Below are positions 1-64,000 of a stretch of DNA of 64,000 nucleotides, piece after piece. The position numbers and the translations under genes are program-made. The notes beneath the pieces are model-generated. The model did no database searches. It was not told where the DNA came from and saw nothing but the letters and a program-made list of their open reading frames with translations. Origin of the DNA: Magnetococcales bacterium (GTDB lineage: Bacteria > Pseudomonadota > Magnetococcia > Magnetococcales > UBA8363); the NCBI GenBank assembly GCA_015228975.1, contig JADGCN010000003.1, positions 1,617-65,616 of the forward strand. Reading direction: 5' to 3'. Every line of letters begins with the position of its first letter. Position 1 is the stretch's first letter.

Positions 1-801
1 CTGGAGGTGGAGCAGTTGCTCAAGGGGATGCAACTGCACACGGTTTGTCAATCGGCCAGTTGCCCCAACCGGGGTCACTGTTGGGGGGAAGGGGAGGCGG
101 CCTTCCTGATCCTGGGCAATGTGTGTACGCGACGCTGTGGGTTTTGCGATGTGACGACGGGTCGTCCGGGGGCTGTCGATGTTGAGGAACCACGGCGTTT
201 GGCCGCGGCGGCAAAGATCATGCGCTTGAAGCACGTCGTGATCACCTCGGTCAATCGCGACGATTTGGACGATGGCGGCGCTTTCCAGTTCGCCGCATGC
301 ATTCAAGCGTTGCGTGCGGCGCGGGACGTACCCGTCATCGAGGTGCTGACCCCGGATTTTCAGGGGGATTTGCCCAGTTTGGATCGGGTGTTGCAGGCTG
401 GTCCCGATGTGTTCAACCTGAATGTGGAGACGGTATCCCGTCTTTATCGGGAGGTTCGTCCCGCCTCAAACTATGAACGGGTGCTGGGTATGCTGGCCTA
501 TGCCAGTCGGATCGGGCAGGCGGTTGTCAAGTCGGGCATCATGCTGGGTTTGGGGGAAACAGATGAGGAAGTGATGGATACCCTGAAAGACTTACGCACG
601 AGTGGCGTGACCATGCTGACGATTGGACAATATTTGCGACCGAGTCTGTCGCACAGGCCGGTGGCGCGTTATGTGCCGCCCGAGGCCTTTCAAGCACTGG
701 GTGAAGAGGCGTATCGGTTAGGGTTTACCCGGGTGGCGAGCCATCCTTTGGCACGATCCTCGTTTCATGCGAAAACGTTGTATGATGGCTCGGCGCTTTA
801 G
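1..801 (+). CDS. lipA: Lipoyl synthase LipA (5' end outside window)
   Basis: The frame is open to the left window edge. It has the LipA N-terminal Cys cluster (CQSASCPNRGHC) followed by the radical-SAM motif CTRRCGFC. The rest aligns by eye with LipA, including the SSFHA-type C-terminus. Confidence 0.9.
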   Translation: MEVEQLLKGMQLHTVCQSASCPNRGHCWGEGEAAFLILGNVCTRRCGFCDVTTGRPGAVDVEEPRRLAAAAKIMRLKHVVITSVNRDDLDDGGAFQFAACIQALRAARDVPVIEVLTPDFQGDLPSLDRVLQAGPDVFNLNVETVSRLYREVRPASNYERVLGMLAYASRIGQAVVKSGIMLGLGETDEEVMDTLKDLRTSGVTMLTIGQYLRPSLSHRPVARYVPPEAFQALGEEAYRLGFTRVASHPLARSSFHAKTLYDGSAL

Positions 802-810
802 GATGGGGTA

Positions 811-1524
811 TTGGCTGGAATGCGGGGGCTTGGAAACATGAAGTCCGAGGTTGCCAAACCGAATACCTGCCCGTACGATTTGTGGCGTCCCGGTCGGGTG
901 GACTATGCCTTGGCATTGACCATGCAGCAACAACGGGTGGAAACCTTGTTGACCCGGGGTGGACCCAATCTGCTCTTGCTGTTGGAGCATCCCCCGGTCT
1001 ATACCATGGGGCGTTCTGGGAAACGGGATGAAGTATTGGCGATGCCACCCGGTCACGCCCCGGTTCCACTCATCCTGACCGACAGGGGTGGTCGGGTGAC
1101 GTACCATGGTCCGGGGCAGTTGGTGGCCTATGTGATTCGTGACCTGCGCCCCGATACCGGGCGGGTATTGGACCATGTGCGGCGTTTGGAAGCGGTGGTA
1201 TTGGCAACCTTGACCGCTTTCGGGATACAGGGGATGAGGGAATCCGGCAACCCGGGGGTATGGGTGGCGGGGGAAAAAATAGCGGCGTTGGGGGTGCGAA
1301 TCCGCCGGGGTATCACCTACCATGGTATCGCCATCAATCGGGATGTGGACCTGACGCCCTATTCCGGGATCATACCGTGCGGTCTCCAGGGTCGTGGGGT
1401 GACCTCACTGGAACGCCTGGGGTGTCGGGTGAGTGAGACGGTGTTGCAAGAAGAAGTGATGCGTGCGTTTCGCGATGTTTTTGCGGCGCGCCTGACGGAA
1501 ATTTTCCCGGAAATCAAAACGTGA
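811..1524 (+). CDS. lipB: Octanoyltransferase LipB
   Basis: Lies directly after lipA. Shows LipB-like motifs RGGRVTYHGPGQLV, KIAALGVRI..GITYHG and IIPCG. The start is uncertain (TTG 811, ATG 820 or ATG 838). Confidence 0.85.
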   Translation: MAGMRGLGNMKSEVAKPNTCPYDLWRPGRVDYALALTMQQQRVETLLTRGGPNLLLLLEHPPVYTMGRSGKRDEVLAMPPGHAPVPLILTDRGGRVTYHGPGQLVAYVIRDLRPDTGRVLDHVRRLEAVVLATLTAFGIQGMRESGNPGVWVAGEKIAALGVRIRRGITYHGIAINRDVDLTPYSGIIPCGLQGRGVTSLERLGCRVSETVLQEEVMRAFRDVFAARLTEIFPEIKT

Positions 1525-1537
1525 ACAGGACGTTGCC

Positions 1538-1978
1538 ATGAGAACGATCGAAACGCCCCTGCTGACAGCCGACATTGTGATAGAGCTGGTGGATTATGAT
1601 CATCGTCCCGTGGTTTTGATCGAGCGGAAAAATCCCCCTCATGGCTGGGCCATTCCGGGGGGATTCGTTGATCGCGGGGAACGGGTGGAGCGGGCCGCGG
1701 TGCGCGAGGCTTTGGAGGAAACCGGCTTGCAGGTGACCTTGATCGCCCTGCTCGGGCTCTATTCGGCACCGGATCGGGATCCGCGCTTTCATACGGCGAC
1801 GGCCCTGTATGTTGCCCGGGCTTCCGGGCAGCCCGTGGCCCGGGATGATGCCAAACAGGTGGCCATTTTTGCGGCGGACCAGTTGCCGACCGGCTTGGCT
1901 TTTGACCATGACTTGATGATACAGGATTATTTGGCATGGCGCCGGGAAGGGTGTGTGGCACCACTCAGGGGGGAATGA
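1538..1978 (+). CDS. NUDIX hydrolase
   Basis: Nudix box GGFVDRGERVERAAVREALEETGL fits GX5EX7REUXEEXGU. The 146-aa size is typical. Confidence 0.8.
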   Translation: MRTIETPLLTADIVIELVDYDHRPVVLIERKNPPHGWAIPGGFVDRGERVERAAVREALEETGLQVTLIALLGLYSAPDRDPRFHTATALYVARASGQPVARDDAKQVAIFAADQLPTGLAFDHDLMIQDYLAWRREGCVAPLRGE

Positions 1979-1981
1979 TCC

Positions 1982-3343
1982 ATGCGTAAAAAAATCGGTG
2001 TGATCGTTCTGGGGCTGTTGCTGGCTGCGGTGATGATTGCCCAATCGTCCCGGGCAACGCTTCCGACCCAGGTGAATGGCCAGCCGTTGCCATCCCTGGC
2101 CGACATGTTGGAAGCAGTGGTTCCCGCCGTGGTCAACATTACCACGGCGACCCGTATCCGCACTGTGGAGAATCCCCTGCTCCGTGACCCGTTTTTCAGC
2201 CGTTTTTTCAATCTGCCGCAGATGGAACGGGAAAAAACGCAGCAAAGTCTGGGTTCCGGGGTGATCATTGATGCGCAGAAGGGGTTGGTTGTGACCAACA
2301 ACCATGTCATTCAAAAGGCGGATACCATTTCGGTGACCTTGCGTGATGGGCGTACCTTGCAGGGCAAGCGGGTGGGTTTGGACGGCGATACCGATCTGGC
2401 CCTGATTCAAATCCCTGCCGATGGACTCAAGGCGGTGGTCCCTGGTAATTCGGACACGCTACGGGTTGGTGATTTCGTGGTGGCCATCGGCAATCCGTTC
2501 GGTTTGGGGCAAACGGTGACCTCAGGTATCGTCAGTGCCCTGGGTCGCAAAGGATTGGGGATCGATGGGTATGAAGATTTCATTCAGACCGATGCCTCCA
2601 TCAATCCGGGCAATTCGGGGGGGGCGCTGGTCAATTTGCGCGGTGAACTCATCGGTATCAACACGGCTATTCTCGCCCAGGGTGGCGGCAATGTGGGGAT
2701 TGGGTTCGCCATTCCCATTTCCATGGTGCAACAAGTGGTGAAACAGCTTGTCCGCTTTGGCGAGGTGCGACGGGGTTTGATGGGGATCAGTTCCCAGGAT
2801 TTGACCCGGGAATTGGCCAAAGCCCTGGGGGGTAATCCGCGTCAGGGGGCGGTAATCACCCGGGTTGTCCCGAAATCACCAGCGGACAAGGCGGGTTTGC
2901 GACCCGGGGATGTGGTGGTTGAGGTGAATGGCCGTCCTGTGCGGGATTCGGGGAGTTTGCGCAATGTATTGGGCCTTTCGATGATTGGCGAACAGGTTAC
3001 CCTGGAGTTTTTGCGCGATGGCAAACCCAATCGGGTGACCGCCGAGGTTACGGAACCGCGTGCCCGACGCGTGGAAGGCAAACGGATCGATGCGCGTTTT
3101 GTAGGGGCGCTACTGGAAATGGTGGAGGAGGGGGAGCAGGCACAGCCCATCGCCGTGGTCAGCGTCCAGCCCAAAAGTCCCGCTTGGCAGGCCGGGTTGC
3201 GGGAAGGGGATCGCATCCTGGCGGTCAACCGGCAGGTCGTCAACTCCTTTGAAGGGCTGGCGGCAATCGTCAAGCAGAATGATAGCGAGATGCTCCTTAA
3301 TTTACAACGTGGCCAGGAGGGGATTTATATCCTCGTGCATTGA
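1982..3343 (+). CDS. DegP/DegQ (HtrA) family periplasmic serine endoprotease
   Basis: N-terminal hydrophobic signal or anchor. Trypsin-like triad contexts TNNHV, DLALIQ and GNSGGALVN. Two PDZ-like segments at the C-terminus. Confidence 0.9.
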   Translation: MRKKIGVIVLGLLLAAVMIAQSSRATLPTQVNGQPLPSLADMLEAVVPAVVNITTATRIRTVENPLLRDPFFSRFFNLPQMEREKTQQSLGSGVIIDAQKGLVVTNNHVIQKADTISVTLRDGRTLQGKRVGLDGDTDLALIQIPADGLKAVVPGNSDTLRVGDFVVAIGNPFGLGQTVTSGIVSALGRKGLGIDGYEDFIQTDASINPGNSGGALVNLRGELIGINTAILAQGGGNVGIGFAIPISMVQQVVKQLVRFGEVRRGLMGISSQDLTRELAKALGGNPRQGAVITRVVPKSPADKAGLRPGDVVVEVNGRPVRDSGSLRNVLGLSMIGEQVTLEFLRDGKPNRVTAEVTEPRARRVEGKRIDARFVGALLEMVEEGEQAQPIAVVSVQPKSPAWQAGLREGDRILAVNRQVVNSFEGLAAIVKQNDSEMLLNLQRGQEGIYILVH

Positions 3344-3422
3344 CAAGGGGGTGGGGATCCCCTTAACCAGGAGGGGGAGACCGTGTTGTTAAATCAAGGG
3401 GTTCATGGGCGAAAAAAGGTGA

Positions 3423-4505
3423 TTGATCGTGGCGGGTAGTCAAAAAGACAGACATTCATCCCCTGGATTGAAGCGGAAATTGCGAGGTATCGGCGCGTTG
3501 TATTCTTGTGCGACCGTGTTTTTTTGCTATTTCGGTCTGTCCATGGCATGGTCGTTAGCGGCTTTGGCCCCGGAGGATCCCCGTCCCCCCTTGGAACCCG
3601 AACGCTCCTGGGACGCCATTGTGACCAAAAAAGAGAGTTTAATGGTCAAATATATGGATCTGGATCCGTTGGGACTGCACGGCCAGGGGCGCTTGGTGTT
3701 ACACTCGCTGCATCCCCTGGTGAACACCATCTCCTTTGACAAGGTGACGGGCAATCCCGAGTTGTGGCTGAAACGTATGGCGGGATTTTCGGCCTTGGCC
3801 CATTGGTTGGTTACGCGGCAGCAGTTGGGGGAGATCAAACTGGCCGGCCTGGAGGTGTTGATGACCGCCGAAGGGATTGATTTCAAGTTTGATCGGGCCG
3901 ATATCAAGGACGGGTATCTGCTTCAAGGACGTGGGCGCTTTGCGTTTGATGGACGATGGGCTGTACGCTCGGGGGCGTTATGGCTCAGCAGACCGCCGTT
4001 TAAGGATTTGGACAAACCTTTTGCCCGCCCCATGGGTTATGGCACTTTGGATGCTTATGGTGCCAAGGGGCGCTTCAAGGCGGTGATGGATGAGGCGTTT
4101 GCCTTGGATGCCAGCACTGGCCATGTGGAAGCCAATGCGGTTTGGAACGATGCGGTAACCCGGGGCGACATCGACAAGGTGGAGGCGGAATGGGGTGTGG
4201 AAATGACCACATTTCGCGTCAGTGATGCCTTTTTTGAACAGGGCCCCCGGGATTTGGCGCACGAGTTACTGACATATGCCGGTTTGACACCAGCCTGGGG
4301 TATGGCTTTTCCACGCATTACCTTGTCGGGCAGCGTTACCGGACCGAACTATAAGGCCCATGCCTTGCGGTTGTCGTCACCAAGCTTGCAGGTGTGGGGC
4401 ACAGCCCATGGCATCTGGTATCCTTTGCCCGGTTCCATGAACGTGGAAGTGACTGCCAAAAGCCCCGGTCGGGATATGCGCCAATTCGTTTGGCCGGGAA
4501 AATAA
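3423..4505 (+). CDS. Hypothetical membrane-anchored protein
   Basis: 360-aa ORF with one N-terminal hydrophobic helix (GALYSCATVFFCYFGLSMAWSLAALA). I recognise no family motif. The start may be GTG 3429, which sits 6 nt after AGGTGA. Co-oriented with motA. Confidence 0.5.
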   Translation: MIVAGSQKDRHSSPGLKRKLRGIGALYSCATVFFCYFGLSMAWSLAALAPEDPRPPLEPERSWDAIVTKKESLMVKYMDLDPLGLHGQGRLVLHSLHPLVNTISFDKVTGNPELWLKRMAGFSALAHWLVTRQQLGEIKLAGLEVLMTAEGIDFKFDRADIKDGYLLQGRGRFAFDGRWAVRSGALWLSRPPFKDLDKPFARPMGYGTLDAYGAKGRFKAVMDEAFALDASTGHVEANAVWNDAVTRGDIDKVEAEWGVEMTTFRVSDAFFEQGPRDLAHELLTYAGLTPAWGMAFPRITLSGSVTGPNYKAHALRLSSPSLQVWGTAHGIWYPLPGSMNVEVTAKSPGRDMRQFVWPGK

Positions 4506-4554
4506 AGAGGAGAAAAAGAACGGGTCATGGGGATGATTCGTTTGCGAAAAGTAT

Positions 4555-4582
4555 TAAAGGTTTTCCAGTGTTTGCCCGACTT
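4555..4582 (+). promoter_or_regulatory. Possible sigma-28 (FliA)-type promoter upstream of motA
   Basis: TAAAGGTT-N11-GCCCGACT compared with the enteric consensus TAAAGTTT-N11-GCCGATAA. The -35 is good and the -10 is weak. It sits about 87 nt upstream of the motA ATG. This is a by-eye match only. Confidence 0.25.
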
Positions 4583-4668
4583 GATACCCATGTCGGGGAA
4601 TGCTTGCTGTATGCGGTGCAGGACGTTTTCCAAGGGGCCTTTTTGCAACAACATGGGAAAATAATGGC

Positions 4669-5424
4669 ATGGATCTCGCAACAGTCATCGGAATGATTCT
4701 TGCGTTTGCTGCGGTTGTCGGTGGCATTCTGTTGAATAGTGGCCTGAAAGTGTTTTTCAACCTTCCCGGGCTTCTGATCGTGGTTGGGGGGACGGTGGGG
4801 GCGATGCTGATTCGCCACAAAATGGCCGATGTATTGGCTTCGTTCACCTTTTTAATGCGGGCGGTGATCGTCAAGACCCAGGACCCCGCCAAGGTGATCG
4901 GACAATTGATTGAAATGGCGACCATCGCTCGCAAAGATGGCATATTGGGATTGGAAAAGTTCAGATCGGACAATCCTTTTTTGCAGGTGGCCATCAACCA
5001 TTGCGTCGACGGCGCCGATCCGGAATTCCTGGAAAGCGTTTTGACAAAGGAACTGAGTTACATGGCCCAACGCCATGCCCGGGGTATCAGCGTGTGGGAG
5101 GGTGTTGCGGAGATCGCCCCGGCCTTTGGTCTGATGGGAACCTTGGTCGGCCTGGTGCAAATGCTGGCCAGCGCGTCGGATCCGTCGGCGGTGGGGCCGG
5201 GTATGGCCGTGGCGGTTTTGACCATTTTGTACGGCATGTTGATTGCTCATGGGATCGCCATTCCCATCTGTACGAAATTGGCGACCTACAGCAAAGAGGA
5301 ACAGATGGTGCGTCAGGTCATCATCGATGGCATGATCGGCATTCAAAAAGGGGTGAGTCCCCGATTGTTGCATGAGGCGTTGCAAGCCGCCCTGCCGCCG
5401 GCGGAGCGCGGAGCCATGCCGTAA
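4669..5424 (+). CDS. motA: MotA/PomA-type flagellar stator protein
   Basis: The 251-aa form starts at the ATG at 4669 (MDLATVIGMILAF...). It shows the four-TM MotA/ExbB/TolQ pattern with conserved Pro contexts (IAPAFGLMGTLVGL and HGIAIPICTKL). The longer ORF from 4600 has no support. Confidence 0.85.
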   Translation: MDLATVIGMILAFAAVVGGILLNSGLKVFFNLPGLLIVVGGTVGAMLIRHKMADVLASFTFLMRAVIVKTQDPAKVIGQLIEMATIARKDGILGLEKFRSDNPFLQVAINHCVDGADPEFLESVLTKELSYMAQRHARGISVWEGVAEIAPAFGLMGTLVGLVQMLASASDPSAVGPGMAVAVLTILYGMLIAHGIAIPICTKLATYSKEEQMVRQVIIDGMIGIQKGVSPRLLHEALQAALPPAERGAMP

Positions 5425-5478
5425 CGAACCGTGGCGTATTATCGGACGGGAAGATCTTACATGGACAGGTTTTAGTTG

Positions 5479-6273
5479 ATGGCCCAGTGCCCCGCATGCA
5501 AAAAGCCAGTTGTGACGGGATTGAACTCGTTTTCCGGTTTGATGGTCCTGCTGTTGGCTGTCTCTCTTTGGATGCTCTCCTTTGCCCGGTTTGACGGGCC
5601 AAAGTTTGATGAAGCAGCGGGTTCCATTCGCCGCGCTTTGCATGCCCCGGCGCTTTCGGGCAGTTCCGCACCCCTGTCATCCTGTGGCCAGGAGCCAAGT
5701 CTGGCGGAATTCAATCAGGAAATCGTCCTGGTCCATCTCCTGGACCAGATGAACGTGTTGCTTGCCAAACAACTGACCAGTTCGGAAGCGGAGATTGTGG
5801 CGACGGATCGTGGCATCGTCGTCCGTTTGGCAAGCGATTTTTTGTTTCAGCCCGCCAATCTGCAATTTCGCAAGGAATCCCTGCCCGTGTTGCAGGGATT
5901 GGCAACGCTTTTGGTCGGGGTGGAGAATGCCGTGTTCGTCAGTGGTTATACCGATAATGCCCCCCCTCCGGCCGGTTTACCATTTCCATCCAATTGGGGG
6001 TATTCCGCCGGCATGGCGGCGAGTGTGGTACAATTCTTGAGTGAAACCTCCGGGATGGATCCGTCGCGTCTCCAGGCGCTGGGTCTGGGGGAGTTTTCGC
6101 CTCGCCAACCCAACGCTACCGATGCGGGCCGGGCCGCCAATCGCCGGATTGAACTGTTTATTTCGCGCATCAGACAGGCACCGATTGTGGAAAAAGTCGT
6201 GCAACCGCCAAAACCAGCCCAGGATGGGGAACCGAAGGTCCCAACCTTGGAACCAGCGGCGGTGGTTCCCTGA
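5479..6273 (+). CDS. MotB-like protein with OmpA-type C-terminal domain (atypical, no channel Asp)
   Basis: One TM helix (GLMVLLLAVSLWMLSF) aligns with the MotB/PomB plug-TM region. The C-terminal OmpA-like motifs are SGYTDN...SNW...NRRIELFI. It follows motA after 54 nt. Confidence 0.75.
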   Translation: MAQCPACKKPVVTGLNSFSGLMVLLLAVSLWMLSFARFDGPKFDEAAGSIRRALHAPALSGSSAPLSSCGQEPSLAEFNQEIVLVHLLDQMNVLLAKQLTSSEAEIVATDRGIVVRLASDFLFQPANLQFRKESLPVLQGLATLLVGVENAVFVSGYTDNAPPPAGLPFPSNWGYSAGMAASVVQFLSETSGMDPSRLQALGLGEFSPRQPNATDAGRAANRRIELFISRIRQAPIVEKVVQPPKPAQDGEPKVPTLEPAAVVP

Positions 6274-6291
6274 CAACCATGGAGAAGGGTC

Positions 6292-6888
6292 ATGGCAGCC
6301 GTTACACAAAAACCCGGGGATAATCAACAACGCGCCTTTGTACGCGTCGACGACTATTTGCCGTTGTCCTGGCGTCGGGTTGGGGCCGAAGAGTTTGCCG
6401 AGGTCATGGCAACCTACAAAAAGTCGCAAACCTTTCCCGTCGTGCCCGACGACATCCAGACGATTCTGACCAATCTGGAGGTCACCGATAAAATTGTGTT
6501 GTTGGAGCGCTCCGATCCGGTATTGGCGCGTATTCTGGCGCGCATGGATATGAAGCTCAACATGTTGCTGAAGGTGTTTTATCCCGGTACCGAAGCCAGG
6601 CCCATGGTGCCCACTTGGGTGAATCTGAGTGGTGGTGGTGTGGCCTTCAAGGAGGCGGGCCTGGACGCCAAGGTGGATGACATTCTTGAACTCAGGTTGG
6701 CGTTATCCCAGGATTCTTTGGCCTCCATCCAATGTTTTGCCCGTGTGGTGAAAATTTTCCCCCCTGACCAGGGTGGATTGATCAAGGCGGCTTGCCAATT
6801 TGAACCCATCCTCGATGGGGACCGGGAAAAGTTGATCCAGCATATTTTCAAGCGCCAGTCGGAATTGTTGCGGGCCAAACGGAGTTAA
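6292..6888 (+). CDS. PilZ-domain protein (split c-di-GMP motifs)
   Basis: RxxxR (RAFVR, aa 14-18) and D/NxSxxG (NLSGGG, aa 111-116). The RBS GGAGAAGGG lies upstream of the ATG. Confidence 0.75.
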   Translation: MAAVTQKPGDNQQRAFVRVDDYLPLSWRRVGAEEFAEVMATYKKSQTFPVVPDDIQTILTNLEVTDKIVLLERSDPVLARILARMDMKLNMLLKVFYPGTEARPMVPTWVNLSGGGVAFKEAGLDAKVDDILELRLALSQDSLASIQCFARVVKIFPPDQGGLIKAACQFEPILDGDREKLIQHIFKRQSELLRAKRS

Positions 6889-8699
6889 TGGTCACGGTAA
6901 CAACTGGAAGATCTTTCATGGCAGAACATTTTGCAGACAGTGCGCAACCGGAAAATCTTTTATTTTGGTACCGCCGCGTTTCACCAGCGCAATTGGCGGT
7001 GATCCGGGAGTGTCGCACCAAGGGGGTACAGATGCCCGAGGCGCGACCGGGTATGGGGGAAGCGGTCGCGAGCCTTTTGGCCAAGGAGGCGGGGATCGTG
7101 CCATCGACGGCACCCCGGGGCCAACAGGGATTGGCCCGTGCCTCTGTTTTGGAGGCGATGAACCGTAAATTCAATTTATTGTTGGGATTGGTTTATCCGC
7201 CGGAGTCGGTGGTACAGAGTGCCCCGGTGATGTTGGATCCAGAGGGTGCGGGGGTGGTGGCTTGGCTGAAGGATCCCAGCTTTGCTGAAAATGATTGTGT
7301 CGAATTGCGGTTTCTTGCGAGTGCGAAACTGCCCTGGCCGTTTCACAGTTATTGCCGGGTGGCGCGGATGGCGCAGGAGAATTCGCGTCCTGGTGTTCGG
7401 GTGGAATTTCGCTTTGAAACGGTTCACCCGAATGTCCCCGGTCTGGAATCGCCACCTGCCAGAAAATTGCCACTTCCCAAGCGGGACAGAGTTCCAGCCA
7501 AACCTGCTGTTGCCCCCCCCAAGCCTGTTGTTCCACCCCCCTCGCCCCCCCCGGTAGCACCGCCGGTACCAGCGACTGCCAAACCGAGCGGTCCCGTCAC
7601 ATCCGTTCGGGCTTCCAAGCCGGATTTGCCCAAGCCGGTTCCGGTTGTCGCAGAGAAGGGCGAGGATAAATACGAACGCATGTTGCTGGAAGGGATGAAA
7701 ATGTCGCGGGCGAAGATTGGTGATGCGGTCGTCAAGAAGGGGAATGACCCTTTCCTGGCCTCGCAACCCCAGGTGGACAAGCGGCGTGATTTTCGTATCA
7801 ATGATCGCATCCCTTTTATCTGGAGTCATGTCACCGAAGAATCCTTTAAGGAGGCCATGGCGACCTTTCACAAGGATAAGGCGTTCACTCTGCGAACCAT
7901 TATCCGCAATCAGCAAAAAATATTGACCGACTTGGCCAATGTTCAGGAGGTATTGAAACGCAAGCGCTCCAAGGCCAGAAAACATGTGGATTGGCACCGC
8001 GACCGTCTCTCCTGGTTGTTTTTGCGGGCTGCTTCGGAAAACGAGGAGACCTATTATCAACACATGACGGAATTGTTTATGGTCATAGCGGCTGATTTGG
8101 CCAAGCAGGGGGGTGGGGCGATCAGTCAGTGGAGCATGCAGGCGTTGTCGCTGCTGCGCAATATGATGGAGCTGAAACAGACACGCGATCAGTCCAATCC
8201 CATCACCGAGGCCAACGCGGTCAAAAAGGCGGAATCGGGATTGGCGGATGTGGAACGGCAGTTGCCCAAGGTGTTGGCCAAGGTGGAGGAGGGGGATCCG
8301 GCGTTGGCTGCCAAAATGGCCATGTACAAAGAGGCGATTGGTGCCATCGATTTAACCCTCCATGATCGACCGGTTGGCAAGACGGCTGATGGCAAGGATC
8401 TCTATACGGTGAATATCAGTGCTACGGGACTGGCCTTTCGTACGCGCAGATTGTGGGTGAAAAAGGGTGACTTGTTGGAAATGCGGGTGTTTTTGAGCAG
8501 CGATGGCAAAAAATTTGAACCGGTCAATACCTATGGTCGGGTGGTGTTCGTCCATGGGCCGGTGGACAATAAACTCAAGGTGGCCACCTTTATCGATCCC
8601 AAGCCTGCCTTGTACGAACAAAAAATTTACCTGCACATTGCCCGTCGGCAACGGGAAATGCTTTCGGAGCGGGCCTCCGTTCGGGATGACGATTTTTAA
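6888..8699 (+). CDS. Large PilZ-family protein: degenerate N-terminal PilZ-like half, Pro-rich linker, C-terminal PilZ with long insertion
   Basis: RRDFR (aa 299-303) and NISATG (aa 509-514). The N-terminal 180 aa are paralogous to the preceding PilZ protein but lack both motifs. A P/A/V/K-rich linker spans aa 186-255. The start overlaps the upstream stop (TAATG). Confidence 0.7.
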   Translation: MVTVTTGRSFMAEHFADSAQPENLLFWYRRVSPAQLAVIRECRTKGVQMPEARPGMGEAVASLLAKEAGIVPSTAPRGQQGLARASVLEAMNRKFNLLLGLVYPPESVVQSAPVMLDPEGAGVVAWLKDPSFAENDCVELRFLASAKLPWPFHSYCRVARMAQENSRPGVRVEFRFETVHPNVPGLESPPARKLPLPKRDRVPAKPAVAPPKPVVPPPSPPPVAPPVPATAKPSGPVTSVRASKPDLPKPVPVVAEKGEDKYERMLLEGMKMSRAKIGDAVVKKGNDPFLASQPQVDKRRDFRINDRIPFIWSHVTEESFKEAMATFHKDKAFTLRTIIRNQQKILTDLANVQEVLKRKRSKARKHVDWHRDRLSWLFLRAASENEETYYQHMTELFMVIAADLAKQGGGAISQWSMQALSLLRNMMELKQTRDQSNPITEANAVKKAESGLADVERQLPKVLAKVEEGDPALAAKMAMYKEAIGAIDLTLHDRPVGKTADGKDLYTVNISATGLAFRTRRLWVKKGDLLEMRVFLSSDGKKFEPVNTYGRVVFVHGPVDNKLKVATFIDPKPALYEQKIYLHIARRQREMLSERASVRDDDF

Positions 8700-8717
8700 A
8701 AGCTCGGAAACCTACTC

Positions 8718-9761
8718 ATGAACGTAAGCATCGGCATGAACCTGCAGTCGGGTGCCTGGGGGGGGGGCAACCAGTTCGGGCGGGCCTTGAGCCAGTATTT
8801 ACTGGATCATGGCCATCGGGTGAGCCACGATTTGTCGGCGCGGGATCTGGATATCATCCTCTTGGCGGAACCGGATGCCCGGTTAAAAATTTCCGCCTAT
8901 GACCATCGGGCCATTCTTCGCTATTTGCTGCAAAAAAACAAGAACGCCATCGTCGTCCATCGCATCAATAACACGAGCGAGGCCAGGGACGATAACAAGA
9001 AAAAATTCAACAAATTCAGAATATACGCCAACCAGATCGCCGACCATACCATTTTTGTCAGCCAATGGGTGAAGGAACGCTATGAAGAGGCGGGCTTTGC
9101 CGCGAAACGTCCCGCAAGCGTCATTTTGAATGGCAGCGACAGTCGGTTATGGTCTCCCGGCCCGGCCAAAAAAACGCCGGGAAAGCGTTTCAAACTGGTG
9201 ACGCACCATTGGAGCAACCATTGGAACAAAGGGTTTGATGTCTATCACAAGCTGGATCAACTGCTGGCCCATCCCAGGTGGGCTTCCCGTCTGACAATGA
9301 CCTACATTGGCCGGGTGCCCAGCGATTTTCATTTTGTAGAGGTCCGACATGTGCAACCGTTGTCGGGGGTGGAATTGGCGGAAGAGTTGCGGCGACACGA
9401 TGCCTATATCACCGCATCCCGTTTTGAATCGGGGGGGCATCACAATTTGGAAGCGGGGCTGTGCGGCTTGCCATTGCTCTACTTGAACAGCGGTGCCATG
9501 GCGGAGTATTGTCAGGGTTTTGGGATTGAATACACCGTGGAAACCTTGGAGGAAAAATTGGAGGAGATGCTGGCCACCTGGCCCGATTGGGTGGAGCGCA
9601 TGGCCGATTTTCCCCATACGGCGGATGCCATGTGCCAACGATATCAGGATTTGTTCATGGAGTTGGTTGCCAATCGTGATGATGTTTTGGCCCGTCGCCG
9701 CTGGTTCAAGCGCATCCCCTGGATGGTGTCCGCCATGATGAAATCCGGCAGGCCAACCTGA
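8718..9761 (+). CDS. GT-B fold glycosyltransferase (GT4-like)
   Basis: N-terminal GGGNQF nucleotide-sugar GT-B signature. The C-terminal ESGGHHNLEAGLCGLPLL matches the E-x7-E region of retaining GT4-type enzymes. Confidence 0.7.
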   Translation: MNVSIGMNLQSGAWGGGNQFGRALSQYLLDHGHRVSHDLSARDLDIILLAEPDARLKISAYDHRAILRYLLQKNKNAIVVHRINNTSEARDDNKKKFNKFRIYANQIADHTIFVSQWVKERYEEAGFAAKRPASVILNGSDSRLWSPGPAKKTPGKRFKLVTHHWSNHWNKGFDVYHKLDQLLAHPRWASRLTMTYIGRVPSDFHFVEVRHVQPLSGVELAEELRRHDAYITASRFESGGHHNLEAGLCGLPLLYLNSGAMAEYCQGFGIEYTVETLEEKLEEMLATWPDWVERMADFPHTADAMCQRYQDLFMELVANRDDVLARRRWFKRIPWMVSAMMKSGRPT

Positions 9762-10888
9762 TGGGGACTCTGCCGCCGGCAAGCGACTGGCCGGCTTTAC
9801 AGCGGGCTGTTGAAAATGCTGTCTTGCCATCGCCCCCTGCAAAGAGCAGGATTTCCCGTCTTGTCGATCCCATCATTCCGGCATTCTGGAACACCTTCAG
9901 GAAAAGGCGCTTTCCCAACGCGATCTACATCTTGACCTACCACAGCGTTGTTGATCCCGGGCAACGGGAGACATGGGAACAATGCTACCGCAAAGGAGAG
10001 ACGACAGTTGACCAATTGCGCGGGCAATTGGAATTCATGATGCGCCATATGACCCCCATGGCGTTGAGTCAAATGCCGCGGTTATGGGCCCAAGGGGGAC
10101 CGGACCGTCCCTGTTTTGTGGTCACTTTTGACGATGGCATGTCCAACAATCGCACCCATGCGCACCCTGTCGTACAGGCTTTGGGAATAACCCCCGCTCT
10201 ATTCGTCTGTTCCGAATTTGCCATGCAGCGGCAAACATTGTTTCGGATATTGGCGGCGGTCCTGGTACAGCAAGGGCACGCCTCTGAGCTGGCGGTCAAT
10301 TTGCGCGCCAGCTTTCCGCAATGGGTGTGGCCGGATGGCGGGGAAGATTTGTTTCATGCGACGAAAAATCAGTATTGCGGTGGCGCGATGGTGGACGTGA
10401 TTGATGCCACGTATCGTGCGTGCCTGGGGGATCCCCGGGAGCTGGCGGTCCATTTGGATCGGGATGGGGTGGCGCACCTTGCCACGCATGGTTGGGAGAT
10501 CGGCAATCATACCCGATCCCATCATCTGTTGGCTTGGCAAACTCAGGAAGAGGTGACCCGGGCCATCCAGGAGAGTGCCGACTATTGGCGGGATGCGGGG
10601 ATTCCACTGATAGATTTCATCGCCTATCCCATTGGTCGCGCCCAGGATGTCGGGCCGGAGGTCTGGCAGGCGATGCAACGGTTTTCCCATGTGCATGGCA
10701 TGTTTTGCAATGGAGGCGTCAATTTTTCGTTAAACCGCTGCGAATGGATGCGTTTCAGTTTCGGGCGGCATACCGACCCGGACGTCCTGGAAAAGATCAT
10801 CAACCAGGAAATCCGAAGAACACAGGTTGCCCGGGCTACCCTACCATCGTCCCAGGAAGGCCCCCTCCAAAACCCAGCGGCGTCGTAG
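9761..10888 (+). CDS. Polysaccharide deacetylase (NodB homology domain)
   Basis: NodB motif 1 is VTFDDGMSNN, with later His-containing motifs (IGNHTRSHH). The start overlaps the glycosyltransferase stop (TGATG). Confidence 0.8.
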   Translation: MGTLPPASDWPALQRAVENAVLPSPPAKSRISRLVDPIIPAFWNTFRKRRFPNAIYILTYHSVVDPGQRETWEQCYRKGETTVDQLRGQLEFMMRHMTPMALSQMPRLWAQGGPDRPCFVVTFDDGMSNNRTHAHPVVQALGITPALFVCSEFAMQRQTLFRILAAVLVQQGHASELAVNLRASFPQWVWPDGGEDLFHATKNQYCGGAMVDVIDATYRACLGDPRELAVHLDRDGVAHLATHGWEIGNHTRSHHLLAWQTQEEVTRAIQESADYWRDAGIPLIDFIAYPIGRAQDVGPEVWQAMQRFSHVHGMFCNGGVNFSLNRCEWMRFSFGRHTDPDVLEKIINQEIRRTQVARATLPSSQEGPLQNPAAS

Positions 10889-11983
10889 CCAGGGATTACC
10901 GCACAGGGTGTTGAGCGCGGTTTGCCGGATGAACAAGGGGAGTGCTTGCAACAAACCACCGATCCGGGTTGAAAAGCCGTTGCCTTGGAGTGAGGCCCAT
11001 TCTTTGCCATAGTCTGTGAAATCCTGTCCCGTGGGATTTTTCAGGATGGCTGCGGCGGCGAGGGTAGCGCTGATTCCGGCGGGGCCGATACCTTCGCCAC
11101 TCAAATCGTGGGCAAGACCGGCGGCGTCCCCCACCAACAGGTAACGTGGTCCTCCCAGATCGGGTCGGATCCCACGCCAGACCGCGTAGGAATGACCGAC
11201 AAAAGGGGACAATGACCAGGAGTCGGGGAGGATGTCTTCCCGTTGCAGGCGTTGTAAAAAGCGATGCCGGCGAACGGGAATGGCGGGACCTGAACGGGTC
11301 AGGGCACCGACGCCAATGTTCAAAAAATCCCCCTTGACGAAATACCAGGCATAGCCGTCACACTCCGGTTCTGGATAGAGTACTGGCATTCCCGATCCCA
11401 GCCTTGATTGTTGCAGTTTGGCGGCACCAATGGGAATTTCGCTCATTTGCGCGGCAACGGTGGTTCGGTATTGCCAAATGGCGCGGCCTGCCACAGCCCT
11501 GGCTACGGGACAGGAGGAACCGCCCGCGCCCACGATATGCTCTGAGGTGATGTGCTGGCCTTTGATCAGGCAATGGACGCAATCCTGGTCAAAGATGACG
11601 CGTTCGACCCGGTGACCCTCCAGGATATCCGCCCCGGCGGCGCGAGCGCGTTCGAGCAGAAAGGCATCGAATTCGTGGCGCAGGATGCCGTAACTGACCG
11701 GCTCCGGCCAATGGGTGACCTGGAGACCTTTGCTGAGGCCGATGGCGACCCGGGTGATGGGGATGAGGAGATGGGGATAGGTGGTTGGGTCAATTTCCAG
11801 GGCATGCAGGGCATCCCGGGTGACCCAGCCGGCGCAAGGCTTGAATCGCGGGAATGTTTTGGCATCCAGGAGCAGGACATCGCGTCCGGCCCGGGCCAGT
11901 TTCCACGCAACCATGGCCCCTGCCGGTCCCCCGCCGACGACGACGGTTTGCCGTAGCGTTGTATTGTTACTATTGGGTTGCAA
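10841..11983 (-). CDS. FAD-dependent oxidoreductase, geranylgeranyl reductase family
   Basis: N-terminal dinucleotide-binding motif VVVGGGPAGAMVAWKLARAGRDVLLLD. A later GDAAG motif (LLVGDAAGLAHDLSGEGI) is typical of this family. Confidence 0.75.
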   Translation of the reverse strand: MQPNSNNTTLRQTVVVGGGPAGAMVAWKLARAGRDVLLLDAKTFPRFKPCAGWVTRDALHALEIDPTTYPHLLIPITRVAIGLSKGLQVTHWPEPVSYGILRHEFDAFLLERARAAGADILEGHRVERVIFDQDCVHCLIKGQHITSEHIVGAGGSSCPVARAVAGRAIWQYRTTVAAQMSEIPIGAAKLQQSRLGSGMPVLYPEPECDGYAWYFVKGDFLNIGVGALTRSGPAIPVRRHRFLQRLQREDILPDSWSLSPFVGHSYAVWRGIRPDLGGPRYLLVGDAAGLAHDLSGEGIGPAGISATLAAAAILKNPTGQDFTDYGKEWASLQGNGFSTRIGGLLQALPLFIRQTALNTLCGNPWLRRRWVLEGAFLGRW

Positions 11984-12005
11984 GCATCACATCAGAACGC
12001 CGATC

Positions 12006-12152
12006 TTTAAAGTTTGATCGTGCATTCCACCTCATTGCCGGACCCCAGATAGCGCACGTCATCAAAACTGGCTTTGAAGGCGATGGCGATGCCCCTGCCA
12101 TGGGTATCCAGCATCCGTTCGGGGTTGAAATCCAGGTAGGGTTCGTTATCAA
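12006..12152. repeat. Direct repeat copy A (~147 nt)
   Basis: About 97% identical to 12765-12911 by direct comparison. Confidence 0.85.
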
Positions 12153-12212
12153 TTGCCAAGATTGCCATGTTCTACGGCATTGATCAATATTTCCTGCAAA
12201 CCAACCGCATGC
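12006..12212 (-). pseudogene. Remnant of the 3' end of a REC+GHKL gene (copy of 12765-13125 with an internal deletion)
   Basis: 12006-12152 matches 12765-12911 with 4 mismatches. 12155-12205 matches 13075-13125. The translated remnant reads ..[19 protein letters not shown]-stop and is out of frame with the distal part. Confidence 0.7.
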
Positions 12213-12410
12213 TAAAGGTCATTCTCCCTCGTACGATAACCCAAGCTGCCTGTCATCAGAGAAAAGTGGACTATCGTTTTGTTTGGGGATCGTGGTATGG
12301 TGGTATCAAAGGGGACGAGACCATGGGTGCCATGACGTTTGACACATTGAAACCACAGGATATTCTGTTGTGGGAATTGTATGGTAGAGTTTTCGTAAGG
12401 AGAAATTGCC

Positions 12411-12758
12411 ATGGGTAACGCTGTTGCATTTGACACTTATGCTGCCATCAAACGCCTGAAGGCCGCTGGTTTTGATGAGGTACAGGCCGAGGCCCTGTCT
12501 GACACGATCAAGGAAGCTCATGATGCACACCTTGATGAACTGGCCACCAAGAGGGACATCAAGGATCTTGACACCAAAATGGAGTCCAATCTCAAAGAGT
12601 TGGAACTCCGCATGGTCATCAAAATGGGGGCCATGATCTTGGCAGGGATTGGCATTTTGTTTGGCCTTATGCGAGCGTGGCCTTTGCCAGTTCAATTCGT
12701 TCCCGTCTCTGGCCAAGAAATACACCAAACAGTTCCGTTGGTCCCGCCAAAGAAATAA
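12411..12758 (+). CDS. DUF1640-family coiled-coil protein with C-terminal TM helix
   Basis: N-terminus FDTYAAIKRLKAAGFDEVQAEAL is characteristic of DUF1640. Strong RBS (AAGGAGAAATTGCC-ATG). C-terminal hydrophobic helix. It is the only plus-strand gene within a ~30-kb run of minus-strand genes here. Confidence 0.7.
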   Translation: MGNAVAFDTYAAIKRLKAAGFDEVQAEALSDTIKEAHDAHLDELATKRDIKDLDTKMESNLKELELRMVIKMGAMILAGIGILFGLMRAWPLPVQFVPVSGQEIHQTVPLVPPKK

Positions 12759-12764
12759 CTAATA

Positions 12765-12911
12765 TTTAAAGTTTGATCGTGCATTCCACCTCATTGCCGG
12801 ACCCCAGATAGCGCACGTCATCAAAACTGGCTTTGACGGCGATGGCGATGCCCCTGCCATGGGTATCCAGCATCCGTTCGGGGTTGAAATCCAAATAGGG
12901 TTCGCTATCAA
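12765..12911. repeat. Direct repeat copy B (~147 nt, inside the 3' end of the REC+GHKL gene)
   Basis: Partner of 12006-12152. Confidence 0.85.
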
Positions 12912-13662
12912 ATCCGGAACCATCATCACGAATGTGGAAGCTGATTTCATCCTCTTTGCGCGTGAAAAGCACCACCACATGTTTCTCCTGGTTTTCCGGC
13001 AAGGCCAGGCGACGTTTTATTTCCTCCTCGAGTTTATTATTACTATTGAGGATGCCTTTTTCCTCGTAGGTGATGCCCAAGTTGCCATGTTCTACGGCAT
13101 TGATCAATATTTCCCGCAATCCGATTGCTGCCTTTTCCGGATTGGGACAGGTCAAGGACAACAATACCGACAATTGAAAGGCCTCGGACATGGTCTGAAT
13201 CCGAAACCGCGCCTCTTCCATATGCAAAGAGAGCGGACAACGGGTCACCTGAATTTGTCCATACAGGCATTGGTGTGCCGTTTTCCGGTTGATGGCGGCC
13301 TGGACGATCGCGAGCAGGATGGAAATATCCAACGGCTTGGTCAGATAATAGAAGGCGCCAAGTGACAACCCCCTGGCGATATCATCGCTGTTTTTGCGAC
13401 TGGTTGTGAATATGACAGGTATTCTTCTTGTGTATTTTGAGGCATGCAAACGTTCACATACCTCGAATCCATTCATTCCCGGCATTTCCACATCGAGCAG
13501 GATGGTATCGATATTCTCGGTTTGCGCTGTTTTCAGGGCATCTTCACCGTTGGTGGCGACGAGAACCCGGTAATCCTGGCTCAAGGCTTTCGCCAATACT
13601 TTGATATTGCCGGGGATATCATCGACGACCAATACTTTGTGCCGCTTATCGTTTTCGGTCAT
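12766..13662 (-). CDS. Response-regulator receiver fused to a GHKL/RsbW-like ATPase domain
   Basis: REC motifs are KVLVVDD...[14 protein letters not shown]...TKP. The C-terminal half has N-box-like NAVEHGN, G1-like RDDGSGFD and GRGIAI. No HisKA H-box is present. Confidence 0.8.
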
Positions 13663-16520
13663 TTTTTGTTATTATCCTTATGCAATGTGAGTTGCTTGGT
13701 AATGGCCTCCAGAAAAACGAGCGCACCAGTGAAATCAACTTTTTCAAGTTTGTCCGCCAAGGCATCCGTGTTTTTCAACAGCTCGGCATCACCACAGGCT
13801 ACAATGTGTGGTCTGAGAGTTTCAAACACGTCCAATGATTCAAAATAGTGCCCTTCGACCAATTGCGCCAGTTTGCGCACCAAGGGAAGAACCTCGGATA
13901 AATTCAAAGGGGCGTTTTCGGTTGGCGGGAGGGTTGCGGCAAAAAGGTCATCCGTCTGTTTCATCGCGCCGATGGATTGGATCACTTCGGACAAGGCTTC
14001 TTCAAAGTGGGTCAATAAATCTCCTATACAATGGGAATTTTCCCGTAACCCCTTCTCAAGGAGGGACGTTGTTTCAAACAGGCGTGTTGCTGATATATTG
14101 CCCGCTATCCCGCGTATACTGTGGGTAAGTTGCGCGGCCGTTTTCATGTCATCTTTTCTTTTTCCCGCCAGGGTGGTACGAATTTCCCGGGCCACATGGG
14201 CGTAATCACGGTGAAATTCGTAGAGCAGGGAGCGCAATAACTGGCGATCACCGTTCAGCCGTTCCAGGCAGTTGGCCATGTCAATGCCGGCAAGATGTGA
14301 CGGCAACGGGGAACCTTCATCCGCTTTGTTTTTTTCAGCGGTTGCATGCAACGTGATTCCAAGGCCTTCCCGCTTGCGGATCCACTGGCACAGTTTGTCA
14401 TAAAAAATTGTTCTTTCCACGGGTTTGGCCACATGGTCGTTCATCCCGGCTTTCAAGCATTTTTCCCGGTCTCCCGCCATGGAGTGGGCGGTCATGGCGA
14501 TGATGGGCAATTCCGAAAATCCCAGTTGGTTGCGAATTGTTTGCGCAGCTTCAAAACCATCCATTCGCGGCATTTGGATATCCATCAGCACCAGGTCCAA
14601 TTCCAATCCCATTTCCTTGACCCGTTGCACCGCCTCCAGACCATCCCAAGCCATTTCCACGATCACGCCGACCGATTCCAGAAAACCTTCCGCCACCTGT
14701 CGGTTGATCGCATTGTCTTCCACGAGAAGTATCCTGGCACCGCCAATGCGCTGGGCAATGGCCGCAAGATCTGAGAAATCGTCCGATTGACGGCAGGCTT
14801 TGCTAACGGATCGGCCAAACACATTCATGATGGCGTCGAACAACAAGGAGCAATTGACCGGTTTGGAAATCAATCCATCGACCTCGAACACATCCAACTG
14901 ATCCTTGATTTCTTCCTCACGACCATAGGGAACCATGAGCAGGAATTTGGGAGGCGCTTTGTCTTGTTCTGTGGCTTTGATGCGCATGGCGGTTTCCAGA
15001 CCATTCATCCCGGGCATCAACCAATCCACCAGGATCAACTGGAAGGGGTTTCCCTGTTCTTTCGCCTGGACCACCATGGTTTGTGCGGTGTTACCCGATG
15101 CGGTACCGCTGGCCGCGAAACCGAACATCGTCAGGGTATTGATGAAAGCTCTGCGTGCCGTATCGTTGTCATCAACGACCAGGACCCGAAGGCGCTGCAT
15201 GTCATCGGGAGTGATCATATCGATCATTTCCGTACCCAGGCGGCGTTGGAAAAGGGCGGTGAAATGGAACACGCTGCCCTGTCCCGGTTTGGATACCACC
15301 CATATCTTGCCGCCCATCATTTCGACCAATTTGCGGCAGATCGACAGACCCAATCCGGTACCGCCAAATTTGCGGGTGGTGGAGCTGTCGGCTTGGGAAA
15401 AAGGTTGGAACAATCTGGCGATTTGCTCCTCGTCCATGCCAATCCCGGTATCGCGAATGATGAACTCCAATTCGCAATCCCGTTCCGACTCCCGGAGCGT
15501 CCTGACCTGGATTTCGATTTCCCCTTTCCGGGTGAATTTCAGGGCATTGCTGACAAAATTCATCAGCACCTGTTCCAGGCGCAGGGGATCACCGAACAAC
15601 TCATATCGACATTCATCCGACATGCACATCACCAATTCCAGATGTTTTTCGGTGACCTGTGCCTGAAACATGTCGGACAGATGGTCAAAGATATCCCTGA
15701 CCAGGAAATGCGACATATCGAGTTCCAGTTTGCCCGCTTCAATCTTGGAAAAGTCGAGGATATCGTTGATGATGCGCAAGAGTGATCGGGATGAGTTGGT
15801 AATTTTGGTCAGATAGTCGCGCAGGCGCGGCGACATATCGGTCTGCATCGCCAGGTTGGAAAAGCCGATAATGGCATTCATGGGGGTGCGGATTTCATGG
15901 CTCATGTTGGCCAGGAACTGCCCTTTGGCCCGGTTGGCCACTTCTTCGTCCGCCTTGGCTTTTTCCAGTTCGATGAGGTATTGGCGTGTGGTCTCTTCGG
16001 CTCGGATCCGCTTGGTGATTTCAATTTCCAGATCCCGGTTGATACTCCTGAGTTCCAATTCCATTTTCTTGCGTTGGGTCGTTTCCTCTTCCAAGGCTTG
16101 GACGTGGCGTTCCTGTTCCAGGTGTTTTTGATGTAATTTTAAAAATATTTTAACTTTTGAAAGCAAAACGGCATTGTTGACGGGTTTTTGGATGAAATCC
16201 ACCGCCCCCAGTTGATAACCCATGATCCGCTTGTCTTCATCGGAGTGGGCCGCCGTTACGAAAATAATGGGTAAATCTTTCGTCCGTTCCGCCCCGTACA
16301 AGGCTTCCGCCACTTCAAAACCGTTCATTTCCGGCATATTGACATCGAGCAGAATCATGGCGAACTCATGATCCATGCACAACCTCAACACTTCAATCCC
16401 TGAAGTCGCTTCGATGATGTCGGTATCCAGGCGCTCCAGGATTCTCCGCATGGCAACCAGGTTGGCAGGGAGGTCGTCCACGATCAGTATCTTTGGCCGC
16501 GTATCACTCATGTTGGACAT
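13659..16520 (-). CDS. Hybrid sensor histidine kinase: REC-coiled coil-HisKA-HATPase_c-REC-REC-Hpt
   Basis: H-box [12 protein letters not shown]1 and G2 boxes ([22 protein letters not shown]). Three DD...D...K receiver patterns. C-terminal Hpt motif HSIRGIAGN. Confidence 0.9.
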
Positions 16521-17091
16521 TTCCCAATTGCTTCAAGGTGAGTGCAATGGCACTCAAAGGAAGTACCTGATCTGCCGCTCCATGGGCGATGGCATATCGG
16601 GGCATGAACGGGGATTCGGCACTCTGGGGATCCTGAACCAGTGTCATTCCCCGGCGTTGCCGAATTTTTTGCAACCCTGCCGTTCCATCCTGACTGGCAC
16701 CGGTCAATAATACCCCTATCAGACCCGCCTGGTAAACATCAGAAGCGGTTTCAAACAACACATCGATTGCGGGTCGGGAATGGTGTATTGCGGGATCGGT
16801 GGAGAGGGCCAGGGTGAAATCGGGTTCCACCAGAAGATGATAGCCAGGTGGGGCGAAGACGATGTGACCCGATTGGATGGGTTCCTTGTCCATGGCTTCA
16901 CGTACCGGCAGACGGCAATGCAGGGCCAATAACGAGCAACCTCGGGGGCCTGAACCATGGGTCGGCTGATGCTGGACCACCAGTATGGGAACAGGGAATC
17001 CTTCGGGAAAAACCGGGAAAAGGGTACGCAATGCCTGGAATCCCCCTGCCGATGCCCCGATGACAATAGCCCGGGGTCGGGGAAAGGTCAT
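16504..17091 (-). CDS. cheB: CheB-type protein-glutamate methylesterase, catalytic domain only (no receiver)
   Basis: Ser-His-Asp contexts are IGASAGG, LVVQHQP and TGASQDG. At 195 aa it has no N-terminal REC domain. Confidence 0.85.
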
Positions 17092-17921
17092 GGCCCCACC
17101 TTTTGTTGGTAAATGCGTTGGTCTCTGGATATCGGGATGAATCGGTTTTCCACAGCGGTGAAAGACAAGGATTCATGGCTCCCCAGGCACAATATACCCC
17201 CGGCAACCAAACTTTTCTCAAAAAGGAGCAGGACTCGATTGGTTAATTCTTTGTTGAAATAGATCAGCACATTCCGGCAAAAAATCAAATGGGTCTCGGA
17301 AAAAACATGGTCGGTGGCCAAATTGTGCGCGGCAAAGACGATATTTTCCTTCAGCGCGGCATGTATGCGTGCCAAATCATACCTGGAATGATAATAATCA
17401 GAGAGTGCGCCTTTGCCAGCGCTATCCAGATAGCCTTGGGACGACTCAATCATGCTGTTGATGTTATAAATACCCTCTTTGGCGATTTGTAAAGAATGAT
17501 CGTTGATATCGGTGGCAAAGATTCGTACCCGCTCGTACAATCCCTCTTCACGTAACAGGATGGCCAAGGAATACACCTCTTCCCCGGTGGCACAACCGGC
17601 ATGCCAAATCGTGACAAAGGGATAGGTTGCCAGCAAGGGTATCACCTGTTTGCGCAAGGCCCGGTAACACAGGGGATCGCGAAAAAAATGCGTTACGGTT
17701 ACCGACAAAGCATGGACCAGGCGATTCAAAAATGTGCGATCATGAATGACTTTCGGGATGGCTTCGGAAATAAGGGTGATACCGCATTCCGACAGACACT
17801 GACGCATGCGACGCTTCAGAGAGGCCTGGGCATACTGGCGAAAATCGTACCCATAGCGTAGAAATATGGTCTCCAACAGGAGCCGTATCTCTAAATTTTC
17901 AATCTCTGCTTCCGATTTCAT
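17088..17921 (-). CDS. cheR: CheR-type protein-glutamate O-methyltransferase
   Basis: FFRDP motif and SAM-binding IWHAGCATGEEVYSLAILL, then IFATDIN. I place the start at ATG 17921 (MKSEAEIENLE...), 4 nt after the upstream stop. The longer ORF from 18026 would overlap that upstream gene. Confidence 0.85.
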   Translation of the reverse strand: MKSEAEIENLEIRLLLETIFLRYGYDFRQYAQASLKRRMRQCLSECGITLISEAIPKVIHDRTFLNRLVHALSVTVTHFFRDPLCYRALRKQVIPLLATYPFVTIWHAGCATGEEVYSLAILLREEGLYERVRIFATDINDHSLQIAKEGIYNINSMIESSQGYLDSAGKGALSDYYHSRYDLARIHAALKENIVFAAHNLATDHVFSETHLIFCRNVLIYFNKELTNRVLLLFEKSLVAGGILCLGSHESLSFTAVENRFIPISRDQRIYQQKVGP

Positions 17922-17925
17922 GGAC

Positions 17926-20214
17926 TTAATCCACCAAGGCGGCAAGTTTATCAAGCAGCAAAACCATATCCACCGGCTTTGCCATATGATCATTGGCTCC
18001 CGCTGCCATGGCCCGACGCCGATCATCGTCCATGGCTTTGGCGGTCAGGGCGATGATCGGTAAATGGCTCCATTGCGGGTTTTCCCGCAGGCGGCGTATC
18101 GTCTCGTAGCCATCCATCACCGGCATCATCACATCCATGATGACGCAGTCGATGGATTTAAATTTTTCCAAGGACTCCAATGCTTTCGCCCCATTGGCGG
18201 CCATGAGTGTCTTGAGTTGATACCGCTCCAGTTCCCGGGTCATGGCGTACAGGTTGCGCACATCATCGTCTACCAACAACACTGTTTTATCGTAAAGGTT
18301 ACAGTGCCTTTCCCGGGTTGCGACAAGCGATGTGGTTGGCGATGTTTCCTCGGGTGATGGGGCTACTGACGTTTCGCCCAATATAAGGGTCATCTCCTTG
18401 AGCAACCGCGCCGGGGAGTGTGCCCCCTTGACCACAATGGCATCGGTGAATCTTTTCAATCGGTCGTATTCGTCTCGTGACAACTCCTGACCGGAATAAA
18501 CAATCGTCGGCGGCTTCACCAAGGCGGACTCCAGTGCCAACTGTTCCAGCCAGTCCAATCCATGGATATCAGGGAGCTGTAAATCGAGAATCATGCAAGC
18601 GAATGGTCGTTCCCGGAGCAGGGTCAATGCCTGGATACCCGTGGCTGCCTGGGTCACCTGCACCGGGTAGGAGCGCAACAAATGCATCAAGGAGGCACAC
18701 GCGTTGGCATCGTCCTCGATAAGCAGCAGGGGGCATGGGGCCATCATGGTATATTTCGCGGGCAATGATAGTGTTTCCGATGCCGAATCTTCGTCGATCC
18801 CGGTACGGAATGTCGAATCGGGTAGCCCTGGGGGGATCGCCAATGCCGCTGACGCATTTGTCACGGGGGAACCTTGCCCCTCCTTGCCTTTTACGTGGGT
18901 TGACAGCGCTTGGATCATCCTGGAAAGATCACAGCCCGATTCATAAATCAGGGCTGCATCGGCCAATTGTCGATCGTTCAGGTTGTGGTAGGCATTGTCA
19001 GAAAAACTCTTTGCAAGGATCATCAACGTGTTCAATGGGGTACGTAGATCATGTGACAGTTCGGCCAAAATTTCGGATTTGGTGTCGATAGCCCATTGCA
19101 ACTCTTTGGCACGAAGCTGTAGTGCCTCCTGAGTTTTGGTGAGTTCCAGATTTTTTCTCTCCACCTCTTGCTTTTGCTCTGCGATCAAACGGGCATGATT
19201 TTCCATGGCTTCGTTGGCGACACGCAACTCTTCCTTTTGTTCCTGGAGTTGCGTCTGCGCCAGTTGCAAATCAATTTTTTGCTCCTGAAGCCTGGCGTTG
19301 GACTGACGCAAGGCGCGACTTGAGATACGTAGAGATTGGCTTTGTTCACGCAGTTTGGCCAAATTTTTTTCGGTGAGTTCATGGGCCAGGGCCGCACTGA
19401 TGGCCATGGCGACACTTTCGCTGACGCTGGTTAAGAAGGCGAGATGCGTATCGGTAAAGGTGGTGAACGTACCCAGTTCCAAAACGGCGTTGACCTTATC
19501 ATGCTGCATAAATGGAAATATCAACAACACCTTGGGGACGGCCCCGCCCAGACCCGATTGGACTTCGATATGCCCGGGAGGTACCTTGGTGATGAGGAGA
19601 TACTGTTTTTCCAGAAGAACCTGCCCCACCAATCCTTCACCGGGGACGAACACATGATTGGGTGATTTGCGAAGCTGATAGGCATAGCTGCCCAGCATGC
19701 GGATGCTGCCTTCATGATTCATGGCATAAAAAGCCCCCATGGACGCTCCCAGGTATTGGGAAAGGAAGGCGACCACGGCGCTGCTGAGAGCGGGTAATTC
19801 ATTTTTTTCCCCAAGAAGTTTGTGGAGCAGGGCCGCACCTTCCTGGTGCCACTGGATTTGCGATTGAATTTTATGCTGTTGCGCCACATTTTCCGCCAGG
19901 GTATTCAATCCCCGTCCCAACCGACCGATGACACCCCGTTCCTGATCGGCGAAGCGAACCGTCATGTCCCCCGCTGCCATTTGGGTGAGTACCTGTTCCA
20001 GTTGTTGCAGCTCCGCACTTTGGCGTCGCTCGTACAGCCAAACCAGACCACCTCCCAAGGCCATCAACGACAACGCGATCATCGCCCAGGCAAGCATTTC
20101 CTTTGTATGCGGAAAAAATTCCCAGGACAGGTGAACCAGCAGCAAAATGGCTGCTGCACCGAGAAATACGGTAACAAGGGTGCCTCTTTTATGGGGTTGG
20201 GTGCCGATGTTCAT
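17926..20214 (-). CDS. Membrane HAMP-GAF-coiled coil-HisKA-REC-REC protein lacking an HATPase_c domain
   Basis: Two TM helices with a short loop, then HAMP-like and GAF-like segments. H-box LSHDLRTPLN is at aa 386-395. Only about 75 aa separate the DHp region from the first REC, and no N, G1 or G2 boxes are present. Confidence 0.8.
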   Translation of the reverse strand: MNIGTQPHKRGTLVTVFLGAAAILLLVHLSWEFFPHTKEMLAWAMIALSLMALGGGLVWLYERRQSAELQQLEQVLTQMAAGDMTVRFADQERGVIGRLGRGLNTLAENVAQQHKIQSQIQWHQEGAALLHKLLGEKNELPALSSAVVAFLSQYLGASMGAFYAMNHEGSIRMLGSYAYQLRKSPNHVFVPGEGLVGQVLLEKQYLLITKVPPGHIEVQSGLGGAVPKVLLIFPFMQHDKVNAVLELGTFTTFTDTHLAFLTSVSESVAMAISAALAHELTEKNLAKLREQSQSLRISSRALRQSNARLQEQKIDLQLAQTQLQEQKEELRVANEAMENHARLIAEQKQEVERKNLELTKTQEALQLRAKELQWAIDTKSEILAELSHDLRTPLNTLMILAKSFSDNAYHNLNDRQLADAALIYESGCDLSRMIQALSTHVKGKEGQGSPVTNASAALAIPPGLPDSTFRTGIDEDSASETLSLPAKYTMMAPCPLLLIEDDANACASLMHLLRSYPVQVTQAATGIQALTLLRERPFACMILDLQLPDIHGLDWLEQLALESALVKPPTIVYSGQELSRDEYDRLKRFTDAIVVKGAHSPARLLKEMTLILGETSVAPSPEETSPTTSLVATRERHCNLYDKTVLLVDDDVRNLYAMTRELERYQLKTLMAANGAKALESLEKFKSIDCVIMDVMMPVMDGYETIRRLRENPQWSHLPIIALTAKAMDDDRRRAMAAGANDHMAKPVDMVLLLDKLAALVD

Positions 20215-20217
20215 GGT

Positions 20218-23200
20218 TCACTGGTACAACCAGACTTGCAGCATCGCCAGGAGCTTGTTCATGTCTACGGGTTTGGCCAAAAAATCGTTGGCACCGGCGC
20301 TGAGGCATTGTTTCCGGTCTTCCTCCATCGCCTTGGCTGTCAGGGCGATGATGGGCAGGTTTGGGTACATGGGGTTTTGCCGAATACATCGCATCGCCTC
20401 AAAACCGTCCATCACCGGCATCATGATATCCATCAACACGGCATCGATTTCAGGATGTTCGGCCATGACTTCAAGGGCCTCCTTGCCGGTACCGGCTGTG
20501 AGTACCCGCAACTCTTTACGTTCTAACATGCGCGCCAAGACCCGGGTATTGCGCATATCGTCATCAACGACCAGTATGGTTTTGTTTTTGAAGACCTCCT
20601 TGGGATCGTGGAGTCTTGCGCCCTTTTTGTCCACCCCCGGGGGGAGATCCTGGTTCACCCGGTGGAGGAACAACGTCACATCCTCCGCTTGATGTGGCGT
20701 CGAAGCCAGAATTTTCTGGATATCCGCCTTGGAAACAGGTTTACTTAAATGACTTGTCGCCCCTTTGGCAATACCATTCACACCGTGATCCGCCCCCGAC
20801 AGGATATGGACCGGAATGGCACTGGTTGCGGGATTGCTTTTCAGGCATTCCAATACCGCCCAACCATCCATGACGGGCAGGCCGATATCCAGGATGATGC
20901 CGCTGGGAATGTGGTTCAGGGCAAGTTCCAATCCGCTCTGGCCATCGGTAGCCATAAGGGTTTTAAAGCCTTTTTCCCCGGCGATTTGCGCGACCAAGTT
21001 GGCAAACTGTGGGTCATCCTCGACGATTAACACCACGCGATCACCCGTCAGGATATCCGGGCGATTGTCGGTTGCCGTCCGTGGCATGGGTCGGGTACCG
21101 TTTGGCTGCGGGAGAGGAGGGGGTGAGGAGGTCGTGGTGGCGGAAGCATTGGCTTCGAGCCAGGGGAGCAGCAAGGTGAATATGCTGCCGACACCTTCAC
21201 GGCTGACCAGGTTGATGGTTCCGCCCAAAAGTTGTGCCAACTGCATCGAGATTGTCAATCCCAGACCGGTACCCCCGAATTTGCGACTGGTGGAGCCATC
21301 CGCCTGCTGAAAGGCCTCAAAAATGGTGGCATGTTTTTCCGGGGGGATGCCGATCCCCGTATCCCTGACGCTGATGGCGACACCCGTAACCGGGATATCC
21401 GTTGGCGCTTTCCCTACGCGAAAGTTGCCGGGCAGGGGGGCGAATTCCAGGGTAACCCCCCCTTGTTGGGTAAATTTAAACGCATTGGCCAAAAGATTTT
21501 TGATGATGCGGGACACCTTATCCCAATCGGTGCTCAAGGTTTTGGGGCAATCGGCGGCGGGATCGGCGATTTGAAAGGTTAATCCCTTCTTGCGGGCTAC
21601 ATGACGAAAATTTTGTTCCATGGTCAGGGCGAATTCATGAATACTCATGGTTTCGATCAGGCAATCCATCCGTCCCGCCTCAATCTTGGCCAAATCCAGG
21701 ATCTCATTGATCAATCCCAACAAGTCCCGGCCCGAATTGTGGATAATGGTGGCGTCTTCCACCTGTTGCGGTGTCAGGTTGCCCTCATGGTTTTCACAAA
21801 AATTATTGGCAAGAATGAGCAGACTGTTTAACGGTGTCCTGAGTTCATGGGACATGTTGGAGAGGAATTGCGATTTGTAGCGGTTGGCCTGTTCCAGATC
21901 GAATGCTTTTTGCTCCAATTCCTTGCGAATGGCCTGGAGTGCCAGATTTTTCTTTTGGTCCGCCACATTTTGTTCCTCCAACTGTTGGGCATTGATGGCC
22001 AATGCCTCGTTGGAAACCCGCAGTTCTTCCTGTTGTTGCAGCAACGTCGCTTCGGATGCTTGCAGTTCCCGGGTTTTTTCTTGCAATTCCTGATTGGAGC
22101 GTTGCATCTCGGCACCAATCTTTTCCAATGCCTCAGCCTGCTTTTGCGAATGGGCCAACGCCTGTTGCAACAAGGTTCGCGAGTTGGCTGCTGCCACGGC
22201 CATGGCGATGCTGATGGCTTCTTGCGCCAAAAATTCCAAATGGTGATCGTTAAATGCGGCAAACGCCCCCAGCTCGACAATCGCTTCCACCTTGTCGTGG
22301 ACCATGAAAGGAAAGAGCAGCAGGTACCCTGGTTGACTCTCTCCCAATCCCGATTGGATGCGAAAATATTCCGCGGGCAGGGGGTGAATACGCATGGGGG
22401 TTTTGTTTACCAGACATTGTCCCACCAGACCTTCCCCGGGTTTGAAGGTCACGTTTTGCAGGCGTGTTTCCAGAGATAAGGCAAAATGGCCGTACAGCAT
22501 GACCCCGCCATCGGACTGGATCACATACAAGGCCCCTATCGGACAGTCAAGCCAGGAGGCCAGAAATGAGACGGTTTCCGCCGCCAATTCGCCCAACTCT
22601 TTCTCCCCGCGCAAACGTCGATTCAATTCTGCCGCCCCTTGTTCCATCCATGACGTGCGCAGTTTGTTTTCGTGAACCGCGATGAGTGTCGCGGCCATTT
22701 TTTCGAAAGCGTGAACCAGGAGACCCACTTCATTATTGGGAGCGGCAATGGATTCCATGACCCATTCGCCTTCCTGAATTTTTCTCGACCATTGGGTCAG
22801 GCGTTGCACAGGGGTGACGATGTGTCCGGCAACACGTCCCGCCACCAACAAAACCAAAACCGAGACCAGTATCAAAACGATTACCAATTGATTGCGTAAC
22901 CGCGACGACGGGGCGAAAAATTCCCTGGCTTCCATCTCCGCGAACAATCCCCAGTGGACCCCAAGGTCTGCCATGAAATGCAAATCTTTATAGGTTCCAA
23001 GTACTTCATGACCATCATAGTCTGTATAGGTTTCATAGGTCACCGACATGGGTTGGTTTTCTGTCTGGGCTTTTTGCGAGGTATCGTGCGTTGTGACCTG
23101 CCCATGGATTGCTTGACCAGGGGGTGTCGACTGCAACCATTGGCGCGACAACCATGTGTCCACCCGGACATCGCTGGCGACGGTTTGTTTGATGACTCGC

Positions 23201-23964
23201 GAAGGGGAACGCATTTTCAGGTCCGATCCCACCAGATAGGTTTCGCCGGTCACTCCCAATCCAACGTTGGTTTCCATGAGTTGAAACAAGGGGGCCAGCG
23301 AAATCTCCAGGATAATGACCCCGGTCACCTGGCCGTTTTCCCCCAGCATGGGTTGGATGAGATATCCGGACTGCGCCATGACACGATTGGGCTGCAAGTC
23401 GGAAAACACCGCTTTCTTGTTTTCCAGGGCTTTCTGGACGGATTCTCCCAATAGCAACGTTTTTTCTGTTCCCGCCAATAGGTTGCTCCCCAATAGTGGG
23501 TCGGGATGGTGCGAAAACAGCACCGTTCCACCCGGTTCCATCAGGAAATAGTTTTTGTAGCCATAGGTTGCGACAAACTCCGCGATGTCTCGCCCCTCTT
23601 TTTCCACCCGTTGGGTCCAGGAATGACTTTTTACAAACGCCTCCGCCGGGAGGGTGCTGGCTCGCCATGCGTTTCCAAGATCGGTGATCAGGTGCAAACG
23701 TGCCTGTGACAGGGATTCCCGTTGCAAATGAAGGAGCTGTTCTGTAAACAACATTTCCATTGCTGTGTATTTCAGGGCCACAGCGATGGATAATTTTTGG
23801 CTGGTTTCGGTGCGTAACGCCTCAACGGATTTGGAATATCCCAGCCAACTGATAAATCCCAGCGGCAGCAGGGAGAGTCCCAGAAGCCATAGGAATACGG
23901 TTCGCCCCAAACCGGAGCGAATGGGAAAGGTTGCCAAGGGGGAGGGTGGTTTTGGTGTGGGCAA
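20218..23964 (-). CDS. Hybrid sensor histidine kinase: TM-dCache-TM-HAMP-GAF-coiled coil-HisKA-HATPase_c-REC-REC
   Basis: Periplasmic region with the dCache-like GETYLVGSDLKMRS. H-box MSHELRTPLN. NAFKFT, RDTGIGI and GGTGLGLTI boxes. Two receiver domains. Confidence 0.9.
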   Translation of the reverse strand: MPTPKPPSPLATFPIRSGLGRTVFLWLLGLSLLPLGFISWLGYSKSVEALRTETSQKLSIAVALKYTAMEMLFTEQLLHLQRESLSQARLHLITDLGNAWRASTLPAEAFVKSHSWTQRVEKEGRDIAEFVATYGYKNYFLMEPGGTVLFSHHPDPLLGSNLLAGTEKTLLLGESVQKALENKKAVFSDLQPNRVMAQSGYLIQPMLGENGQVTGVIILEISLAPLFQLMETNVGLGVTGETYLVGSDLKMRSPSRVIKQTVASDVRVDTWLSRQWLQSTPPGQAIHGQVTTHDTSQKAQTENQPMSVTYETYTDYDGHEVLGTYKDLHFMADLGVHWGLFAEMEAREFFAPSSRLRNQLVIVLILVSVLVLLVAGRVAGHIVTPVQRLTQWSRKIQEGEWVMESIAAPNNEVGLLVHAFEKMAATLIAVHENKLRTSWMEQGAAELNRRLRGEKELGELAAETVSFLASWLDCPIGALYVIQSDGGVMLYGHFALSLETRLQNVTFKPGEGLVGQCLVNKTPMRIHPLPAEYFRIQSGLGESQPGYLLLFPFMVHDKVEAIVELGAFAAFNDHHLEFLAQEAISIAMAVAAANSRTLLQQALAHSQKQAEALEKIGAEMQRSNQELQEKTRELQASEATLLQQQEELRVSNEALAINAQQLEEQNVADQKKNLALQAIRKELEQKAFDLEQANRYKSQFLSNMSHELRTPLNSLLILANNFCENHEGNLTPQQVEDATIIHNSGRDLLGLINEILDLAKIEAGRMDCLIETMSIHEFALTMEQNFRHVARKKGLTFQIADPAADCPKTLSTDWDKVSRIIKNLLANAFKFTQQGGVTLEFAPLPGNFRVGKAPTDIPVTGVAISVRDTGIGIPPEKHATIFEAFQQADGSTSRKFGGTGLGLTISMQLAQLLGGTINLVSREGVGSIFTLLLPWLEANASATTTSSPPPLPQPNGTRPMPRTATDNRPDILTGDRVVLIVEDDPQFANLVAQIAGEKGFKTLMATDGQSGLELALNHIPSGIILDIGLPVMDGWAVLECLKSNPATSAIPVHILSGADHGVNGIAKGATSHLSKPVSKADIQKILASTPHQAEDVTLFLHRVNQDLPPGVDKKGARLHDPKEVFKNKTILVVDDDMRNTRVLARMLERKELRVLTAGTGKEALEVMAEHPEIDAVLMDIMMPVMDGFEAMRCIRQNPMYPNLPIIALTAKAMEEDRKQCLSAGANDFLAKPVDMNKLLAMLQVWLYQ

Positions 23965-24041
23965 GGAGCGTCTCTATCCGTTCTTAAAGATTCCGAACGG
24001 TTGCAGTGGTGTGATCATCGGTAATCATTCGGTTGCCACTT

Positions 24042-24455
24042 TCATGAAGATCCGACTTGCTCATCGCGGTGCCGCTTCGCAGCAACATGAGTGCGAACAA
24101 GTTCCAACAGCGTGGGGGGGCTCACCGGTTTGGTGAGATAACCGGCTGCTCCCAACGCCAATCCTTTGTTTTGATCCGCCTCGTCGTTCCGTCCCGTGAC
24201 AAACAGGATACAGATTTCAGAAGTTTCATGATTGCTTTTTATGGCGGTACATACCTCATAACCATCCATTTCCGGCATGGTAACGTCCAACAAAACAAGG
24301 TCAATTCTTTCCCGGTCGATGAGCTTCAGGGCATCTTTGCCGCTGGTGGCCATGCGCACCTGAAACTCCTCCCGCAAAATGATCGCCAGTGTTTTAATGT
24401 TTCCGGGAACATCGTCAACAATCAATACCCGAGCCCTTTCATCAGCAGCAGTCAT
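24042..24455 (-). CDS. Single-domain response regulator (CheY-like receiver)
   Basis: 137 aa, with VLIVDD...LLDVTMPEMDGYEV...TKP. The start overlaps the upstream stop (ATGA). Confidence 0.85.
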   Translation of the reverse strand: MTAADERARVLIVDDVPGNIKTLAIILREEFQVRMATSGKDALKLIDRERIDLVLLDVTMPEMDGYEVCTAIKSNHETSEICILFVTGRNDEADQNKGLALGAAGYLTKPVSPPTLLELVRTHVAAKRHRDEQVGSS

Positions 24456-27157
24456 GACTTATCGTTCCCAAAATCCATATCCAACGCCTTGGCCAAGGCG
24501 CAGAGTGTCGCCGAGGCTGCAGAAAAGTCGATCCGATCAATCTGCTCCTCCAATTGTTTGATTGTCTCCAGGATCCCCTTGTTCCCGCTCATCAGATGGG
24601 GTTTGAGGGCATCAAACGTATCTTGAGTTTCCACTGCCCCCAACCCGATTTCCCGAGACAACTTGCGCATCAGGGGAAAGACGGCGTCTTCGTTGATTGT
24701 TGTTGCCATCGTCGTGACATCGGATGAATCATGATTGGTTTTCCCCCGCTCCTCACGTTGCAACTGCGAGATGGTTTCCAATACCTCGGCCAAGGCTTCT
24801 TCAAAAGAGTCCATGCCGCTCACCATTTCTTCCAAAGATCCGGCGATCCCTTTCTCCAGGGTCAGCGCGGCATTGTAGAGGCGGGGGGCGGAAATGTTAC
24901 CCGCAATTCCTTTGATGGTGTGAATCAGACGGGTCACTGCCAGGGTCTTTTCCTCCTGCTTGCTCAGCAATCCGTCACGAACCTGTCTGGCTGCCTGGGC
25001 ATAATCTTTATGAAACTCAGTGAGCAGGGAGCGATAAACCCGGCGGTTACCAGCAAGGCGTTCCATGGCGGTCTGCCAATCGAGGCCAGGCAAGTTTTGC
25101 GGAAAATCCAACCCATCGTTCCTTGGCATCTCTGGTTTTCCGGGAGGGGGCACCATGCCCAACCCGTCCCGTGGGGCAATCCTTTTGACGAGGGTACTGT
25201 AAAGCTGCCTCCTGTCGATGGGCTTGGTGATATGATCATTCATTCCAGCCTGCAAACTTTTTTGCCGGTCACCCGTCATGGCATGCGCCGTCATGGCAAC
25301 AATGGGCAGGGTATCTTTTCCTGGCAATTCACGGATACGACGCGTTGCCTGGTAGCCATCCATGACCGGCATTTGGATGTCCATCAGTACGATATCATAC
25401 ATGTTTCTGGTCACTTTGATGACCGCCTCCCTCCCGTCCTGGGCCGTTTCCGTCACACAGCCCACTTCCTGCAACAATTCCAAGGCCACTTGGCGGTTGA
25501 TGGCATTGTCTTCGACCAGCAATACCTGCGCACCGCCTATTTTTGCCATGACATCGGCAGCATGGATGGTTTTCTTGCTGCGGCGAATTGTTTTGGTGGC
25601 TTGCCGTCCAAAGGTGTTCATGATTTTATCAAACAGGATCGAACAATTGACCGGCTTGGGGAGATAATCAGTTACCCCAACTGCTTTTCCCTGGCTCCGC
25701 AACTGTTCTTCACGGTCGTAGGGGCCCAGAAGCAACGTTTGGTAAGGGGACTCGGGGATATTGTGTTCTTTAAGGTGCTGTGCGGTTTGAATGCCGTCCA
25801 TCTCTGGCATGAGCCAATCCAGCAATACCAATTGGAACGGGGCGTTTTCGGCAATGGCTTGTTGAAAAGCGGCAACGGCTTCCTTGCCAGAACCGACTAC
25901 CGTCGGTGCCAATCCAAACATGGCGAGGACTTTTTCCATGGCCCGGCGTGCCGTTGCATTGTCATCAACCACCAGGGCTTTGAGTCGTTCCAATTCATCG
26001 GGAATGCTTAAATCCTTGTCCATGTCGCCGATAATGCGATCAAAGCCAATGGTGAAACGAAATGCGCTGCCTTGACCCGGGGTGGAGGATACGTCGATGG
26101 TTCCGCCCATCAACGCCACCAGTTTTTTGCTGATGGAAAGCCCCAGACCGGTACCACCGTAGCGGCGGGTGACGGAGGAGTCCGCCTGGGAAAATGCCTG
26201 AAAAAGCATTTCCAACGCGCTTTCCGACATGCCAATGCCGGTATCACGAACCGTAAATTGTAGATCCACCCGGGTTGGTGATTCCTGGAGAGTGGTGACC
26301 TGGATCTCGATTTCACCCTCTTCGGTAAATTTCAAGGCATTGCCAACCAGGTTCATTAAAATTTGTTCCAGGCGCAGCAAGTCGCCAATCAGTTCGTAGC
26401 GGCACTCATCCGAATAACACAGGATCAGTTCAATATGTTTCTCGGTTGTTTGGATGCGAAACATATCGGCCAGATGATCAAAGGCGTCACGCAACAGGAA
26501 TGGTGCCTGCTCCAACTCCAGTTTACCCGCGTCAATCTTGGAAAAATCAAGAATATCATTGATAATGCGTAATAATGATTGTGATGAATGAGAAATTTTT
26601 CCCAGATAATCGCGTACCTTGGGGGGCAGTTCCATCCGCAGGGCCAAATCGGACAAGCCGATGATGGCGTTCATCGGTGTACGGATTTCATGGCTCATAT
26701 TGGCGATAAATTCACTCTTGTATTGATTGACCTCACGCAATTGCGCGGTTATGCGTTGCAATTCCTCCCGTTGCCTTTTGATCAATACCTGATTGTTGAC
26801 CCGGGCCATGACCGCAAAGGGATTAAATGGTTTGGTGATATAATCAATGGCCCCGTGCGCCAATCCCATGGCTTCATCATGGGTGCTGTCGCGGGCAGTC
26901 AGGAAGATGATGGGAATGTCCCGGGTTTCTTCCTTGGCTTTGAGACGCATGCAGACGTCGAATCCGTTCAAATGCGGCATCTCGATGTCCAGGAGGAGTA
27001 CATCGGGTTGGAATTGCGTGACCACCTCCAAAGCTTCCAACCCATCGGTGGCAATGGCAATTTCGTATTCGGCAGCCAACATTTCCACCAATATTTTAAT
27101 ATTGCCGGGAGAATCTTCCGCGATGACGATTTTGGCTTTGGAGGTCGTGGTCGACAT
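24452..27157 (-). CDS. Hybrid sensor histidine kinase: REC-HisKA-HATPase_c-REC-REC-Hpt
   Basis: Same architecture as 13659-16520 and clearly paralogous. H-box [10 protein letters not shown], HATPase boxes, three receivers and Hpt motif HTIKGIAGN. Confidence 0.9.
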   Translation of the reverse strand: MSTTTSKAKIVIAEDSPGNIKILVEMLAAEYEIAIATDGLEALEVVTQFQPDVLLLDIEMPHLNGFDVCMRLKAKEETRDIPIIFLTARDSTHDEAMGLAHGAIDYITKPFNPFAVMARVNNQVLIKRQREELQRITAQLREVNQYKSEFIANMSHEIRTPMNAIIGLSDLALRMELPPKVRDYLGKISHSSQSLLRIINDILDFSKIDAGKLELEQAPFLLRDAFDHLADMFRIQTTEKHIELILCYSDECRYELIGDLLRLEQILMNLVGNALKFTEEGEIEIQVTTLQESPTRVDLQFTVRDTGIGMSESALEMLFQAFSQADSSVTRRYGGTGLGLSISKKLVALMGGTIDVSSTPGQGSAFRFTIGFDRIIGDMDKDLSIPDELERLKALVVDDNATARRAMEKVLAMFGLAPTVVGSGKEAVAAFQQAIAENAPFQLVLLDWLMPEMDGIQTAQHLKEHNIPESPYQTLLLGPYDREEQLRSQGKAVGVTDYLPKPVNCSILFDKIMNTFGRQATKTIRRSKKTIHAADVMAKIGGAQVLLVEDNAINRQVALELLQEVGCVTETAQDGREAVIKVTRNMYDIVLMDIQMPVMDGYQATRRIRELPGKDTLPIVAMTAHAMTGDRQKSLQAGMNDHITKPIDRRQLYSTLVKRIAPRDGLGMVPPPGKPEMPRNDGLDFPQNLPGLDWQTAMERLAGNRRVYRSLLTEFHKDYAQAARQVRDGLLSKQEEKTLAVTRLIHTIKGIAGNISAPRLYNAALTLEKGIAGSLEEMVSGMDSFEEALAEVLETISQLQREERGKTNHDSSDVTTMATTINEDAVFPLMRKLSREIGLGAVETQDTFDALKPHLMSGNKGILETIKQLEEQIDRIDFSAASATLCALAKALDMDFGNDKS

Positions 27158-27166
27158 AAATTCCCC

Positions 27167-30100
27167 CTACAGGTTCATGTGTAATTGTCCAGCCAGACCC
27201 CTCAAGGTAACACGGGCAGCCTTGAAAACATATCGGTCCATTTCTTCCTGCAATTGCATACATTCTTGCGTGAATCCCCCACGCAGCAGGAGGTGTTTGA
27301 TCGCTGCAAAATTTCCCACCGCATCCACTTTGGCCTGCCTCAGAAGGTCATCCAGTTCCAACAAGGCGGTGCGTACACTTTCCAACTCTTCGATGGTCAA
27401 AGGGGCGACCGCAATCGTTTCCTCAACGCTGACCAACGGCTCCATGGCAGAAATGGCTGCGACAACCTCCTGCATATGTAACGAGAAATTCTGAAGTATT
27501 TCAGTCGCATCACTTCCCTGATCAATGGCCTTTTCCAAGGCGCGTGCATCCTCCATGACGTGGTTGGCCCCGAGATTACCGGCAGAACCTTTGATTTTAT
27601 GGACCAATTGTCTGGCTGATTTCGTATCCCCTCGCGCCATGGCGGCATCGATCTCTCCAGGGACATGCGCATACTCCCGTTTGAATTCGAGCAACAATTG
27701 TTTCAACAATTCCCCATTGCCCATGACTCGGGATAGCGCCGCGACCACGTCAATGCCGTCGATTTTATCCATCGCGGGACTTGGGGAACGCGTTATTCGT
27801 AAAAGTTCCCGGTCAACTTTTTTGCGATGTTCCCCCCCTTGATCAGGGTGGATGTGGGACAGCAACACCGAAAACAATGTTTTGGGTTCAAAAGGTTTTC
27901 CGATATGATCATTCATCCCCATGGATAACGATTTTTCCCGATCACCCTCCATGACGTGGGCGGTCATGGCGATGATGGGGAGTTTGGCAAAACGGGGATT
28001 GGCGCGAATCAAGGTCGTAGCGGCATAACCATCCATGATCGGCATTTGAATATCCATCAACACGGCGTCATACGCCCCCGCTTCGACCATGCGCACTGCT
28101 TCCTCCCCATCGTTGGCCACATCGACGCGTATGCCCACGGCCTGCAACACTTCTCGCGCCACCTGCTGATTGATGGGGATATCCTCTACCAGCAATACAT
28201 GATGACCGCCAAGTTTATCAATTATTTCAGCGTGTTTAACGTCATTCTGCCTTCGTCCATGCGGTTTGGCGACCGCATGACCCATGACCGTCATCATGGC
28301 GTCCAACAAACGATTTTTCATAATCGGCTTGTTCAGGAATGTTGTCAAACCCGACTGATGGCATTGGTGCAGCAGGGATTCTTCCTGGTCATAAGCGCTC
28401 ATGAGCAGCAATTTTGGCGGGGAGACGCCGTAGCGGTCACCAAGTTCGCGCAGTTTGTTCGCTGTCTCCAAACCATTCATCCCCGGCAGGCGATAATCCA
28501 AAAACACCATGGAATACGGAGTGCCGGCAAGGATCGCCCGTTCCATTTCGACGATGGCTTCCGCGCCCGACGCCACAAGTGACGGTGGGTGCGTGATCGT
28601 GCTGAGCATGTCATGGAAAATGATGCGTGCCACTTCATTATCATCGACCACCATCACTTTCAAATCCTGGAATTCCTCTGGCAGAAAGGGTTTCTGCCGT
28701 TCTCCGTTGTCATTCTTTTCGCACAGGATGGAAAAATGAAAGCGCGCCCCCTCTCCGGGACGACTGTCGACTCCAATCGTTCCCCCCATCATTTCCACCA
28801 AATTTTTGCAGATGGAAAGACCCAGTCCGGTACCGCCGTATCGGCGGGTGGTGGAACCATCCGCCTGGACAAAAGGACGAAACAGCCCGGCGATCTGTTC
28901 CTGCGACAAACCGATGCCACTATCCCGCACCGAAAATTCCAGGCGAACCCGATTGGTCACCATGGTGTCAGGGCCCCCTGAATCCTTGTCGGGATTTCCG
29001 GCGTTATCCGCAATGAACTGACCCTCTCTGGCCTGGACGTGGACAATGCCACCCTGGGTAAATTTCAAGGCGTTGGCTATGAGGTTCGTCAGTACCTGCT
29101 CCAGACGCATGGCATCGCCGGATAAAAAGGTTGGACACGATGGTGAAATCTCCATCATCAGTTCAATATTTTTTTCTGCCGCTGGAATGCGAAACAAATC
29201 GGTCAGTTGTTCAAAGATGTCCGCCAGATAAAAGGGAGACGATTCCAAGGTCAACTTTCCGGCTTCCATTTTGGAGAAGTCCAGAATGTCGTTTATAATT
29301 CTTAAAAGTGAACGGGATGCGCCATCAATCTTGATCAGATAATCTCGAACCTTGGGGGGGGCATCGGCTTGAAGTGCCAAACCCGCCAAGCCTAATACGG
29401 CATTCATGGGGGTGCGAATTTCATGGCTCATGTTGGATAAAAATTGACTTTTGGCCAGATTGGCCTGGTCCGCTTCCTCTTTGGCACGCAAAATTTCTTG
29501 TTCGGCCTGTTTGCGCAGGGAAATGTCGTTGATCAAACAAAGCAGGTGGGGTTGTTCCTGAATCAGAACCGTGGAAAAATGGATATCCAACCATACCTCT
29601 TTGCCAAACGATGTCCTCATGAAAAGGTCACACTGTCTGTCCTGGCGGGTACGGATCGTTTCTTCGGCCATATCCATCAGGTTGGTACGGCGCCATGCTT
29701 CCAAATCCCTGTAGTTCGTTTGCATCAAGACATTGGCAGTGGTTCCCAGAATCAACCCGGCAGCGGGATTGGCCAGGACGCAAATCCCTGATTCCACCTG
29801 ATAGACGATAACGCCATAGGCGGCGTTTCCCACCACCTTTTGGTTTAACTCCATGGCTTGTTCCTCCGCCAGGAGCGTCGCATGCAACTCGACGATCATG
29901 TGATCAAAAGCCTGGGTCAAGACGACCAACTCATCCTTGCGGGAGGCGACCATCTGGCTGGTACGGAGTCGTTCCTGGCTGATTGCGACCAAAGAGGCCA
30001 GTTGGCCAGTGGCCACCGAGGTCACGATGTGGACCATGCGATCAATGGGTTTGGTAAACCGTCGGGCCATGGCATAGGCGATCAACAGCGCCATTCCGAT

Positions 30101-30976
30101 GACCATCAGCGAGAACAGGATCACTTGATTTTGCAAGGTGGTGGCAATGGCAAACGCCTCCGACCTTTTCAATGAAACCAAGACGCTCCAACCTTCCCCT
30201 GGATAATCAAGAAATCCTTTCGCGTCCGCACCAAAAATAAATTGTTCATTGTTTGTCAATGAAAAATTATAATCATTGCTATAGATTCGTTTTGAACGCC
30301 CACCGCCGAGATTGCGCCTCGACATGAATTTTTTATTGCTATAACTTGAATAAAGCAATCGTCCGTTGCTGTCGATCAGGTCATAGCGGAATCCAAGTTC
30401 ATCCACAACCTCATGGTCGAACAAAAATTTGAATTGCTCCACACTGATCACAGTGACCAACACACCACGGGGTGATGCATCGTCAGGGCAATGAACCAGC
30501 TTGGTAATGGCCACGACATTTTCACCCAATTCGTCGGAATGAGCCAACACAACGGAATGGTCGGTGTTTATCAGACGATCCCAACCAAGTTCACCCGCCC
30601 CTCCGGCCTCCCAGGCCTTGCCAATGCCCAAACCGCTGCTCCCTATCTCGCGTACACCGGAAATGTTGAAATAGGAAATATCCAGATAAACACCGTAAAT
30701 GTTGCGGAAATTTGCAAATTGTCTGGTAATTTTCTCTTTTGAAATGGGTGTTTCGCAAAACAAGGGATTGCTGCTCAGTAAACGGGCATCGCCCAAGCGT
30801 TCAAACAACATGAGATCCACCCGCTTCATCGCCAATGCCGCTTGCGTACTCAGAGTGTGTATGACATTGGCCTGCAAATGGTTGGTCAAAAGCGCATTGG
30901 CGATGATTGCAATGCCCAATCCGGTGATGATCACCAGACTGGCCGAGAGGAGCATGAGTTTTAGGGAAAATTTCAC
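27167..30976 (-). CDS. Hybrid sensor histidine kinase: TM-periplasmic (Cache-like)-TM-HAMP-PAS-HisKA-HATPase_c-REC-REC-Hpt
   Basis: Two TM helices flank a ~270-aa extracytoplasmic region. H-box [10 protein letters not shown], HATPase boxes, two receivers and Hpt motif HKIKGSAGN. Confidence 0.9.
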   Translation of the reverse strand: MKFSLKLMLLSASLVIITGLGIAIIANALLTNHLQANVIHTLSTQAALAMKRVDLMLFERLGDARLLSSNPLFCETPISKEKITRQFANFRNIYGVYLDISYFNISGVREIGSSGLGIGKAWEAGGAGELGWDRLINTDHSVVLAHSDELGENVVAITKLVHCPDDASPRGVLVTVISVEQFKFLFDHEVVDELGFRYDLIDSNGRLLYSSYSNKKFMSRRNLGGGRSKRIYSNDYNFSLTNNEQFIFGADAKGFLDYPGEGWSVLVSLKRSEAFAIATTLQNQVILFSLMVIGMALLIAYAMARRFTKPIDRMVHIVTSVATGQLASLVAISQERLRTSQMVASRKDELVVLTQAFDHMIVELHATLLAEEQAMELNQKVVGNAAYGVIVYQVESGICVLANPAAGLILGTTANVLMQTNYRDLEAWRRTNLMDMAEETIRTRQDRQCDLFMRTSFGKEVWLDIHFSTVLIQEQPHLLCLINDISLRKQAEQEILRAKEEADQANLAKSQFLSNMSHEIRTPMNAVLGLAGLALQADAPPKVRDYLIKIDGASRSLLRIINDILDFSKMEAGKLTLESSPFYLADIFEQLTDLFRIPAAEKNIELMMEISPSCPTFLSGDAMRLEQVLTNLIANALKFTQGGIVHVQAREGQFIADNAGNPDKDSGGPDTMVTNRVRLEFSVRDSGIGLSQEQIAGLFRPFVQADGSTTRRYGGTGLGLSICKNLVEMMGGTIGVDSRPGEGARFHFSILCEKNDNGERQKPFLPEEFQDLKVMVVDDNEVARIIFHDMLSTITHPPSLVASGAEAIVEMERAILAGTPYSMVFLDYRLPGMNGLETANKLRELGDRYGVSPPKLLLMSAYDQEESLLHQCHQSGLTTFLNKPIMKNRLLDAMMTVMGHAVAKPHGRRQNDVKHAEIIDKLGGHHVLLVEDIPINQQVAREVLQAVGIRVDVANDGEEAVRMVEAGAYDAVLMDIQMPIMDGYAATTLIRANPRFAKLPIIAMTAHVMEGDREKSLSMGMNDHIGKPFEPKTLFSVLLSHIHPDQGGEHRKKVDRELLRITRSPSPAMDKIDGIDVVAALSRVMGNGELLKQLLLEFKREYAHVPGEIDAAMARGDTKSARQLVHKIKGSAGNLGANHVMEDARALEKAIDQGSDATEILQNFSLHMQEVVAAISAMEPLVSVEETIAVAPLTIEELESVRTALLELDDLLRQAKVDAVGNFAAIKHLLLRGGFTQECMQLQEEMDRYVFKAARVTLRGLAGQLHMNL

Positions 30977-31035
30977 AGTTATGGACCACTTTATTGCAAT
31001 TTATAACACTCCGGAAGAAGTGGCCTGCATAGGGG

Positions 31036-32064
31036 TCACCCCGGTCCTTTCCCAAGGGTGGCGGGGGCTTCAATGCCCTGGATGAAACGGGCATCGATCA
31101 GATCATCAAGGTCTGGAATGGCACGCAATCCCCCCCGCTTTACAAGAAATTTGATTATGTTTTCACCGCTTTGAAACAAAGATGTCGGCGATCCAGAGCG
31201 GGTCAGAGCTGTGCGGTTGTCTTCCCAGGTGGCCCGATGAATTTCATCCAAGCCGTCCGACATTTCTTTCACCGTCATTCCCACGGCGTTGGCCATGAGT
31301 GCCAATGATTCCTCTTTGTGATCCACCATGTATTGTCTGGCTTCCACCAATGATCGGACCAAACCTTGAACTTCCATGGGGCGCTGGGCGACCACTTTGG
31401 CATCCACAAATGCCAAATCAATGATAATCCCCGGCACATCCCTGGCCTTGGCCAAAATGGTATACCCCTTCGCCAAAGCCTGGGAAGAGGTCGGTTGCCA
31501 GGTATGTCCCGCATCGATGCGCCCTTCTTCCAAGGCTTTCAACACATCCGGGGCTTTGACCCGTTCAAACTTGACCGCCCATTCGTCCAACCCATATTTT
31601 TCCAAAGCGCTGATGACGAAAATATGCGAAAATGAATTGATGGTTTCAAAGCTGACCCTGCGTCCCTTGAGGTTGGCCAGAGTTGTCAACTCGGGGCGAC
31701 CAATGATGACATCGCCATCCTGGGAAAAATCGTTCACGTATACAATTTTTATGGGATATCCCAGGGCGCGCAATGTGATCACGTCAGGATAAACGGCGTC
31801 CAGTACGCCATCCAAGCCGCCATTCTTATAGGAAACCAGTGAATCGGCAGGCCCTTTTTCCATGTGCAACTGCACCGAAACGCCATTTTTCTTGAAAAAT
31901 CCTTTTTTCTCCGCCAGAAAGACATGGGCGGAACCGGGCCATGGATCCACAGCCATGTGCAATGGTCGAGTGACCTCAGAAGGTGTTGTCCAAGGACGGT
32001 GCCATATGAGGAGTCCCAACCCGGCGATAACCATCAAAACCATCCATAAAACACCCTTTTTCAT
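31036..32064 (-). CDS. Periplasmic substrate-binding protein, NMT1/SsuA/TauA (NitT/TauT) type
   Basis: Signal-like MKKGVLWMVLMVIAGLGLL. The two-lobe SBP pattern resembles sulfonate, nitrate or bicarbonate binders. No ABC permease or ATPase gene is adjacent. The start is uncertain (ATG 32064 or GTG 32097). Confidence 0.65.
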   Translation of the reverse strand: MKKGVLWMVLMVIAGLGLLIWHRPWTTPSEVTRPLHMAVDPWPGSAHVFLAEKKGFFKKNGVSVQLHMEKGPADSLVSYKNGGLDGVLDAVYPDVITLRALGYPIKIVYVNDFSQDGDVIIGRPELTTLANLKGRRVSFETINSFSHIFVISALEKYGLDEWAVKFERVKAPDVLKALEEGRIDAGHTWQPTSSQALAKGYTILAKARDVPGIIIDLAFVDAKVVAQRPMEVQGLVRSLVEARQYMVDHKEESLALMANAVGMTVKEMSDGLDEIHRATWEDNRTALTRSGSPTSLFQSGENIIKFLVKRGGLRAIPDLDDLIDARFIQGIEAPATLGKGPG

Positions 32065-32100
32065 ATTCCGCAAACCTTTCTCGGATACGGGTGTCACACC

Positions 32101-33039
32101 TCAGTCCGAAAAAACATCGTCAAGGGACTGGGCATCGAAAATGCGAAGGCTCCACTCTTCCAAAGAGGATAGGTTCGCTTTGGAAACTTTTTCACTAGCC
32201 CATTCGGGTATTGTGCCGAAGCGGCGTTGCAACTGGCGCGTCAACATCGTAGCTTCTCCTTTTTGGCGGCCTTTAGATTCCCATTCTTTTGTCCATTCTC
32301 CTACAGTTTCGGCCAGCATGGCATCTACCTCCTGTAAATCATTCAACTCCGGGATTACCTGACCAGGTACCCGCCTGGGCAACAAAACCCGCCCAAGCAT
32401 CACCGTGAAAGCCCGCCGCAAACTCAACTGTTCTGGCGCTTTCAACCAATCAACCAAAAGTGCCACCACTGCACGAATTTCTTCAGGCGTCTGACTCTTT
32501 TCCAACCGGCAAAGAGCCGCAACAAGGTTATGCATGGATACCAACGTAGCGTTTTCATATCTTACCAAGTCGATGAGCAGATATCTCGTTCTCGGTCGAT
32601 AACGATCAAGTTCTCTAGGAATCGGTGTGATTAAGTCAGATACATCCAGTGCCGCTGTCCAAAGCGACTTGCCGTTGTAAAGAACAACCGGAAGTACAGG
32701 AGGAAGCCGATCTCCACGCTTTATCTGCCCAGCCTTGACCAAATCTTGGTACAAGAGCATCACGTAGGCGTCCGTCCTTACCGACATAATCCAATCCACG
32801 GCGGATTGAAACTCCAGAAGCAGATAGACGAACAACCACTCCTTTCCCCAACGTACACGCCAGATCACATCGTCTTCCCGGTCGCGGAGATCGTCGGCAA
32901 CATAGCTGCCGCTTACCTTTTCCAGACTGGAAAAATCCAGTTGCTCAACCCATTCCTCCTTGACGAAACCTTGAAGCAGGTCACGCACCATATCTGGATG
33001 GCTAAAAAGCAGTTTGTAGCCTGAGTCATGGTCCGACAA
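32101..33039 (-). CDS. Rpn family recombination-promoting nuclease / putative transposase (PD-(D/E)XK) with DUF4351-like C-terminus
   Basis: N-terminal HDSGYKLLFSHPDMVRDLL and the core ...DDVIWRV...YLLLEFQS are hallmark Rpn/YhgA motifs. The C-terminal helical tail resembles DUF4351. Confidence 0.8.
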   Translation of the reverse strand: MSDHDSGYKLLFSHPDMVRDLLQGFVKEEWVEQLDFSSLEKVSGSYVADDLRDREDDVIWRVRWGKEWLFVYLLLEFQSAVDWIMSVRTDAYVMLLYQDLVKAGQIKRGDRLPPVLPVVLYNGKSLWTAALDVSDLITPIPRELDRYRPRTRYLLIDLVRYENATLVSMHNLVAALCRLEKSQTPEEIRAVVALLVDWLKAPEQLSLRRAFTVMLGRVLLPRRVPGQVIPELNDLQEVDAMLAETVGEWTKEWESKGRQKGEATMLTRQLQRRFGTIPEWASEKVSKANLSSLEEWSLRIFDAQSLDDVFSD

Positions 33040-33140
33040 GGGGAAACTCCGTTCTTAAAGGCAAAATGAATTTCCTTGAAAACATCTGACAAAATGCCTC
33101 CGTCTCTCCGGATTTCCTAAAATCCGAAAATGATAAACTG

Positions 33141-33932
33141 TCATCGGTTGGCTTGTCGATACTGATGGGAGAAATCTTCGGCGTACAGCCGGGAAGCACG
33201 ATTATCGGGACGCTGGGCCGCTTCCAGAGAGGGACCAACAATGATCATCGCCTGGCTGCCAATCTTGGCTTCGCGACACAACGCAGTCATGTCGGCCAAG
33301 CGGCCACGAATGATTTGTTGTTCATTGGGCCAGCTCGCCTTATGAACGACCAATACCGGCTGATCGACCGACCAACCCGCCTGATACAATTCTTCGGTAA
33401 CTTTGGGCATCAAGGTTGCTGACAAAAAAATGCACAGAGTGGCACCATGCGCGGCCAGATGGCGTAACTGTTCCCGCTCCGGCATGGGGGTTCTCCCTTC
33501 GGTTCGGGTCAGGATGACCGTCTGGGTGACCTCCGGCAAGGTCAAGCTTTCCACGGCGGCTGCCGCTGCCGCCATGGCCGAAGATACCCCGGGTACTACC
33601 TCCACCTCCACACCGTGCGCCCGGAGAGGTGTTGTCAATTCGGTCAGGGCACCGTACAGCGATGGATCCCCGGTTTGCAGGCGAACGACAACCTCCAAAC
33701 GACGAACGCGCTCCAGGAGCCATGCCACCATGACCTCCAGGGTCATGCCACTTGAATCGGCCACCTCACAGTGCGCCGGGGCAAAAGTCAAATGCTCCGG
33801 GCTGACCAAAGAACCGGCATACAAAATGGCATCGGCCCGGGCCAGCAATGCGCGACCACGGACGGTAATCAGGTCAACCGCCCCCGGTCCCGCCCCCACA
33901 ACCCACAACTTACCTGACCGATTCGTTTCCAT
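33141..33932 (-). CDS. cobM: Precorrin-4 C11-methyltransferase (CobM/CbiF)
   Basis: VVGAGPGAVDLITVRG...ADAILYAGSLV, GDPSLYG, VPGVSS and the CobM-type C-terminal half (ASWPNEQ..IRG.L). No other cob or cbi genes are in the window. Confidence 0.8.
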   Translation of the reverse strand: METNRSGKLWVVGAGPGAVDLITVRGRALLARADAILYAGSLVSPEHLTFAPAHCEVADSSGMTLEVMVAWLLERVRRLEVVVRLQTGDPSLYGALTELTTPLRAHGVEVEVVPGVSSAMAAAAAAVESLTLPEVTQTVILTRTEGRTPMPEREQLRHLAAHGATLCIFLSATLMPKVTEELYQAGWSVDQPVLVVHKASWPNEQQIIRGRLADMTALCREAKIGSQAMIIVGPSLEAAQRPDNRASRLYAEDFSHQYRQANR

Positions 33933-33955
33933 GGGGCGCTACCTTCGAGTGATCC

Positions 33956-34057
33956 ATCGCGGGAATGACGAGGTTCTGGATTCCCGCTTTCGCAGGAATG
34001 ACGAAGAAAACGCTGATATTGCAGTCGTTTGTCATTCCCGCGAAAGCGGGAATCCAG
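33956..34057. repeat. REP-like palindromic element (two inverted ~27-nt hairpin units plus a partial third)
   Basis: CTGGATTCCCGCTTTCGCAGGAATGAC (33976-34002) is the near-perfect inverted complement of GTCATTCCCGCGAAAGCGGGAATCCAG (34031-34057). Each unit is itself a hairpin. A partial unit CGCGGGAATGAC sits at 33958. Confidence 0.65.
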
Positions 34058-34086
34058 GGAACGTTTTCCAATGTGACAAAGCAGAA

Positions 34087-35649
34087 TTAGTTGAGCATAA
34101 GGGATGTTCCCATTATTGTAGGCGTTTTGGCATGGTGACTGCCAAGGTTTGCCGTATCGCCCAGGTGAAAAAAGCTGATGCTATGCTTCATCATATCCGC
34201 CTGCGCACTCAATTCTTCCGCCGTCGCCGCCAATTCTTCAGAAGAACCGGCATTCTGCTGGATCACATCGTCCAGTGCCCGAATGGACTGGCCGATTTCG
34301 TCAATTCCTTCTCTTTGATCCCTGCTGGATTCGGCAATACCACGGATTCGGTCCGCAGTATCTTGAATCTCGGGTACCAGCTTACCGATAATCGAGCCGG
34401 CCTGTTCCGAAATGGCAACGCTGGAAGCGGAAAGCTGACTGATCTCTGCGGCTGCGACTTGGCTGCGTTCCGCCAGTTTTCTGACTTCGGCGGCGACAAC
34501 GGCGAACCCCTTGCCATGTTCACCCGCCCTGGCCGCCTCGATCGCGGCATTCAAGGCCAACAGATTGGTCTGCCGGGCTATCTCTTCGATGATGCCAATC
34601 TTGGCGGCAATTTCCTTCATGGCATGAACGGCTTGATTGACGGCCTCACCACCTTTGGCGGCCTCTTGTGAAGCTTTTAGCGCAATAGTTTGTGTCGAAT
34701 TGGAACTCTCGGTACTCTGTTGAAAGCTATCAGCTATTTTTCCCATGGCTGAAGAAGTTTTTTCCACCGATGCCGCCTGTTCGGTTGTCGCTTGGGAAAG
34801 CGTTTGCGCTGAATCGGAAACGGAGTTGCTACCAGCGGCTACCTGTTCGGCGGCTGCCGCAATTTCTCCGATAGTTTCACGTAATTTATGCGCTGTGGCG
34901 GCCATTCCGGTCACCAACATGCCCAACTCATCCTTGCTTTGTATATTATTGGCACGAATGGTCAGGTCGCCTTCAGAAAGTTGTTGTAACATGCCTGTGC
35001 AAACAGCCAATGGTTTGGTAATGCTTCCGGTGATGATCACAGAGAGGGCCACACCGACCAAAACGATGGCAATACCCATGCTCCAAAAGAGTTGGTAGAG
35101 CCTTTCATTGGATTTCACAACCGCGGAAAGGTTTGCGATGCCTTCTTCAACCTGAGATTTACGTAATGGTTCCAGGGTGTTGCGGAGAGCATCCGACTTT
35201 TTGTCAAAATCTTCCATCACCGCATCGCCGGCTGCCTTGCCTCCCCCGATGTAGGCCTCCACCATTTTCTTTCCGGTTTCCACGAACGCTTCAAAATTTT
35301 TGTTGATCTCCTCCATGCGACGAATGCCATCCTGATTGTGTTCATCAGTGTACATCTTTTGAAACTTTACAATTCCTTCGTGTACTTCTTTGGCAAATTC
35401 AAGCCCTTCTTCTACTGCCTTTTTTTCCCCCGTTAGTGACGCGTCTGTCATAAATTGCTGAACCGCGTTGACATCACCCGTCATTTTTTCCGCCAACAAG
35501 GCGAATGGAATGCTTTCACTTTGCACCTGAATGGATTGCTCTTTCATGTCATTGAGTCGCAGCAGAGCAAAACCAAGCGCGCTTCCAATAACTAAAATAA
35601 TTATAAGAAAGCCCAAGCTTAACCGAACACCGACCCGGAGATTGTTCAT
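34087..35649 (-). CDS. Methyl-accepting chemotaxis protein (four-helix-bundle sensor, HAMP, MA domain)
   Basis: Highly conserved hairpin tip [42 protein letters not shown]-terminal TM, ligand-binding region, second TM and HAMP. Confidence 0.9.
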
Positions 35650-35671
35650 GTGATTTCCAATCTTAAAGCAT

Positions 35672-35730
35672 GAAAAACAACAGGCAACTTCCCGGGACTC
35701 GGGCTGTGCGGCGATCCCAAGTCCCGGGAA
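35672..35730 (-). terminator. Rho-independent terminator downstream of fba
   Basis: Perfect 11-bp inverted repeat TTCCCGGGACT (35689-35699) / AGTCCCGGGAA (35720-35730). On the minus strand it is followed by a T-rich run (TGTTGTTTTT). Confidence 0.55.
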
Positions 35731-35741
35731 ATCAGAAACAC

Positions 35742-36758
35742 TTATTTACCAGCGAAAATGGCCTTGCCTTGGCCAGCGGAGCCGAGAACGTCCTTGTTTT
35801 TCTCGATAATCATTTTGGTCAGTTCGTCACGGGCCGGCCCGAGGTATTTACGGGGGTCGAATTCAGCGGGTTTGTCCTTGAACACTTTGCGAATCATGGC
35901 GGTCATCGCCAGACGACCATCGGAGTCGATGTTGATTTTGCACACCGCCGAGCGGGTGGCGCGACGAAGTTGGTCAGCCGGGATACCAACGGCATCTTTC
36001 AAGGCACCGCCATTGCTGTTGATCATTTGCACATAGCTGGGGACCACCGAGGAAGCGCCATGCAGCACGATCGGGAAACCGGGAATGCGCCGTTCAATCT
36101 CTTCGAGGATGTCGAAGCGCAGGGGAGGGGGGACCAGGACGCCGTCGGCATTTTTGGTGCATTGCGCCGGGGTGAACTTGTTGGCCCCATGCGAAGTGCC
36201 GATGGAAATGGCCAGTGAATCCACACCGGTCTTGGCGACAAACTCTTCCACTTCTTCGGGACGGGTATAGGTGGATTTATCCGCCACCACATCGTCTTCG
36301 ATACCGGCCAGCACGCCCAACTCACCTTCGACGGTGACGTCACGGCTGTGGGCATACTCCACAACCTGCTTGGTAAGGGCCATGTTGTCGGCGAAGGAAT
36401 GATGGGAACCATCGATCATGACAGAGGAGAAGCCGGAATCGATGCAGGATTTGCACAAATCCAAGGTGTCGCCGTGGTCCAGGTGCAGGGCGAATTTCAA
36501 GTGCGGATTGATATCCCGCAACATCGCCGCAGCCCCTTGTGCCATATAGCGCAACAATGTCTGGTTGGCATATTTCCGGGCACCCGAGGAGACTTGCAGG
36601 ATGAACGGGGAATCGGACTGGCCGCAACCGGTAACGATGGCTTGCAGCTGTTCCATATTGTTGAAATTATAGGCCGGGATGGCAAATTTGCCCTCAAAGG
36701 CGGCCTTGAACATGGCTTTGGTATTGACGAGGCCTAATTCTTTGTAGCTGACGGTCAT
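35742..36758 (-). CDS. fba: Class II fructose-bisphosphate aldolase
   Basis: [19 protein letters not shown] and SIGTSHG motifs. I place the start at ATG 36758, preceded by GAGGAAAAC. The longer ORF from 36821 is unsupported. Confidence 0.9.
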
Positions 36759-36909
36759 GTTTTCCTCATTGTGTTGTCGTGTTGGGGCGATGGATCGCAA
36801 ACGGACCGGATGGTCACTCATTTAATCTACAGTCGCGCCGATGGTAACAGTCGCAACGACGATGTGCAATCCCTTTCTTTCGATTGTACATTAGAATTGA
36901 ATGTACATT

Positions 36910-37998
36910 TCAACCATGACGGCGTTCAAACTCTGTCATGAATTGCGCCAGGGCTTCCACCCCTTCATCCGGCATGGCGTTGTAGATGGAGGCACGCATG
37001 CCACCCACCGAACGATGCCCTTTCAAGGTCACCAATCCCGCTTTGTTGGATTCGGAGAGGAAGGTTTCGGTCAGTTCGGGTTTGCTCAGGGTAAAGGGAA
37101 TGTTCATACGCGAGCGGGAATCGACCTGGTTGGGACATTGGTAGAATCCCGAGGCGTCAATGACCTGGTAGAGTCGTTGGGCCTGGCGAATATTGCGTTG
37201 TTCGATGCCGGCCACCCCGCCCTGTTCCTTGATCCAGTCGAGAACCAAACCAAGAATATAAATGGCATAGGTGGGAGGGGTATTGAGCATGGATTGTTCG
37301 GCGGCCTGGGCTTTGTAGTCGAGCATGACCGGCAGGTTCGCTTGACGCCCGAGGAGGTCCTTGCGAATGACCACAACCGTCACGCCGCTGGGTCCCAGAT
37401 TTTTTTGCGCCCCGGCATAAATACACCCGAAACGATTGACATCCAGGGTACGCGACAAAATATTGGAGGACATATCGGCCACCAAGGGTACTTTACCCGT
37501 ATCGGGGGTGTAGTGGTACTCGGTGCCGTAGATGGTATTGTTGGTGGTGATGTGGCAATAAACCGCCTCGGGATTCAAGTTGAGTTCCGTCTGGGTGGGA
37601 ATCCGGGTAAAGGCGACCTCCTCACTGGAGGCGGCGACCCGTATTTTGGAAAAAATCTTTTTAGCTTCTTTCATGGCCTTCTTGGACCAACTGCCGGTCA
37701 GGATGTAATCGGCGGTTTGTTCCTTGGGGTCGGTGATGAGATTCATCGGCAGCATGGCAAACTGCAAGGTCGCCCCGCCTTGTTGGAACAATACCTCATA
37801 ATCGGCGGAAATACCCATCAGGGAACGCAACATCTGTTCGGCGTGTTCGATGATCGCCAAATATTTTTTGGAACGGTGACTCATTTCCATCACCGACATT
37901 CCCGATCCCTGGTAGTCCAGCATTTCATCCCGTGCCCGTTCCAGCACGGGCACGGGCAAGGCGGCAGGGCCTGCACTAAAATTGTAAACGCGTCCCAT
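36910..37998 (-). CDS. serC: Phosphoserine aminotransferase
   Basis: N-terminus MGRVYNFSAGPAALP matches the SerC start (FNFS.GPA.LP). Class V aminotransferase pattern throughout. Alternative upstream starts exist at 38019 and 38028. Confidence 0.9.
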   Translation of the reverse strand: MGRVYNFSAGPAALPVPVLERARDEMLDYQGSGMSVMEMSHRSKKYLAIIEHAEQMLRSLMGISADYEVLFQQGGATLQFAMLPMNLITDPKEQTADYILTGSWSKKAMKEAKKIFSKIRVAASSEEVAFTRIPTQTELNLNPEAVYCHITTNNTIYGTEYHYTPDTGKVPLVADMSSNILSRTLDVNRFGCIYAGAQKNLGPSGVTVVVIRKDLLGRQANLPVMLDYKAQAAEQSMLNTPPTYAIYILGLVLDWIKEQGGVAGIEQRNIRQAQRLYQVIDASGFYQCPNQVDSRSRMNIPFTLSKPELTETFLSESNKAGLVTLKGHRSVGGMRASIYNAMPDEGVEALAQFMTEFERRHG

Positions 37999-38030
37999 GG
38001 GCTCTATTAGCTCCTTCATCAGTGTCAAAG

Positions 38031-38066
38031 AAAAAGGGCGCTTACTGCCGCGCCCGTATTTTTTTT
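38031..38066 (-). terminator. Bidirectional hairpin terminator downstream of acs
   Basis: GGGCGC (38036-38041) / GCGCCC (38050-38055), with an A-run on one side and a T-run on the other. Either strand therefore reads stem-loop plus U-tract. Confidence 0.6.
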
Positions 38067-38087
38067 ATTATCGTTGATTCTTGTGAG

Positions 38088-40019
38088 TCAGTGATTGTGC
38101 CGGTTTTTGATCAGGCTGTCCACTACCGTTGAGTCGGCGAGGGTTGTGGTATCGCCCAAATTGTCCAGTTCGTTGGCGGCAATCTTGCGCAAAATGCGGC
38201 GCATGATCTTGCCGGAGCGGGTTTTGGGCAGTCCTGGCGCCCATTGCACAATGTCCAGATGGGCAATAGCGCCGATTTCATGCCGTACCAGGGCGATCAA
38301 TTCCTTTTCCAACGCTTCGGAAGGTTGTACTCCGTGCATCAAGGTGACATAGGCGTACAACCCATGCCCTTTGATGGGGTGCGGATAGCCCACCACGGCG
38401 GCCTCGGCGACTTTATCATGCAGCACCAGGGCGCTTTCGATTTCTGCCGTGCCCAGGTTGTGGCCGGAGACGATGATCACATCATCCACCCGTCCGGTGA
38501 TCCAATAATAGCCGTCCTCATCACGGCGGCAGCCATCGCCGGTAAAATATTTACCGGGCACCGCCGACAGGTAGGTTTCAATGAAGCGTTGATGGTTGCC
38601 ATAAATGGTACGCATCATGCTCGGCCAGGAGCGCGCCATGACCAGATTACCCTCGGTTGCCCCTTCCAATACCTTGCCATCCGGGTTGGTGAGTTGCGGT
38701 TCGACTCCAAAGAACGGTCGGGTGGCCGACCCGGGTTTGAGTGGCGTACAACCGGGCAGCGGGGTGATCATGATGGCGCCGGTTTCGGTTTGCCACCAGG
38801 TATCGACGATGGGGCAGCGCGCCTCACCGACACAATGGTAATACCATTCCCAGGCTTCGGGATTGATGGGTTCTCCGACCGATCCCAGGAGGCGTAACGA
38901 TTTCCGACTGGTCTTCTTGACGATCGCATCCCCCATGCCCATGAGGGAACGGATGGCGGTCGGGGCCGTATAGAAAATGGTCACCTTGTGTTTGTCGATC
39001 ACTTGCCAAAAGCGCGAACCATCGGGATAGGTGGGTATGCCTTCAAACATCAGGGTCGTTGCGCCGTTGGTCAGCGGGCCATAGACGATGTAGGAGTGTC
39101 CGGTGACCCAGCCGACATCGGCGGTACACCAATATACATCGCCATCGTGATAATCAAAGATGAACTTGTGGGTCATGGCCGCCATCAGGTTGTAGCCGGC
39201 GGTGCCGTGTTGTACCCCTTTGGGCTTGCCGGTGGAACCGGATGTGTACAGGATGAACAGGGGATCTTCGGCATCCATTTCCACGGCGGGGCAGGAGGGT
39301 TCCACCCGTGCGGCAGCTTCGTGGTACCAGATATCACGCCCTTCCACCCAATGGACTTCGGTACCGCTGTGGCGGACGGTGACAACGGTGGAGACGTTGG
39401 GACAGGATTTCAGGGCTTCATCGACATTGGCCCGAAGCGGGACAATTTTGCCGCCGCGAAATCCCCCATCGGCGGTGATGACGGTGTGACAGTCGGAGTC
39501 GAGGATGCGATCCTTGATGGAGTCGGGGGAGAAACCGCCAAAAACCACCGAATGAATGGCTCCGATCCGGGCGCAGGCCAACATGGCCACTGCCGCTTCG
39601 ATAATCATGGGGAGGTAGATGCACACCCGATCCCCCTTGTTCACCCCGCGCCCTTTCAGGATGTTGGCCATCCGGCACACCTCGGCATGCAACTGCCGGT
39701 AGGTGATCCGGCGATCCGAGCCGGGATCATCCCCTTCCCAAATAATGGCAATCTGGTCGCCCCGGGTTTCAAGATGGCGGTCCAGACAGTTGTAGGAAAC
39801 ATTGGTTTTTCCGCCTTCAAACCAGCGGATACGCCCTTTTTTCAGATCACAATCCTGCACCCGGTCCCAAGGCTTGAACCAATGGAGGAATTCCCGTGCG
39901 CGCTCACTCCAGAAGGTATTGGGATCATCAAGTGACTGGCGATACCATCGCTGATAGGTTTCTTCGTTGATGAAGGCATTACGGGCAAAATCCTGATTTA
40001 CGGGGTAGATTTTACTCAT
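38088..40019 (-). CDS. acs: Acetyl-CoA synthetase
   Basis: Acs-type N-terminus [29 protein letters not shown]-binding motif [12 protein letters not shown]-terminal [11 protein letters not shown]. The start is ATG 40019, preceded by GAGGAG. The annotated 700-aa ORF is over-extended. Confidence 0.95.
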
Positions 40020-40420
40020 GGTACTCCTCGCCGCTGATGATGCCTGTACTGTGGAGCGGTGGCATCGCATGGTGGAAGAAAACACGCCCAACGAGTCGGG
40101 CGATTGGTTTTTGGTTATTATCCGAACGTAGCGAGACGGGTGTTGTTGGTACAGACCGCCCGCCAAAGCTGCTTCAAGGGCATTATTCAATCATGTCATC
40201 GGGTGAGGAACAGCTCCTTTGGTGGTATTCTGTCACAAGGCGATGCCATAAGACGAGTTCGCTTTTGAATACAGGCGACAGCACGGCTTCTTGTTCAATA
40301 ATATTTGGCGCTTTTCATGCATGTCATGTCTGTCATGATCCTTTAGCAACCATGCCGTTCCCCAATTTATAAGACTGGACTCCTCTGGTCACGGGGAACT
40401 TTTTACCCGGGAGGAAAATA

Positions 40421-40657
40421 ATGGCCATACCCTCTGTTCACGGTCTCATGAGCGATGTCGGTCACATGCAGGCGACACGCGCAGTCCACGCCAGGGAAGC
40501 CTTGGCGGCCAAGGTTCACAGCACTGCCGGGCAAACATCGACCACGATTGCCCACAACAACAGCGTTCCCAATCATGTGAAATCCCAAGCTTTTACGGTC
40601 AGTATTTCCAAGGCGGCGATGACCCAGTTCCAAAGCATCAATGCCAACAATCAATGA
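40421..40657 (+). CDS. Small hypothetical protein (78 aa)
   Basis: Strong RBS (GGGAGGAAAATA-ATG). S/T/A/Q/N-rich with no hydrophobic core. There is a faint resemblance (TVSISKAAMTQFQ) to the N-terminal disordered part of FlgM/YjfB-type small flagellar proteins. This is not enough for a call. Confidence 0.4.
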   Translation: MAIPSVHGLMSDVGHMQATRAVHAREALAAKVHSTAGQTSTTIAHNNSVPNHVKSQAFTVSISKAAMTQFQSINANNQ

Positions 40658-40682
40658 CCAGTTGGTATGCGCGATTCCCACA

Positions 40683-41540
40683 TCAAGAGAATAACACGGT
40701 CGCCATTTTGGAACGATACAGCGCGACCAGGGGATGATCGCCCCCCAGCATTGCGAAGGTATTGATCAGGGCGTGTTTGGCGGCTTCATCCTGGAATTGA
40801 CGGTCTTTGCGTAACACCTCCAACAATTGATCCATCCCTTCGGCATACCGTTCGGCTCCGATCAAGGCTTGTCCATACTGGATTTTGGCCTGGAGATCGG
40901 TCGGATTGGCGGTTATGCGTGCGTGCCATTGTTCCAGATCCCCCTGATCACCGGCGAATGCCAGGCGTGCCTTGATTTTGACAGCCTCGGGTGATGCCGC
41001 GGTCTTGGGGCTGATGCGGGCGAACAGGTGTTTGGCCTCTTCGACATCGCCCCGTTCCAGGAAAATCTGCGTCAAAAGCAGCAACGTTGGACCATGTTGC
41101 GAATCCAGGGCCAAGGTATCCTGACTGATGCGTTCGGCCTGTTCGATGTCACCTTCCTGAAACAGTTGTTGGGCAATGACAGCGCGTCGATCCGCCGGGG
41201 ATGGGAGGGCCCTGTCCAAAAATTGGCGGATGGCCGTTTCCGGCAATGCCCCGGTAAACTCATCCTTGACCTCGCCATCGACAAATAATTTGACAGCCGG
41301 AATCCCTTTGACCTTCCACTGCATGGCCAATCGTTTGTTGCGATCGGAATCGATCTTGGCCAAAATAAACTGGCCATTGAATTCTTTGGCCAATTTTTCC
41401 AGCGTTGGTCCCAGGATGCGGCAGGGTCCACACCATGCGGCCCAAAAATCCACCAATACGGGGGTTGCCGACGAACGCTGCAACACCTGCTCCGAAAACC
41501 CCGACTCATCAACATTGATGATCCATTGATTGTCAGCCAT
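40683..41540 (-). CDS. Thioredoxin-domain plus TPR protein (YbbN/CnoX-like co-chaperone)
   Basis: VLVDFWAAWCGPCRILGP active-site motif followed by a TPR-like helical C-terminal half. The start is ATG 41540 (MADNQWIINVDE...). Confidence 0.85.
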   Translation of the reverse strand: MADNQWIINVDESGFSEQVLQRSSATPVLVDFWAAWCGPCRILGPTLEKLAKEFNGQFILAKIDSDRNKRLAMQWKVKGIPAVKLFVDGEVKDEFTGALPETAIRQFLDRALPSPADRRAVIAQQLFQEGDIEQAERISQDTLALDSQHGPTLLLLTQIFLERGDVEEAKHLFARISPKTAASPEAVKIKARLAFAGDQGDLEQWHARITANPTDLQAKIQYGQALIGAERYAEGMDQLLEVLRKDRQFQDEAAKHALINTFAMLGGDHPLVALYRSKMATVLFS

Positions 41541-41583
41541 CCCAACACCTCTTGCTGTCATGTTACAATCTTGAATGTTATTG

Positions 41584-42426
41584 TTACAGATCAACCACCT
41601 CAACGGCGTCCATGTTGAGTTGTGGCAGAAAACGCGCCGCCACTTCGCGAAAGCGGGCGGCGGCATCGGTGACATAATAATGGACGAACTGCCGTCGCGC
41701 TGCCGGCAGGACGATACCGGCTCCCATCAAACGATTCAGCGCCAAGGCGACCGCCTGAGCCGAATCGACCAGCGTGGTGGCGGAACCCAGGATATCGGCA
41801 ATTTTTGGTTTCAGGATGGGATAATGGGTACACCCGAGGATGAGGGCGTCCACTGGATTGTCGATGAAGGGTTGTAAACTTTCCCGAATCAGAAGTCGTG
41901 CCGAGGGATAGTTGGTCCACCCTTCTTCCACGAGCGGAACAAATAGGGGGCATGATAACGAGCGGATCACATATTCTGGAACCAACAGGGCCAGAGTTCG
42001 GGCATAGGCACCACTGGTGATGGTACCGTGGGTGCCGATAACGCCGATGCAACGGGGACGGTCACCGTCTGGAGTGGCCAATGCGCCATCCCGGAACAGT
42101 CCGACCGCCGCCTGACACCCTGGTTCAATCACTCCTAGAATGGGTACTTCGCAATGCGCCCGCAACGCGGGCAGACCCAAAGCCGAGGCGGTATTGCAGG
42201 CGACAACCAACCCCTTCACCCCCTGACGCAATAAAAATTCGGCAACCTGGATGGTGTAGCGTTGTACGGTGGCGGGTGATTTGGTTCCGTAGGGGACGCG
42301 GGCGGTATCTCCCAGATAGATGAATGTTTCATCAGGGAATTTTACCAGCAATTCCTGCAGGACGGTCAGTCCGCCGACGCCGGAGTCGAAGATGCCGATG
42401 GGCCTATGGTCGTATGGGTAGCTCAT
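41584..42426 (-). CDS. murI: Glutamate racemase
   Basis: IGIFDSGVGGLTV, VVACNTAS and LILGCTHYP motifs carrying the two catalytic Cys contexts. The start is ATG 42426. Confidence 0.9.
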   Translation of the reverse strand: MSYPYDHRPIGIFDSGVGGLTVLQELLVKFPDETFIYLGDTARVPYGTKSPATVQRYTIQVAEFLLRQGVKGLVVACNTASALGLPALRAHCEVPILGVIEPGCQAAVGLFRDGALATPDGDRPRCIGVIGTHGTITSGAYARTLALLVPEYVIRSLSCPLFVPLVEEGWTNYPSARLLIRESLQPFIDNPVDALILGCTHYPILKPKIADILGSATTLVDSAQAVALALNRLMGAGIVLPAARRQFVHYYVTDAAARFREVAARFLPQLNMDAVEVVDL

Positions 42427-42510
42427 GCAACAGAGTTTAGCGCCTCTTTCCTTCAATGAAAACGGTTGCCAACAACGATCCGGTTTGATAATTTGCCCCA
42501 TGCCAGAGTC

Positions 42511-42595
42511 GCGGATGTGGTGGAACTGGTAGACACGCTGTCTTGAGGGGGCAGTGGCGTGAGCCGTGCCGGTTCGAGTCCGGCCATCCGCACCA
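42511..42595 (+). tRNA. tRNA-Leu (anticodon GAG)
   Basis: Acceptor stem GCGGATG/CATCCGC. Anticodon stem CTGTC/GGCAG with loop TTGAGGG. Long variable arm, T-arm GCCGG-TTCGAGT-CCGGC and an encoded CCA. Confidence 0.9.
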
Positions 42596-42655
42596 TTTTA
42601 CCAACCTGTCATGGGTTGGCCGAACTGATCTTCTGGCGGACCCTTCGGAAAAGAG

Positions 42656-43789
42656 ATGGCCATGCCGCCCAGCCACGACCCGCCTGCCAGTGCATTTACC
42701 AAAAAGCATGTGTTCGCGGGGATTGTGGCAACGTTGTCCGTGATCTTCGTGTTGTTGCTCTTGGCGGAGGGGGTGGTACGGGTGCGCCAATGGTGGTTGT
42801 ATGGCTCCCTGTTCCAGTTGGAAGACGTCAAGGTACGTCAGGATATCGGAGGTCTCGATACCCCCAAGCCGGGTTATGAAACCCGCAGTATTCGCATCAA
42901 CTCCCTGGGTTTCCGTGGCCCTGAGCTGGTTGTTCCCAAACCTGCCGGTACTTTGCGCTTGGCTTTTCTGGGTGGTTCCACCACCTTTTGTGCCGAGGTC
43001 AGCAGTAATGAAGCGGTGTGGGCGCACCGGGTTTGGCACGATCTGCAGCAACGCTATCCCAAGATTCGCATCGACTACGTCAACGCCGGGGTGACTGCGT
43101 ACACCACACTGCATTCGCTGGGCATCTATAAACAACAGGTCGCCCAACTGCAACCCGATGTGGTTTTCATCTACCATGCCACCAACGACATGACCTATGA
43201 GGTGTATTCCCTGGCCGAGTCACAGGGTCTCGTGAGCCGACCCCAGCCAACCAGTTGGTTGGGACGCTATTCGTTGCTTTGGTTTTTGGTGGAAAAGAAT
43301 TATCAGATCCGTGTCATTCAGGCGAACAAGAAGCATATAGAGTCCCTCCCAGATGATTTTGGTCAATCATTTGCGGTTAATCTGACCCAATTGATCCAGG
43401 AAGTCAAACAAGGGGTTGACTTGGTGGCGGTCATTACCTGGAGTCAGCAAATGCGTCAAGGGCATACGAAGGATGTCAATCGTCGTGCCGCCGCTTCGGC
43501 GCAATTTTACATGCCATCTCTGGCCCCGGAGCAAATTTTACAGGGGTATGCGCGGTACAATGGCGTGATCAGGCGCGTGGCTCGGGAAACGGGATCGGTG
43601 CTGATCGCCGATGAGGATCGCATTCCCGGTGACCCGGTGCATTTCAACGATTCGGTGCATTTCACCGATGCGGGCAGTCGGGTTATGGCCGAGAGGGTTA
43701 TCGATGGATTGCTTGCGGACCCGCGCTGGCACGAGTTTGTCAGACGGTTTGCTGAACGGCATCCCGATTCTGTGAAAACATCGCCATGA
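42656..43789 (+). CDS. SGNH/GDSL-family hydrolase, membrane anchored
   Basis: N-terminal TM helix. Block I-like LAFLGGSTTF, block V-like DSVHFTDAG (DxxH), and YHATNDM between them. Confidence 0.65.
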   Translation: MAMPPSHDPPASAFTKKHVFAGIVATLSVIFVLLLLAEGVVRVRQWWLYGSLFQLEDVKVRQDIGGLDTPKPGYETRSIRINSLGFRGPELVVPKPAGTLRLAFLGGSTTFCAEVSSNEAVWAHRVWHDLQQRYPKIRIDYVNAGVTAYTTLHSLGIYKQQVAQLQPDVVFIYHATNDMTYEVYSLAESQGLVSRPQPTSWLGRYSLLWFLVEKNYQIRVIQANKKHIESLPDDFGQSFAVNLTQLIQEVKQGVDLVAVITWSQQMRQGHTKDVNRRAAASAQFYMPSLAPEQILQGYARYNGVIRRVARETGSVLIADEDRIPGDPVHFNDSVHFTDAGSRVMAERVIDGLLADPRWHEFVRRFAERHPDSVKTSP

Positions 43790-43851
43790 CATCCCCTGGC
43801 AACGGTGTTCTCCAGGGTACCATTACCAGCTTCGTGGTACGAACTCCCTGT

Positions 43852-43880
43852 CATTGGCCAGCTTGACGCTGTGGCCAATG
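43852..43880. terminator. Hairpin between convergent genes (possible terminator)
   Basis: Perfect 9-bp inverted repeat CATTGGCCA-N11-TGGCCAATG. There is no clear U-tract on either strand. Confidence 0.3.
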
Positions 43881-43918
43881 TGAATGAAAAATCCGCTTTT
43901 TCCTGGGTGTCCAGTCAA

Positions 43919-44167
43919 TCAAGCCACCGCCTCTTGTTGTAACCGCTCCAAAAGGAATTCTGGCGCAAAATCGGCACCATTGGCCCAAACGACGGTTCCT
44001 AATTCCTGGTCCACTCGAACGGATGCAAAGGCGGTTTTGTCTTTCAAAGGTAAAAATATCTCTCCCCACAATTCTGGCTCAAGATTCACGATGCCAACGG
44101 TTCCGTTATCAAACGTCAGCCACAAACAGTAGTCTCCCAAATAATTCACGTCGGTAACATGTACCAT
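43919..44167 (-). CDS. DUF2442 domain protein
   Basis: 82 aa. V.DV.YLGDY.LWL.F.NG....VNL pattern and the C-terminal ...VVWANGADFAPEFL are typical of DUF2442. Confidence 0.75.
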   Translation of the reverse strand: MVHVTDVNYLGDYCLWLTFDNGTVGIVNLEPELWGEIFLPLKDKTAFASVRVDQELGTVVWANGADFAPEFLLERLQQEAVA

Positions 44168-44172
44168 GGCAG

Positions 44173-44431
44173 TTACTCCAAAGGGTCAATATTCACCAAC
44201 GGTTGATGACGCTGCACACGGTCCCAGTTCTCCTGCAACTCTTTTTGATGCATAGAACGCCACTCCTGGATCAAACTCATTGCCCGACGTGGATAAAGTT
44301 CCTTCAAGCACTACACCATCCAATCCTACCATCACTTCAAACCCACTATATTTGGCGTGAAAGTGTGGGGGTAGGTGGTCGTTCCAATGCATGAAAATCA
44401 CGATTCCAAGGAATCGACTCAGGACAGGCAT
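44173..44431 (-). pseudogene. DUF4160 domain gene with a +1 frameshift
   Basis: The N-terminus MPVLSRFLGIVIFMHWNDHLPPHFHAKYSGFEV is canonical DUF4160. After ..VVLEG the annotated frame turns into non-family sequence. The adjacent frame reads LYPRRAMSLIQEWRSMHQKELQENWDRVQRHQPLVNIDPLE-stop, which is the canonical C-terminus, and ends 5 nt before the DUF2442 ATG. Confidence 0.7.
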
Positions 44432-44714
44432 GTTATCCGTTTACCTTTTTCGACAACTTCCAAGAGCATCAACCCCTACATGACCCCTTGCATTGGGCAA
44501 GAATACCACGATCAATTTAAAATTGCAGACAAAAAAATGCTATTTATTCCTTGAGTTGGACTCTGTACCATTGACCGGGGCCGGGTAGTGTGGTGACAAT
44601 GATTGGCGAAAGAGACAAGATTGGCTTACCCTTTGAAGGACTTTGCCCCTCATTCATTGCTGGAAAGGGGCTCGGAGCCCCGAATTTACCCTTCAAACCC
44701 GCAACAGGGAGAAC

Positions 44715-45758
44715 ATGGAACACGTGCGCGATTTTCACTCTGCCCAAATGCCTATTTTGCATTTTTTGCTAAAAAACTATAAAAATTTCAATGCGCGAGC
44801 AACACGCGACGCCTTGTTAGCCTATTGGCGGCACATTGAAGCGGGAGGAAAAATGTTTTGGGCCATGGCGGGAGCCATGTCATCGGCCCAACTGGGTATT
44901 TCCCTGGCCCCGGCCATTCGTGCCGGCTTGGTCCATGGATTTTCGGTCACCGGGGCCAATTTGGAAGAATCGTTGTTTCGTTTGGTTGCGCATCAACATT
45001 ATCGTGATTTCCCCGATTATCGCTATTTGAGTAAAAAAGACGACGATGCCATTCTGCAACAGCATATGCGCCGCGTGACCGATACCAGTATCCCCGAAGA
45101 TGAGGCATTCCGTGCCGTGGAAAAAATTCTCGTACCCATGTGGGTCGAAGCCTCGCAAAGTGGCGGCAGGTTGTTTTGGCATCAATATTTCTATAAGTTG
45201 ATACAGACGGTCGCCCTGGAACACTGTACCGGTTCCCCGGATGAATGTTGGTTATTGGCTGCGGCCCATGCCAACCTGCCCATCGTTGTGCCGGGTTATG
45301 AAGATTCCACCTTTGGCAACATTTTCGCTTCCTACGTCAAGACGGGGGAATGTTCCGCCGCCATTGTCAAATCGGGCATTGAAGCCATGGCTTGGTTTTA
45401 TGACGAGTACCTTTCCTTGTCTCAAGGTCCTGGTGTGGGATTTTTCCAAATAGGAGGGGGCATCGCCGGTGATTTTCCCATTTGTGTGGTTCCTTCCATC
45501 AAATACGATCTCAAACAAGAAGTAAAACCTTGGGCTTATTTTTGCCAGATATCCGATTCCACAACCTCCTACGGCTCTTATTCCGGGGCTACCCCCAACG
45601 AAAAAATTACCTGGGACAAGCTGACAACCGACACGCCCATGTTTGTTATCGAGTCGGACGCCACCCTGGTTGTCCCTTTGATTCTCAACGCTTTGTTGGA
45701 GTGCAGCCAGAATCCGCAACAAGCCAATGCCATGATAGCGGCGTTTATCGAAGGATGA
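44715..45758 (+). CDS. Deoxyhypusine synthase family protein (bacterial DHS-like / homospermidine synthase-like)
   Basis: The 347-aa form starts at ATG 44715, preceded by AGGGAGAAC. Family pattern AMAGAMSSAQLG...GFSVTGANLEE...IVVPGYEDSTFGN...QIGGGIAGDFPI...DSTTSYGSYSGATPNEKITW. Confidence 0.8.
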   Translation: MEHVRDFHSAQMPILHFLLKNYKNFNARATRDALLAYWRHIEAGGKMFWAMAGAMSSAQLGISLAPAIRAGLVHGFSVTGANLEESLFRLVAHQHYRDFPDYRYLSKKDDDAILQQHMRRVTDTSIPEDEAFRAVEKILVPMWVEASQSGGRLFWHQYFYKLIQTVALEHCTGSPDECWLLAAAHANLPIVVPGYEDSTFGNIFASYVKTGECSAAIVKSGIEAMAWFYDEYLSLSQGPGVGFFQIGGGIAGDFPICVVPSIKYDLKQEVKPWAYFCQISDSTTSYGSYSGATPNEKITWDKLTTDTPMFVIESDATLVVPLILNALLECSQNPQQANAMIAAFIEG

Positions 45759-45765
45759 TCCAAAG

Positions 45766-46386
45766 ATGATGATGCCACGGGGTGACCGCGATCTGTCTTG
45801 TTTGCGTTCGGCTGGGTTTACCCTGTTGGAGTTGAGTGTTGTCCTGATCATTGTCACTTTATTGTTGGGATCGGTGTTGCGCGGCGAAAAAATCCTGGAT
45901 GATACGCGTGTGCAACGGATGGGATTGGACCAGGCCGCCATTGGTTCGGCTATCCGGGTTTACGTAGAGCAGTACCATTTTTTGCCTGGTGATGATCCCC
46001 GGGCCAGTAGCCGATGGCCCGGGGCGGTTGATGGCAATGGTGATGGTTGGTTGGATCCGCAGTCGATGGAAGCGCAGCATGCCTGGGCACACCTGCGCTT
46101 GGCCCGACTCTTCCAGGCCCCTTTATCTCCTCAAGGGCTGCCGCAACATGCCGGGGGTGGTGCTGTGCGTTTGGTCCCGGATGCCGTAGGTCAGCCAGGT
46201 TTGAGCGTGTGCATGGACGACGTTTCCTCCCTGGAAGCGGCCGCTCTGGACCGGCGTTTTGATGACGGTGATGCGGCAATGGGACGTGTTCGCCGTTGGG
46301 TGGTCACCACGGACGAAACAGCCAGTGTGTCCCGGACAACTTGGCCGGTGACCGGGGAGAGTGTCACCGTGTGCATTGCCCTGTGA
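45766..46386 (+). CDS. Prepilin-type N-terminal cleavage/methylation domain protein (pseudopilin-like)
   Basis: AGFTLLELSVVLIIVTLLLGSVL matches the class III signal (G/FTLxE plus hydrophobic helix). No other pilus or T2SS genes are nearby. Confidence 0.65.
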   Translation: MMMPRGDRDLSCLRSAGFTLLELSVVLIIVTLLLGSVLRGEKILDDTRVQRMGLDQAAIGSAIRVYVEQYHFLPGDDPRASSRWPGAVDGNGDGWLDPQSMEAQHAWAHLRLARLFQAPLSPQGLPQHAGGGAVRLVPDAVGQPGLSVCMDDVSSLEAAALDRRFDDGDAAMGRVRRWVVTTDETASVSRTTWPVTGESVTVCIAL

Positions 46387-46422
46387 CAGAAACGCTCGGA
46401 TCAGGATGGGGGCGCAAACATT

Positions 46423-48351
46423 TCAGGGCGCTTTTGTTTGGGTTGTGGTGACCTGTATGCCCGGCAATTTTTCCGCAGGATGAACAAAACGGCGTCGGTT
46501 GACGAACAGGCTGTTGCCTTCCTGTTTTTTAGCCTCTTTCTTGGCCTGGCTGGCCAGGGTGGCCACGTCGAAATAGTTGTGGCAGCGTTCGACATCGGGA
46601 ATGGCGACGCCTATGGAGAGGGAGATCAAACCAAAAAAAGTGGGGTTGCCTTTGCGGTTGGCAGCGCGGATGCCGCCTGCTGCCAAGTCTTCTTCGTCGT
46701 AGAATCCCGGGACCATGGTGGCGAAGGCCGCAAGACTGTCGCGACAAACCGTCTCCCAGTCTCCTGAACGAATGATCATGATAAAATCATCACCACCGAT
46801 ATGACCCAAAAAATCTTTGCCACGATCCAACTGGCTCATCAAGGCGGTGGCGGTGGCCCGAATGACGCCGTCCCCTTTGGAAAATCCATAGATATCGTTG
46901 TATGGCTTGAAATTATCCAAATCGCAATAGGCTATGGCAAACGGTTCCTTGTACTCAAGACAAAGCTCCACGGTCTCCTGGATGGGGCCGTTTCCTGGAA
47001 GCATGGTCAGGGGATTGGTGTTGCGGGCACTCAACACCTGCAATTGGGTGATGCGGCGCAACAGATCCATGACATTGATCATTCCCTTGTAATGGCCGTG
47101 GTGCGTCACGATAAAATCACCCTCCTGAAGTTCGCCACGACGGCTGGTCATGGTCTGGCTGACCTGTTCAATTGGGGTATCTTGTTCAAAGATGGGATGG
47201 ATGGCATCCATGACCGACGCAACCGGTTTGCGATCATACAGCGAATGGCCATAGGCTGAGAGAAACAAACCGAGAAAACTGTTACGAAATATGACACCTT
47301 TGGGTTTGCCATCCAATACGACCGGAATGGAGCGCAAGGTTTCCCGGGTGCGAAATAGGTCAACCACATCGTGGCACGACACATCGGGTGCTACAGGTTT
47401 GACCCATTGAACCAGATCAGCCAACGTGGCTCCTCTCTGGGAGGAAATTCCAGCGGAGGCTTGGTGATTGTTGGCTGGTTTGACCACGGAAGCCATTGTG
47501 GGCCAGGGGTGTTCGGTATCTTCCTGTATTTCTGTCCCGGGTTTGCCGATATAAAATCCTTGCATGAAATCGACCTGTAAATCACACAGCAAGTGCATGA
47601 TTTCCTGGGTTTCGATACCTTCGGCCACCACTTTGCAGCCGGTATCATGGGCCATGCGGATCAGGGAGCGGACAAAATCCTGATTGAGTGGGTTGGTGGT
47701 GATCTCTTTCAAAAAACAGTGATCCAGCTTGACATAATCGGGTTTGAGTTCAAACCAGGCCCGGAGCCCGGAGTGGCCGGCACCCAGGTCATCAATGGCC
47801 ACCTCAAAGCCCCGGGCGCGATAATGGTCTACCGCTTGGGCAATAAGGTCATAATCGGTGATGGGAAGATTTTCCGTAATTTCGATGACCACCTGGTTGG
47901 AATGGATGCCCAATTCCTGCATGAAGCGTGTGGTGGTACCCTGGGTGTAGCTGGGATCCAGGAGGCAGTGCGGACTGACATTGAGAAACAATTTGGAGCG
48001 GACGTCCTGTTGGGCGAATCGTTCCAGGGAAAGTTTGCGGCATAAGATTTCCAGATCTTTGGTTCTTTCCAGTTTGTTGGCCATGGAGAACAATGCACAA
48101 GGCATATGCAGTGGACTCCCCGCCGGGCCACGGATCAAGGCTTCGTGACCGAAAATCTTATCCTGGCCAAGGGCGACGATGGGCATGAAATGGGGAATCA
48201 GATGGCAGTCTTCCAAAAGAGTGTTAAATTCTCTTTGTAATAACTGCTTATCATCGGAATGATCCTCTGAAGTTGCATCATCTGAAGTGGTATCAACATG
48301 TTGCAGGGCACGTCGTTGTTGTGTGACTCGGGTCAGTATGTTTTGGAACAT
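46423..48351 (-). CDS. EAL-CBS-CBS-GGDEF(degenerate GGDDF) signalling protein
   Basis: EAL motifs are EALIRG, EITE, IDDLGAGHSG, KLD, AEGIET and QGFYIGKP. The middle is a tandem CBS-like region. The C-terminal GGDEF fold has the signature GGDDF. The start is ATG 48351, preceded by GAGGA. Confidence 0.85.
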   Translation of the reverse strand: MFQNILTRVTQQRRALQHVDTTSDDATSEDHSDDKQLLQREFNTLLEDCHLIPHFMPIVALGQDKIFGHEALIRGPAGSPLHMPCALFSMANKLERTKDLEILCRKLSLERFAQQDVRSKLFLNVSPHCLLDPSYTQGTTTRFMQELGIHSNQVVIEITENLPITDYDLIAQAVDHYRARGFEVAIDDLGAGHSGLRAWFELKPDYVKLDHCFLKEITTNPLNQDFVRSLIRMAHDTGCKVVAEGIETQEIMHLLCDLQVDFMQGFYIGKPGTEIQEDTEHPWPTMASVVKPANNHQASAGISSQRGATLADLVQWVKPVAPDVSCHDVVDLFRTRETLRSIPVVLDGKPKGVIFRNSFLGLFLSAYGHSLYDRKPVASVMDAIHPIFEQDTPIEQVSQTMTSRRGELQEGDFIVTHHGHYKGMINVMDLLRRITQLQVLSARNTNPLTMLPGNGPIQETVELCLEYKEPFAIAYCDLDNFKPYNDIYGFSKGDGVIRATATALMSQLDRGKDFLGHIGGDDFIMIIRSGDWETVCRDSLAAFATMVPGFYDEEDLAAGGIRAANRKGNPTFFGLISLSIGVAIPDVERCHNYFDVATLASQAKKEAKKQEGNSLFVNRRRFVHPAEKLPGIQVTTTQTKAP

Positions 48352-48649
48352 AAAATGGATCCTCAAAGAATTAAATTGGTGGCGTGCTTGAAAATAGATA
48401 TCATGCTTTTGGAAACCGCCAGAATCATGCCAGCCTGACCCATTTTTGGGAAAGTGCAGGCGATGTCCCATGAAAAACATTTGAATAGATGAACTTTTTT
48501 AAATGTTTTGTGTCTTTGACAGTTCGTTTTTGCTAGTCACCAGGTGCCGAATGCTGGTGAAATCGGCTCAAAGATAGTTTCAATGATGCAAATATTTTTG
48601 AGCTTTCCGTGTGGCCCCGGCACGGGCCATGTTTCATCCCCAAAAGGGG

Positions 48650-49420
48650 CTACGGGGATCTGCGGGCGGGTTGGAAATGGTTCCGGGATGCGATGATCCC
48701 GGTGTATTCCTGGATTGCATCGGCCAGGGATCGGGCGACTTTATTTTGTGTCTCTTCCTGACGTAAGCGGATTTCTTCCCGCCGATTGACGATGACCCCG
48801 ACTTCAACCAAGACCGCAGGCATGTCGGCGGTTCGCAATACGACCAGATTGTCGTATCGATAAATGCCCAGATTGGCATGAAACATAGCGTGCCGTTCAC
48901 CGGGTACATCCAGGGCATGATGTTGGGTGGGTACAAAACCTTGTTGTTTCAGTTTTTGCCCCAGCAGCGTGGCCAGGAGCAAACTTTTGTGGAATTCGGT
49001 ATTCCTGGTGGAAACCAGTAACGAAAAACCCTGGAACAGGTCACAGTAGTGCAATTTTTGACCATGGTACGTCCATTCGTTGAGGTAGTAGGATTGCACC
49101 GAGTCATGGTGAATGGAAAGAAATAGGTCGGCCTTGTTTTTTTGGGCGATCTGCGTTCTGGAGTACAAATTTTTAGGATTGATGATGGGTACGGTATGGG
49201 TAAAACCATGTCTGACCAATTCTTTATTGACCAGTTGTCCCACCTCCAGATTGAATTGAAACTCTCCCCGTCCGTGGGCGCTCATGGCACCAACGTGTTG
49301 TGAGGTATGGCCGATATCCACGGCTATGATTGTGTCCTTCAGATTGGTCTCACCGCTGTGGCCTTGATGTGGCCAGAAGAGAAGAATCCACAATACCAGT
49401 TTACCAATGTATGCGATCAT
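48650..49420 (-). CDS. N-acetylmuramoyl-L-alanine amidase (Amidase_3 family)
   Basis: Signal-like N-terminus. Zn-ligand contexts VDIGHT, ...GEFQFNLEV and DLFLSIHHDS. Confidence 0.8.
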   Translation of the reverse strand: MIAYIGKLVLWILLFWPHQGHSGETNLKDTIIAVDIGHTSQHVGAMSAHGRGEFQFNLEVGQLVNKELVRHGFTHTVPIINPKNLYSRTQIAQKNKADLFLSIHHDSVQSYYLNEWTYHGQKLHYCDLFQGFSLLVSTRNTEFHKSLLLATLLGQKLKQQGFVPTQHHALDVPGERHAMFHANLGIYRYDNLVVLRTADMPAVLVEVGVIVNRREEIRLRQEETQNKVARSLADAIQEYTGIIASRNHFQPARRSP

Positions 49421-49561
49421 GTCTGCGCTTTCAGATGTTCCATGGAAATGGAATAGATAGATATTTATTATCTTGCAATTTCACGCAAAAAGATTTACAG
49501 TGATTGTCGTTCTTAATTTCTTTAATAAGAATTTCCTCTCCTCTTCCGGTCGTGACCCCCC

Positions 49562-51256
49562 ATGGCGGATCCAATTAAAACCTTTATCGATAAAATCAAC
49601 AGCGCCGGTTGGATCGAACGGACCAGGTTTAAGGATATCTTCGCCGACGTTTCCCAAGAATTGTTCGTGCGCTGGGTCACCTTTCCCCTGCTGTATGGCG
49701 ACAGCATCGCGGACATCGAAGTCATTAACATTGGCAACAAAATATCCCTGAATTTTTCTCAGGATCAGGAATCGGTCAGCCGAGTGCCATTGAATTATCT
49801 CTTTCCCCTGATCAACCGGGATCCCAATCGGCGTGCCCCCGGCATGTTTTTCATTGGTTCCACCGCAGATAATCAATTTGTTATTCCTGATTATACTTTG
49901 TCTAAAAAACATGCTGTTATTAATAAAAAACCGAACGGGTGGTTTATTAAAGATTTACAAAGTGAATTCGGTTCCTATGTCAACGGAACGGCGATAGGCT
50001 CCAAGGAAATCCAGCTCAACGATGGTGATCGGGTGGCCATGGGCCGCTACCAATTTATTTTTTTGGCACCCAAAACATTATACGGGCTCCTGTTTGATCA
50101 CAATATTGCAACGCCAGTACCATTACCCAAACCGACAGAAGTCCCAACGCTACCGCCATCACCCAAACCGACAGAAGCCCCGCAGCCGGAACCCCCCGAA
50201 GTTGACAGAACTGCAGAAAAAATTGCAAAAAATATCGAGAAAAATTCAGAGTTTGTCGCCAAATGCATCGCCAACGAACAGTTCGATGGTATCGAAGATA
50301 AATTATTGGTCATCCTCTCATTCATACCCTTCTTCGATATGTTTTCCATTTACGAAAAAAAACAAATTATCTCGTTCCATAGTAAGCTCGTCATGGCCAA
50401 ACCAAAAGAGACCATCTGCAAGGAAAATGATGCCAGCAACAATTTTTTCATTATTCTCAAGGGTTACGTAATGATTCTCAAGGAGGGCAGTCCCATTGCC
50501 CTGAATACCCTGGGGCCGGGGAGGAGCTTTGGTGAAATTGCCTTTTTAACCGGTACGCCGCGTTCCGCCAATGTCGTTGCCAAAGAATCGACGATCCTCC
50601 TGAGTATTGATCGGGAATTTTACGAAAATATTGGACTGGAGATACGGGAAAAATTCAAGGATCAAATCATTCGGCAGATATCGGCGAATATCGTTCAGCA
50701 AAATATTGATATTGCAGAATTCTTCCGGGAAAGGCTGCCCCCGGAGCTCAAAGTGAGCAAAAAAGCGGGACGTCATACCGATCTGGCGGAAAAGAAAAAC
50801 ACATCCAGGGAAGTCCTTGAATTTGTACAGACCAATCCCATTTTTTCCAGCATGACCCCCTATCAAAAATCGGCGCTGGCGGTCCTTTTGGAATCGGTGG
50901 AGTCCTACGAGGCCGGGGAAATCATCATCAAGGAGGGGGCGACCAACAGCAGTCTGTATTTTATCGTAGAAGGGGGCGTTTTTATTACGGTAACCTCGAA
51001 AAATGTCCTGCTGGCTGAGCTGAAAGTGGGCGATATGTTTGGGGAAACCTCCTTGTTCAGCAAAAAATTGACCACAGCCAACGTCATTACCAAAAAACGC
51101 ACCCGCCTGGTTCAGGTTACTCAGGAAGACCTGGATATCATGTCGATCGAAGTCCGTGATAAATTGAAAGATATCGTCCTGGCACAAATCATCAAACGGC
51201 TGACCCTGCAAAACATTGCCATTGTCAACTTTCCAGACACCCAGCCGCGGGATTAG
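49562..51256 (+). CDS. FHA domain protein with two cyclic-nucleotide-binding domains
   Basis: FHA core is GSTADNQFVIPDYTLSKKHAVI......GSYVNG. There are two cNMP-binding signatures, FGEIAFLTGTPRSANVVA and FGETSLFSKKLTTANVIT. A P/T/E-rich linker lies between FHA and the first cNMP domain. Confidence 0.8.
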   Translation: MADPIKTFIDKINSAGWIERTRFKDIFADVSQELFVRWVTFPLLYGDSIADIEVINIGNKISLNFSQDQESVSRVPLNYLFPLINRDPNRRAPGMFFIGSTADNQFVIPDYTLSKKHAVINKKPNGWFIKDLQSEFGSYVNGTAIGSKEIQLNDGDRVAMGRYQFIFLAPKTLYGLLFDHNIATPVPLPKPTEVPTLPPSPKPTEAPQPEPPEVDRTAEKIAKNIEKNSEFVAKCIANEQFDGIEDKLLVILSFIPFFDMFSIYEKKQIISFHSKLVMAKPKETICKENDASNNFFIILKGYVMILKEGSPIALNTLGPGRSFGEIAFLTGTPRSANVVAKESTILLSIDREFYENIGLEIREKFKDQIIRQISANIVQQNIDIAEFFRERLPPELKVSKKAGRHTDLAEKKNTSREVLEFVQTNPIFSSMTPYQKSALAVLLESVESYEAGEIIIKEGATNSSLYFIVEGGVFITVTSKNVLLAELKVGDMFGETSLFSKKLTTANVITKKRTRLVQVTQEDLDIMSIEVRDKLKDIVLAQIIKRLTLQNIAIVNFPDTQPRD

Positions 51257-51264
51257 TTCGACCC

Positions 51265-52344
51265 TTATTTTCCCAAGCGAAGGATTCCTGTTACCTCCTC
51301 CCGATCATGGTAGAGTTGGCGAAACTGCAAGTGGAAAGGGATGCGATTTTCCGACAAGGTATCGACAATACGTGCGCGACACAATAACACTTCTTCGCGG
51401 CGTTTCTTCATGGGCAGTTTTAGATTAAACAAGGCGTTGCGACACCAACCATGCACCCCCCACCGTGCGATCAGATCGGCGACCTTGCGGGGTTTGTCGA
51501 CGATATCGCACAGCAACCAATGGGGAATGACCTGGGGTCGAAAGTGGAAACCATTTTCTCGGATATGGGTTATCATTTTGCTAGCTATCACCTGATCGGC
51601 CAGATCGGCCCGATCCACTGCCGTCACCCGCACCCCCCGTTGCGCCATCACCCAACTCCATCCACCGGGGGCGGCCCCGAGATCAACAGCGGTTTGTCCG
51701 GAATGCGCCCGTACGGGATGGGAATTTCCGGGCTGGGTCAACCATTCCAAAGCTTCGAGCAATTTCAGGGCTGAACGACTGGGGGCATTGTGCGGGGAGC
51801 GCAAACGCACAATGCCCATGGGCCTGTTCGAGCTGTTGTAGGGCAGGGAATACCCCACCAGGGCTTGCACCGAGGAGAGAAAGACCACCTCAGCCCGGAC
51901 ACCACCACCTTGCGGATCATAGATATTGTTTTGTTGCAGGCAATTCAGAATCCTTTCGTGCAATGCTCGACCCAGGGGGGCCAATACCCGTCCCTTTTCG
52001 TCATCGGGCCACCCCAGCCTGAGTTCGGAAAATGGCCCCACCCCGGTCGCCATACTTTCAAGACGCAAACACAATGGAGTCAGCCGATCCTCAGGGGACA
52101 AAGGCTCCACCCCCTCGTCACCAACCAGGAGATGTCGGGTGAACACCAGTTGGTTAAACGAAATTTTTTGCGCCAAAACAGCCGCATCATCCGGGTTGTT
52201 GGTTTTGAAGACAACATATCCCGGATCCGAACGCCACGCACCACCCACACCTCCGCCTTTCTGGATAACGGCAGCCTCGAGTTCAGACTGGCATTCCGAC
52301 TCAAATCCAGGACGGCAAAAGGCAAAGAGTTGCAAGGGTAACAT
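51265..52344 (-). CDS. rlmM: 23S rRNA (cytidine2498-2'-O)-methyltransferase RlmM
   Basis: Aligns along its length with E. coli RlmM: FCRPGFESEC, APSRSALKL, AVDLGAAPGGW, FNLKLPMKKR and QLYHDREEVT. Confidence 0.9.
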   Translation of the reverse strand: MLPLQLFAFCRPGFESECQSELEAAVIQKGGGVGGAWRSDPGYVVFKTNNPDDAAVLAQKISFNQLVFTRHLLVGDEGVEPLSPEDRLTPLCLRLESMATGVGPFSELRLGWPDDEKGRVLAPLGRALHERILNCLQQNNIYDPQGGGVRAEVVFLSSVQALVGYSLPYNSSNRPMGIVRLRSPHNAPSRSALKLLEALEWLTQPGNSHPVRAHSGQTAVDLGAAPGGWSWVMAQRGVRVTAVDRADLADQVIASKMITHIRENGFHFRPQVIPHWLLCDIVDKPRKVADLIARWGVHGWCRNALFNLKLPMKKRREEVLLCRARIVDTLSENRIPFHLQFRQLYHDREEVTGILRLGK

Positions 52345-52362
52345 CCTTATAAAGGTGGCGTG

Positions 52363-52998
52363 TCAGCCCAAACGGACCAATTGACCACCTTCAACCTTGA
52401 CCTTGACCTCAATCAACCCTGGCTTGCCTTCAGGATCGGGTCCCAGGCACCGACCGGATGCCAAGTCAAAAACCCAGTTATGCATCCGACACTCTACCCG
52501 GTCGCCATGGTCCACCCCTTTGCACAACGTGGTTTTGGAATGGGGACACCGGCTCAAATAGACGCGTGCGGTTTCCGGGCCGGTGCGAAAGACGATCAAA
52601 TCACCGTCGGGTTTGTGAACGCAGGCCATTTTATTGAGCGGAAAGTCCGCCATGTTGCCCAGGCGGTTGTCCCCCGCTTCTTTGGTACTCCCCGGGGCCT
52701 CTGGCAGCAGGTCCAAATCGATCAATACCTCAATGGCATCCAACATTTTGTTGAGTCCCGCAGCGGGAAAGGCCATCATGACCGCATCCAGGATTTCCTC
52801 TTTGGTCGCCCCGGCCTTCAATGCCTTGGGGGCGTACTGGCGCAACCCCCGTTCCGTGCCCACGGAAACCTTGGTGACAATCTGGATCAGGCAGCGGGTT
52901 TTATCATCCAACGCCTTGACGCTGTGTTTGTAAAAACTCAGCAGGTGCGTGGCTGCTTCGGGACGAACGGCTCCCAGATAACGTAATGCTTTCGACAT
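52363..52998 (-). CDS. Carboxymuconolactone decarboxylase (AhpD-like) domain fused to a Rieske [2Fe-2S] domain
   Basis: The N-terminal ~100 aa form a CMD-like helical domain. The C-terminal part has CPH-x16-CRMH (CxH...CxxH) in a NirD/Rieske-like context. RBS GGAGGT lies upstream. Confidence 0.7.
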   Translation of the reverse strand: MSKALRYLGAVRPEAATHLLSFYKHSVKALDDKTRCLIQIVTKVSVGTERGLRQYAPKALKAGATKEEILDAVMMAFPAAGLNKMLDAIEVLIDLDLLPEAPGSTKEAGDNRLGNMADFPLNKMACVHKPDGDLIVFRTGPETARVYLSRCPHSKTTLCKGVDHGDRVECRMHNWVFDLASGRCLGPDPEGKPGLIEVKVKVEGGQLVRLG

Positions 52999-53080
52999 GT
53001 GTACCTCCAGTTAGCTTCCTTGTGATAGGCGAATACATTCGTCGGGTCTCATACATTTCACCCGCGGTTCAGGACCAAGC

Positions 53081-55591
53081 TCAGGTGTCATCGGTACGAA
53101 AAGAATCCGATCCCGGCCCATGTCCGCCGCCGTTCCTGTTGCTGCCCCCTGATGAGGGATGCGCATCGTTGGGGCCAAAAGCTTCGCGTGATTCACCACC
53201 CTCTCGTGAACCGGGATGGCCTTTTTTGCGTCCTCTGCCGCGCCCGCCACGACGGGAACGTTTGCGTTTGTTCGGATCCCCTTTGTTGGACTGACCCAAA
53301 CTGGGGTCATGGGCGTTGGGACCCAGGGATTGCTGGTCGATGTCATCCTCGTCGTCGTCCATATCCTGAATGGCATCGGTACTCCCCTGGCCCGGGCTGA
53401 CCTCGTGCAAGGTGTAAAGCCCCGGAAAACGTACAGCCAGGGCCTCCAACTTTTTGATATCCTGTTGGGGCGGTGGCAAAGGCGACGATGTACGAACCAC
53501 TTCCGCAGGCTCGGGAACATCGTCATCGTCATCGTCTGCCGGTGGTCGGGCTTCCGAGGGGACGGCAACGACTCCATCACCAAGTCCCTGCTGATGACCC
53601 TTTTTGCGCCGCCGTTTGCGCCGTCTTTTCTTTTTCCCGGGTTCGCCCGATTCACCCGGGGGGGGATGCTGCCCGGACTCCGAAGCAATCGATTGTTGCG
53701 TGTTGTCTGGTTTGGATGCAGTGGGCGCGGGTGCCGCCACAGATTCCGGCGCAGTTGAAGAAGTTTGTGTCCGGTTCCTCTCCTCTTGCGCTTTATCTGC
53801 CCGATCTTTCTTGCTCTTTTCAACGTGGTTGGTACGAAACTCGGGTGGTTGCAAAGCCATGTCGGCATGGATGTTGATCGTGACCTGACCCACCTCTTCC
53901 AAACGAACCAGTGAGGCACGCTTGTGGTTGAACAGATAATTCACCACATCGTGGGATACCCAATAGTTGAAGACCTGATTTTTACCCTGCGCCACCTCTT
54001 CCTCAATACAGCGATAGGTGTAAATCGCCGCGGATTCCACCGAGCGGATGGTTCCCAAACCTTTGCACCGTGGACATTCGATGCGGTTGGTTTCGCTGAA
54101 TGTGGGGCGCAATCGTTGTCGCGATAACTCCAACAAGCCAAATTGGGAAATACGGCCAATCTGTACTTTGGCGCGGTCATTCTTGAAGGCATCCTTGAGA
54201 CGTTTTTCCACCTCCTGGACATGTTTGCGATCTTCCATATCGATAAAATCAATGACCACCAACCCGCCCAGATCGCGCAATCGCAATTGGCGGGCAATTT
54301 CATCCACGGCCTGCATATTGGTTTTGAACGCGGTCGATTCCACATCTTTTTCCCGGGTGGAGCGACCGGAGTTGATATCGATGGTTACCAATGCCTCGGT
54401 GGGGTCAATGACCAGGTAGCTTCCCGCCTTCAACTGCACCACCCGATCGTGCATGGTTTCAATTTGGCTTTCCACCTGATAGCGGGCGAAAAGCGGGATG
54501 CTTTCCCGGTAGGGTTGCACTACCTTGACGTAACGCGGCATGAGCAAACGCATGAAATCCTTGCCCAACCGGTATCCTTCCTGTCCTTCGATCAGGATTT
54601 CTTCCATATCGGTGGTATAAAGATCGCGGATGGTACGAATGATCAGATCGCCCTCTTCATGGATCAGACAGGGGGGCTTTTTGGTGTTTGCACCCTCAAG
54701 AATCATCTTCCACAAACGCGTTAAGTAGCTGATGTCACGGCTGAATTCACGCTTATTGCGCTGCATGCCCGCCGTGCGGATGATCAGGCTCATTTCCTGT
54801 GGTATCGCCAAGCTGTTCAGGATGGCTTTTAAATTTTTACGTTCCGCCGCATCGGTGATTTTGCGCGAAATACCACCCCCTCCGGGATTTTCCGGCAACA
54901 AAACCGTATAACGTCCCGCCAGGGAAAGATTCGTGGTCAAGGTGGCCCCCTTATTGCCTCGGGATTCCTTGACAACCTGTACCAATACCGTCTGATTGCG
55001 CTGCAATATTTTTTGAATGGGCGGTGGACGGCGCCGGAACTGACGGCGAACCTCTTCCTGGGGTGGGCGGTCTTCCTCTTCTTCTTCCTCTTCCTCGGGG
55101 TCAAGGGATCGTTCTTCGACGGGAGGCGCTTCATCGACGGCGGCCTGCTCCTCGCCCGCGGCATCCTCGATAACGGCGGCTTCGGCATCCTCCGTTGCTT
55201 GTTCTTCAGCGGATGTTGGAACAGACTCGGCGGAAGGCTCCGGGTCCGGGGATGCCGGCGAAAGGTCGGCGATGTTCTCTTCGGACTCCTCGTCGTCCAT
55301 CTCCAACGGCATGGACATGACAGGCGTTTCTTTGGTGGTCAACCCCCCCGGGGTGAAATATTTGGGGTGAATGTCGTTGACCGATAAAAAACCTTGGCGG
55401 CCACCGTGGAACTCGATGAACGCAGCCTGAAGCGAAGGTTCTACCCTGGAAACCCGACCCAGATAGATATTACCCTTGATCTGCTCCTTGTTGGCGGTTT
55501 CAATGTCAAGATCGACAAGTTTGTTGTCCTGTATGATGGCGACCCGGATTTCTTCAGGGTGGGTAGCGTCCACCAGCATGCGTCTGGTCAT
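53081..55591 (-). CDS. rne: Ribonuclease E
   Basis: N-terminal MLVDATHPEEIRVAIIQDNKLVDLDIE, S1 domain and catalytic core (DIN.G, CP.C.G.G Zn-link). Long low-complexity Arg/Glu/Pro-rich C-terminal scaffold. The start is ATG 55591. Confidence 0.9.
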   Translation of the reverse strand: MTRRMLVDATHPEEIRVAIIQDNKLVDLDIETANKEQIKGNIYLGRVSRVEPSLQAAFIEFHGGRQGFLSVNDIHPKYFTPGGLTTKETPVMSMPLEMDDEESEENIADLSPASPDPEPSAESVPTSAEEQATEDAEAAVIEDAAGEEQAAVDEAPPVEERSLDPEEEEEEEEDRPPQEEVRRQFRRRPPPIQKILQRNQTVLVQVVKESRGNKGATLTTNLSLAGRYTVLLPENPGGGGISRKITDAAERKNLKAILNSLAIPQEMSLIIRTAGMQRNKREFSRDISYLTRLWKMILEGANTKKPPCLIHEEGDLIIRTIRDLYTTDMEEILIEGQEGYRLGKDFMRLLMPRYVKVVQPYRESIPLFARYQVESQIETMHDRVVQLKAGSYLVIDPTEALVTIDINSGRSTREKDVESTAFKTNMQAVDEIARQLRLRDLGGLVVIDFIDMEDRKHVQEVEKRLKDAFKNDRAKVQIGRISQFGLLELSRQRLRPTFSETNRIECPRCKGLGTIRSVESAAIYTYRCIEEEVAQGKNQVFNYWVSHDVVNYLFNHKRASLVRLEEVGQVTINIHADMALQPPEFRTNHVEKSKKDRADKAQEERNRTQTSSTAPESVAAPAPTASKPDNTQQSIASESGQHPPPGESGEPGKKKRRRKRRRKKGHQQGLGDGVVAVPSEARPPADDDDDDVPEPAEVVRTSSPLPPPQQDIKKLEALAVRFPGLYTLHEVSPGQGSTDAIQDMDDDEDDIDQQSLGPNAHDPSLGQSNKGDPNKRKRSRRGGRGRGRKKGHPGSREGGESREAFGPNDAHPSSGGSNRNGGGHGPGSDSFRTDDT

Positions 55592-55788
55592 TCGTCGTTT
55601 TTCCTTTGTGTCCGTGTGGCCGACAAGCCCGGGCCAACTGCGGTAATCCGCTGGCGGGCAAAGCGGCAAGATTCAATTGAGAGGTGTGGGAAATAAAGAA
55701 AAAAATAGGGTAGACTGGTGGGCTAACCAACAAGGCTTCTGCGCATTGGAGAGTGTCATTCATGCGCGCATTATAGAAAGTGTTCGTC
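55592..55788. promoter_or_regulatory. Divergent rne / rluC control region including the rne 5' leader
   Basis: 197-nt gap between divergently transcribed rne and rluC, the same arrangement as in E. coli. I could not define promoter elements or leader structure by eye. Confidence 0.35.
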
Positions 55789-56793
55789 ATGAAAGCAAAT
55801 GCACAGAGACATGGTAATGAAAAAATCGGCGTTTCCCTTGTTTTAGTGGAAGAAATTGATTCCGGGATGCGCCTGGATCGTTTTCTTAAGCGTCAGTTAC
55901 CCGGTTTGCCCCCGGGCTTGATCCAAAAATTGTTGCGTACCGGTCAGGTTCGCTTGGACGGTGGACGTGTCAAAGGGGATCAGCGCCTGTTGCCGGGCCA
56001 GGTGGTACGACTCCCTCCGGTGCGTCCGTCCCCCGCTGCTACGGCAGATGCCCCCAGGATGCCACCAGCCGCCATGCTCAAAGCTTTGGAGGGATCCGTG
56101 CTTTTGGAGGGTGATGGCTTCCTCGTCATCAACAAACCATCCGGTTGGCCGGTCCATGCGGGTTCGGGTCAGGCGGTGGGATTGATCGATGGGTTACGTC
56201 ATCTGTGGAAAGATTCGCCCCAGACACCGGAATTGTGTCACCGCCTGGATCGGGATACTTCGGGATGCCTGTTGTTGGCGACTGACCGGTCGGCAGCCCG
56301 TGTATTAACCGGCGCTTTTCAAGATGGCCAGGTGCATAAAACTTATCTGACCCTGGTCAAAGGGATACCCTCTCCCAAGGAGGGTATTATCGAAACTTCC
56401 CTGATCAAGGGGGTCGTGCGCTCGGGAGAACGCATGGTAGTCACCGATCAGGCGGGACGGAAAGCCCGTACCCGGTATCGGGTTCGTGAAAGCTATGCCC
56501 ATGCGGCCTTGCTTGAGGTTGTTTTGGATACCGGTCGCACCCATCAAGTCAGGGCGCATATGCAATCATTGGGTCACCCCTTGGCGGGTGATGGCAAGTA
56601 CGGAGACCGTGATTTTAATCGTCTCATGAAAACTATTGGCTTAAGACGCCTGTTTCTCCACGCGCAAACATTGATCTTCCCGCATCCGTACACCGGTGAG
56701 AGCGTCACGGTTACCGCCCCCCTGGATCCAACTCTTAGTCGTTCTATCGATAGGCTACAGCATTATGATTTTTCGGCTATGGGCAATCCATAG
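55789..56793 (+). CDS. rluC: 23S rRNA pseudouridine synthase RluC (RluA family, S4 domain)
   Basis: S4-like RLDRFLKRQLPGLPPGLIQKLLRTGQVRLDG. Catalytic motif HRLDRDTSGCLLLA. Also THQVRAH. Confidence 0.85.
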   Translation: MKANAQRHGNEKIGVSLVLVEEIDSGMRLDRFLKRQLPGLPPGLIQKLLRTGQVRLDGGRVKGDQRLLPGQVVRLPPVRPSPAATADAPRMPPAAMLKALEGSVLLEGDGFLVINKPSGWPVHAGSGQAVGLIDGLRHLWKDSPQTPELCHRLDRDTSGCLLLATDRSAARVLTGAFQDGQVHKTYLTLVKGIPSPKEGIIETSLIKGVVRSGERMVVTDQAGRKARTRYRVRESYAHAALLEVVLDTGRTHQVRAHMQSLGHPLAGDGKYGDRDFNRLMKTIGLRRLFLHAQTLIFPHPYTGESVTVTAPLDPTLSRSIDRLQHYDFSAMGNP

Positions 56794-56849
56794 GCTTCCG
56801 CAATGGTGGGGGTGGATCATACACGAACGCATCACCTCCCTTTAGTGGC

Positions 56850-57896
56850 TCATTCGTCACATCCTTCCTTGCCGCTGCTGATTTGCAGAAGTCGGTCGAA
56901 GTCGGATAGGTACTGCCGATCCTGAATCAAGCGGTATTTTTCGAATTCGCTCTCGGCATGGGTCTTGGCAATTTCCGCGCTCACCCTACCCGCATCCTGC
57001 AAAATGTCACGATCCCACAGCTCTAGAAATCCTCCCAGGCGGTTTTCCCAATCCTGCATCGTCATGGGAATACGGCGCATGGCCTGAACTTCTGCCATAT
57101 CCAGATAGGCAGAAACGATGCGCTGCATTTGCGCCAACTCAAACTCCGAGAGGTAGTTCTTGGCGATTGTGACATCGTATTTGTGAATCTTGCCGTGGGG
57201 TGCGCCTTCCCAGCCGGTCAGCCCCATGTTTTTCTTGCGATGGTCGGCACGGTCCACAACAACCTCTGCCGCCGTCTGGCCGTGAATGGCGTAGTGCAGT
57301 TTGTTCTGAACCGCCGCAAAGAAACGCTTGGTTGTTGTGGCGCTGGGATCGTAATCAATGGCTGTGGCGTAGATGTCTGTGATCTTCTGGTAAAATTTGC
57401 GTTCCGAGAGGCGGATTTCCCGGATTTTCTCCAGTTGCCGCTCAAAGAAGTCGTTTGTCAGGATGCTGCCACCGCTCTTCAGCCGGTCCACATCCATCGT
57501 CCAGCCCTGGATAGTGTAATCCTTGACAATCTGGTTGGCCCACTTGCGAAACTGTACGGCACGCTCGTTCTCGATCTTGAAGCCAACGGCAATGATGACT
57601 TGGAGGCTGTAGTGCTTAACCCGATAGTTTTTGCTGTCCGCCGCAGTGGTTAAGTAGTGCTTAATAACTGCTGTTTCGTCCAGTTCGTTATCGGCAAAAA
57701 TGCGCTTCAAGTGCTGGTTGATGGCCGGTACCGACACGTCATAGAGCGTGGCCATCATCTTCTGCGTGAGCCAGATGTTTTCATCTTCGTAACGCATTTC
57801 CACACTGGTTTCAGACGAACCGCTGGCCGCGACAAAGGTCAGATATTCCGCCGCCGAGGAACGGACGAGGCTATTCCGGGTGAGTTTCTTTGTCAT
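56850..57896 (-). CDS. RhuM family virulence-associated protein
   Basis: N-terminal region ...IWLTQKMMATLYDVSVPAINQHLKRIF..ELDE.AVIKHYL.TAADSKNYRVKHYSLQVIIAVGFKIENERAVQFRKWAN is characteristic of RhuM-family proteins. Confidence 0.8.
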   Translation of the reverse strand: MTKKLTRNSLVRSSAAEYLTFVAASGSSETSVEMRYEDENIWLTQKMMATLYDVSVPAINQHLKRIFADNELDETAVIKHYLTTAADSKNYRVKHYSLQVIIAVGFKIENERAVQFRKWANQIVKDYTIQGWTMDVDRLKSGGSILTNDFFERQLEKIREIRLSERKFYQKITDIYATAIDYDPSATTTKRFFAAVQNKLHYAIHGQTAAEVVVDRADHRKKNMGLTGWEGAPHGKIHKYDVTIAKNYLSEFELAQMQRIVSAYLDMAEVQAMRRIPMTMQDWENRLGGFLELWDRDILQDAGRVSAEIAKTHAESEFEKYRLIQDRQYLSDFDRLLQISSGKEGCDE

Positions 57897-58012
57897 TCCG
57901 ATTCCTCGTCAATTTTCTGCTCGCGAAACCAGTTTGCCTTACCATACCGATATCCCGGGAACTTTGCTTCCAGCATGGTTTGACCCAGAATTCTGCGGCG
58001 GGCATAGCCCAT
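57893..58012 (-). CDS. Possible 39-aa basic small protein, coupled to the RhuM gene
   Basis: ATG 58012 is preceded by AAGGA. The product is MGYARRRILGQTMLEAKFPGYRYGKANWFREQKIDEESE. Its stop overlaps the RhuM start (ATGA). It is below the size cutoff of the ORF track and I recognise no family. Confidence 0.3.
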   Translation of the reverse strand: MGYARRRILGQTMLEAKFPGYRYGKANWFREQKIDEESE

Positions 58013-58492
58013 TTTTTTCCTTCACAAAAATTTCAGATGGTGTGGTAGAAGTTAGAGACTTCCAAACTACTGGCGTTGTATCATTTGCAAGAGGAGCTGT
58101 CCATTTTTCCAATTAACTGCTGGCCGCTTAAATATCGGAAATCGACGGATACAAATAAATCAAAATAATCTTTTAAACTGCCGCGAATCAATCGATGAGA
58201 TTGTTTCAAAACTGTGAAATAAAATGCCTTGATCATCGTTTTGACCGATGCTCTTAATGGTACGGTCTGTTCCGCTTAACGGCAGTAGTCTGTTATGGCA
58301 TTGAATGTGCCAAGATGGAGATGATATTAACCTCAGATTGCAGATCGCCGTCAGCTTTCTTGCGGATCGGTTGATTCTCCGATAGGAAAAAAAAGGATTT
58401 ACAGGTTTCCAAATTGTCAAGCGGCAGGGTATCCTTCACCTTTCGTGCCGTAACAACGGTTACACCACCCATTCCACAAAGGGGCGATTTCG

Positions 58493-58993
58493 ATGACTAC
58501 CAAAGACAACCTGAAAGCGGCTTTTGCCGGTGAAAGCCAAGCCAATCGTAAATATCTCGCCTTTGCCAAGAAGGCCGACAAAGAGGGATATCCGGTCATT
58601 GCCAGTTTGTTCCGTGCGGTAGCGGAGGCGGAAACCATCCACGCCCATACCCACTTGCGCAATCTGGGTGGCGTGGAGGACACCTTGGCGAATTTGCGTG
58701 CGGCCAAGGCGGGGGAAGATTACGAAATCAACGAGATGTATCCCGGCATGGTGGCGACCGCCGAGGCTGAGGGGGAAAAGGCCGCCGCCATGGGTATGCG
58801 TCATGCCATGGCTGTGGAAAAAGTTCACAGCGAACTTTACCAACAGGCCATTGCCGCCCTGGAAAGTGGCAAGGATCTGGACCATGAAGTCCTGCATGTG
58901 TGTGACGTGTGTGGTCACACCATTTTTGGCGAACCAACGGATAAGTGCCCTGTGTGCAATGCCAAAAAAAGCGCCTACCGCAAAATAGTCTGA
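58493..58993 (+). CDS. Rubrerythrin
   Basis: N-terminal diiron four-helix bundle (AGESQANRKY, EAETIHAHTH, with ExxH pairs). C-terminal rubredoxin-like CDVCGH...CPVC. Confidence 0.9.
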   Translation: MTTKDNLKAAFAGESQANRKYLAFAKKADKEGYPVIASLFRAVAEAETIHAHTHLRNLGGVEDTLANLRAAKAGEDYEINEMYPGMVATAEAEGEKAAAMGMRHAMAVEKVHSELYQQAIAALESGKDLDHEVLHVCDVCGHTIFGEPTDKCPVCNAKKSAYRKIV

Positions 58994-59000
58994 GTCAGTG

Positions 59001-59037
59001 TCCGCGTGATGTCCGGTGGAAAACGATATCACGCGGA
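59001..59037. terminator. Hairpin between convergent rubrerythrin and methyltransferase genes
   Basis: Perfect 10-bp inverted repeat TCCGCGTGAT-N17-ATCACGCGGA. No U-tract is present. Confidence 0.35.
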
Positions 59038-59064
59038 TGGTGATTGGATCGCCGTTCGCCTGTT

Positions 59065-60153
59065 TTATGGGGTTAATCTCAGGCGGGGTGTGTTGGTTTG
59101 TTTGAAGCGGGATTTTTTCCAGGCCCGGCATACTTCGAAGCGATTGTTTTCCAGTACGATTTCGCACTCAAAACCGAGTTGTTGAAGGGTGCGCCGGTGA
59201 GCGAGGAATTGATTGCCGACCAACCACAGATTGCCGTGGGGTTGCAGCAGGGAGCCGACCTGTTTGAAAAATGCCAGGGCTGGTTCCTGGTCATTGCGGG
59301 CACCACGATGAAAGGGTGGATTGGTGACGATGGTGGAAAATGTCGTCCGGGACAATCCCGGGCCGATGCCATCTTCCAAGAGGACGGTTATGTGTCCTTC
59401 CAGTTGGTTGCTCTGTAGTGTTTCCCGAGTGGCGCGGACGGCGGCGTATTGATCGTCGGCCAGGACCAGTTGCGCCTGCGGCCAACGTCGGGCCAAGGTG
59501 ATGCCCAACAATCCATAGCCGCATCCCCAGTCCAGCACCCGATCACCGGGGTCTTGTTCCAGCATGGCCTCCAGGAGCATCAGGGAACCTTCGTCGGGTT
59601 CCTGCCAGGAGAACACCCCCGGCAGCGTGGCGAAGGTAATCCCTCCGTAATGAAGGCGAAAATACGGATCCTGTGTCGTATCATCCCGCGGGGTGGCGTC
59701 CTGCCTGCTCAGGGATAGCAAGCGCATGTGACCCTTGACCAGGGCGACCTGGGCCAGGGGATATTTTTTGGCCAGGGACAGAATGCCGTGTTCGCGAATG
59801 CCGTAGATCCACAGGTGTCCCGTTGGGCTGATAGCGTTCAGGGCTTTGTCGATGGTGAAACGGGAGGCTTCCCGGCCTTGGGGTAGTTCCAGCAGGCAAT
59901 GATCCGCGGGTTGTTCCGCCGTGGGATGGTCGTGCAACACCCATTGCAAGTCGGGCCAATGGGCAGCGGATTGGGCGATGGAGGCCCGGGCTGCGACAAC
60001 GCATCCTTTGAATCCCCGGGAACGCAACATGGGGATGGGCGAAGGTTGTTGGGGATCCTGATGCACCAAGTGGACATGGGTTACCCTGTCCACGGGTAAC
60101 AATTCCGGCAGGGCGCGGAAAAATCGTTCCTGAGAACGCGGACCAGGATTCAC
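59065..60153 (-). CDS. RsmC/RlmG-type rRNA (guanine-N2) methyltransferase (MTS domain)
   Basis: C-terminal VLDWGCGYGLLG...IVTNPPFH (SAM and NPPF motifs) and TLPGVFS, comparable to E. coli RsmC. I propose the start at GTG 60153, 8 nt after GGAG. The 429-aa ORF would overlap the upstream gene by 150 nt. Confidence 0.65.
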   Translation of the reverse strand: MNPGPRSQERFFRALPELLPVDRVTHVHLVHQDPQQPSPIPMLRSRGFKGCVVAARASIAQSAAHWPDLQWVLHDHPTAEQPADHCLLELPQGREASRFTIDKALNAISPTGHLWIYGIREHGILSLAKKYPLAQVALVKGHMRLLSLSRQDATPRDDTTQDPYFRLHYGGITFATLPGVFSWQEPDEGSLMLLEAMLEQDPGDRVLDWGCGYGLLGITLARRWPQAQLVLADDQYAAVRATRETLQSNQLEGHITVLLEDGIGPGLSRTTFSTIVTNPPFHRGARNDQEPALAFFKQVGSLLQPHGNLWLVGNQFLAHRRTLQQLGFECEIVLENNRFEVCRAWKKSRFKQTNTPRLRLTP

Positions 60154-60203
60154 AGTGGTATCTCCATTGTGTTCGAGCGTCGGACCAGAGGCCGACACTT
60201 CAA

Positions 60204-61310
60204 TCAGGATGGGGCGGGTATTCCGGTTTTCAACTCTGCAAAAATTTCGTGTACGTGCATCATCCGGGTGTGACGGACGGCATTGGTGCCGGTAAATACC
60301 AAGCCGTGGGTGAGGTCGCCTTGCTGCGCATGATGCAGGGCTGTGGCCACACAAAAGGCTTCCTTTTGTTCACGGCACAGGCAATATTCCAGGCAGGTGG
60401 CGAAGCAATGGCTGGCGACCTCGCCACCGCGAAACAGGGTGCGGGTGAAGTTGGTATTGATGGCGCGGCCCGGCAGACCGGCTGGGGAATCGATGATCAC
60501 CACATCCCCTTGTTTGGCGTCGATGAAGGTTTGCTTGAAATTGGGATGGGCATCACATTCATAGGTACACAAAAAGCGGCTGGCCATTTGCACCCCTTTG
60601 GCCCCCAGGGAAAGGGCATGGTCGATATCCTTGCGATCCCAGACCCCGCCGGCGGTGACGATAGGGATTTCATCGTTGTACTCTTTGCGCAACCATTCGG
60701 CCAGCTCGGGCACAACGGCATCGGCACCATGTTGGGCGTCGAAGAGTTGGTTGCGATTGACCCCCAGGTGCCCTCCGGCAACGTTGGGATCCTCAAAAAC
60801 AAAGGCATCGGGGATGCGTTTGTAGAGTTTGGCCCAGCGTTTGGCCAGTAATTTGGCGGCTCTGAGGGAGGAGACGATGGGGATGAGTGCGGCACGGGGG
60901 TTGGCCTGGGCGAATTCCGGCAGACGGAGCGGCAGACCGGCCCCGGAGATGATCAACTGGGCACCGTGTTCCACCGAGGTACGTACCATGGCTTCGTAAT
61001 CCCGGATGGCCACCATGCAGTTGGTACCGATGATCCCCTTGGGGCTTTTTTCCCGAGTCCAGGTTAGCTCGTCGATCAAGGCTTTGACGTTGGCTCGGAA
61101 ATAATCCTTGCCTTTTTGGTAATAGCGGGAGGCCAGCGACAGGGCGACTGTGGCGACGATACCGGCACCGCCTTCGTTGGCGACTGCCGAGGCCAGGCTG
61201 CTGGCCGATATGCGAATTCCCATTCCCCCTTGGATAATGGGGACTTGCAGGGTGTAATCGCCGATTTTCAGGGGTGGCAGGGGCTCAATGCCAATGGTAG
61301 CTGATTGCAT
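60204..61310 (-). CDS. Nitronate monooxygenase / NAD(P)H-dependent flavin oxidoreductase (NMO family)
   Basis: VPIIQGGMGIRISASSLASAVANEGGAGIV and later GAGLP...AGGHLG patterns typical of the FMN-dependent NMO/FabK-like TIM barrel. The start is ATG 61310. Confidence 0.75.
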   Translation of the reverse strand: MQSATIGIEPLPPLKIGDYTLQVPIIQGGMGIRISASSLASAVANEGGAGIVATVALSLASRYYQKGKDYFRANVKALIDELTWTREKSPKGIIGTNCMVAIRDYEAMVRTSVEHGAQLIISGAGLPLRLPEFAQANPRAALIPIVSSLRAAKLLAKRWAKLYKRIPDAFVFEDPNVAGGHLGVNRNQLFDAQHGADAVVPELAEWLRKEYNDEIPIVTAGGVWDRKDIDHALSLGAKGVQMASRFLCTYECDAHPNFKQTFIDAKQGDVVIIDSPAGLPGRAINTNFTRTLFRGGEVASHCFATCLEYCLCREQKEAFCVATALHHAQQGDLTHGLVFTGTNAVRHTRMMHVHEIFAELKTGIPAPS

Positions 61311-61505
61311 GAGATTCCAGTAAGTTGGTATGGTATCCGAATGAGGAGGGTCAAGTCGCTCCTGACGATGTGGAGAATGGAAAAGCGAACAATAGGCCCT
61401 TCGGGCAAAAAAATCAAAGTCAAAACCCAGACGGTTTCGGGCATCCTTCCAACTGGCCATTGCGTATTCCAACGGCACCAGTAACGATAGGAACACCCAT
61501 TGTCT

Positions 61506-62354
61506 TCACGGAAGACTCTGCCGCAGAAAGGTGGTGGGGGCAACGAAATTGAGCGGCAGGTTTGTGCCGGTCAGTGTTTCCGAATGGCCAAGGAAAAGAA
61601 ATCCACCAGGATTTAAATGTTGACACAATTGCGACAACACTTTGAATTGAGAAGTTTTTTTTAAATATATCAATAAATTTCGACAAAAAATAATGTCAAC
61701 CGGATGTTGCGGCGGGTAAGGAAGTTCCATTAAGTTGTGGTGAACAAAGCGGACCTTTTGACGCAATTCCACAACAATGCGAACCTCGTCCCGGTTTGGA
61801 TCCCGTCGCAGATAACGTTGGCGCATGGGAAGGGGTACAGGGGTGACATCGACATGGGGATAAATAGCATTGACGGCAGTTTGTAACACTTTGGTGCAAA
61901 GATCGCTGGCCAAAATTTGAAATTTAAATCCCGGAACGGTGTTGGCAAAATCCTGACAGAGCATGGCCAGTGAATATGGCTCGGCACCGTTGGAACACCC
62001 AGCACTCCAGATTACCAGGGAACTTTTCATGCCAATACCCCGGGCTTGCATGGTTGGCAAAGCCTGGACGGATAAAAATTCAAAATGGTGCCGCTCACGA
62101 AAAAAACCGGTTTTGTTGATGGTGACCAAGTCAAACAGCGCGTTTTTCTCATTCTCCATCCCGTTACCATCCAGCAGCCAACAACAATAATGATGCAAGG
62201 TGGTAAAACCCAGTTGCGACATTTGGCTACGGATACGTCCTTCAAGATATGGCCATTTTTCTGGCGCTACCGATATACCTGTGCGATCCTGGACAAACAT
62301 CATCAACCGTTCAAAAGCCCTTTTGTCGCCTGTTCGCTCCTGCAACATGATCAT
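61506..62354 (-). CDS. cheR: CheR-type protein-glutamate O-methyltransferase
   Basis: FFRERHHF and the SAM-binding IWSAGCSNGAEPYSLAML, then ILASDL. Overlaps the cheW stop (ATGA). Confidence 0.85.
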   Translation of the reverse strand: MIMLQERTGDKRAFERLMMFVQDRTGISVAPEKWPYLEGRIRSQMSQLGFTTLHHYCCWLLDGNGMENEKNALFDLVTINKTGFFRERHHFEFLSVQALPTMQARGIGMKSSLVIWSAGCSNGAEPYSLAMLCQDFANTVPGFKFQILASDLCTKVLQTAVNAIYPHVDVTPVPLPMRQRYLRRDPNRDEVRIVVELRQKVRFVHHNLMELPYPPQHPVDIIFCRNLLIYLKKTSQFKVLSQLCQHLNPGGFLFLGHSETLTGTNLPLNFVAPTTFLRQSLP

Positions 62355-62833
62355 TGCAACTGTAGTAAGGCGATTTCAGTGTCGCTGAACAGGCGTTCCA
62401 AATCCAGAATGACTATGAACCTGCCATCGAGGCGGCCAATCGCCTGGATAAGATCTGACTTCCAGCGCATACCGATATCCGGGACCACATTAAGGTTATC
62501 AGTTTGCATCTCCGCCACTTCAAAAACCCGATCAACCAACAATCCAATGACCAATGTTCGACCAACAAAGGCAAAATCCAGAACAAGAATGCGGGTATCA
62601 TCGGTAGGGGTTGAAGCAGGAAGCCCCAATTTCAGGCGCAGATCCACAACGGGTACCATACAATCACGTACATCGATGACTCCCTGGAGGAATGCCGGAG
62701 CATTGGGAAGGTGTGCCATCGGTCGGCTGTTGTCGAGAATTTCACGAACGGTTTGCACCCCTACGGCAAACCTGTCTTTCCCGACACCCAACGTTACATA
62801 ACTTAATACCTTGGCAACCGGATCGGCGGTCAT
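62351..62833 (-). CDS. cheW: Chemotaxis coupling protein CheW
   Basis: 160 aa. FAVGVQTVREIL...P.AP.FLQGVIDVR...VPVVDLR pattern. Confidence 0.9.
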   Translation of the reverse strand: MTADPVAKVLSYVTLGVGKDRFAVGVQTVREILDNSRPMAHLPNAPAFLQGVIDVRDCMVPVVDLRLKLGLPASTPTDDTRILVLDFAFVGRTLVIGLLVDRVFEVAEMQTDNLNVVPDIGMRWKSDLIQAIGRLDGRFIVILDLERLFSDTEIALLQLQ

Positions 62834-62866
62834 AGCCCTACCTTGAACATCGTTTTTCCTAGACGT

Positions 62867-64000
62867 TTAATAACTTTCAAAACGACTTTCATCATGGTCA
62901 ACTCCATTCATATCCATATTGAATCCTTTAACATTTTTCCCCGTTCGAGTATCACCCTGGTTGCCAAGTTCCCCTTGATGGGTGGCGTTGGGATTGCCCG
63001 CCATGGTTTGGCGAGGGGCGGCATTGCCACCTCCGGGCAGGTGTTGGTTACCAACATTTCTGGACAAGGGCTGCCTGGGGGTGGGGGTGCCAAACTGGGC
63101 CTTGCCGGGCAAAGATTGGTTAGGGGCATGTTGTTGGGTTCTGGGATCGGGTCTCTGGTGACTACCTCGCGAAGAACCCAACTGGGGGGGCTGGTGATAT
63201 CCCTGGTTACCCCCATGACCATCACCCAGATCAAAGAAGCTGATCATTTCCAGGAGCTGATTGGCCTGGGTCGATAGTTCTTCCGAAGTGGATGACATTT
63301 CCTCGGAGCCGGCGGCATTCTGTTGAATGACTTGGTCCAGTTCCCGAATTGCAGTGTTGATCTGGCTGGCACCAATATCCTGCTCCCGGCAGGCAACGCT
63401 GATTTCCCCTACCAGATCCGAAGTTTTGATAATGTCGGGAACAAGCCGGTCCAGCATTTCACCGGCATGGTTGGCTACCTGGACCGTTTCGGTGGATACC
63501 GCCGATATTTCAGTGGCGGCCCTTTGACTGCGTTCGGACAGCTTGCGCACCTCTGAGGCGACCACCGCGAAACCTCTGCCATGCTCCCCAGCCCGGGCCG
63601 CTTCAACGGCGGCATTCAATGCCAAAAGGTCCGTATGTCTGGCAATTTCCTGGATAATGGAAATTTTGGCGGCGATGGTTTGCATGGCTTGAACCGTTTT
63701 TTTTACCGCCAAACCACTCTCCTCGGCATGTTTGGCCGATTGCTTGGCGATGCGTTCTGTCTCTTCGGCATTTTCGGCGGTCTGTTTGATGTTGGCGGCA
63801 ATCTGTTCCATGGCCGAAGAGGCCTCTTCGGCGGCTGCCGCTTGTTTGGTGGCACCTAGACTCAATTGTTGGGCACTTGCGGAAAGCTGCTGGCTTCCTG
63901 CGGAAACTGCCGCTGCGGCCTTGTTGGCGTCTTCCACCACATAGCGCAAACGATCCAGCATGGTTTCCAGGGCAATTCCCAAAACATCCATGTCGGATTT
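62867..64000 (-). CDS. Methyl-accepting chemotaxis protein (N-terminus outside window) with long low-complexity C-terminal tail
   Basis: The frame is open to the right window edge. Conserved tip [41 protein letters not shown]. Methylation-type heptads ([15 protein letters not shown]). A ~135-aa Q/G/N/P-rich tail ends ...DESRFESY. Confidence 0.85.

Follow-up and report, generated by a model that had tools for sequence, protein, structure and literature searches.

The window, a 64,000-nucleotide stretch of Magnetococcales DNA that was analysed as a whole, contained a conserved unit of four genes, motA-motB-pilZ1-pilZ2, which was found only in Magnetococcales (magnetotactic cocci). We consider the odds slightly favorable (a probability of about 0.55) that this unit encodes an accessory, c-di-GMP-responsive stator-type complex that no longer generates torque in the window lineage. 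The original prediction had proposed a c-di-GMP-linked, stator-derived module tied to polysaccharide. The linkage of a MotAB pair lacking the channel Asp with two PilZ genes held up, while the polysaccharide tie did not.

Seven open reading frames, all co-directional on the + strand, were read between 3423 and 10888. The first one (3423..4505, +) encodes a membrane-anchored 360-aa protein of unknown family with no Pfam or NCBIfam match, and is a neighbor lying outside the conserved module. It is followed by motA for a PomA/MotA-type stator A subunit of 251 aa (4669..5424, +; PF01618, E 4e-25), motB for the stator B subunit of 264 aa (5479..6273, +, start at 5476 or 5479; PF00691, E 2e-9), pilZ-1 for a stand-alone PilZ protein of 198 aa (6292..6888, +; PF07238, E 1e-7), and pilZ-2 for a protein of approximately 593 aa (6918..8699, +, in an ORF from 6888; PF07238, E 6e-5). 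The last two genes encode a GT4-like glycosyltransferase (8718..9761, +; weak glycosyltransferase matches below the gathering cutoff) and a NodB-type polysaccharide deacetylase (9761..10888, +; Polysacc_deac_1, E 1e-13). The motA ORF extends upstream to 4600 (4600-5424), and its probable start is the ATG at 4669 (MDLAT...), which is common to all homologues.

The gaps were 54 nt between motA and motB and 18 nt between motB and pilZ-1. The co-directional arrangement, the TAATG at the PilZ-1/PilZ-2 junction (6886-6890), the 18 nt separating the PilZ-2 stop codon TAA (8697-8699) from the glycosyltransferase ATG (8718), and the TGATG overlap between the glycosyltransferase and deacetylase genes (9759-9763), all described in the original prediction, were real on reading of the sequence. 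The junctions had been regarded as short or overlapping, which applied to most of them but not to the 163-nt gap between the 360-aa gene (ending at 4505) and motA (4669). The PilZ-1 stop had also been taken to overlap the PilZ-2 start; the TAATG is present, but PilZ-2 probably starts at the ATG at 6918, 29 nt past the PilZ-1 stop, and not at the overlapping ATG at 6888, because the homologues begin with MAE... in 10 of 10 cases (alignment A3). The 163-nt gap contained a promoter-like element, TAAAGGTTTTCCAGTGTTTGCCCGA (4555..4579, +, 114 nt 5' of motA), with a sigma-28-like TAAA-N16-CCGA pattern, the background of which was 0.043 per kb per strand. Given this gap and the element, the 360-aa gene is probably transcribed separately. 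The element was located within an approximately 45-nt block common to the diverged locus L013, where the rest of the intergenic DNA was unalignable, and it may function as a promoter. Seven of the other nine lineages instead carried a sigma-54-like TGGC-N8-TGC sequence at -108 to -142.

The gene order was counted over the loci with enough contig, covering 13 lineages of Magnetococcales. The original prediction had called for a search of the six-gene order in relatives. The part comprising motA-motB-pilZ1-pilZ2 (4669-8699) was intact in 13 of the 13 lineages, with intergenic gaps of mostly 10-120 nt and one of 248 nt (L002), whereas the glycosyltransferase-deacetylase part was linked to it only in the window's species group, L008-L011. 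The same applied to the 360-aa gene, and tblastn gave no match for any of these three genes outside L008-L011, even at E<1e-2. Elsewhere, the module was followed by genes for an ABC exporter together with an HlyD-type protein, by a SPOR-protein gene, or by uncharacterized genes. A glycosyltransferase-deacetylase-FAD oxidoreductase block recurred in L023, a contig from a metagenome, where it followed MarR and ParA-like genes and was accompanied by neither motAB nor pilZ. The FAD oxidoreductase gene is convergent to the glycosyltransferase-deacetylase pair. The dN/dS values of 0.09 and 0.22 for the glycosyltransferase and the deacetylase, respectively, indicated that they are real genes, and that of the 360-aa gene was 0.08. 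These three are lineage-specific neighbors, not components of the module.

This distribution bears on the view that the seven genes form a single c-di-GMP-gated, stator-derived machine driving or modifying surface polysaccharide synthesis, with MotAB energizing or scaffolding it. The genes are tightly packed and co-directional in the window and in L008-L011, and no predicted terminator was found in the 18-nt gap between pilZ-2 and the glycosyltransferase gene in the window, so that these two genes may be co-transcribed in the window lineage alone. An unrelated glycosyltransferase gene was also present within a few kb of the module in L021 and L002. However, homologues of the three neighboring genes were missing from the motAB-pilZ locus of the other lineages, the glycosyltransferase-deacetylase-oxidoreductase block stands by itself in L023, Pfam detected no polysaccharide export genes in the window, no polymerization components accompany the glycosyltransferase and deacetylase, and the glycosyltransferase scored below the GT4 model cutoffs. 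As the two genes are not linked to motAB-pilZ elsewhere, the polysaccharide link fails, and a single machine of this kind is highly improbable; as a conserved system it was rejected by the linkage limited to L008-L011. Two adjacent units, which had been offered as the alternative, are the better reading of this non-conserved linkage.

The loss of the channel Asp in MotB, another claim made beforehand, was confirmed by alignments with the references 6YSF and 8ZYV, where SFSGLMV of the window MotB was placed over TFSDTIT of the C. sporogenes MotB and TFADLMS of the Vibrio PomB, with Gly at the position of PomB-D24. The same Gly was found in four more independent assemblies (L008-L011), which demonstrated that it was not a sequencing error. 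The OmpA-type peptidoglycan-binding domain was present, with the motifs GYTDN...NRRIE. MotB_plug (PF13677) scored 17.4 bits, under the 24-bit cutoff, and the corresponding segment aligned with the plug region of PomB/MotB. The MotB score was also under the NCBIfam equivalog cutoff. The Asp was kept in 135 of approximately 150 nearest relatives. It was retained in L001, L002, L016, L017, L020, L004 and P0064. In the window group, L007, L014, L022, L003, L013 and L021, as well as in P0070, P0072, P0073, P0079, P0080, P0082 and P0086, the position was occupied by G, S, T, A or N. L004 retained the Asp although it was nested within an Asp-less clade. This pattern points to at least three losses among the loci with DNA sequence, and probably at least five across the whole family. 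No substitute acidic residue was detected in the MotB transmembrane segment of any Asp-less lineage. The OmpA motifs GHTD...NRRIE were retained in most of the Asp-less MotB proteins; in L021, the OmpA domain was degenerate and the motifs were gone.

MotA is PomA-like by sequence, as it aligned over its full length with the Vibrio PomA (8BRI, E 1.9e-52, residues 1-243), and its best NCBIfam match was PomA (NF006527, 249 bits, under the equivalog cutoff of 341 bits). In the ungapped alignment to PomA, the residues R88, K89, E96, P151, T158 and P199 were kept. The alignment to 8BRI placed Ile at PomA-T186, and the ion-site threonine pair was thus incomplete in the window, with T158 being present. 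The comparison of lineages showed that the T185/T186 pair was intact only where the MotB Asp was retained. The cytoplasmic segments of MotA did not vary among the 13 lineages: within IARKDGIL(A/G)LEK, RKDGIL and LEK were identical in all, AINHCVDGAD and IIDGMIGIQKGV were invariant, and the rotor-facing charged residues R88, K89 and E96 were unchanged. Na+ conduction requires both PomB-D24 and PomA-T158/T186 (PMC6677748). Given the replacements of the MotB Asp by Gly and MotA T186 by Ile, conversion of ion flow to rotation would not be expected in the window lineage.

The Asp-less MotB is under purifying selection despite its faster evolution, with dN/dS of about 0.15. The values were 0.15 between L007 and L014 (dS 0.6) and 0.15-0.19 between the window and L008/L011; that of the OmpA domain was 0.12, and that of the MotB N-terminus was up to 0.29. 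The MotB identity to outgroups was 60% for L004 versus 39-41% for the Asp-less lineages, and the identity of the transmembrane segment dropped from 79% to 36-45% with the loss of Asp. The acceleration after the loss was limited to MotB, as PilZ-1 and PilZ-2 were flat and MotA showed slightly lower identity. In another reading, motAB is a redundant paralogue that is slowly being lost, the membrane part of MotB is already dead, and what still matters are the PilZ genes alone, or these along with MotA as their anchor. The repeated replacement of Asp by G, S, T, A or N, the faster evolution in MotB alone, the degenerate OmpA domain in L021 and the elevated dN/dS of the N-terminus are compatible with such decay. 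However, full-length and intact motB was in place at every one of approximately 20 loci, dN/dS was low over the whole gene and in the OmpA domain, saturated dS between Asp-less lineages indicated that the Asp-less state has lasted long, and MotA ranked with the most conserved members of the operon (dN/dS 0.02-0.13). We regard gradual decay, including this residual role of the PilZ genes and MotA, as possible but unlikely.

The purifying selection on MotB, together with its putative plug segment and peptidoglycan anchor and the presence of T158, P151 and P199 in MotA, could also be taken as a sign that the motor is still active, conducting ions and rotating by a non-canonical route without the MotB Asp. 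This is quite improbable, as no replacement acidic residue appeared in the transmembrane segments, the MotA threonine pair degenerates along with the Asp, the identity of the MotB transmembrane segment fell as described above, and D24, T158 and T186 are all essential in PomAB (PMC6677748).

PilZ-1 possesses intact c-di-GMP motifs, R14xxxR18 and N111-L-S-G-G-G116. Among 39 homologues, R18, N111, G114, G116 and D86/K88/N90 were invariant, and R14 and S113 were kept in at least 90%. The interlock motif DxKLN (D86-M-K88-L-N90) satisfied the tPilZ interlock-type pattern [DENH]x[KR]h[DEN]. The AF2 model of moderate confidence (pLDDT 75) had helices inserted between the strands beta1 and beta2, in a layout of beta1 (19-30), helices (32-96), barrel (106-173) and a further helix (175-197). 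This agrees with the definition of tPilZ, in which a PilZ barrel carries such inserted helices and ends in a basic helix at the C-terminus. The top Foldseek match was the tPilZ protein XCC6012 (3RQA/3PH1, E 4e-7, approximately 182 columns), followed by MotI (5VX6), while the best PDB sequence match of the PilZ-1 profile was MotI (E 1.4e-6). The Pfam tPilZ model PF16823 matched one of the 39 homologues (E 0.048), and Pfam searches gave no YcgR/PilZN family match in the PilZ proteins. By its predicted fold, PilZ-1 is of the tPilZ architecture seen in FlgX and XCC6012; it would bind c-di-GMP, judging from the intact motifs, and is probably tetrameric.

The N-terminal domain of PilZ-2, whose residue numbers here count from the start of the ORF (6888), is tPilZ-like; its c-di-GMP motifs are degenerate, and NRKFN stands at the interlock motif. 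A disordered, Pro-rich linker connects it to the C-terminal PilZ domain, which has a six-helix insert and the invariant DFRINDR ... TVNxSxTG, with Arg or Lys directly preceding DFRINDR. The C-terminal domain in the window has RRDFR and NISATG, and DFR as well as N, S, T and G were invariant in alignment A3. The AF2 model comprised beta1 (22-31) and a barrel (108-179) in the N-terminal half, a region of low confidence (180-305), and beta1 (304-315), helices (317-485), a barrel (508-568) and a helix (574-601) in the C-terminal half. The sequence and the model portray PilZ-2, homologues of which were found in Magnetococcales only, as a tandem fusion of two tPilZ-like domains, and the motifs suggest that the C-terminal one binds c-di-GMP.

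As had been stated beforehand, the window contained no other flagellar genes in Pfam scans of approximately 45 ORFs, and tblastn detected no MotA/MotB paralogue there. No flagellar structural gene was located near the module in any locus examined, and hence it is solely by homology and promoter motifs that the module is linked to the flagellum. The cells behind the MAGs that carry the module were collected magnetically and hence are motile, and MotB lacking the Asp is non-functional in E. coli; on these grounds we infer that the module is accessory to another stator set. The absence of adjacent flagellar genes at all loci is also what would be seen if MotAB-PilZ had been recruited to another envelope process of magnetotactic cocci, for example that of the flagellar sheath or fibril apparatus, or as a membrane signaling scaffold, without contact with FliG. 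The family is confined to an order with an unusual apparatus, each bundle of which comprises 7 flagella and 24 fibrils (PMC7175107), and ExbBD, TolQR, GldLM and ZorAB exemplify the recruitment of 5:2 motors (PMC11725899). Such non-flagellar use nevertheless seems unlikely, because the nearest relatives by sequence are true flagellar PomA/MotA rather than other 5:2 families, the FliG-facing charged residues are invariant, and the PilZ partners are similar to MotI and FlgX, which are known to bind stators.

In the accessory-stator reading that we prefer, the four-gene operon would produce a flagellar-stator-type complex, MotA5:MotB2 by homology, equipped with its own c-di-GMP receptors, and both PilZ-1 and PilZ-2 would bind MotA at its invariant cytoplasmic face, as FlgX does in Campylobacter. 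With the ion site presumably destroyed in the window lineage, the complex would most likely act as a non-torque, c-di-GMP-responsive regulator of the flagellar motor, such as a brake, dummy stator or scaffold, as MotB has been kept by selection and has retained the peptidoglycan anchor.

The likeness to Pel, PNAG/Pga, Bcs and Alg44 was limited to the parts list (PilZ, glycosyltransferase and NodB-type deacetylase) in the window's lineage. The linkage here is not conserved and lacks export components, the PilZ domains are outside any synthase or co-polymerase, and the glycosyltransferase is GT4-like, below the cutoff, instead of a GT2 synthase. For MotA, the best relative in both structure and sequence is the sodium-driven stator PomAB of Vibrio (E 2e-52); MotB has the OmpA-type domain in common with it and a putative plug segment that aligns with its plug region, and the Asp-retaining members share the T185/T186 pair, whereas the window differs in Gly at PomB-D24, Ile at PomA-T186 and having no adjacent flagellar genes. 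MotI of Bacillus subtilis and YcgR of E. coli bind MotA, and the clutch MotI (YpfA/DgrA) and the brakes YcgR/FlgZ/MotL/PlzD are c-di-GMP-binding PilZ proteins acting on MotA. PilZ-1 resembles them in its intact RxxxR and [D/N]xSxxG, and MotI is its best PDB sequence match and second by fold. Unlike these proteins, PilZ-1 has no N-terminal PilZN/YcgR domain and instead carries a helical insert inside its one PilZ domain. The stators on which the known brakes act conduct ions, while the stator here is apparently non-conducting in many lineages. In C. jejuni, the tPilZ protein FlgX, which itself escapes sequence searches, is located under each stator unit (PMC11725899). The present module resembles FlgX-MotAB in pairing a MotAB stator with a PilZ protein having helices between beta1 and beta2, the tPilZ architecture. 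It differs in that the partner MotB lacks the Asp and that there is a second, tandem tPilZ-like protein, PilZ-2. PilZ-1 is stand-alone like other tPilZ proteins, but the two-domain PilZ-2 beside it breaks the rule that tPilZ domains are almost never fused and occur in single copy.

The region comprises seven plus-strand ORFs, which ORF calling confirmed to be co-directional. These are a 360-aa gene without a Pfam family (3423-4505), motA (ORF 4600-5424; MotA_ExbB, E 4e-25), motB (5476-6273; OmpA, E 2e-9, with MotB_plug below threshold), pilZ-1 (6292-6888; PilZ, E 1e-7), pilZ-2 (ORF 6888-8699; C-terminal PilZ, E 6e-5), a glycosyltransferase (GT) gene (8718-9761) with weak GT4-type Pfam matches, all under the gathering cutoffs, and a deacetylase gene (9761-10888; Polysacc_deac_1, E 1e-13). 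The junctions described in the original prediction were exact, namely TAATG at 6886-6890, 18 nt ahead of the GT gene, and TGATG at 9759-9763. The start codon of MotA is almost certainly the ATG at 4669 (MDLAT..., the same start as in PomA and all homologues), and that of PilZ-2 almost certainly the ATG at 6918, as 10 of 10 homologues begin with MAE... The region is preceded by lipA, lipB, NUDIX and DegP genes, and followed by a convergent FAD oxidoreductase gene and then a long array of hybrid histidine kinase genes with CheB. No flagellar structural gene was found in the window, as had been stated, and no paralogue of MotA or MotB was present elsewhere in it.

Homologues of PilZ-2 were confined to MAGs of Magnetococcales, and a scan of 185,579 species genomes with the PilZ-2 alignment pattern detected 10 loci, all from Magnetococcales. 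Among 46 homologues of PilZ-1, every named one was also from this group, including those of Magnetofaba australis IT-1 and Magnetococcus massalia MO-1. The neighborhoods of 22 related loci were then compared, together with tblastn of the window proteins against them. The order motA-motB-pilZ1-pilZ2 was kept in every locus with sufficient sequence, so that, of the six-gene order whose conservation had been proposed as a check, these four genes held. The 360-aa, GT and deacetylase genes were found at the locus only in L008-L011, which were assigned to the species group of the window because their four module proteins were 92-100% identical to those of the window (the deacetylase down to 82%). 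In other lineages the downstream genes encoded an ABC exporter and an HlyD-type protein (L003-6 and L012), a SPOR protein (L002) or unknown products, and the upstream genes were prmA/IF-2B-like, inositol phosphatase or integrase genes. In L003, an Asp-less lineage in terms of MotB, primase, terminase and integrase genes resembling a prophage or island remnant occupied positions 1-6429 directly upstream of motA.

A metagenome scan with the GT detected the contig L023, harboring a GT (72%) and a deacetylase (53%) together with the convergent FAD oxidoreductase also seen in the window, preceded by genes for MarR and a ParA-like (ParA/MinD-like) ATPase, and neither motAB nor pilZ was present there. 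The GT4-like, NodB-type deacetylase and oxidoreductase genes constitute a separate conserved block (window 8718-11983; L023 1410-4683). As the GT-deacetylase pair was restricted at the locus to L008-L011 and occurred alone in L023, it was regarded as an independent block abutting the module in one lineage, in line with the alternative already raised of separate adjacent units. Thus, of the proposed c-di-GMP-responsive stator module tied to surface polysaccharide, the four-gene motAB-PilZ linkage stood, whereas the link to the GT and deacetylase did not, being absent from the loci of other lineages; the original prediction had itself named this absence as fatal to the polysaccharide link. An exopolysaccharide machine, a tempting reading of the seven co-directional genes, was rejected by the synteny comparison and by the lone block in L023. 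It is extremely improbable, and the polysaccharide hypothesis should be dropped; the present analysis corrects this wrong inference. All three neighbouring genes are real (dN/dS 0.08-0.22). The deacetylase diverged much faster than its neighbours: its identity to L011 was 82%, when the GT and the four module genes reached 95-100%. The 360-aa protein carries a membrane anchor at its N-terminus and matched nothing in Pfam or NCBIfam, and its gene, under strong purifying selection (dN/dS 0.08), is inserted between degP and motA only in the species group of the window.

The region upstream of motA was inspected for promoter elements. A sigma-54-type TGGC-N8-TGC was located 108-142 nt upstream of motA in seven of nine lineages (L004, L003, L007, L014, L001, L016 and L021), counted with the relaxed pattern TGG[CA]-N8-[TCG]GC, whose background was 0.59 per kb per strand. 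In the window group and L013, a shared conserved block instead held the sigma-28-like TAAAG-N15-GCCCGA (window 4555-4579; background 0.043 per kb), and the promoter type has seemingly been swapped between lineages. As motif matches, both kinds of element would be in keeping with a flagellar regulon, and the motifs indicate that the operon would begin at motA, not at the 360-aa gene. A non-flagellar use of the MotAB-PilZ complex, which the lack of flagellar structural genes in the window might suggest, is considered unlikely. The scan for sigma-70 promoters and terminators gave counts equal to the shuffled expectation and was uninformative.

Other features of the window were also recorded. The minus strand at 12766-30976 is densely occupied by an array of genes for response regulators and hybrid histidine kinases, whose domains include GAF, dCache, HAMP, PAS and Hpt. 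A gene for a receiver-less CheB (16504-17091) is interspersed among them, and CheR is also expected by synteny with L008. The array looks like a chemotaxis-like phosphorelay cluster adjoining the stator module, and L021 has a comparable CheR/HK cluster on the downstream side of its module. Approximately 40 kb from the PilZ genes are genes for an EAL-CBS-GGDEF protein of c-di-GMP turnover (46423-48480, minus strand) and a protein that combines one FHA domain with two cNMP-binding domains (49562-51256, plus strand). A YhgA-like (Transposase_31) gene (32101-33039, minus strand) and a RhuM-family gene (56850-57896, minus strand) may mark mobile or island DNA, and a deoxyhypusine-synthase-family protein (PF01916, E 4e-32) is encoded in this bacterial genome at 44643-45758 (plus strand).

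The MotA was aligned without gaps to Vibrio PomA (8BRI; E 1.9e-52) and retained R88, K89, E96, P151, T158 and P199, with Ile in place of Thr at position 186. In MotB, SFSGLMV stood over TFSDTIT of C. sporogenes MotB and TFADLMS of PomB, and the ion-coupling Asp was therefore replaced by Gly, as the claim of a MotB without the channel Asp had anticipated. Na+ conduction has been demonstrated to require PomB-D24, PomA-T158 and PomA-T186 (PMC6677748). Both proteins scored under the NCBIfam equivalog cutoffs, and are divergent members of the stator families. A sequencing error or a pseudogene as the origin of the Gly was rejected, as the same residue was found in five assemblies (the window and L008-L011) with intact ORFs and a dN/dS of 0.15.

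The residue at this position varied among the loci and protein-level relatives (P numbers): Asp in L001, L002, L016, L017, L020, L004/L012 and P0064, Gly in the window group and L007/L014/L022/P0061, and Ser in L003, L013, P0062 and L021. An exhaustive profile search with MotB over 1.8 billion representatives, which superseded a word-index search giving only 10 matches and little new, showed that Asp was kept in 135 of the 150 nearest relatives. The exceptions (G, S, T, A and N) clustered among the top matches, and all those bearing names were from Magnetococcales; for four of these, the contig is equal in length to one bearing a PilZ-1 match, consistent with the same module. In the tree of MotA, PilZ-1 and PilZ-2, L004 fell within a clade in which every other member lacks Asp, and the MotB of L004 has Asp and an intact N-terminus (CPPCKKGAP-W-TFADMM) near-identical to that of the outgroup. 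The tree of the periplasmic part of MotB placed the Asp-less sequences at at least four separate positions, both trees being rough neighbor-joining trees from which the numbers of losses are approximate. These results support at least three independent losses of Asp among the loci examined at the DNA level, and probably five or more overall. A single ancestral loss was rejected, as the Asp-retaining L004 nests among Asp-less lineages and five different replacement residues occur. The T185/T186 pair of MotA was intact only where MotB retained Asp, and no compensating acidic residue was found in the MotB transmembrane segment of the Asp-less lineages. MotA was invariant across all lineages in its cytoplasmic segments, the rotor-facing RK...E among them. 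A still-active motor of a non-canonical kind is very unlikely alongside the altered ion site.

The identity of MotB to the Asp-retaining outgroups was 60% in L004 versus 39-41% in the Asp-less lineages, and that of its TM/plug segment was 79% versus 36-45%. No such drop was seen for PilZ-1 (53-56%) or PilZ-2 (39-41%), and only a slight one for MotA (63-70%), so the acceleration after the loss of Asp is confined to MotB. The motB ORFs were intact everywhere. The dN/dS of MotB between the Asp-less L007 and L014 was 0.15 (dS 0.6), with 0.12 for the OmpA domain and 0.29 for the N-terminus, and was 0.15-0.19 inside the window group. The peptidoglycan-binding motifs GHTD...NRRIE were kept in most Asp-less MotBs, with the exception of L021. 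The Asp-less MotB is not a pseudogene. Slow decay of a redundant MotB would match its faster divergence, and is fairly unlikely beside such dN/dS values and intact ORFs. In L021, of an outgroup lineage, MotB (9193-9981) has Ser for Asp, lost the OmpA peptidoglycan-binding motifs and gave no Pfam match, although MotA, PilZ-1 and PilZ-2 stay well conserved.

In the alignment of 39 PilZ-1 sequences, R18, N111, G114 and G116 were invariant and R14 and S113 were present in at least 90%, so that conservation extends to both c-di-GMP motifs (R14xxxR18 and N111-L-S-G-G-G116). The first beta strand and the remainder of the barrel are set apart by about 75 residues, including the invariant D86, K88 and N90. 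The AF2 model (pLDDT 75) consists of beta1, helices at 32-96, a five-strand barrel and a basic C-terminal helix, and its best PDB structures were the tetrameric PilZ XCC6012 (3RQA/3PH1, E 4e-7, ~182 columns), followed by B. subtilis MotI. The published definition of tPilZ consists of two helices between beta1 and beta2, an interlock motif [DENH]x[KR]h[DEN] and a basic C-terminal helix, and the PilZ-1 model fits it, with the Pfam tPilZ model matching just one of the 39 members. The best PDB sequence match of the family profile was the PilZ domain of MotI (E 1.4e-6), a clutch protein that binds MotA. PilZ-2, modelled with a pLDDT of 66, consists of three parts, with residue numbers counted from 6888, the start of the ORF. 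The N-terminal part is a tPilZ-like domain with degenerate binding motifs and a retained interlock-type motif, NRKFN. The middle is a Pro-rich linker predicted to be disordered (~180-305; window 7425-7800), whose length and sequence differ greatly from one homologue to another and which is the source of most of the higher dN/dS of PilZ-2. The C-terminal part is a PilZ domain with an insert expanded to six helices in the model, having an invariant DFRINDR after Arg/Lys (window RRDFRINDR) and TVNxSxTG (window TVNISATG). Foldseek with the entire PilZ-2 model gave no informative match for the six-helix insert. Galperin and Chou describe tPilZ domains as single-copy in each genome and almost never part of a fusion, which makes a tandem tPilZ fusion beside a stand-alone copy atypical.

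These sequence comparisons support a Magnetococcales-specific four-gene module of a PomAB-type stator complex and two operon-encoded tPilZ-like proteins, both of which probably bind c-di-GMP. By homology, a MotA5B2 complex would be anchored to peptidoglycan, and the PilZ proteins would dock on the cytoplasmic face of MotA. Torque generation should be lost in the lineage of the window because the ion site is gone, and the retention of MotB under selection without torque would point, speculatively, to a regulatory or structural role such as a c-di-GMP-dependent brake, a dummy stator or a scaffold. Since magnetically collected cells swim and an Asp-less MotB is not known to drive rotation, this stator would be an accessory one. 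A bolder reading, with a probability of about 0.3, is a selected natural "dead" stator, which repeatedly lost the Asp, kept the peptidoglycan anchor and the rotor face of MotA, and, bound by two tPilZ-type receptors, may act as a c-di-GMP brake or spacer at stator sites in the packed multi-motor bundles of the cocci. If so, a natural stator that conducts no ions and has a regulatory role would be seen here for the first time, and there would be independent evidence for tPilZ proteins as general stator partners.

The Asp of MotB/PomB is regarded as the single indispensable residue of flagellar stators, yet many independent losses have occurred in this operon of stator type, and MotB, accompanied by dedicated c-di-GMP receptors, still evolves under purifying selection. 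If this reflects real biology, a natural stator unit would have been repurposed from torque generator to regulator or scaffold, and a concrete gene set would be available for studying the control of the unusual multi-flagellar apparatus in magnetotactic cocci. In the literature searched, neither this operon nor naturally Asp-less MotB proteins kept by selection were found to have been described; one paper on Magnetofaba IT-1 mentions a different PilZ gene near magnetosome genes. FlgX, a tPilZ protein, was recently located beneath every stator unit of C. jejuni (PMC11725899), and an operon uniting motAB with tPilZ-like genes would fit this association. The very recent finding of a tetrameric PilZ under stators might then extend to another phylum, in a tPilZ version still apparently able to bind c-di-GMP. 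The module would resemble the known PilZ-stator pairs FlgX, MotI, YcgR and FlgZ in its working, but differs from them in four respects: PilZ and stator genes are coupled in an operon, c-di-GMP motifs are intact within a tPilZ architecture, tPilZ domains are fused in tandem, and the Asp of MotB has been lost recurrently in nature.

Follow-up and report, generated by a model that had tools for sequence, protein, structure and literature searches.

[quoted passage not shown] The window, the 64,000-nucleotide stretch of Magnetococcales DNA analyzed here, encodes two adjacent PilZ proteins in which these motifs are instead separated by 92 residues (RAFVR to NLSGGG in PilZ-1) and 205 residues (RRDFR to NISATG in PilZ-2), and neither pair sits in the single uninterrupted domain of the canonical type. 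The original prediction treated both proteins as a PilZ variant whose large helical insert might contact the MotA/MotB-like pair encoded just upstream. Are they a new kind of PilZ protein, and what does the insert do? We find that the “split-motif” PilZ-1 and PilZ-2 belong to the already described class of tetramer-forming PilZ proteins (tPilZ), and are most likely stator-docking c-di-GMP sensors rather than a new PilZ kind.

A stator gene pair precedes two PilZ genes

The locus comprises the following genes:

4669..5424, plus strand: MotA/PomA-like stator A subunit, likely starting at an internal ATG of the ORF listed from 4600 (Pfam, NCBIfam)
5476..6273, plus strand: MotB/PomB-like stator B subunit with an OmpA-type peptidoglycan-binding domain (Pfam OmpA, 2e-9; NCBIfam; alignment)
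6292..6888, plus strand: pilZ1, encoding PilZ-1, a single-domain tPilZ-type protein of 198 aa (AF2 model, Foldseek, hhalign)
6888..8699, plus strand: pilZ2, encoding PilZ-2, 603 aa, two tPilZ-type domains and a disordered linker (ORF, alignment, model, hhalign)

MotA matches Pfam MotA_ExbB (4e-25) and aligns from residue 24 to the NCBIfam PomA model with 249 bits, under the 341-bit cut-off; the matches of MotB to the NCBIfam MotD, MotB and MotS models all fall below cut-off. Both PilZ reading frames, and the residues at which their motifs lie, are as first described. The pilZ1 ATG is preceded by the Shine-Dalgarno sequence GGAGAAGG, and the start of pilZ2 overlaps the pilZ1 stop codon (TAATG). 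M11 (nt 6918), nearly invariant among orthologues, may be the true start of PilZ-2. A promoter and terminator scan of positions 3300-9000 returned sites no more numerous than in shuffled sequence, so operon structure is read here from gene spacing and order alone.

PilZ-1 carries a helical insert between β1 and β2

We identified the following elements in PilZ-1:

6331..6345, plus strand: RxxxR motif RAFVR, aa 14-18, immediately N-terminal to β1 (aa 19-30) (sequence, model, column counts)
6382..6606, plus strand: β1-β2 helical insert, aa 31-105 (DSSP of model, sequence)
6547..6561, plus strand: tPilZ interlock motif [DENH]x[KR]h[DEN], here DMKLN, aa 86-90 (invariant columns)
6622..6639, plus strand: [D/N]hSxxG motif NLSGGG, aa 111-116, at the β2-β3 turn (sequence, model, column counts)
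6814..6882, plus strand: C-terminal basic helix α4, aa 175-197, DREKLIQHIFKRQSELLRAKR (alignment, model)

The AF2 model of PilZ-1 (pLDDT 78, with parts of the insert at 58-66) shows β1 at residues 19-30, helices at 32-96, β2-β6 at 106-173, and α4 at 175-197 by DSSP. As expected from the original prediction, PilZ-1 and PilZ-2 contain PilZ barrels whose two c-di-GMP motifs are parted by a helical insert; the wide spacing arises because this insert, the defining feature of tPilZ domains, lies between β1 and β2. The structure prediction that had been proposed as a check places RxxxR within the domain, directly before a confidently predicted β1, and D/NxSxxG in the β2-β3 turn in a canonical-like arrangement.

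We next considered whether the motif matches could be fortuitous. NLSGGG and NISATG are the sole D/NxSxxG matches in PilZ-1 and PilZ-2, respectively. Across 37 PilZ-1 orthologues, with identity to the window’s protein down to about 45%, R18, N111 and G116 are invariant (37/37), while R14 is found in 36 and S113 in 35. This near-invariance of the motif residues, shared by PilZ-2, rules out a chance match.

The interlock motif of tPilZ proteins is defined as [DENH]x[KR]h[DEN] in helix α3, accompanied by heptad-spaced hydrophobic residues (10.1101/814665). In PilZ-1, D86, K88 and N90 of this motif are each present in 37 of 37 orthologues, and the final insert helix (aa 76-96) carries hydrophobic residues 3-4 positions apart (L78, L82, M85, L89, L92 and F96). 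The C-terminal helix is among the best-conserved segments of the protein.

PilZ-2 is a fusion of two tPilZ domains

PilZ-2 is divided as follows:

6951..7415, plus strand: N-terminal degenerate tPilZ domain, aa 22-176 (hhalign, model, column counts)
7416..7781, plus strand: Pro/Ala/Lys-rich linker, aa 177-298, of variable length and sequence (pLDDT, PilZ-2 alignment)
7782..8696, plus strand: C-terminal tPilZ-type domain, aa 299-603, pLDDT >90 (hhalign, model, column counts)
7782-7796, plus strand: RxxxR motif RRDFR, aa 299-303 (sequence, column counts)
7833..8396, plus strand: expanded seven-helix insert of the C-terminal domain, aa 316-503 (model, column counts)
8412-8429, plus strand: D/NxSxxG motif NISATG, aa 509-514 (sequence, column counts)

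The PilZ-2 model repeats the PilZ-1 topology twice. The N-terminal half was predicted to be a paralogue without both motifs, and hhalign bears this out, aligning it to PilZ-1 at 99.7% (E 8.6e-27). This domain retains the barrel, lacks RxxxR, D/NxSxxG and the C-terminal helix, and keeps the interlock lysine (NRKFN; K94 in 24/24 orthologues). The linker that follows is indeed present, but the earlier estimate of ~70 aa was too short: about aa 177-299 are low-confidence or disordered, mostly at pLDDT <50, and contain a single short helix that is conserved (aa 260-273, KYxxxL).

In the C-terminal domain, β1 is predicted at residues 304-315, β2-β6 at 504-568, and a final helix at 574-602, with insert helices at 317-330, 337-358, 363-379, 384-406, 411-435, 442-469 and 471-485. 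The domain aligns to PilZ-1 by hhalign at 99.8% over 185 columns, with a single gap of ~115 aa within the insert. BLASTP also confirms the noted similarity of PilZ-1 and PilZ-2 in the stretch following RxxxR (32% over 73 aa, E 1e-8). R299, R303, N509, S511 and G514 are each present in all 24 orthologues, which range down to about 21% identity to the window’s protein; in the same 24 sequences, the interlock motif is not conserved. Foldseek returned only weak, piecewise PilZ matches for the whole 603-aa model, among them 3PH1/3RQA at probability 1.00 in the PDB. For the seven-helix insert it gave no convincing match, with BAR-domain and designed-helical-repeat matches at chance level. PilZ-2 is two fused tPilZ domains, a new element of this locus, and both its 205-aa motif spacing and its fused degenerate domain are really unusual among tPilZ proteins.

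PilZ-1 and PilZ-2 fall within the tPilZ class

Pfam and NCBIfam scans of PilZ-1 and PilZ-2 gave only partial PF07238 matches. These begin no earlier than profile position 21 or 26, as fits a split domain, while the other above-threshold PilZ matches of the genome begin at positions 1-6. Pfam tPilZ (PF16823) matches neither protein at E ≤ 1 and nothing genome-wide even at E ≤ 10; a Desulfobacterales homologue of PilZ-1 without stator linkage reaches 14.3 bits. In the PDB, a sequence-profile search matched the MotI and Alg44 barrels and not XCC6012, so the link to tPilZ rests on fold search and profile-profile comparison. The best PDB matches to the PilZ-1 model in Foldseek are all chains of XCC6012 (3RQA/3PH1; E 1e-6 to 8e-6 over 184-202 columns), at TM-scores of only about 0.5, followed by MotI. 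By hhalign, PilZ-1 aligns to a set of 13 tPilZ-like proteins, including three that pass or reach PF16823, at 99.8% (E 1.6e-28) over 188 columns including the insert, and its MDMKLN is paired with LDAKLN.

The tPilZ-defining insert, described for XCC6012 and by Galperin and Chou, comprises ~60 aa in two helices, α2 and α3, between β1 and β2 (PMC3131395; 10.1101/814665). Each of the three modeled domains contains a β1-β2 insert that is split into more than two helices; it spans ~75 aa in PilZ-1 and in the N-terminal domain of PilZ-2, and ~190 aa in the C-terminal one. Barrel and C-terminal helix are both found in PilZ-1 and the PilZ-2 C-terminal domain, and the barrel alone in the N-terminal domain. 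An interlock motif is present in PilZ-1 (DMKLN) and the PilZ-2 N-terminal domain (NRKFN), and shows no conservation in the C-terminal domain; it is not obligatory in the class, as FlgX lacks it (PMC11725899). The class also includes members with intact ligand motifs, and c-di-GMP binding by PA2989 has been reported (10.1101/814665). tPilZ proteins have been generalized as stand-alone and single-copy in each genome (10.1101/814665); here we find three tPilZ-type domains, two of them fused. The family spans 5301 clusters at 50% identity, mostly of ~200-aa proteins matching end to end, and sampled genomes outside Magnetococcales hold one match each, save one with two.

These data bear on the proposal of an undescribed PilZ variant whose inserted module itself contacts MotA/MotB. 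The inserts are conserved and helical in alignments and models, an AlphaFold3 model of FlgX placed α2/α3 within the MotA pentamer (PMC11725899), and the 190-aa PilZ-2 insert, having no interlock motif, needs some other role. Against this, PilZ-1 belongs to the known class by the position of its insert, its interlock motif and its homology over the full length, which disposes of the claim of novelty. In XCC6012, moreover, the insert helices form the core of a tetramer (PMC3131395), and mutagenesis and cryo-ET of FlgX gave no support for insertion of α2 into MotA and pointed to the C-terminal helix α4 (PMC11725899). We therefore regard this reading as highly unlikely and the insert as a less likely MotA-contact surface than first proposed. 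The insert probably mediates oligomerization rather than MotA contact, and α4 of PilZ-1 is, by analogy with FlgX, the candidate contact surface.

The tPilZ genes are linked to a stator operon across Magnetococcales

The order motA-motB-pilZ1-pilZ2 is found at 26 of 33 Magnetococcales loci and strongly supports the predicted functional tie to the adjacent MotA/MotB. Cultured relatives include Magnetococcus, Magnetofaba and MO-1, whose motors are of unusual architecture; literature naming both Magnetococcus and PilZ contains no description of the locus. Eleven genomes, eight of them at least 93% complete and one a single 4,719,581-bp contig, hold just this one MotA-type gene. In several nearly complete genomes, the operon thus carries the sole MotA-type stator found. 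A tPilZ gene also follows motAB in Desulfobulbia, in one genome of Thermodesulfobacteriota, in a gammaproteobacterial MAG and in two additional genomes of Pseudomonadota. Of 20 tPilZ loci sampled in other Pseudomonadota, just 2 adjoin motAB and 18 do not, so linkage to a stator is no general trait of the class, and we discarded the notion that every tPilZ gene has it.

In the linked MotB, Gly replaces the channel Asp (FSGLMVLLL, by alignment of the Asp column). A second PomB-PomA pair that keeps this residue lies on another contig of the genome, and loss of the Asp recurs wherever a second stator is present. The partner of PilZ-1 and PilZ-2 here may therefore not be a working stator. Because this MotB has lost its ion-binding Asp, the MotAB-PilZ complex of this genome is more likely to regulate or brake as a stator-like unit than to generate torque.

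One could instead suppose that the module is non-flagellar in this genome, the Asp-less pair and its PilZ proteins serving another envelope process, such as control of a glycosyltransferase or deacetylase, or decaying. The Gly substitution and the Asp-bearing second pair would suit this, as would the glycosyltransferase and polysaccharide deacetylase genes that come next on the same strand (Pfam). Of the other loci, however, just that of a near-identical relative has those neighbors, and we rejected a shared role with them on that ground. MotA retains the rotor-facing R88, K89 and E96 and the conserved prolines P151 and P199, all conserved among tPilZ-linked copies. Nor are the four genes decaying, since dN/dS is well below 1 for all of them in Asp-less lineages (MotB 0.14-0.28 for unsaturated pairs); the values are 0.05-0.2 for pilZ1 and 0.1-0.3 for pilZ2. 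A non-flagellar role accordingly appears very improbable.

A model for c-di-GMP-responsive stator partners

Based on sequence, PilZ-1 and PilZ-2 most likely function as c-di-GMP-responsive stator partners. In our model, PilZ-1 would oligomerize via its last insert helix, with its heptad-spaced hydrophobic residues and invariant D-x-K-h-N motif; tetramer formation is suggested by these sequence signatures only. c-di-GMP binding is predicted for PilZ-1 and the PilZ-2 C-terminal domain from their conserved motif residues, in PilZ-1 through the RxxxR arm at its N terminus together with the β2-β3 turn. PilZ-1 would dock beneath the MotA pentamer by its basic C-terminal helix, much as FlgX does, and thereby couple c-di-GMP to stator engagement or activity; conserved operon linkage and conservation of this helix are consistent with such an association at the cytoplasmic face of MotA. 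The PilZ-2 N-terminal domain, with its interlock lysine kept and ligand motifs lost, would be an assembly module that possibly co-assembles with PilZ-1. The C-terminal domain, with ligand motifs kept and interlock lost, would be a second, flexibly tethered c-di-GMP sensor whose seven-helix insert enlarges the output surface.

Alternatively, the PilZ proteins could be a c-di-GMP-independent scaffold, permanent parts of the stator ring like FlgX, with motifs kept for structure alone. A sole stator operon in several genomes suits a structural component, as does the loss of both motifs from the PilZ-2 N-terminal domain. Yet both Arg residues and the N, S and G are invariant or nearly so in 37 PilZ-1 and 24 PilZ-2 C-terminal sequences at identities down to about 45% and 21%, and non-binding tPilZ lineages readily lose their motifs (10.1101/814665). 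The genome also makes extensive use of c-di-GMP signaling, with 33 GGDEF matches alongside 17 PilZ matches. We hold a pure scaffold to be unlikely, and consider it probable that the best explanation as a whole is that PilZ-1 and both PilZ-2 halves are tPilZ domains with the c-di-GMP and stator roles set out above. A bolder and unlikely extension is that magnetotactic cocci possess an ancestral flagellar stator with a three-domain tPilZ assembly under the MotA pentamer (PilZ-1 and the ligand-blind PilZ-2 N-terminal domain), tethering a second c-di-GMP sensor with a seven-helix output module. Where extra stators were gained, this stator would have lost the MotB channel Asp repeatedly and become a naturally dominant-negative, c-di-GMP-gated brake that holds rotor sites without producing torque.

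tPilZ proteins form a large, poorly understood family of thousands. The one member understood mechanistically, FlgX, scaffolds the stator and is blind to the ligand. The authors of the FlgX study raise the question of whether the 5:2 stator has tPilZ partners in other phyla as well (PMC11725899). A stator operon with motif-retaining tPilZ genes, kept across a whole bacterial order, bears on this question and predicts a direct c-di-GMP-to-stator route via a tetrameric PilZ. The locus breaks two published generalizations, that tPilZ proteins are never fused and are single-copy, and the complementary losses in the two PilZ-2 domains offer a natural split of assembly from ligand sensing.

Comparison with known systems

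YcgR, MotI (DgrA, PDB 5VX6) and FlgZ are c-di-GMP-dependent PilZ proteins that act as a brake or clutch on MotA or MotC. The MotI barrel is the top sequence-profile match in the PDB (E 1.7e-6) as well as the second-best structural match. In these proteins a PilZN-type domain at the N terminus precedes a canonical PilZ domain, RxxxR lies in the interdomain linker, and there is neither a barrel insert nor any tetramer-type helix. In PilZ-1 and PilZ-2, Pfam finds no PilZN, YcgR_2 or similar domain, and in the models RxxxR is followed by β1 and then helices. MotL of Shewanella putrefaciens resembles PilZ-1 in being a stand-alone PilZ gene directly downstream of motA-motB; it binds c-di-GMP and tunes the motor of its stator’s flagellar system, but is a 144-aa canonical PilZ with no helical insert and no second, fused PilZ gene (PMC8203827).

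Within the tPilZ class, PA2989 (Pseudomonas aeruginosa) and Lpg1926 (Legionella) retain RxxxR and a second motif that is largely or wholly intact, as here (10.1101/814665). Proteins fitting their description (RREYYR...VSLSEGG) are in the set that aligns to PilZ-1 at 99.8%; this type is stand-alone and single-copy, and its sampled loci do not adjoin motAB. The founding member, XCC6012 of Xanthomonas campestris (3PH1/3RQA, PF16823), shares with PilZ-1 the six-stranded barrel, the β1-β2 helical insert (57 aa versus ~75 aa), the amphipathic basic C-terminal helix and, in the final helix of the insert, a D-x-K-h-[DN] interlock. Unlike PilZ-1, it has no motAB linkage reported in the available text of its literature.

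FlgX of Campylobacter jejuni, to which we detected no sequence similarity in PilZ-1 or PilZ-2, is likewise tPilZ-type and stator-associated, with an important basic C-terminal helix, and its dimers or tetramers lie beneath each MotA pentamer (PMC11725899). FlgX lacks the c-di-GMP and interlock motifs, both of which PilZ-1 has, and flgX lies between ubiA and flgW, outside the motAB operon, whereas pilZ1 and pilZ2 directly follow motAB. Finally, FlgX consists of one domain and is the only PilZ protein its genome encodes (PMC11725899), while the locus described here encodes three tPilZ-type domains in two genes.

A conserved operon joins a stator pair to two PilZ genes

Four co-directional genes occupy 4.6-8.7 kb of the window:

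4669-5424, motA, PomA-like
5476-6273, motB, PomB-like
6292-6888, pilZ-1, 198 aa
6888-8699, pilZ-2, 603 aa

Nineteen nucleotides separate the end of motB from the start of pilZ-1, which is preceded by a GGAGAAGG site. The pilZ-1 stop overlaps the pilZ-2 ATG (6888) in the sequence TAATG, with GGAG upstream; an alternative pilZ-2 start lies at ATG 6918 (M11, "MAE..."), and orthologues conserve M11. All four genes are under purifying selection (dN/dS 0.03-0.3 for pairs whose dS is unsaturated). The nearest public sequences to the locus are Magnetococcales MAGs, and isolate HA3dbin1 has one locus with a PilZ-1 identical to ours. The genome is rich in c-di-GMP enzymes, with 33 GGDEF matches.

The original prediction linked the PilZ proteins to the adjacent MotA/MotB pair, and this link is real: the order motA-motB-pilZ1-pilZ2 recurs in 26 of 33 Magnetococcales loci, with contig ends cutting most of the remainder. 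In two loci (L038, L039), pilZ1 lies upstream of motA and pilZ-2 is absent. This pilZ1-motA-motB lineage, which includes genus g8 (e.g. L156, L138, L134), has no PilZ-2, and its MotB is highly diverged or lacks the channel aspartate. One locus (L026) carries pilZ1-pilZ2 without motAB; across its genus (also G002 and G074, loci L063 and L066) these genes lie on motAB-free contigs, with MotA genes elsewhere in the genome, so the linkage has been broken at least once. Some Magnetococcales loci (L017, 2491-4053; L098 in G014; L109 in G030) read motA-motB-motB'-pilZ1-pilZ2, both tandem motB genes bearing the aspartate.

Upstream of motA, a 360-aa ORF (3423-4505) is shared only with a near-identical relative (L008) and is absent from the other loci; Pfam and NCBIfam scans of this ORF gave no match.

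PilZ-1 is a predicted member of the tPilZ class

Both motif pairs lie at the residues originally assigned (PilZ-1: RAFVR, 14-18, and NLSGGG, 111-116; PilZ-2: RRDFR, 299-303, and NISATG, 509-514), and neither protein contains a further D/NxSxxG match. Among 37 PilZ-1 orthologues (identity to the window's protein down to ~45%), R14, R18, N111, S113 and G116 show little or no variation, and R299, R303, N509, S511 and G514 are each present in 24/24 PilZ-2 orthologues (down to ~21%). Judged from the sequences, these matches are not due to chance. The alignment of the Pfam PilZ model to PilZ-1 and PilZ-2 starts no earlier than profile position 21 or 26; this genome's other above-threshold matches begin at position 1-6.

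We modeled PilZ-1 with AlphaFold2 from the 37-sequence alignment (mean pLDDT 78). The model places R14 in a disordered N-terminus, followed by strand β1 (19-30), helices at 32-45, 55-61, 65-74 and 76-96, five strands across 106-173, and a long helix (175-197). RxxxR immediately precedes β1 and NLSGGG sits in the β2-β3 turn, the positions described for canonical PilZ domains (PMC3131395). Because both motifs hold canonical positions, the predicted domain is complete, though split between β1 and β2, and this is the position that defines the tPilZ (tetramer-forming PilZ) class.

In the class founder XCC6012, 57 extra residues (α2, α3) follow β1, and a DAKLD motif locks the four-helix coiled coil built by α3 (PMC3131395); the motif has since been broadened to [DENH]x[KR]h[DEN] (10.1101/814665). 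Searched against the PDB, the PilZ-1 model best matches the seven chains of the XCC6012 entries 3RQA/3PH1 (184-202 columns aligned), and next the PilZ brake protein MotI. DMKLN at 86-90 is invariant across all orthologues, and L78, L82, M85, L89, L92 and F96 follow a 4-3-4-3-4 spacing. When the PilZ-1 family was aligned, profile against profile, to 13 single-copy ~200-aa proteins from other Pseudomonadota, 3 of which match Pfam tPilZ, the probability was 99.8% (E 1.6e-28, 188 columns); the alignment covers the insert and sets MDMKLN opposite LDAKLN. On these structural matches, motif, spacing and profile alignment, sequence and model place PilZ-1 in the known tPilZ class, with the Pfam tPilZ HMM itself giving no match to PilZ-1. 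The proposed PilZ variant with a large insert is thus real in its insertion and motifs but is not an undescribed variant. An exhaustive profile search returned 5301 cluster representatives, mostly ~200-aa proteins aligned end to end, in agreement with the >3000 tPilZ proteins in the literature.

PilZ-2 fuses two tPilZ domains

The PilZ-2 model (pLDDT 79; C-terminal domain >90) contains two insert-bearing PilZ domains. Residues 22-176 form a barrel and helical insert without the C-terminal helix; the Pro/Ala/Lys-rich stretch 177-299 is modeled with low confidence and differs in length among orthologues; and in the barrel of residues 300-603, seven helices part β1 (304-315) from β2 (504-510). 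The N-terminal half, originally described as a paralogous copy lacking both motifs, is indeed homologous to PilZ-1 (99.7% probability), having lost RxxxR and D/NxSxxG and kept the interlock lysine in 24/24 orthologues. The C-terminal domain (99.8%) aligns with PilZ-1 end to end with a single ~115-residue gap inside the insert, and keeps both ligand motifs (24/24) and not the interlock motif. As aligned, the losses in the two domains are complementary.

The literature presents tPilZ as a domain that almost never occurs in fusions and is always present in single copy (10.1101/814665, echoed in PMC11725899), a rule to which the window's locus does not conform. Among 401 sampled Pseudomonadota genomes, all those with multiple matches are Magnetococcales, save one with two separate loci. 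Overall, PilZ-2 is a tPilZ variant in which two domains are fused and their losses complement each other, with an insert roughly three times as large as usual.

Two genomes each contain one extra frame of ~545-568 aa elsewhere (G006:C1:98593-99348, minus strand; G014:C21:535959-536759) with two partial tPilZ-profile matches; these frames may be additional PilZ-2-like paralogues that have no linkage to the stator.

The linked stator has repeatedly lost its channel aspartate

A tPilZ gene also follows motAB in Desulfobulbia, one Thermodesulfobacteriota genome, one gammaproteobacterial MAG and two more Pseudomonadota genomes; stator linkage occurs in only 2/20 other tPilZ loci sampled. By MotA profile search, 11 of 56 Magnetococcales genomes, one of them complete (single contig, 4,719,581 bp), have the tPilZ-linked copy as their only MotA-type gene, so in these organisms the flagellar stator must come from this operon.

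The window's MotB reads FSGLMVLLL versus PomB-type F[AG]D[LM]M, with glycine replacing the channel aspartate (TM helix ~nt 5521-5580). The aspartate is likewise replaced (G, S, N, A or T) in the tPilZ-linked MotB of ~26 of the 56 genomes, through at least 2-3 independent losses on the MotA tree. All Asp-less genomes except one 76%-complete MAG have at least one further Asp-bearing stator pair; the residue is kept in 11/11 single-stator genomes, and in four despite a second MotA-type gene. These counts describe a pattern rather than a test, the genomes being related and hence not independent. MotB constraint in Asp-less lineages is relaxed yet purifying (dN/dS 0.14-0.28, versus 0.06-0.08 in Asp-retaining pairs). 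Across the order, MotA retains R88, K89, E96, P151 and P199. The pattern suggests that, with torque from another stator, the PilZ-bound unit is kept for an ion-flow-independent role such as regulation or braking.

The window's own genome has a second pair on contig C3 (L006: 424-1179, 1213-1959), ordered pomB-pomA, whose MotB carries the aspartate (SWADMATLL). Most genomes with an Asp-less tPilZ-linked MotB have this 735-nt motA type, and a third stator type (LLTFGDLMSLLLT MotB) occurs in several.

A working model and its precedents

The insert most probably builds an oligomer, through which PilZ-1 would assemble as XCC6012 does. PilZ-1 would also bind c-di-GMP, as expected of tPilZ proteins with intact motifs and reported for PA2989 (10.1101/814665). 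In FlgX, the stator-bound tPilZ of Campylobacter jejuni, mutagenesis implicated the C-terminal helix in MotA contact (PMC11725899); by analogy, the basic C-terminal helix of PilZ-1 (DRExLIQHIFKRQxExLR, its longest nearly invariant stretch) may contact MotA. The original prediction tentatively gave that contact to the insert. For PilZ-1 this appears less likely, given the XCC6012 coiled coil, the FlgX helix and the MotL precedent; the enlarged insert of the PilZ-2 C-terminal domain may yet be such a surface. MotL of Shewanella putrefaciens is a canonical PilZ protein that tunes its motor and is encoded directly after motAB (PMC8203827), the same placement as in the window.

Follow-up and report, generated by a model that had tools for sequence, protein, structure and literature searches.

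We propose that the ten signalling genes on the minus strand of the analysed DNA of a Magnetococcales bacterium (a window of 64,000 nucleotides) probably constitute two tandem phosphorelay modules, and not one network devoid of output, with the second module being a lineage variant of the RsbK/CfcA type. Module A (32097-24042) consists of a solute-binding protein (SBP), two hybrid kinases of 1269 and 901 aa, and the receiver REC137, whose GGDEF domain is lost. Module B (23964-12766) consists of a 1248-aa kinase, a 762-aa kinase-dead paralogue, CheR, a REC-less CheB, a 953-aa kinase and a 298-aa REC protein with a putative anti-sigma function. The proteins of the array are referred to below by length (p1269, p901 and so on).

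The ten open reading frames at 12766-32097 and the junctions given in a preliminary description were reproduced by an ORF check and direct reading of the sequence. Starting from the SBP gene, spacers of 59 nt (to p1269) and 9 nt (to p901) are followed by an ATGA overlap (-4 nt) with REC137, 77 nt before p1248, 3 nt before p762 and 4 nt before CheR; another ATGA overlap (-4 nt) joins CheR to CheB, a 17-nt overlap CheB to p953, and a last ATGA overlap (-4 nt) p953 to p298. The 4-nt spacer takes the 277-aa CheR start at 17921, chosen because it is the start annotated in relatives. Pfam and custom domain HMMs returned the domain counts proposed earlier, namely 14 REC, 5 HisKA, 4 HATPase_c, 3 Hpt, 2 GAF and 1 PAS, together with 3 HAMP domains, and Pfam identified CheR, the REC-less CheB and an NMT1-type SBP. 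None of the 14 receivers has lost its phospho-acceptor Asp or its conserved Lys; the H-box is present in all five HisKA domains, and the phosphorylatable His in all three Hpt domains. The division into two paralogue families also holds: p901 and p953 are 45 % identical over their full length, p1269 is 40-41 % identical to either of them, and p1248 and p762 share 35-36 %. As for the two Cache sensors suggested earlier, the periplasmic sensor domains of p1269 and p1248 are supported by two-TM topology, but both dCache_1 matches lie below the Pfam gathering score (31 and 24 bits vs 45); such matches were found in relatives' orthologues of p1248, not of p1269. The cluster is indeed free of CheA and CheW. 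An MCP gene nevertheless lies 2 kb upstream on the same strand (34087-35649), where it is kept in the related genomes L092 and L094, and a classical MCP-CheW-CheR set is found elsewhere in the window (61506-63991). All eight genes tested, from SBP to CheB, are under purifying selection, REC137 and p762 included (dN/dS 0.10-0.27); the sole higher value is 0.49, for CheB against L094.

Module A begins with a periplasmic SBP of NMT1/SsuA type (31036..32097, minus strand as all genes of the array; Pfam NMT1 7e-17, NCBIfam SsuA_fam below cutoff). Its start is ambiguous, either GTG 32097 (353 aa) or ATG 32064, its N-terminus carries a hydrophobic segment (residues 15-33), and it is 92 % identical to the first SBP of L092, an 88 %-identical relative. 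A transposase-like insertion adjoins the gene. According to Pfam, custom HMMs and TM segments, p1269 (27167..30976) is a membrane sensor hybrid kinase in the order TM, dCache-like, TM, HAMP, PAS, HisKA, HATPase_c, REC, REC, Hpt. The third gene (24452..27157; Pfam, custom HMMs) encodes p901, a cytoplasmic REC-controlled hybrid kinase (REC, HisKA, HATPase_c, REC, REC, Hpt), which is a diverged paralogue of p953; L094 and L092 have an orthologue at the equivalent place (94 % and 88 % identical, respectively). The last gene encodes the single-domain receiver REC137 (24042..24455, 137 aa). Along 132 aa it shares 77 % identity with the receiver domain of a 304-aa REC-GGDEF protein of L092 (Pfam GGDEF 1.6e-49), and we take it for what is left of an ancestral REC-GGDEF response regulator of which only the REC was kept. 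The boundary of the modules is the 77-nt spacer (23965..24041). Where the window has ~76 nt, the L092 gene table shows ~1.74 kb, in which the GGDEF domain and another SBP of NMT1 type are encoded, and blastn collinearity flanks this gap at 82.7 % on one side and 80.5 % on the other. We read the spacer as a deletion scar: the window's lineage has dropped GGDEF and SBP2 and kept the bare receiver.

In the middle of module B lie two predicted enzymes of reversible methylation. CheR (17088..17921, 277 aa; Pfam CheR 6e-40 and CheR_N) is a CheR-type glutamate methyltransferase of the kinase-associated clade. It shares 49-56 % identity with CheRs that are linked to kinases in other phyla, and only 27 % with the window's classical CheR, which lies beside CheW and MCP. 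The methylesterase CheB (16504..17091, 195 aa; Pfam CheB_methylest 1e-53) has no receiver, and the same is true for its best 120 homologues, all 180-223 aa long; Ser14, His41 and Asp135 of the catalytic site are invariant in the homologue alignment. In a sample of 80 loci from at least 12 phyla, anchored on REC-less CheB and including many truncated contigs, an adjacent CheR was present in 75, a GAF hybrid kinase in 57 (Flavobacterium and other Bacteroidota among them), a REC-kinase also in 57, and all three together in 43. The core of GAF hybrid kinase, CheR, REC-less CheB and REC-kinase is thus kept across at least 12 phyla.

One could imagine that CheR and CheB serve ordinary chemotactic adaptation by acting on MCPs, for instance the one upstream, and only happen to lie among kinase genes. 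Their catalytic domains are both intact, the upstream MCP is on the same strand and conserved in its place, and genomes of Magnetococcales should in general be rich in MCP genes. Still, we hold this for very improbable. Neither this CheB nor its 120 closest homologues possess the receiver that couples to CheA; CheA and CheW are missing from the cluster; the partners in 57 of the 80 loci are GAF kinases and not MCPs; and the window has its separate classical set with a distant CheR. Moreover, for the counterparts in the P. putida cfcABCDE cluster, a chemotaxis role of CheR and CheB was reported by the authors to be ruled out (PMC4951495).

We suggest instead that the methylated protein may be p1248. 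This membrane sensor hybrid kinase (20218..23964; Pfam, custom HMMs, TM segments) has the order TM, dCache-like, TM, HAMP, GAF, long helix, HisKA, HATPase_c, REC, REC. In L090 and L091, two other Magnetococcales, the first of the GAF kinases is 54-55 % identical to it over the full length; GAF kinases that are linked to CheR/CheB in Stutzerimonas, Fischerella and Flavobacterium reach ~35 % over ~800 aa. Its translation contains the motif EELRVSNEAL (22000..22029, minus strand) in the helix ahead of the H-box, a candidate site of Glu methylation, and p762 contains EELRVANEAM in the corresponding helix (19204..19233, minus strand); both start 59 residues before the H-box (in p1248, before its SHE). 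The strict form EELxxxNEEL was found in 52 of 58 CheR/CheB-linked kinases of the family, at offsets of -87, -80, -73, -66, -59 and -52 from the H-box, i.e. in 7-residue heptad spacing. The majority of the family carries the strict form twice, whereas p1248 and p762 have one relaxed copy each (NEAL and NEAM vs NEEL), and p953, p901 and p1269 have no helix motif of this type. To our knowledge, RsbK of B. cereus is the only GAF kinase demonstrated to be methylated by a CheR, and p1248 is proposed as a candidate substrate by analogy to the RsbK/CfcA type. In B. cereus, RsbM methylates the signalling helix of RsbK (PMC4574943). RsbK has no paired CheB there.

The second GAF protein, p762 (17926..20214; Pfam, custom HMMs), consists of a TM hairpin, HAMP, GAF, long helix, HisKA, REC and REC; it keeps the H-box SHDLRTPLN and has no ATP-binding domain. 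This catalytic (CA) domain is likewise missing from its orthologues of L090, L092 and L094, while the orthologue of L091 has it. Together with the loss of GGDEF and SBP2, the transposase-like insertion beside the SBP gene and a pseudogene fragment downstream of the cluster, this invites the view that the array is partly decaying, with REC137 and p762 being relics and module A functionless after GGDEF loss. The fragment (12003..12202, minus strand) duplicates the 3' end of the p298 gene with an internal deletion, as recognized by two direct repeats, one of 150 nt (97 %) and one of 49 nt (90 %). We find such decay quite improbable, as dN/dS of REC137 (0.15, against L094) and of p762 (0.19-0.27) does not exceed that of intact genes, both reading frames are intact in four genomes, all catalytic residues are retained, and p762 is CA-less in L090 as well, a more distant genome.

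The remaining two proteins form a terminal kinase-regulator pair. The REC-controlled hybrid kinase p953 (13659..16520; REC, HisKA, HATPase_c, REC, REC, Hpt by Pfam and custom HMMs) is, in its N-terminal 430 aa, 64 % (L091) and 56 % (L090) identical to CheB-adjacent kinases, and ~41 % when such kinases are taken from other phyla; p901 scores lower in these comparisons. A REC-kinase comes after CheB in other phyla, too (the position of CfcD), and p953 is its counterpart here. Its neighbor p298 (12766..13662; Pfam, phmmer, AF2, Foldseek) joins a REC to a Bergerat-fold GHKL domain, which is of HATPase_c_2 (RsbW) type in Pfam and therefore an output domain. By phmmer, p298 matches LvrC (PDB 9qih) with 2.5e-14 over residues 34-294, and a profile search with the C-terminal domain reaches 1.2e-18; the match of this domain to RsbW is marginal (E 0.32). 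AF2 modelling gave a pLDDT of 90, and when the model of the C-terminal domain was submitted to Foldseek, LvrC came first (TM 0.78-0.79), then SpoIIAB and RsbW, with kinase CA domains behind. The order of p953 and p298 corresponds to the LvrB-LvrC architecture of Leptospira, where LvrB phosphorylates LvrC (PMC13269768). The same succession of a kinase and a REC-Bergerat protein is seen in loci L001, L007, L043 and L093; such a gene is missing at the corresponding position in L090 and is present in only one (L043) of the 80 CheB-anchored loci.

We regard p298 as a putative LvrC-like, REC-gated anti-sigma factor or serine kinase, and the anti-sigma role is inferred even for LvrC itself. It is conceivable, but in our opinion unlikely, that p298 does not bind a sigma factor and is instead a REC-regulated serine kinase of a STAS antagonist within a partner-switching cascade, as in HsbR/HsbA and SypE/SypA, or a GHKL ATPase with another target. 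The ATP-binding residues of N-box, G1 and G2 are invariant in its family, LvrC crystals contained ADP and Mg (PMC13269768), the folds ranked next to LvrC (SpoIIAB and RsbW) belong to serine kinases that act on STAS proteins, and the CfcA/CfcR system of P. putida has been linked to the STAS protein HsbA (bioRxiv 10.1101/2024.11.25.625174). On the other hand, the 64-kb window holds neither a STAS nor a sigma factor gene, no STAS gene lies beside the p298 homologues examined, Pfam finds in p298 no PP2C domain such as HsbR and SypE have, and a conserved ~40-residue insertion between N-box and G1 sets the family apart from classical RsbW.

Two claims of the preliminary description have to be given up in consequence. 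Firstly, the cluster does not lack a recognisable output domain, p298 being a homologue of LvrC and REC137 a probable REC-GGDEF remnant. Secondly, it does resemble named pathways: the terminal pair has the LvrB-LvrC architecture, and the core of module B is of the cfcABCD, bmsA and RsbK-RsbM type, in a comparison that did not contain the sequences of RsbK and CfcA themselves; the bmsA context was described in P. alkylphenolica (PMC8175716). Since named homologous systems exist, which the description itself had offered as a ground for refutation, much of the claimed novelty is removed.

The description was right that the genes are no chance pile-up, as the arrangement recurs in independent genomes. 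The full ten-gene order is kept in three metagenome-assembled genomes 94-98 % identical to the window, and the run from p1248 through p762, CheR and CheB to p953 in L090 and L091 (54-68 % identical in these proteins). Should all ten genes then form one undescribed, integrated multikinase network, in which five kinases and fourteen receivers handle signals together, with no output domain of its own and its output encoded elsewhere? They share one strand and overlapping or very short junctions throughout, their whole order is conserved in close relatives, and the kinases of the two halves are paralogous. Further, p298, REC137, p901-R1 and p953-R1 make up one receiver class at 36-46 % identity and the pre-Hpt receivers another at 53-59 %, classes that are consistent with the phosphate flow proposed below and are weak predictors of phosphotransfer specificity; the shared first class would permit cross-phosphorylation between the halves. 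We nevertheless consider such a network improbable. The array has an output domain and has recently lost another, the core has named homologues, many phyla possess module B but no module A beside it, and L090 and L091 differ from the window upstream of the GAF kinase. In L092 there are two self-contained units, each with its own SBP first and its own output regulator last. These are only 26 nt apart and may therefore still belong to one operon and cross-talk; for modules A and B, too, a single transcript and cross-talk are possible.

Taken together, the two-module reading leads to the following model. In module B, p1248 would sense an external ligand, its gain being set by reversible Glu methylation of the EELRVSNEAL helix; methyl groups would be added by the dedicated CheR, as RsbM does on RsbK, and removed by the REC-less CheB. 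The role of p762 is probably to modulate p1248, as heterodimer partner, phosphate shuttle or phosphate sink. Next, p1248 would phosphorylate the N-terminal receiver of p953, similarly to the activation of LvrB by LvrA and to CfcA, whose proposed targets are the REC domains of CfcD and CfcR. Within p953, phosphate would pass from His to Asp of the third REC, then to Hpt and on to the receiver of p298. Module A might work as a parallel, SBP-assisted relay, from SBP and p1269 via p901 to REC137, with a REC-GGDEF diguanylate cyclase, and hence c-di-GMP, as its presumed original output before GGDEF and SBP2 were lost. If the LvrC-like p298 indeed holds or releases a putative sigma factor in response to its receiver, then the output of module B would be transcriptional.

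The ORF map of the window places ten consecutive genes on the minus strand at 12766-32097. They encode, in order, an NMT1-type SBP, p1269, p901, REC137, p1248, p762, CheR, CheB, p953 and p298, where the numbers give protein length in amino acids. On direct reading of the sequence the successive gaps are 59, 9, -4 (ATGA), 77, 3, 4, -4 (ATGA), -17 and -4 (ATGA) nt; the 4-nt gap between the p762 stop and cheR, which lies on the same strand, assumes the 277-aa CheR-type methyltransferase with start at 17921 that is annotated in relatives. Domains were called with Pfam and with HMMs built from the window's own domains, and both agree. p1269 consists of a dCache-like sensor, HAMP, PAS, HisKA, HATPase_c, REC, REC and Hpt, while p901 and p953 (the gene of the latter overlaps the end of cheB) share the order REC, HisKA, HATPase_c, REC, REC, Hpt. 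p1248 reads dCache-like, HAMP, GAF, HisKA, HATPase_c, REC, REC, and p762 HAMP, GAF, HisKA, REC, REC, without an ATP-binding domain. REC137 is a single REC, the 195-aa CheB is a CheB_methylest domain alone, without REC, and p298 is REC followed by HATPase_c_2. Altogether there are 14 REC, 5 HisKA, 4 HATPase_c and 3 Hpt domains. The phospho-acceptor Asp and the Lys are kept in all 14 receivers, as is the His in every H-box and every Hpt.

Factually, the preliminary description of this cluster was thus accurate as a whole: its junctions, its domain counts and architectures and its two kinase paralogue families all reappear here. The families are evidently real but old, with identities of 35-45 % (p901 and p953 45 %, p1269 and either of them 40-41 %, p1248 and p762 35-36 %). 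The nearest database proteins, 94-98 % identical, come from MAGs labelled Magnetococcales; exact-sequence look-ups of p298 and REC137 found no match in the database, as no deposited MAG is identical with the window. In an NCBIfam scan none of the five kinases reached the cutoff of any model, the best being BarA (514-520 bits, cutoff 890) and TorS (405-447 bits, cutoff 676). Because these matches are generic and below cutoff, no equivalog name (BarA/GacS, TorS, ArcB, RcsC, LuxQ) applies. Scans of 11900-31899 gave 25 sigma-70 promoter sites against 17.4 +/- 4.6 in shuffled sequence, and 18 intrinsic terminators against 24.5 +/- 4.4, none of either at the junctions. Counts so near the shuffled expectation are uninformative on operon structure, so co-transcription is something we infer.

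Several features flank the cluster. A Transposase_31 (YhgA-like) + DUF4351 gene at 32101-33039 (-) stops 3 nt short of the longest SBP ORF. The window shares it with the close MAG relatives L094 and L095 (p901 94 % identical), but the 88 % relative L092 lacks it at that spot, which makes it an insertion of this lineage immediately upstream of the cluster. Further upstream, 2 kb from the cluster and on the same strand, lies the gene of a 520-aa 4HB-HAMP-MCPsignal chemoreceptor (34087-35649, -); a TP_methylase gene (33141-33932) comes after it, and L092 and L094 have kept the two. On the other side, ~760 bp downstream, an internally deleted partial duplicate of the 3' end of the p298 gene occupies 12003-12202 (150 nt at 97 % and 49 nt at 90 %). 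Between it and the intact p298 gene there is a 115-aa CCDC90-like ORF (12411-12758, +). The loci L004-L006 have the same layout of duplicate and CCDC90-like ORF, with a second CCDC90-like ORF beyond an FAD oxidoreductase.

The 120 best homologues of the 195-aa CheB are all REC-less, measure 180-223 aa and have an invariant Ser-His-Asp triad in their alignment. When one genome per species was scanned with this REC-less family, the best 80 loci spanned at least 12 phyla, among them Chloroflexota, Bacteroidota, Bdellovibrionota, Cyanobacteria, Verrucomicrobiota, Acidobacteriota, Desulfobacterota, Myxococcota and Nitrospirota, as well as three classes of Pseudomonadota. The recurring unit is a one-strand row of usually overlapping genes for a GAF-HisKA-HATPase-REC-REC-REC hybrid kinase (~1000-1300 aa), CheR, the REC-less CheB and a REC-headed effector; in Bacteroidota the order is CheR, CheB, GAF kinase, REC-kinase. 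Among the 80 loci, many of them on contigs cut short, CheR is adjacent in 75, a GAF kinase is present in 57, a REC-kinase in 57 and all three in 43. Ten genes sampled from loci in which something other than a REC-kinase follows CheB gave REC-GGDEF (4), REC-PAS-GGDEF-EAL (4), REC-HD-GYP (1) and a truncated REC-HisKA (1). In this sample of post-CheB genes the CheR/CheB-GAF kinase module of other loci most often has a c-di-GMP enzyme as its output.

The studied cluster shows the features of such RsbK/CfcA-type units. p1248 has the entire series of sensor, HAMP, GAF, long helix, HisKA, HATPase_c and REC(s), p762 has all but HATPase_c, and next to them stand a same-strand CheR, a REC-less CheB with intact triad and the REC-headed effector p953, whose N-terminal part is ~41 % identical to its equivalents in other phyla. 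Judged by its sequence, the core of the cluster is a widespread and already named module. Fusions of its parts occur as well. In a Sericytochromatia MAG (L040, 8985-11429) a single ORF joins CheB methylesterase, REC, HisKA and HATPase, and Flavobacterium xanthum (L087, 8013-11615) has a CheB-CheR-HisKA-HATPase fusion. The former is a hint that the REC-less CheB may use the receiver of the kinase encoded downstream. Among the 120 best matches of p901 most of the named ones come from Magnetococcales and carry varied sensor domains, and (sensor)-HisKA-HATPase-REC-REC-Hpt kinases are massively expanded in this order.

What do CheR and CheB modify? The GAF kinases linked to them share a long helix in front of a very conserved H-box, with repeats of QQEELRxxNEELEEQ, and 52 of 58 such kinases contain the strict form EELxxxNEEL. 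Its start lies at a distance of 87, 80, 73, 66, 59 or 52 residues ahead of the H-box SHE; as these offsets all differ by multiples of seven residues, the motif stands in coiled-coil register with the phospho-acceptor. Both p1248 (EELRVSNEAL, 22000-22029) and p762 (EELRVANEAM, 19204-19233) have it at offset -59, each in one degenerate copy, while most family members have two strict copies. No motif of this type is found in the other three kinases of the cluster (p1269, p901, p953). p1248 is ~35 % identical over ~800 residues to kinases of Stutzerimonas, Fischerella and Flavobacterium. With the Stutzerimonas kinase of locus L047 it shares 35 % over 803 aa, the accompanying CheR and CheB sharing 49 % and 50 %; it is only through this homologue that the relation to CfcA (PP_3761), BmsA and RsbK was judged. 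For the cluster CheR, identity with the kinase-linked CheRs found in other phyla is 49-56 %, against only 27 % with the second CheR of the window, which adjoins CheW and an MCP. On the basis of the helix motif, the homology of p1248 and the closer relation of CheR to its kinase-linked counterparts, we propose that the helix of the GAF kinase, and not an MCP, is the substrate of CheR/CheB, with the caveat that the motif of p1248 and p762 is single and degenerate.

The likeness to chemotaxis is partial. In classical Che, Wsp and Frz systems CheR and CheB act on glutamates of a coiled-coil signalling protein for adaptation, and we propose the same here. However, the unit has no CheA, CheW or MCP, its CheB is without receiver and the presumed substrate is a kinase helix instead of an MCP adaptation region. 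The preliminary description had likewise seen no CheA, CheW or MCP; Pfam finds neither these nor an MCPsignal domain in any of the ten proteins, which, with the REC-less CheB, rules out a classical Che pathway. A classical chemotaxis set does exist in the window at 61506-63991 (-), with MCP at 62867-63991, CheW at 62351-62833 and the second CheR at 61506-62354.

The closest described counterparts lie elsewhere. In P. putida KT2440, cfcABCDE encodes the CHASE3/GAF hybrid kinase CfcA, the CheR- and CheB-type proteins CfcB and CfcC and the REC-kinase CfcD, and CfcA activates CfcR, an orphan REC-GGDEF/EAL regulator (PMC4951495, PMC6849547); according to the authors, a chemotaxis role of CfcB/CfcC has been ruled out (PMC4951495). 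A context of bmsA, CheR, CheB and hybrid kinase is known from other pseudomonads, P. alkylphenolica and P. brassicacearum (PMC8175716). These loci and the cluster core have the same four-gene order of GAF hybrid kinase, CheR, REC-less CheB and REC-kinase. The differences from cfc are four: the sensor is CHASE3 in CfcA and dCache-like in p1248, the GAF kinase of the cluster is duplicated with one copy kinase-dead, its REC-kinase carries an extra REC-REC-Hpt tail, and it encodes a REC-anti-sigma-type protein in cis where cfc uses the orphan REC-GGDEF/EAL regulator. The papers on Arthrospira, Azospirillum and S. stutzeri that were consulted do not describe this module.

B. cereus provides the biochemical precedent. 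The signalling helix of RsbK is methylated by the CheR-like RsbM, and RsbK controls sigma-B via RsbY; the authors of that work refer to 127 RsbK-like kinases from 10 phyla, and methylation of a GAF kinase by a CheR-type enzyme has been shown for RsbK/RsbM only (PMC4574943). Like p1248, RsbK is a hybrid kinase in which HAMP, GAF and a signalling helix precede the H-box and a REC stands at the C-terminus. Both systems have a dedicated CheR-type enzyme, and in B. cereus methylation of the helix by RsbM sets kinase activity (PMC4574943). The RsbK pathway ends at an alternative sigma factor via RsbW-type proteins (PMC4574943), to which the RsbW-like p298 likens the cluster. On the other hand, RsbM has no paired methylesterase, whereas the cluster has a translationally coupled REC-less CheB. 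RsbK passes its signal directly to RsbY (REC-PP2C), which acts on RsbV, while in the cluster a REC-controlled kinase with Hpt stands between and would feed a REC-RsbW-like fusion. Unlike in the RsbK-RsbM-RsbY module, an RsbV-like or sigma gene is not nearby.

The preliminary description had found no recognisable output domain in the cluster. This does not hold: p298 is such an output, which the description passed over. The protein has Pfam matches to REC (3.7e-27) and, in its C-terminal half, to HATPase_c_2 of the RsbW type (2.7e-9), with an AF2 pLDDT of 90. Over residues 34-294 it matches the only solved full-length homologue (phmmer E 2.5e-14), PDB 9qih, with chain label "SenB" and entry title "response regulator LvrC from Leptospira". 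A profile of the C-terminal domain recovers LvrC at 1.2e-18 and RsbW marginally (E 0.32). Foldseek with the AlphaFold model of this domain (pLDDT 90.5) lists LvrC first (TM 0.78-0.79), then SpoIIAB, RsbW and mycobacterial anti-sigma-F, ahead of CA domains of histidine kinases. E184, N188, D246-x-G248-x-G250 and G269-R-G271 (N-box, G1, G2) are invariant in 51 family members. LvrC itself is a REC + Bergerat-fold protein that receives its phosphate specifically from LvrB, a REC-controlled kinase that the hybrid kinase LvrA activates, and its authors read it as a REC-gated anti-sigma factor (PMC13269768). By homology and predicted fold, p298 is accordingly best regarded as the LvrC-like output of the cluster, a putative REC-gated anti-sigma factor. 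No sigma factor or STAS gene was seen among the sizeable ORFs of the window that were scanned.

The C-terminal domain of p298 belongs to a family with 1770 representatives (50 % clustering, E <= 1e-10), and most of the best 150 of these are ~300 aa long with the domain in the C-terminal half. A kinase gene lies directly upstream of the p298 homologue in a betaproteobacterium (L001), a Magnetococcales MAG (L007) and a CheR/CheB module locus (L043). In a gammaproteobacterial MAG (L093) the kinase, 55 % identical to p901, is one gene removed; elsewhere the homologues are orphan genes. The row in that MAG (2719-10691) consists of a REC protein, DGCcoil-GGDEF, the REC-HK-REC-Hpt kinase, REC-HD-GYP and REC-HATPase_c_2 (51 % identical to p298), so a single kinase seems to feed a c-di-GMP phosphodiesterase as well as an LvrC-like regulator. 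Among the 80 comparison loci a REC-Bergerat gene occurs in one; methylatable GAF kinase, CheR/CheB and LvrC-type output are a rare combination.

Comparison with Lvr can be carried further. Both domains of p298 are homologous to those of LvrC, p953 begins with the LvrB architecture REC-DHp-CA, and the three-tier logic of sensor kinase, REC-controlled kinase and REC-anti-sigma is the same. The Lvr genes are without CheR or CheB, while the cluster has both, and lvrC lies apart from lvrAB, whereas the p298 gene overlaps the kinase gene. We do not claim p953 as a member of the LvrB family: the kinase part has 21 matches among PDB sequences at E <= 1e-20, most deposited as 'Histidine kinase', and none bears a name by which LvrB could be recognised. 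A further comparison is with the HsbR/SypE type of regulator. In HptB-HsbR-HsbA and in Vibrio SypE/SypA several hybrid kinases feed, via Hpt, a regulator with RsbW-type HATPase_c_2, as proposed for the cluster, and in P. putida the HptB-HsbR-HsbA pathway physically meets CfcA/CfcR (bioRxiv 10.1101/2024.11.25.625174). But HsbR and SypE carry PP2C and adjoin a STAS substrate gene; p298 has no PP2C, no STAS was found among the scanned window ORFs, and p298 does not match this type. Against the statement that the cluster corresponds to no named pathway, counterparts are thus named in the literature, namely cfc, bmsA, RsbK/RsbM and Lvr. The locus would work like a fusion of an RsbK/CfcA-type methylatable module with an Lvr-type pair of REC-kinase and REC-anti-sigma.

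A second output appears to have been lost. L092, whose p901 is 88 % identical, has the order MCP, TP_methylase, SBP1, kinase (1262 aa), REC-kinase (900 aa), REC-GGDEF (304 aa), second NMT1 SBP (406 aa), dCache-GAF kinase, GAF-HisKA-REC protein, CheR, CheB, REC-kinase. It follows from this order that the genes form two modules, each opening with an SBP followed by a membrane sensor kinase and closing with a response regulator: module A (SBP, p1269, p901, REC137) and module B (p1248 to p298). Over 132 residues REC137 shares 77 % identity with the REC of the L092 REC-GGDEF protein. The DNA of the two genomes is collinear on both sides of a gap in which ~1.74 kb (GGDEF and SBP2) in L092 correspond to ~76 nt in the window, that is, to its 77-nt spacer between REC137 and p1248. 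Three MAGs 94-98 % identical show the same GGDEF/SBP2-less state and also have the Transposase_31 gene between TP_methylase and SBP in common. Since an SBP lies shortly upstream of the first GAF kinase in the more distant L090, and since REC-GGDEF is a standard architecture, we read the window state as a deletion, with polarity taken from few genomes. REC137 would then be the REC of a regulator whose GGDEF went missing, and the ancestral output of module A would have been a c-di-GMP enzyme.

At 21 % identity between the two SBPs of L092, the modules cannot be recent duplicates; together with the distance between the paralogues, this rules out an origin of the ten genes by recent tandem duplication. 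In the distant Magnetococcales L090 and L091 only the backbone of module B is kept (long GAF kinase, short GAF kinase, CheR, CheB, REC-HK-REC-REC-Hpt), and the upstream genes differ. The REC-Bergerat gene was not seen in these two, the L091 contig ending one partial gene past the REC-kinase. The ATP-binding domain of the short GAF kinase is present in L091 and missing in L090, L092, L094 and the window, and a duplicated GAF paralogue in kinase-dead form seems confined to Magnetococcales. For the eight genes from SBP to CheB, leaving out p953 and p298, dN/dS against L094 and L092 (Nei-Gojobori) is 0.10-0.27, with 0.15 for REC137 (within the truncated lineage) and 0.19-0.27 for p762; the exception is CheB with 0.49 against L094, where changes are few, and 0.21 against L092. 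Selection thus maintains both the orphaned receiver REC137 and the kinase-dead p762. An assembly or frameshift artefact in p762 is ruled out by this constraint and by the occurrence of the CA-less form in five genomes.

A run at 4600-10888 (+), convergent with the cluster and conserved in L004-L006, encodes MotA/ExbB-like and OmpA/MotB-like proteins, a PilZ protein of 198 aa and a PilZ-containing one of 603 aa, besides a glycosyltransferase and a polysaccharide deacetylase. These genes may make up a polysaccharide or stator system under c-di-GMP control. Elsewhere in the window other genes of signalling and mobile-element type encode an EAL-CBS-GGDEF protein (46423-48480, -), an FHA protein with two cNMP-binding domains (49562-51256, +) and a RhuM-family protein (56850-57896, -).

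How the signal might flow is suggested by the receivers. They fall into an input-type class (those of p298 and REC137 and the first receivers, R1, of p901 and p953; 36-46 % identity), a middle class (p953-R2, p901-R2, p1269-R1) and a class of pre-Hpt relay receivers (p953-R3, p901-R3, p1269-R2; 53-59 %), which the last receivers of p1248 and p762 join. Relying on these classes and on the precedents of CfcA/CfcD, RsbK/RsbY and LvrA/LvrB/LvrC, we propose the following relay, in which we infer every phosphotransfer step. Under tuning by CheR/CheB and modulation by p762, p1248 would phosphorylate p953-R1. In p953 the phosphate would then pass from His to R3, to Hpt and to p298, which would act on a sigma factor. 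Because p953 has the extra REC-REC-Hpt, transfer to p298 probably proceeds via Hpt and not directly from His. In module A, SBP and p1269 would signal to p901 and this to REC137, formerly a diguanylate cyclase. Cross-talk between the modules may occur, since they share receiver classes and lie 26 nt apart in L092.

A bolder idea, to which we give rather little credence at present, is that the cluster is a transcription-level analogue of chemotactic adaptation. Through methylation of the helix by CheR/CheB, a three-tier relay ending in a REC-gated anti-sigma factor would acquire memory and adaptation. p762, kinase-dead and methylatable, would be a regulated heterodimer partner or a phosphate sink, and the REC-less CheB would be under in-trans control of the receiver that heads the downstream kinase. 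If this is true, then the methylatable dead paralogue and the in-trans-controlled CheB are both undescribed features.

Taken together, the CheR/CheB-linked GAF kinase module spans a dozen phyla, including plant-associated and clinical genera, and its mechanism is known in fragments, from helix methylation in B. cereus and from CfcA/CfcR genetics in P. putida. The heptad-registered EELxxxNEEL offers a simple sequence rule for predicting methylatable kinases. For dissection of the module the locus and its relatives supply natural variants: a kinase-dead paralogue under selection, a receiver orphaned by deletion of GGDEF, and fusions. The locus also speaks against treating large "output-less" kinase clusters as a separate category, for its own outputs were overlooked or recently lost. 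By joining the CheR/CheB-GAF kinase module to a recently described LvrC-type regulator, the locus suggests that both partial stories are one design.
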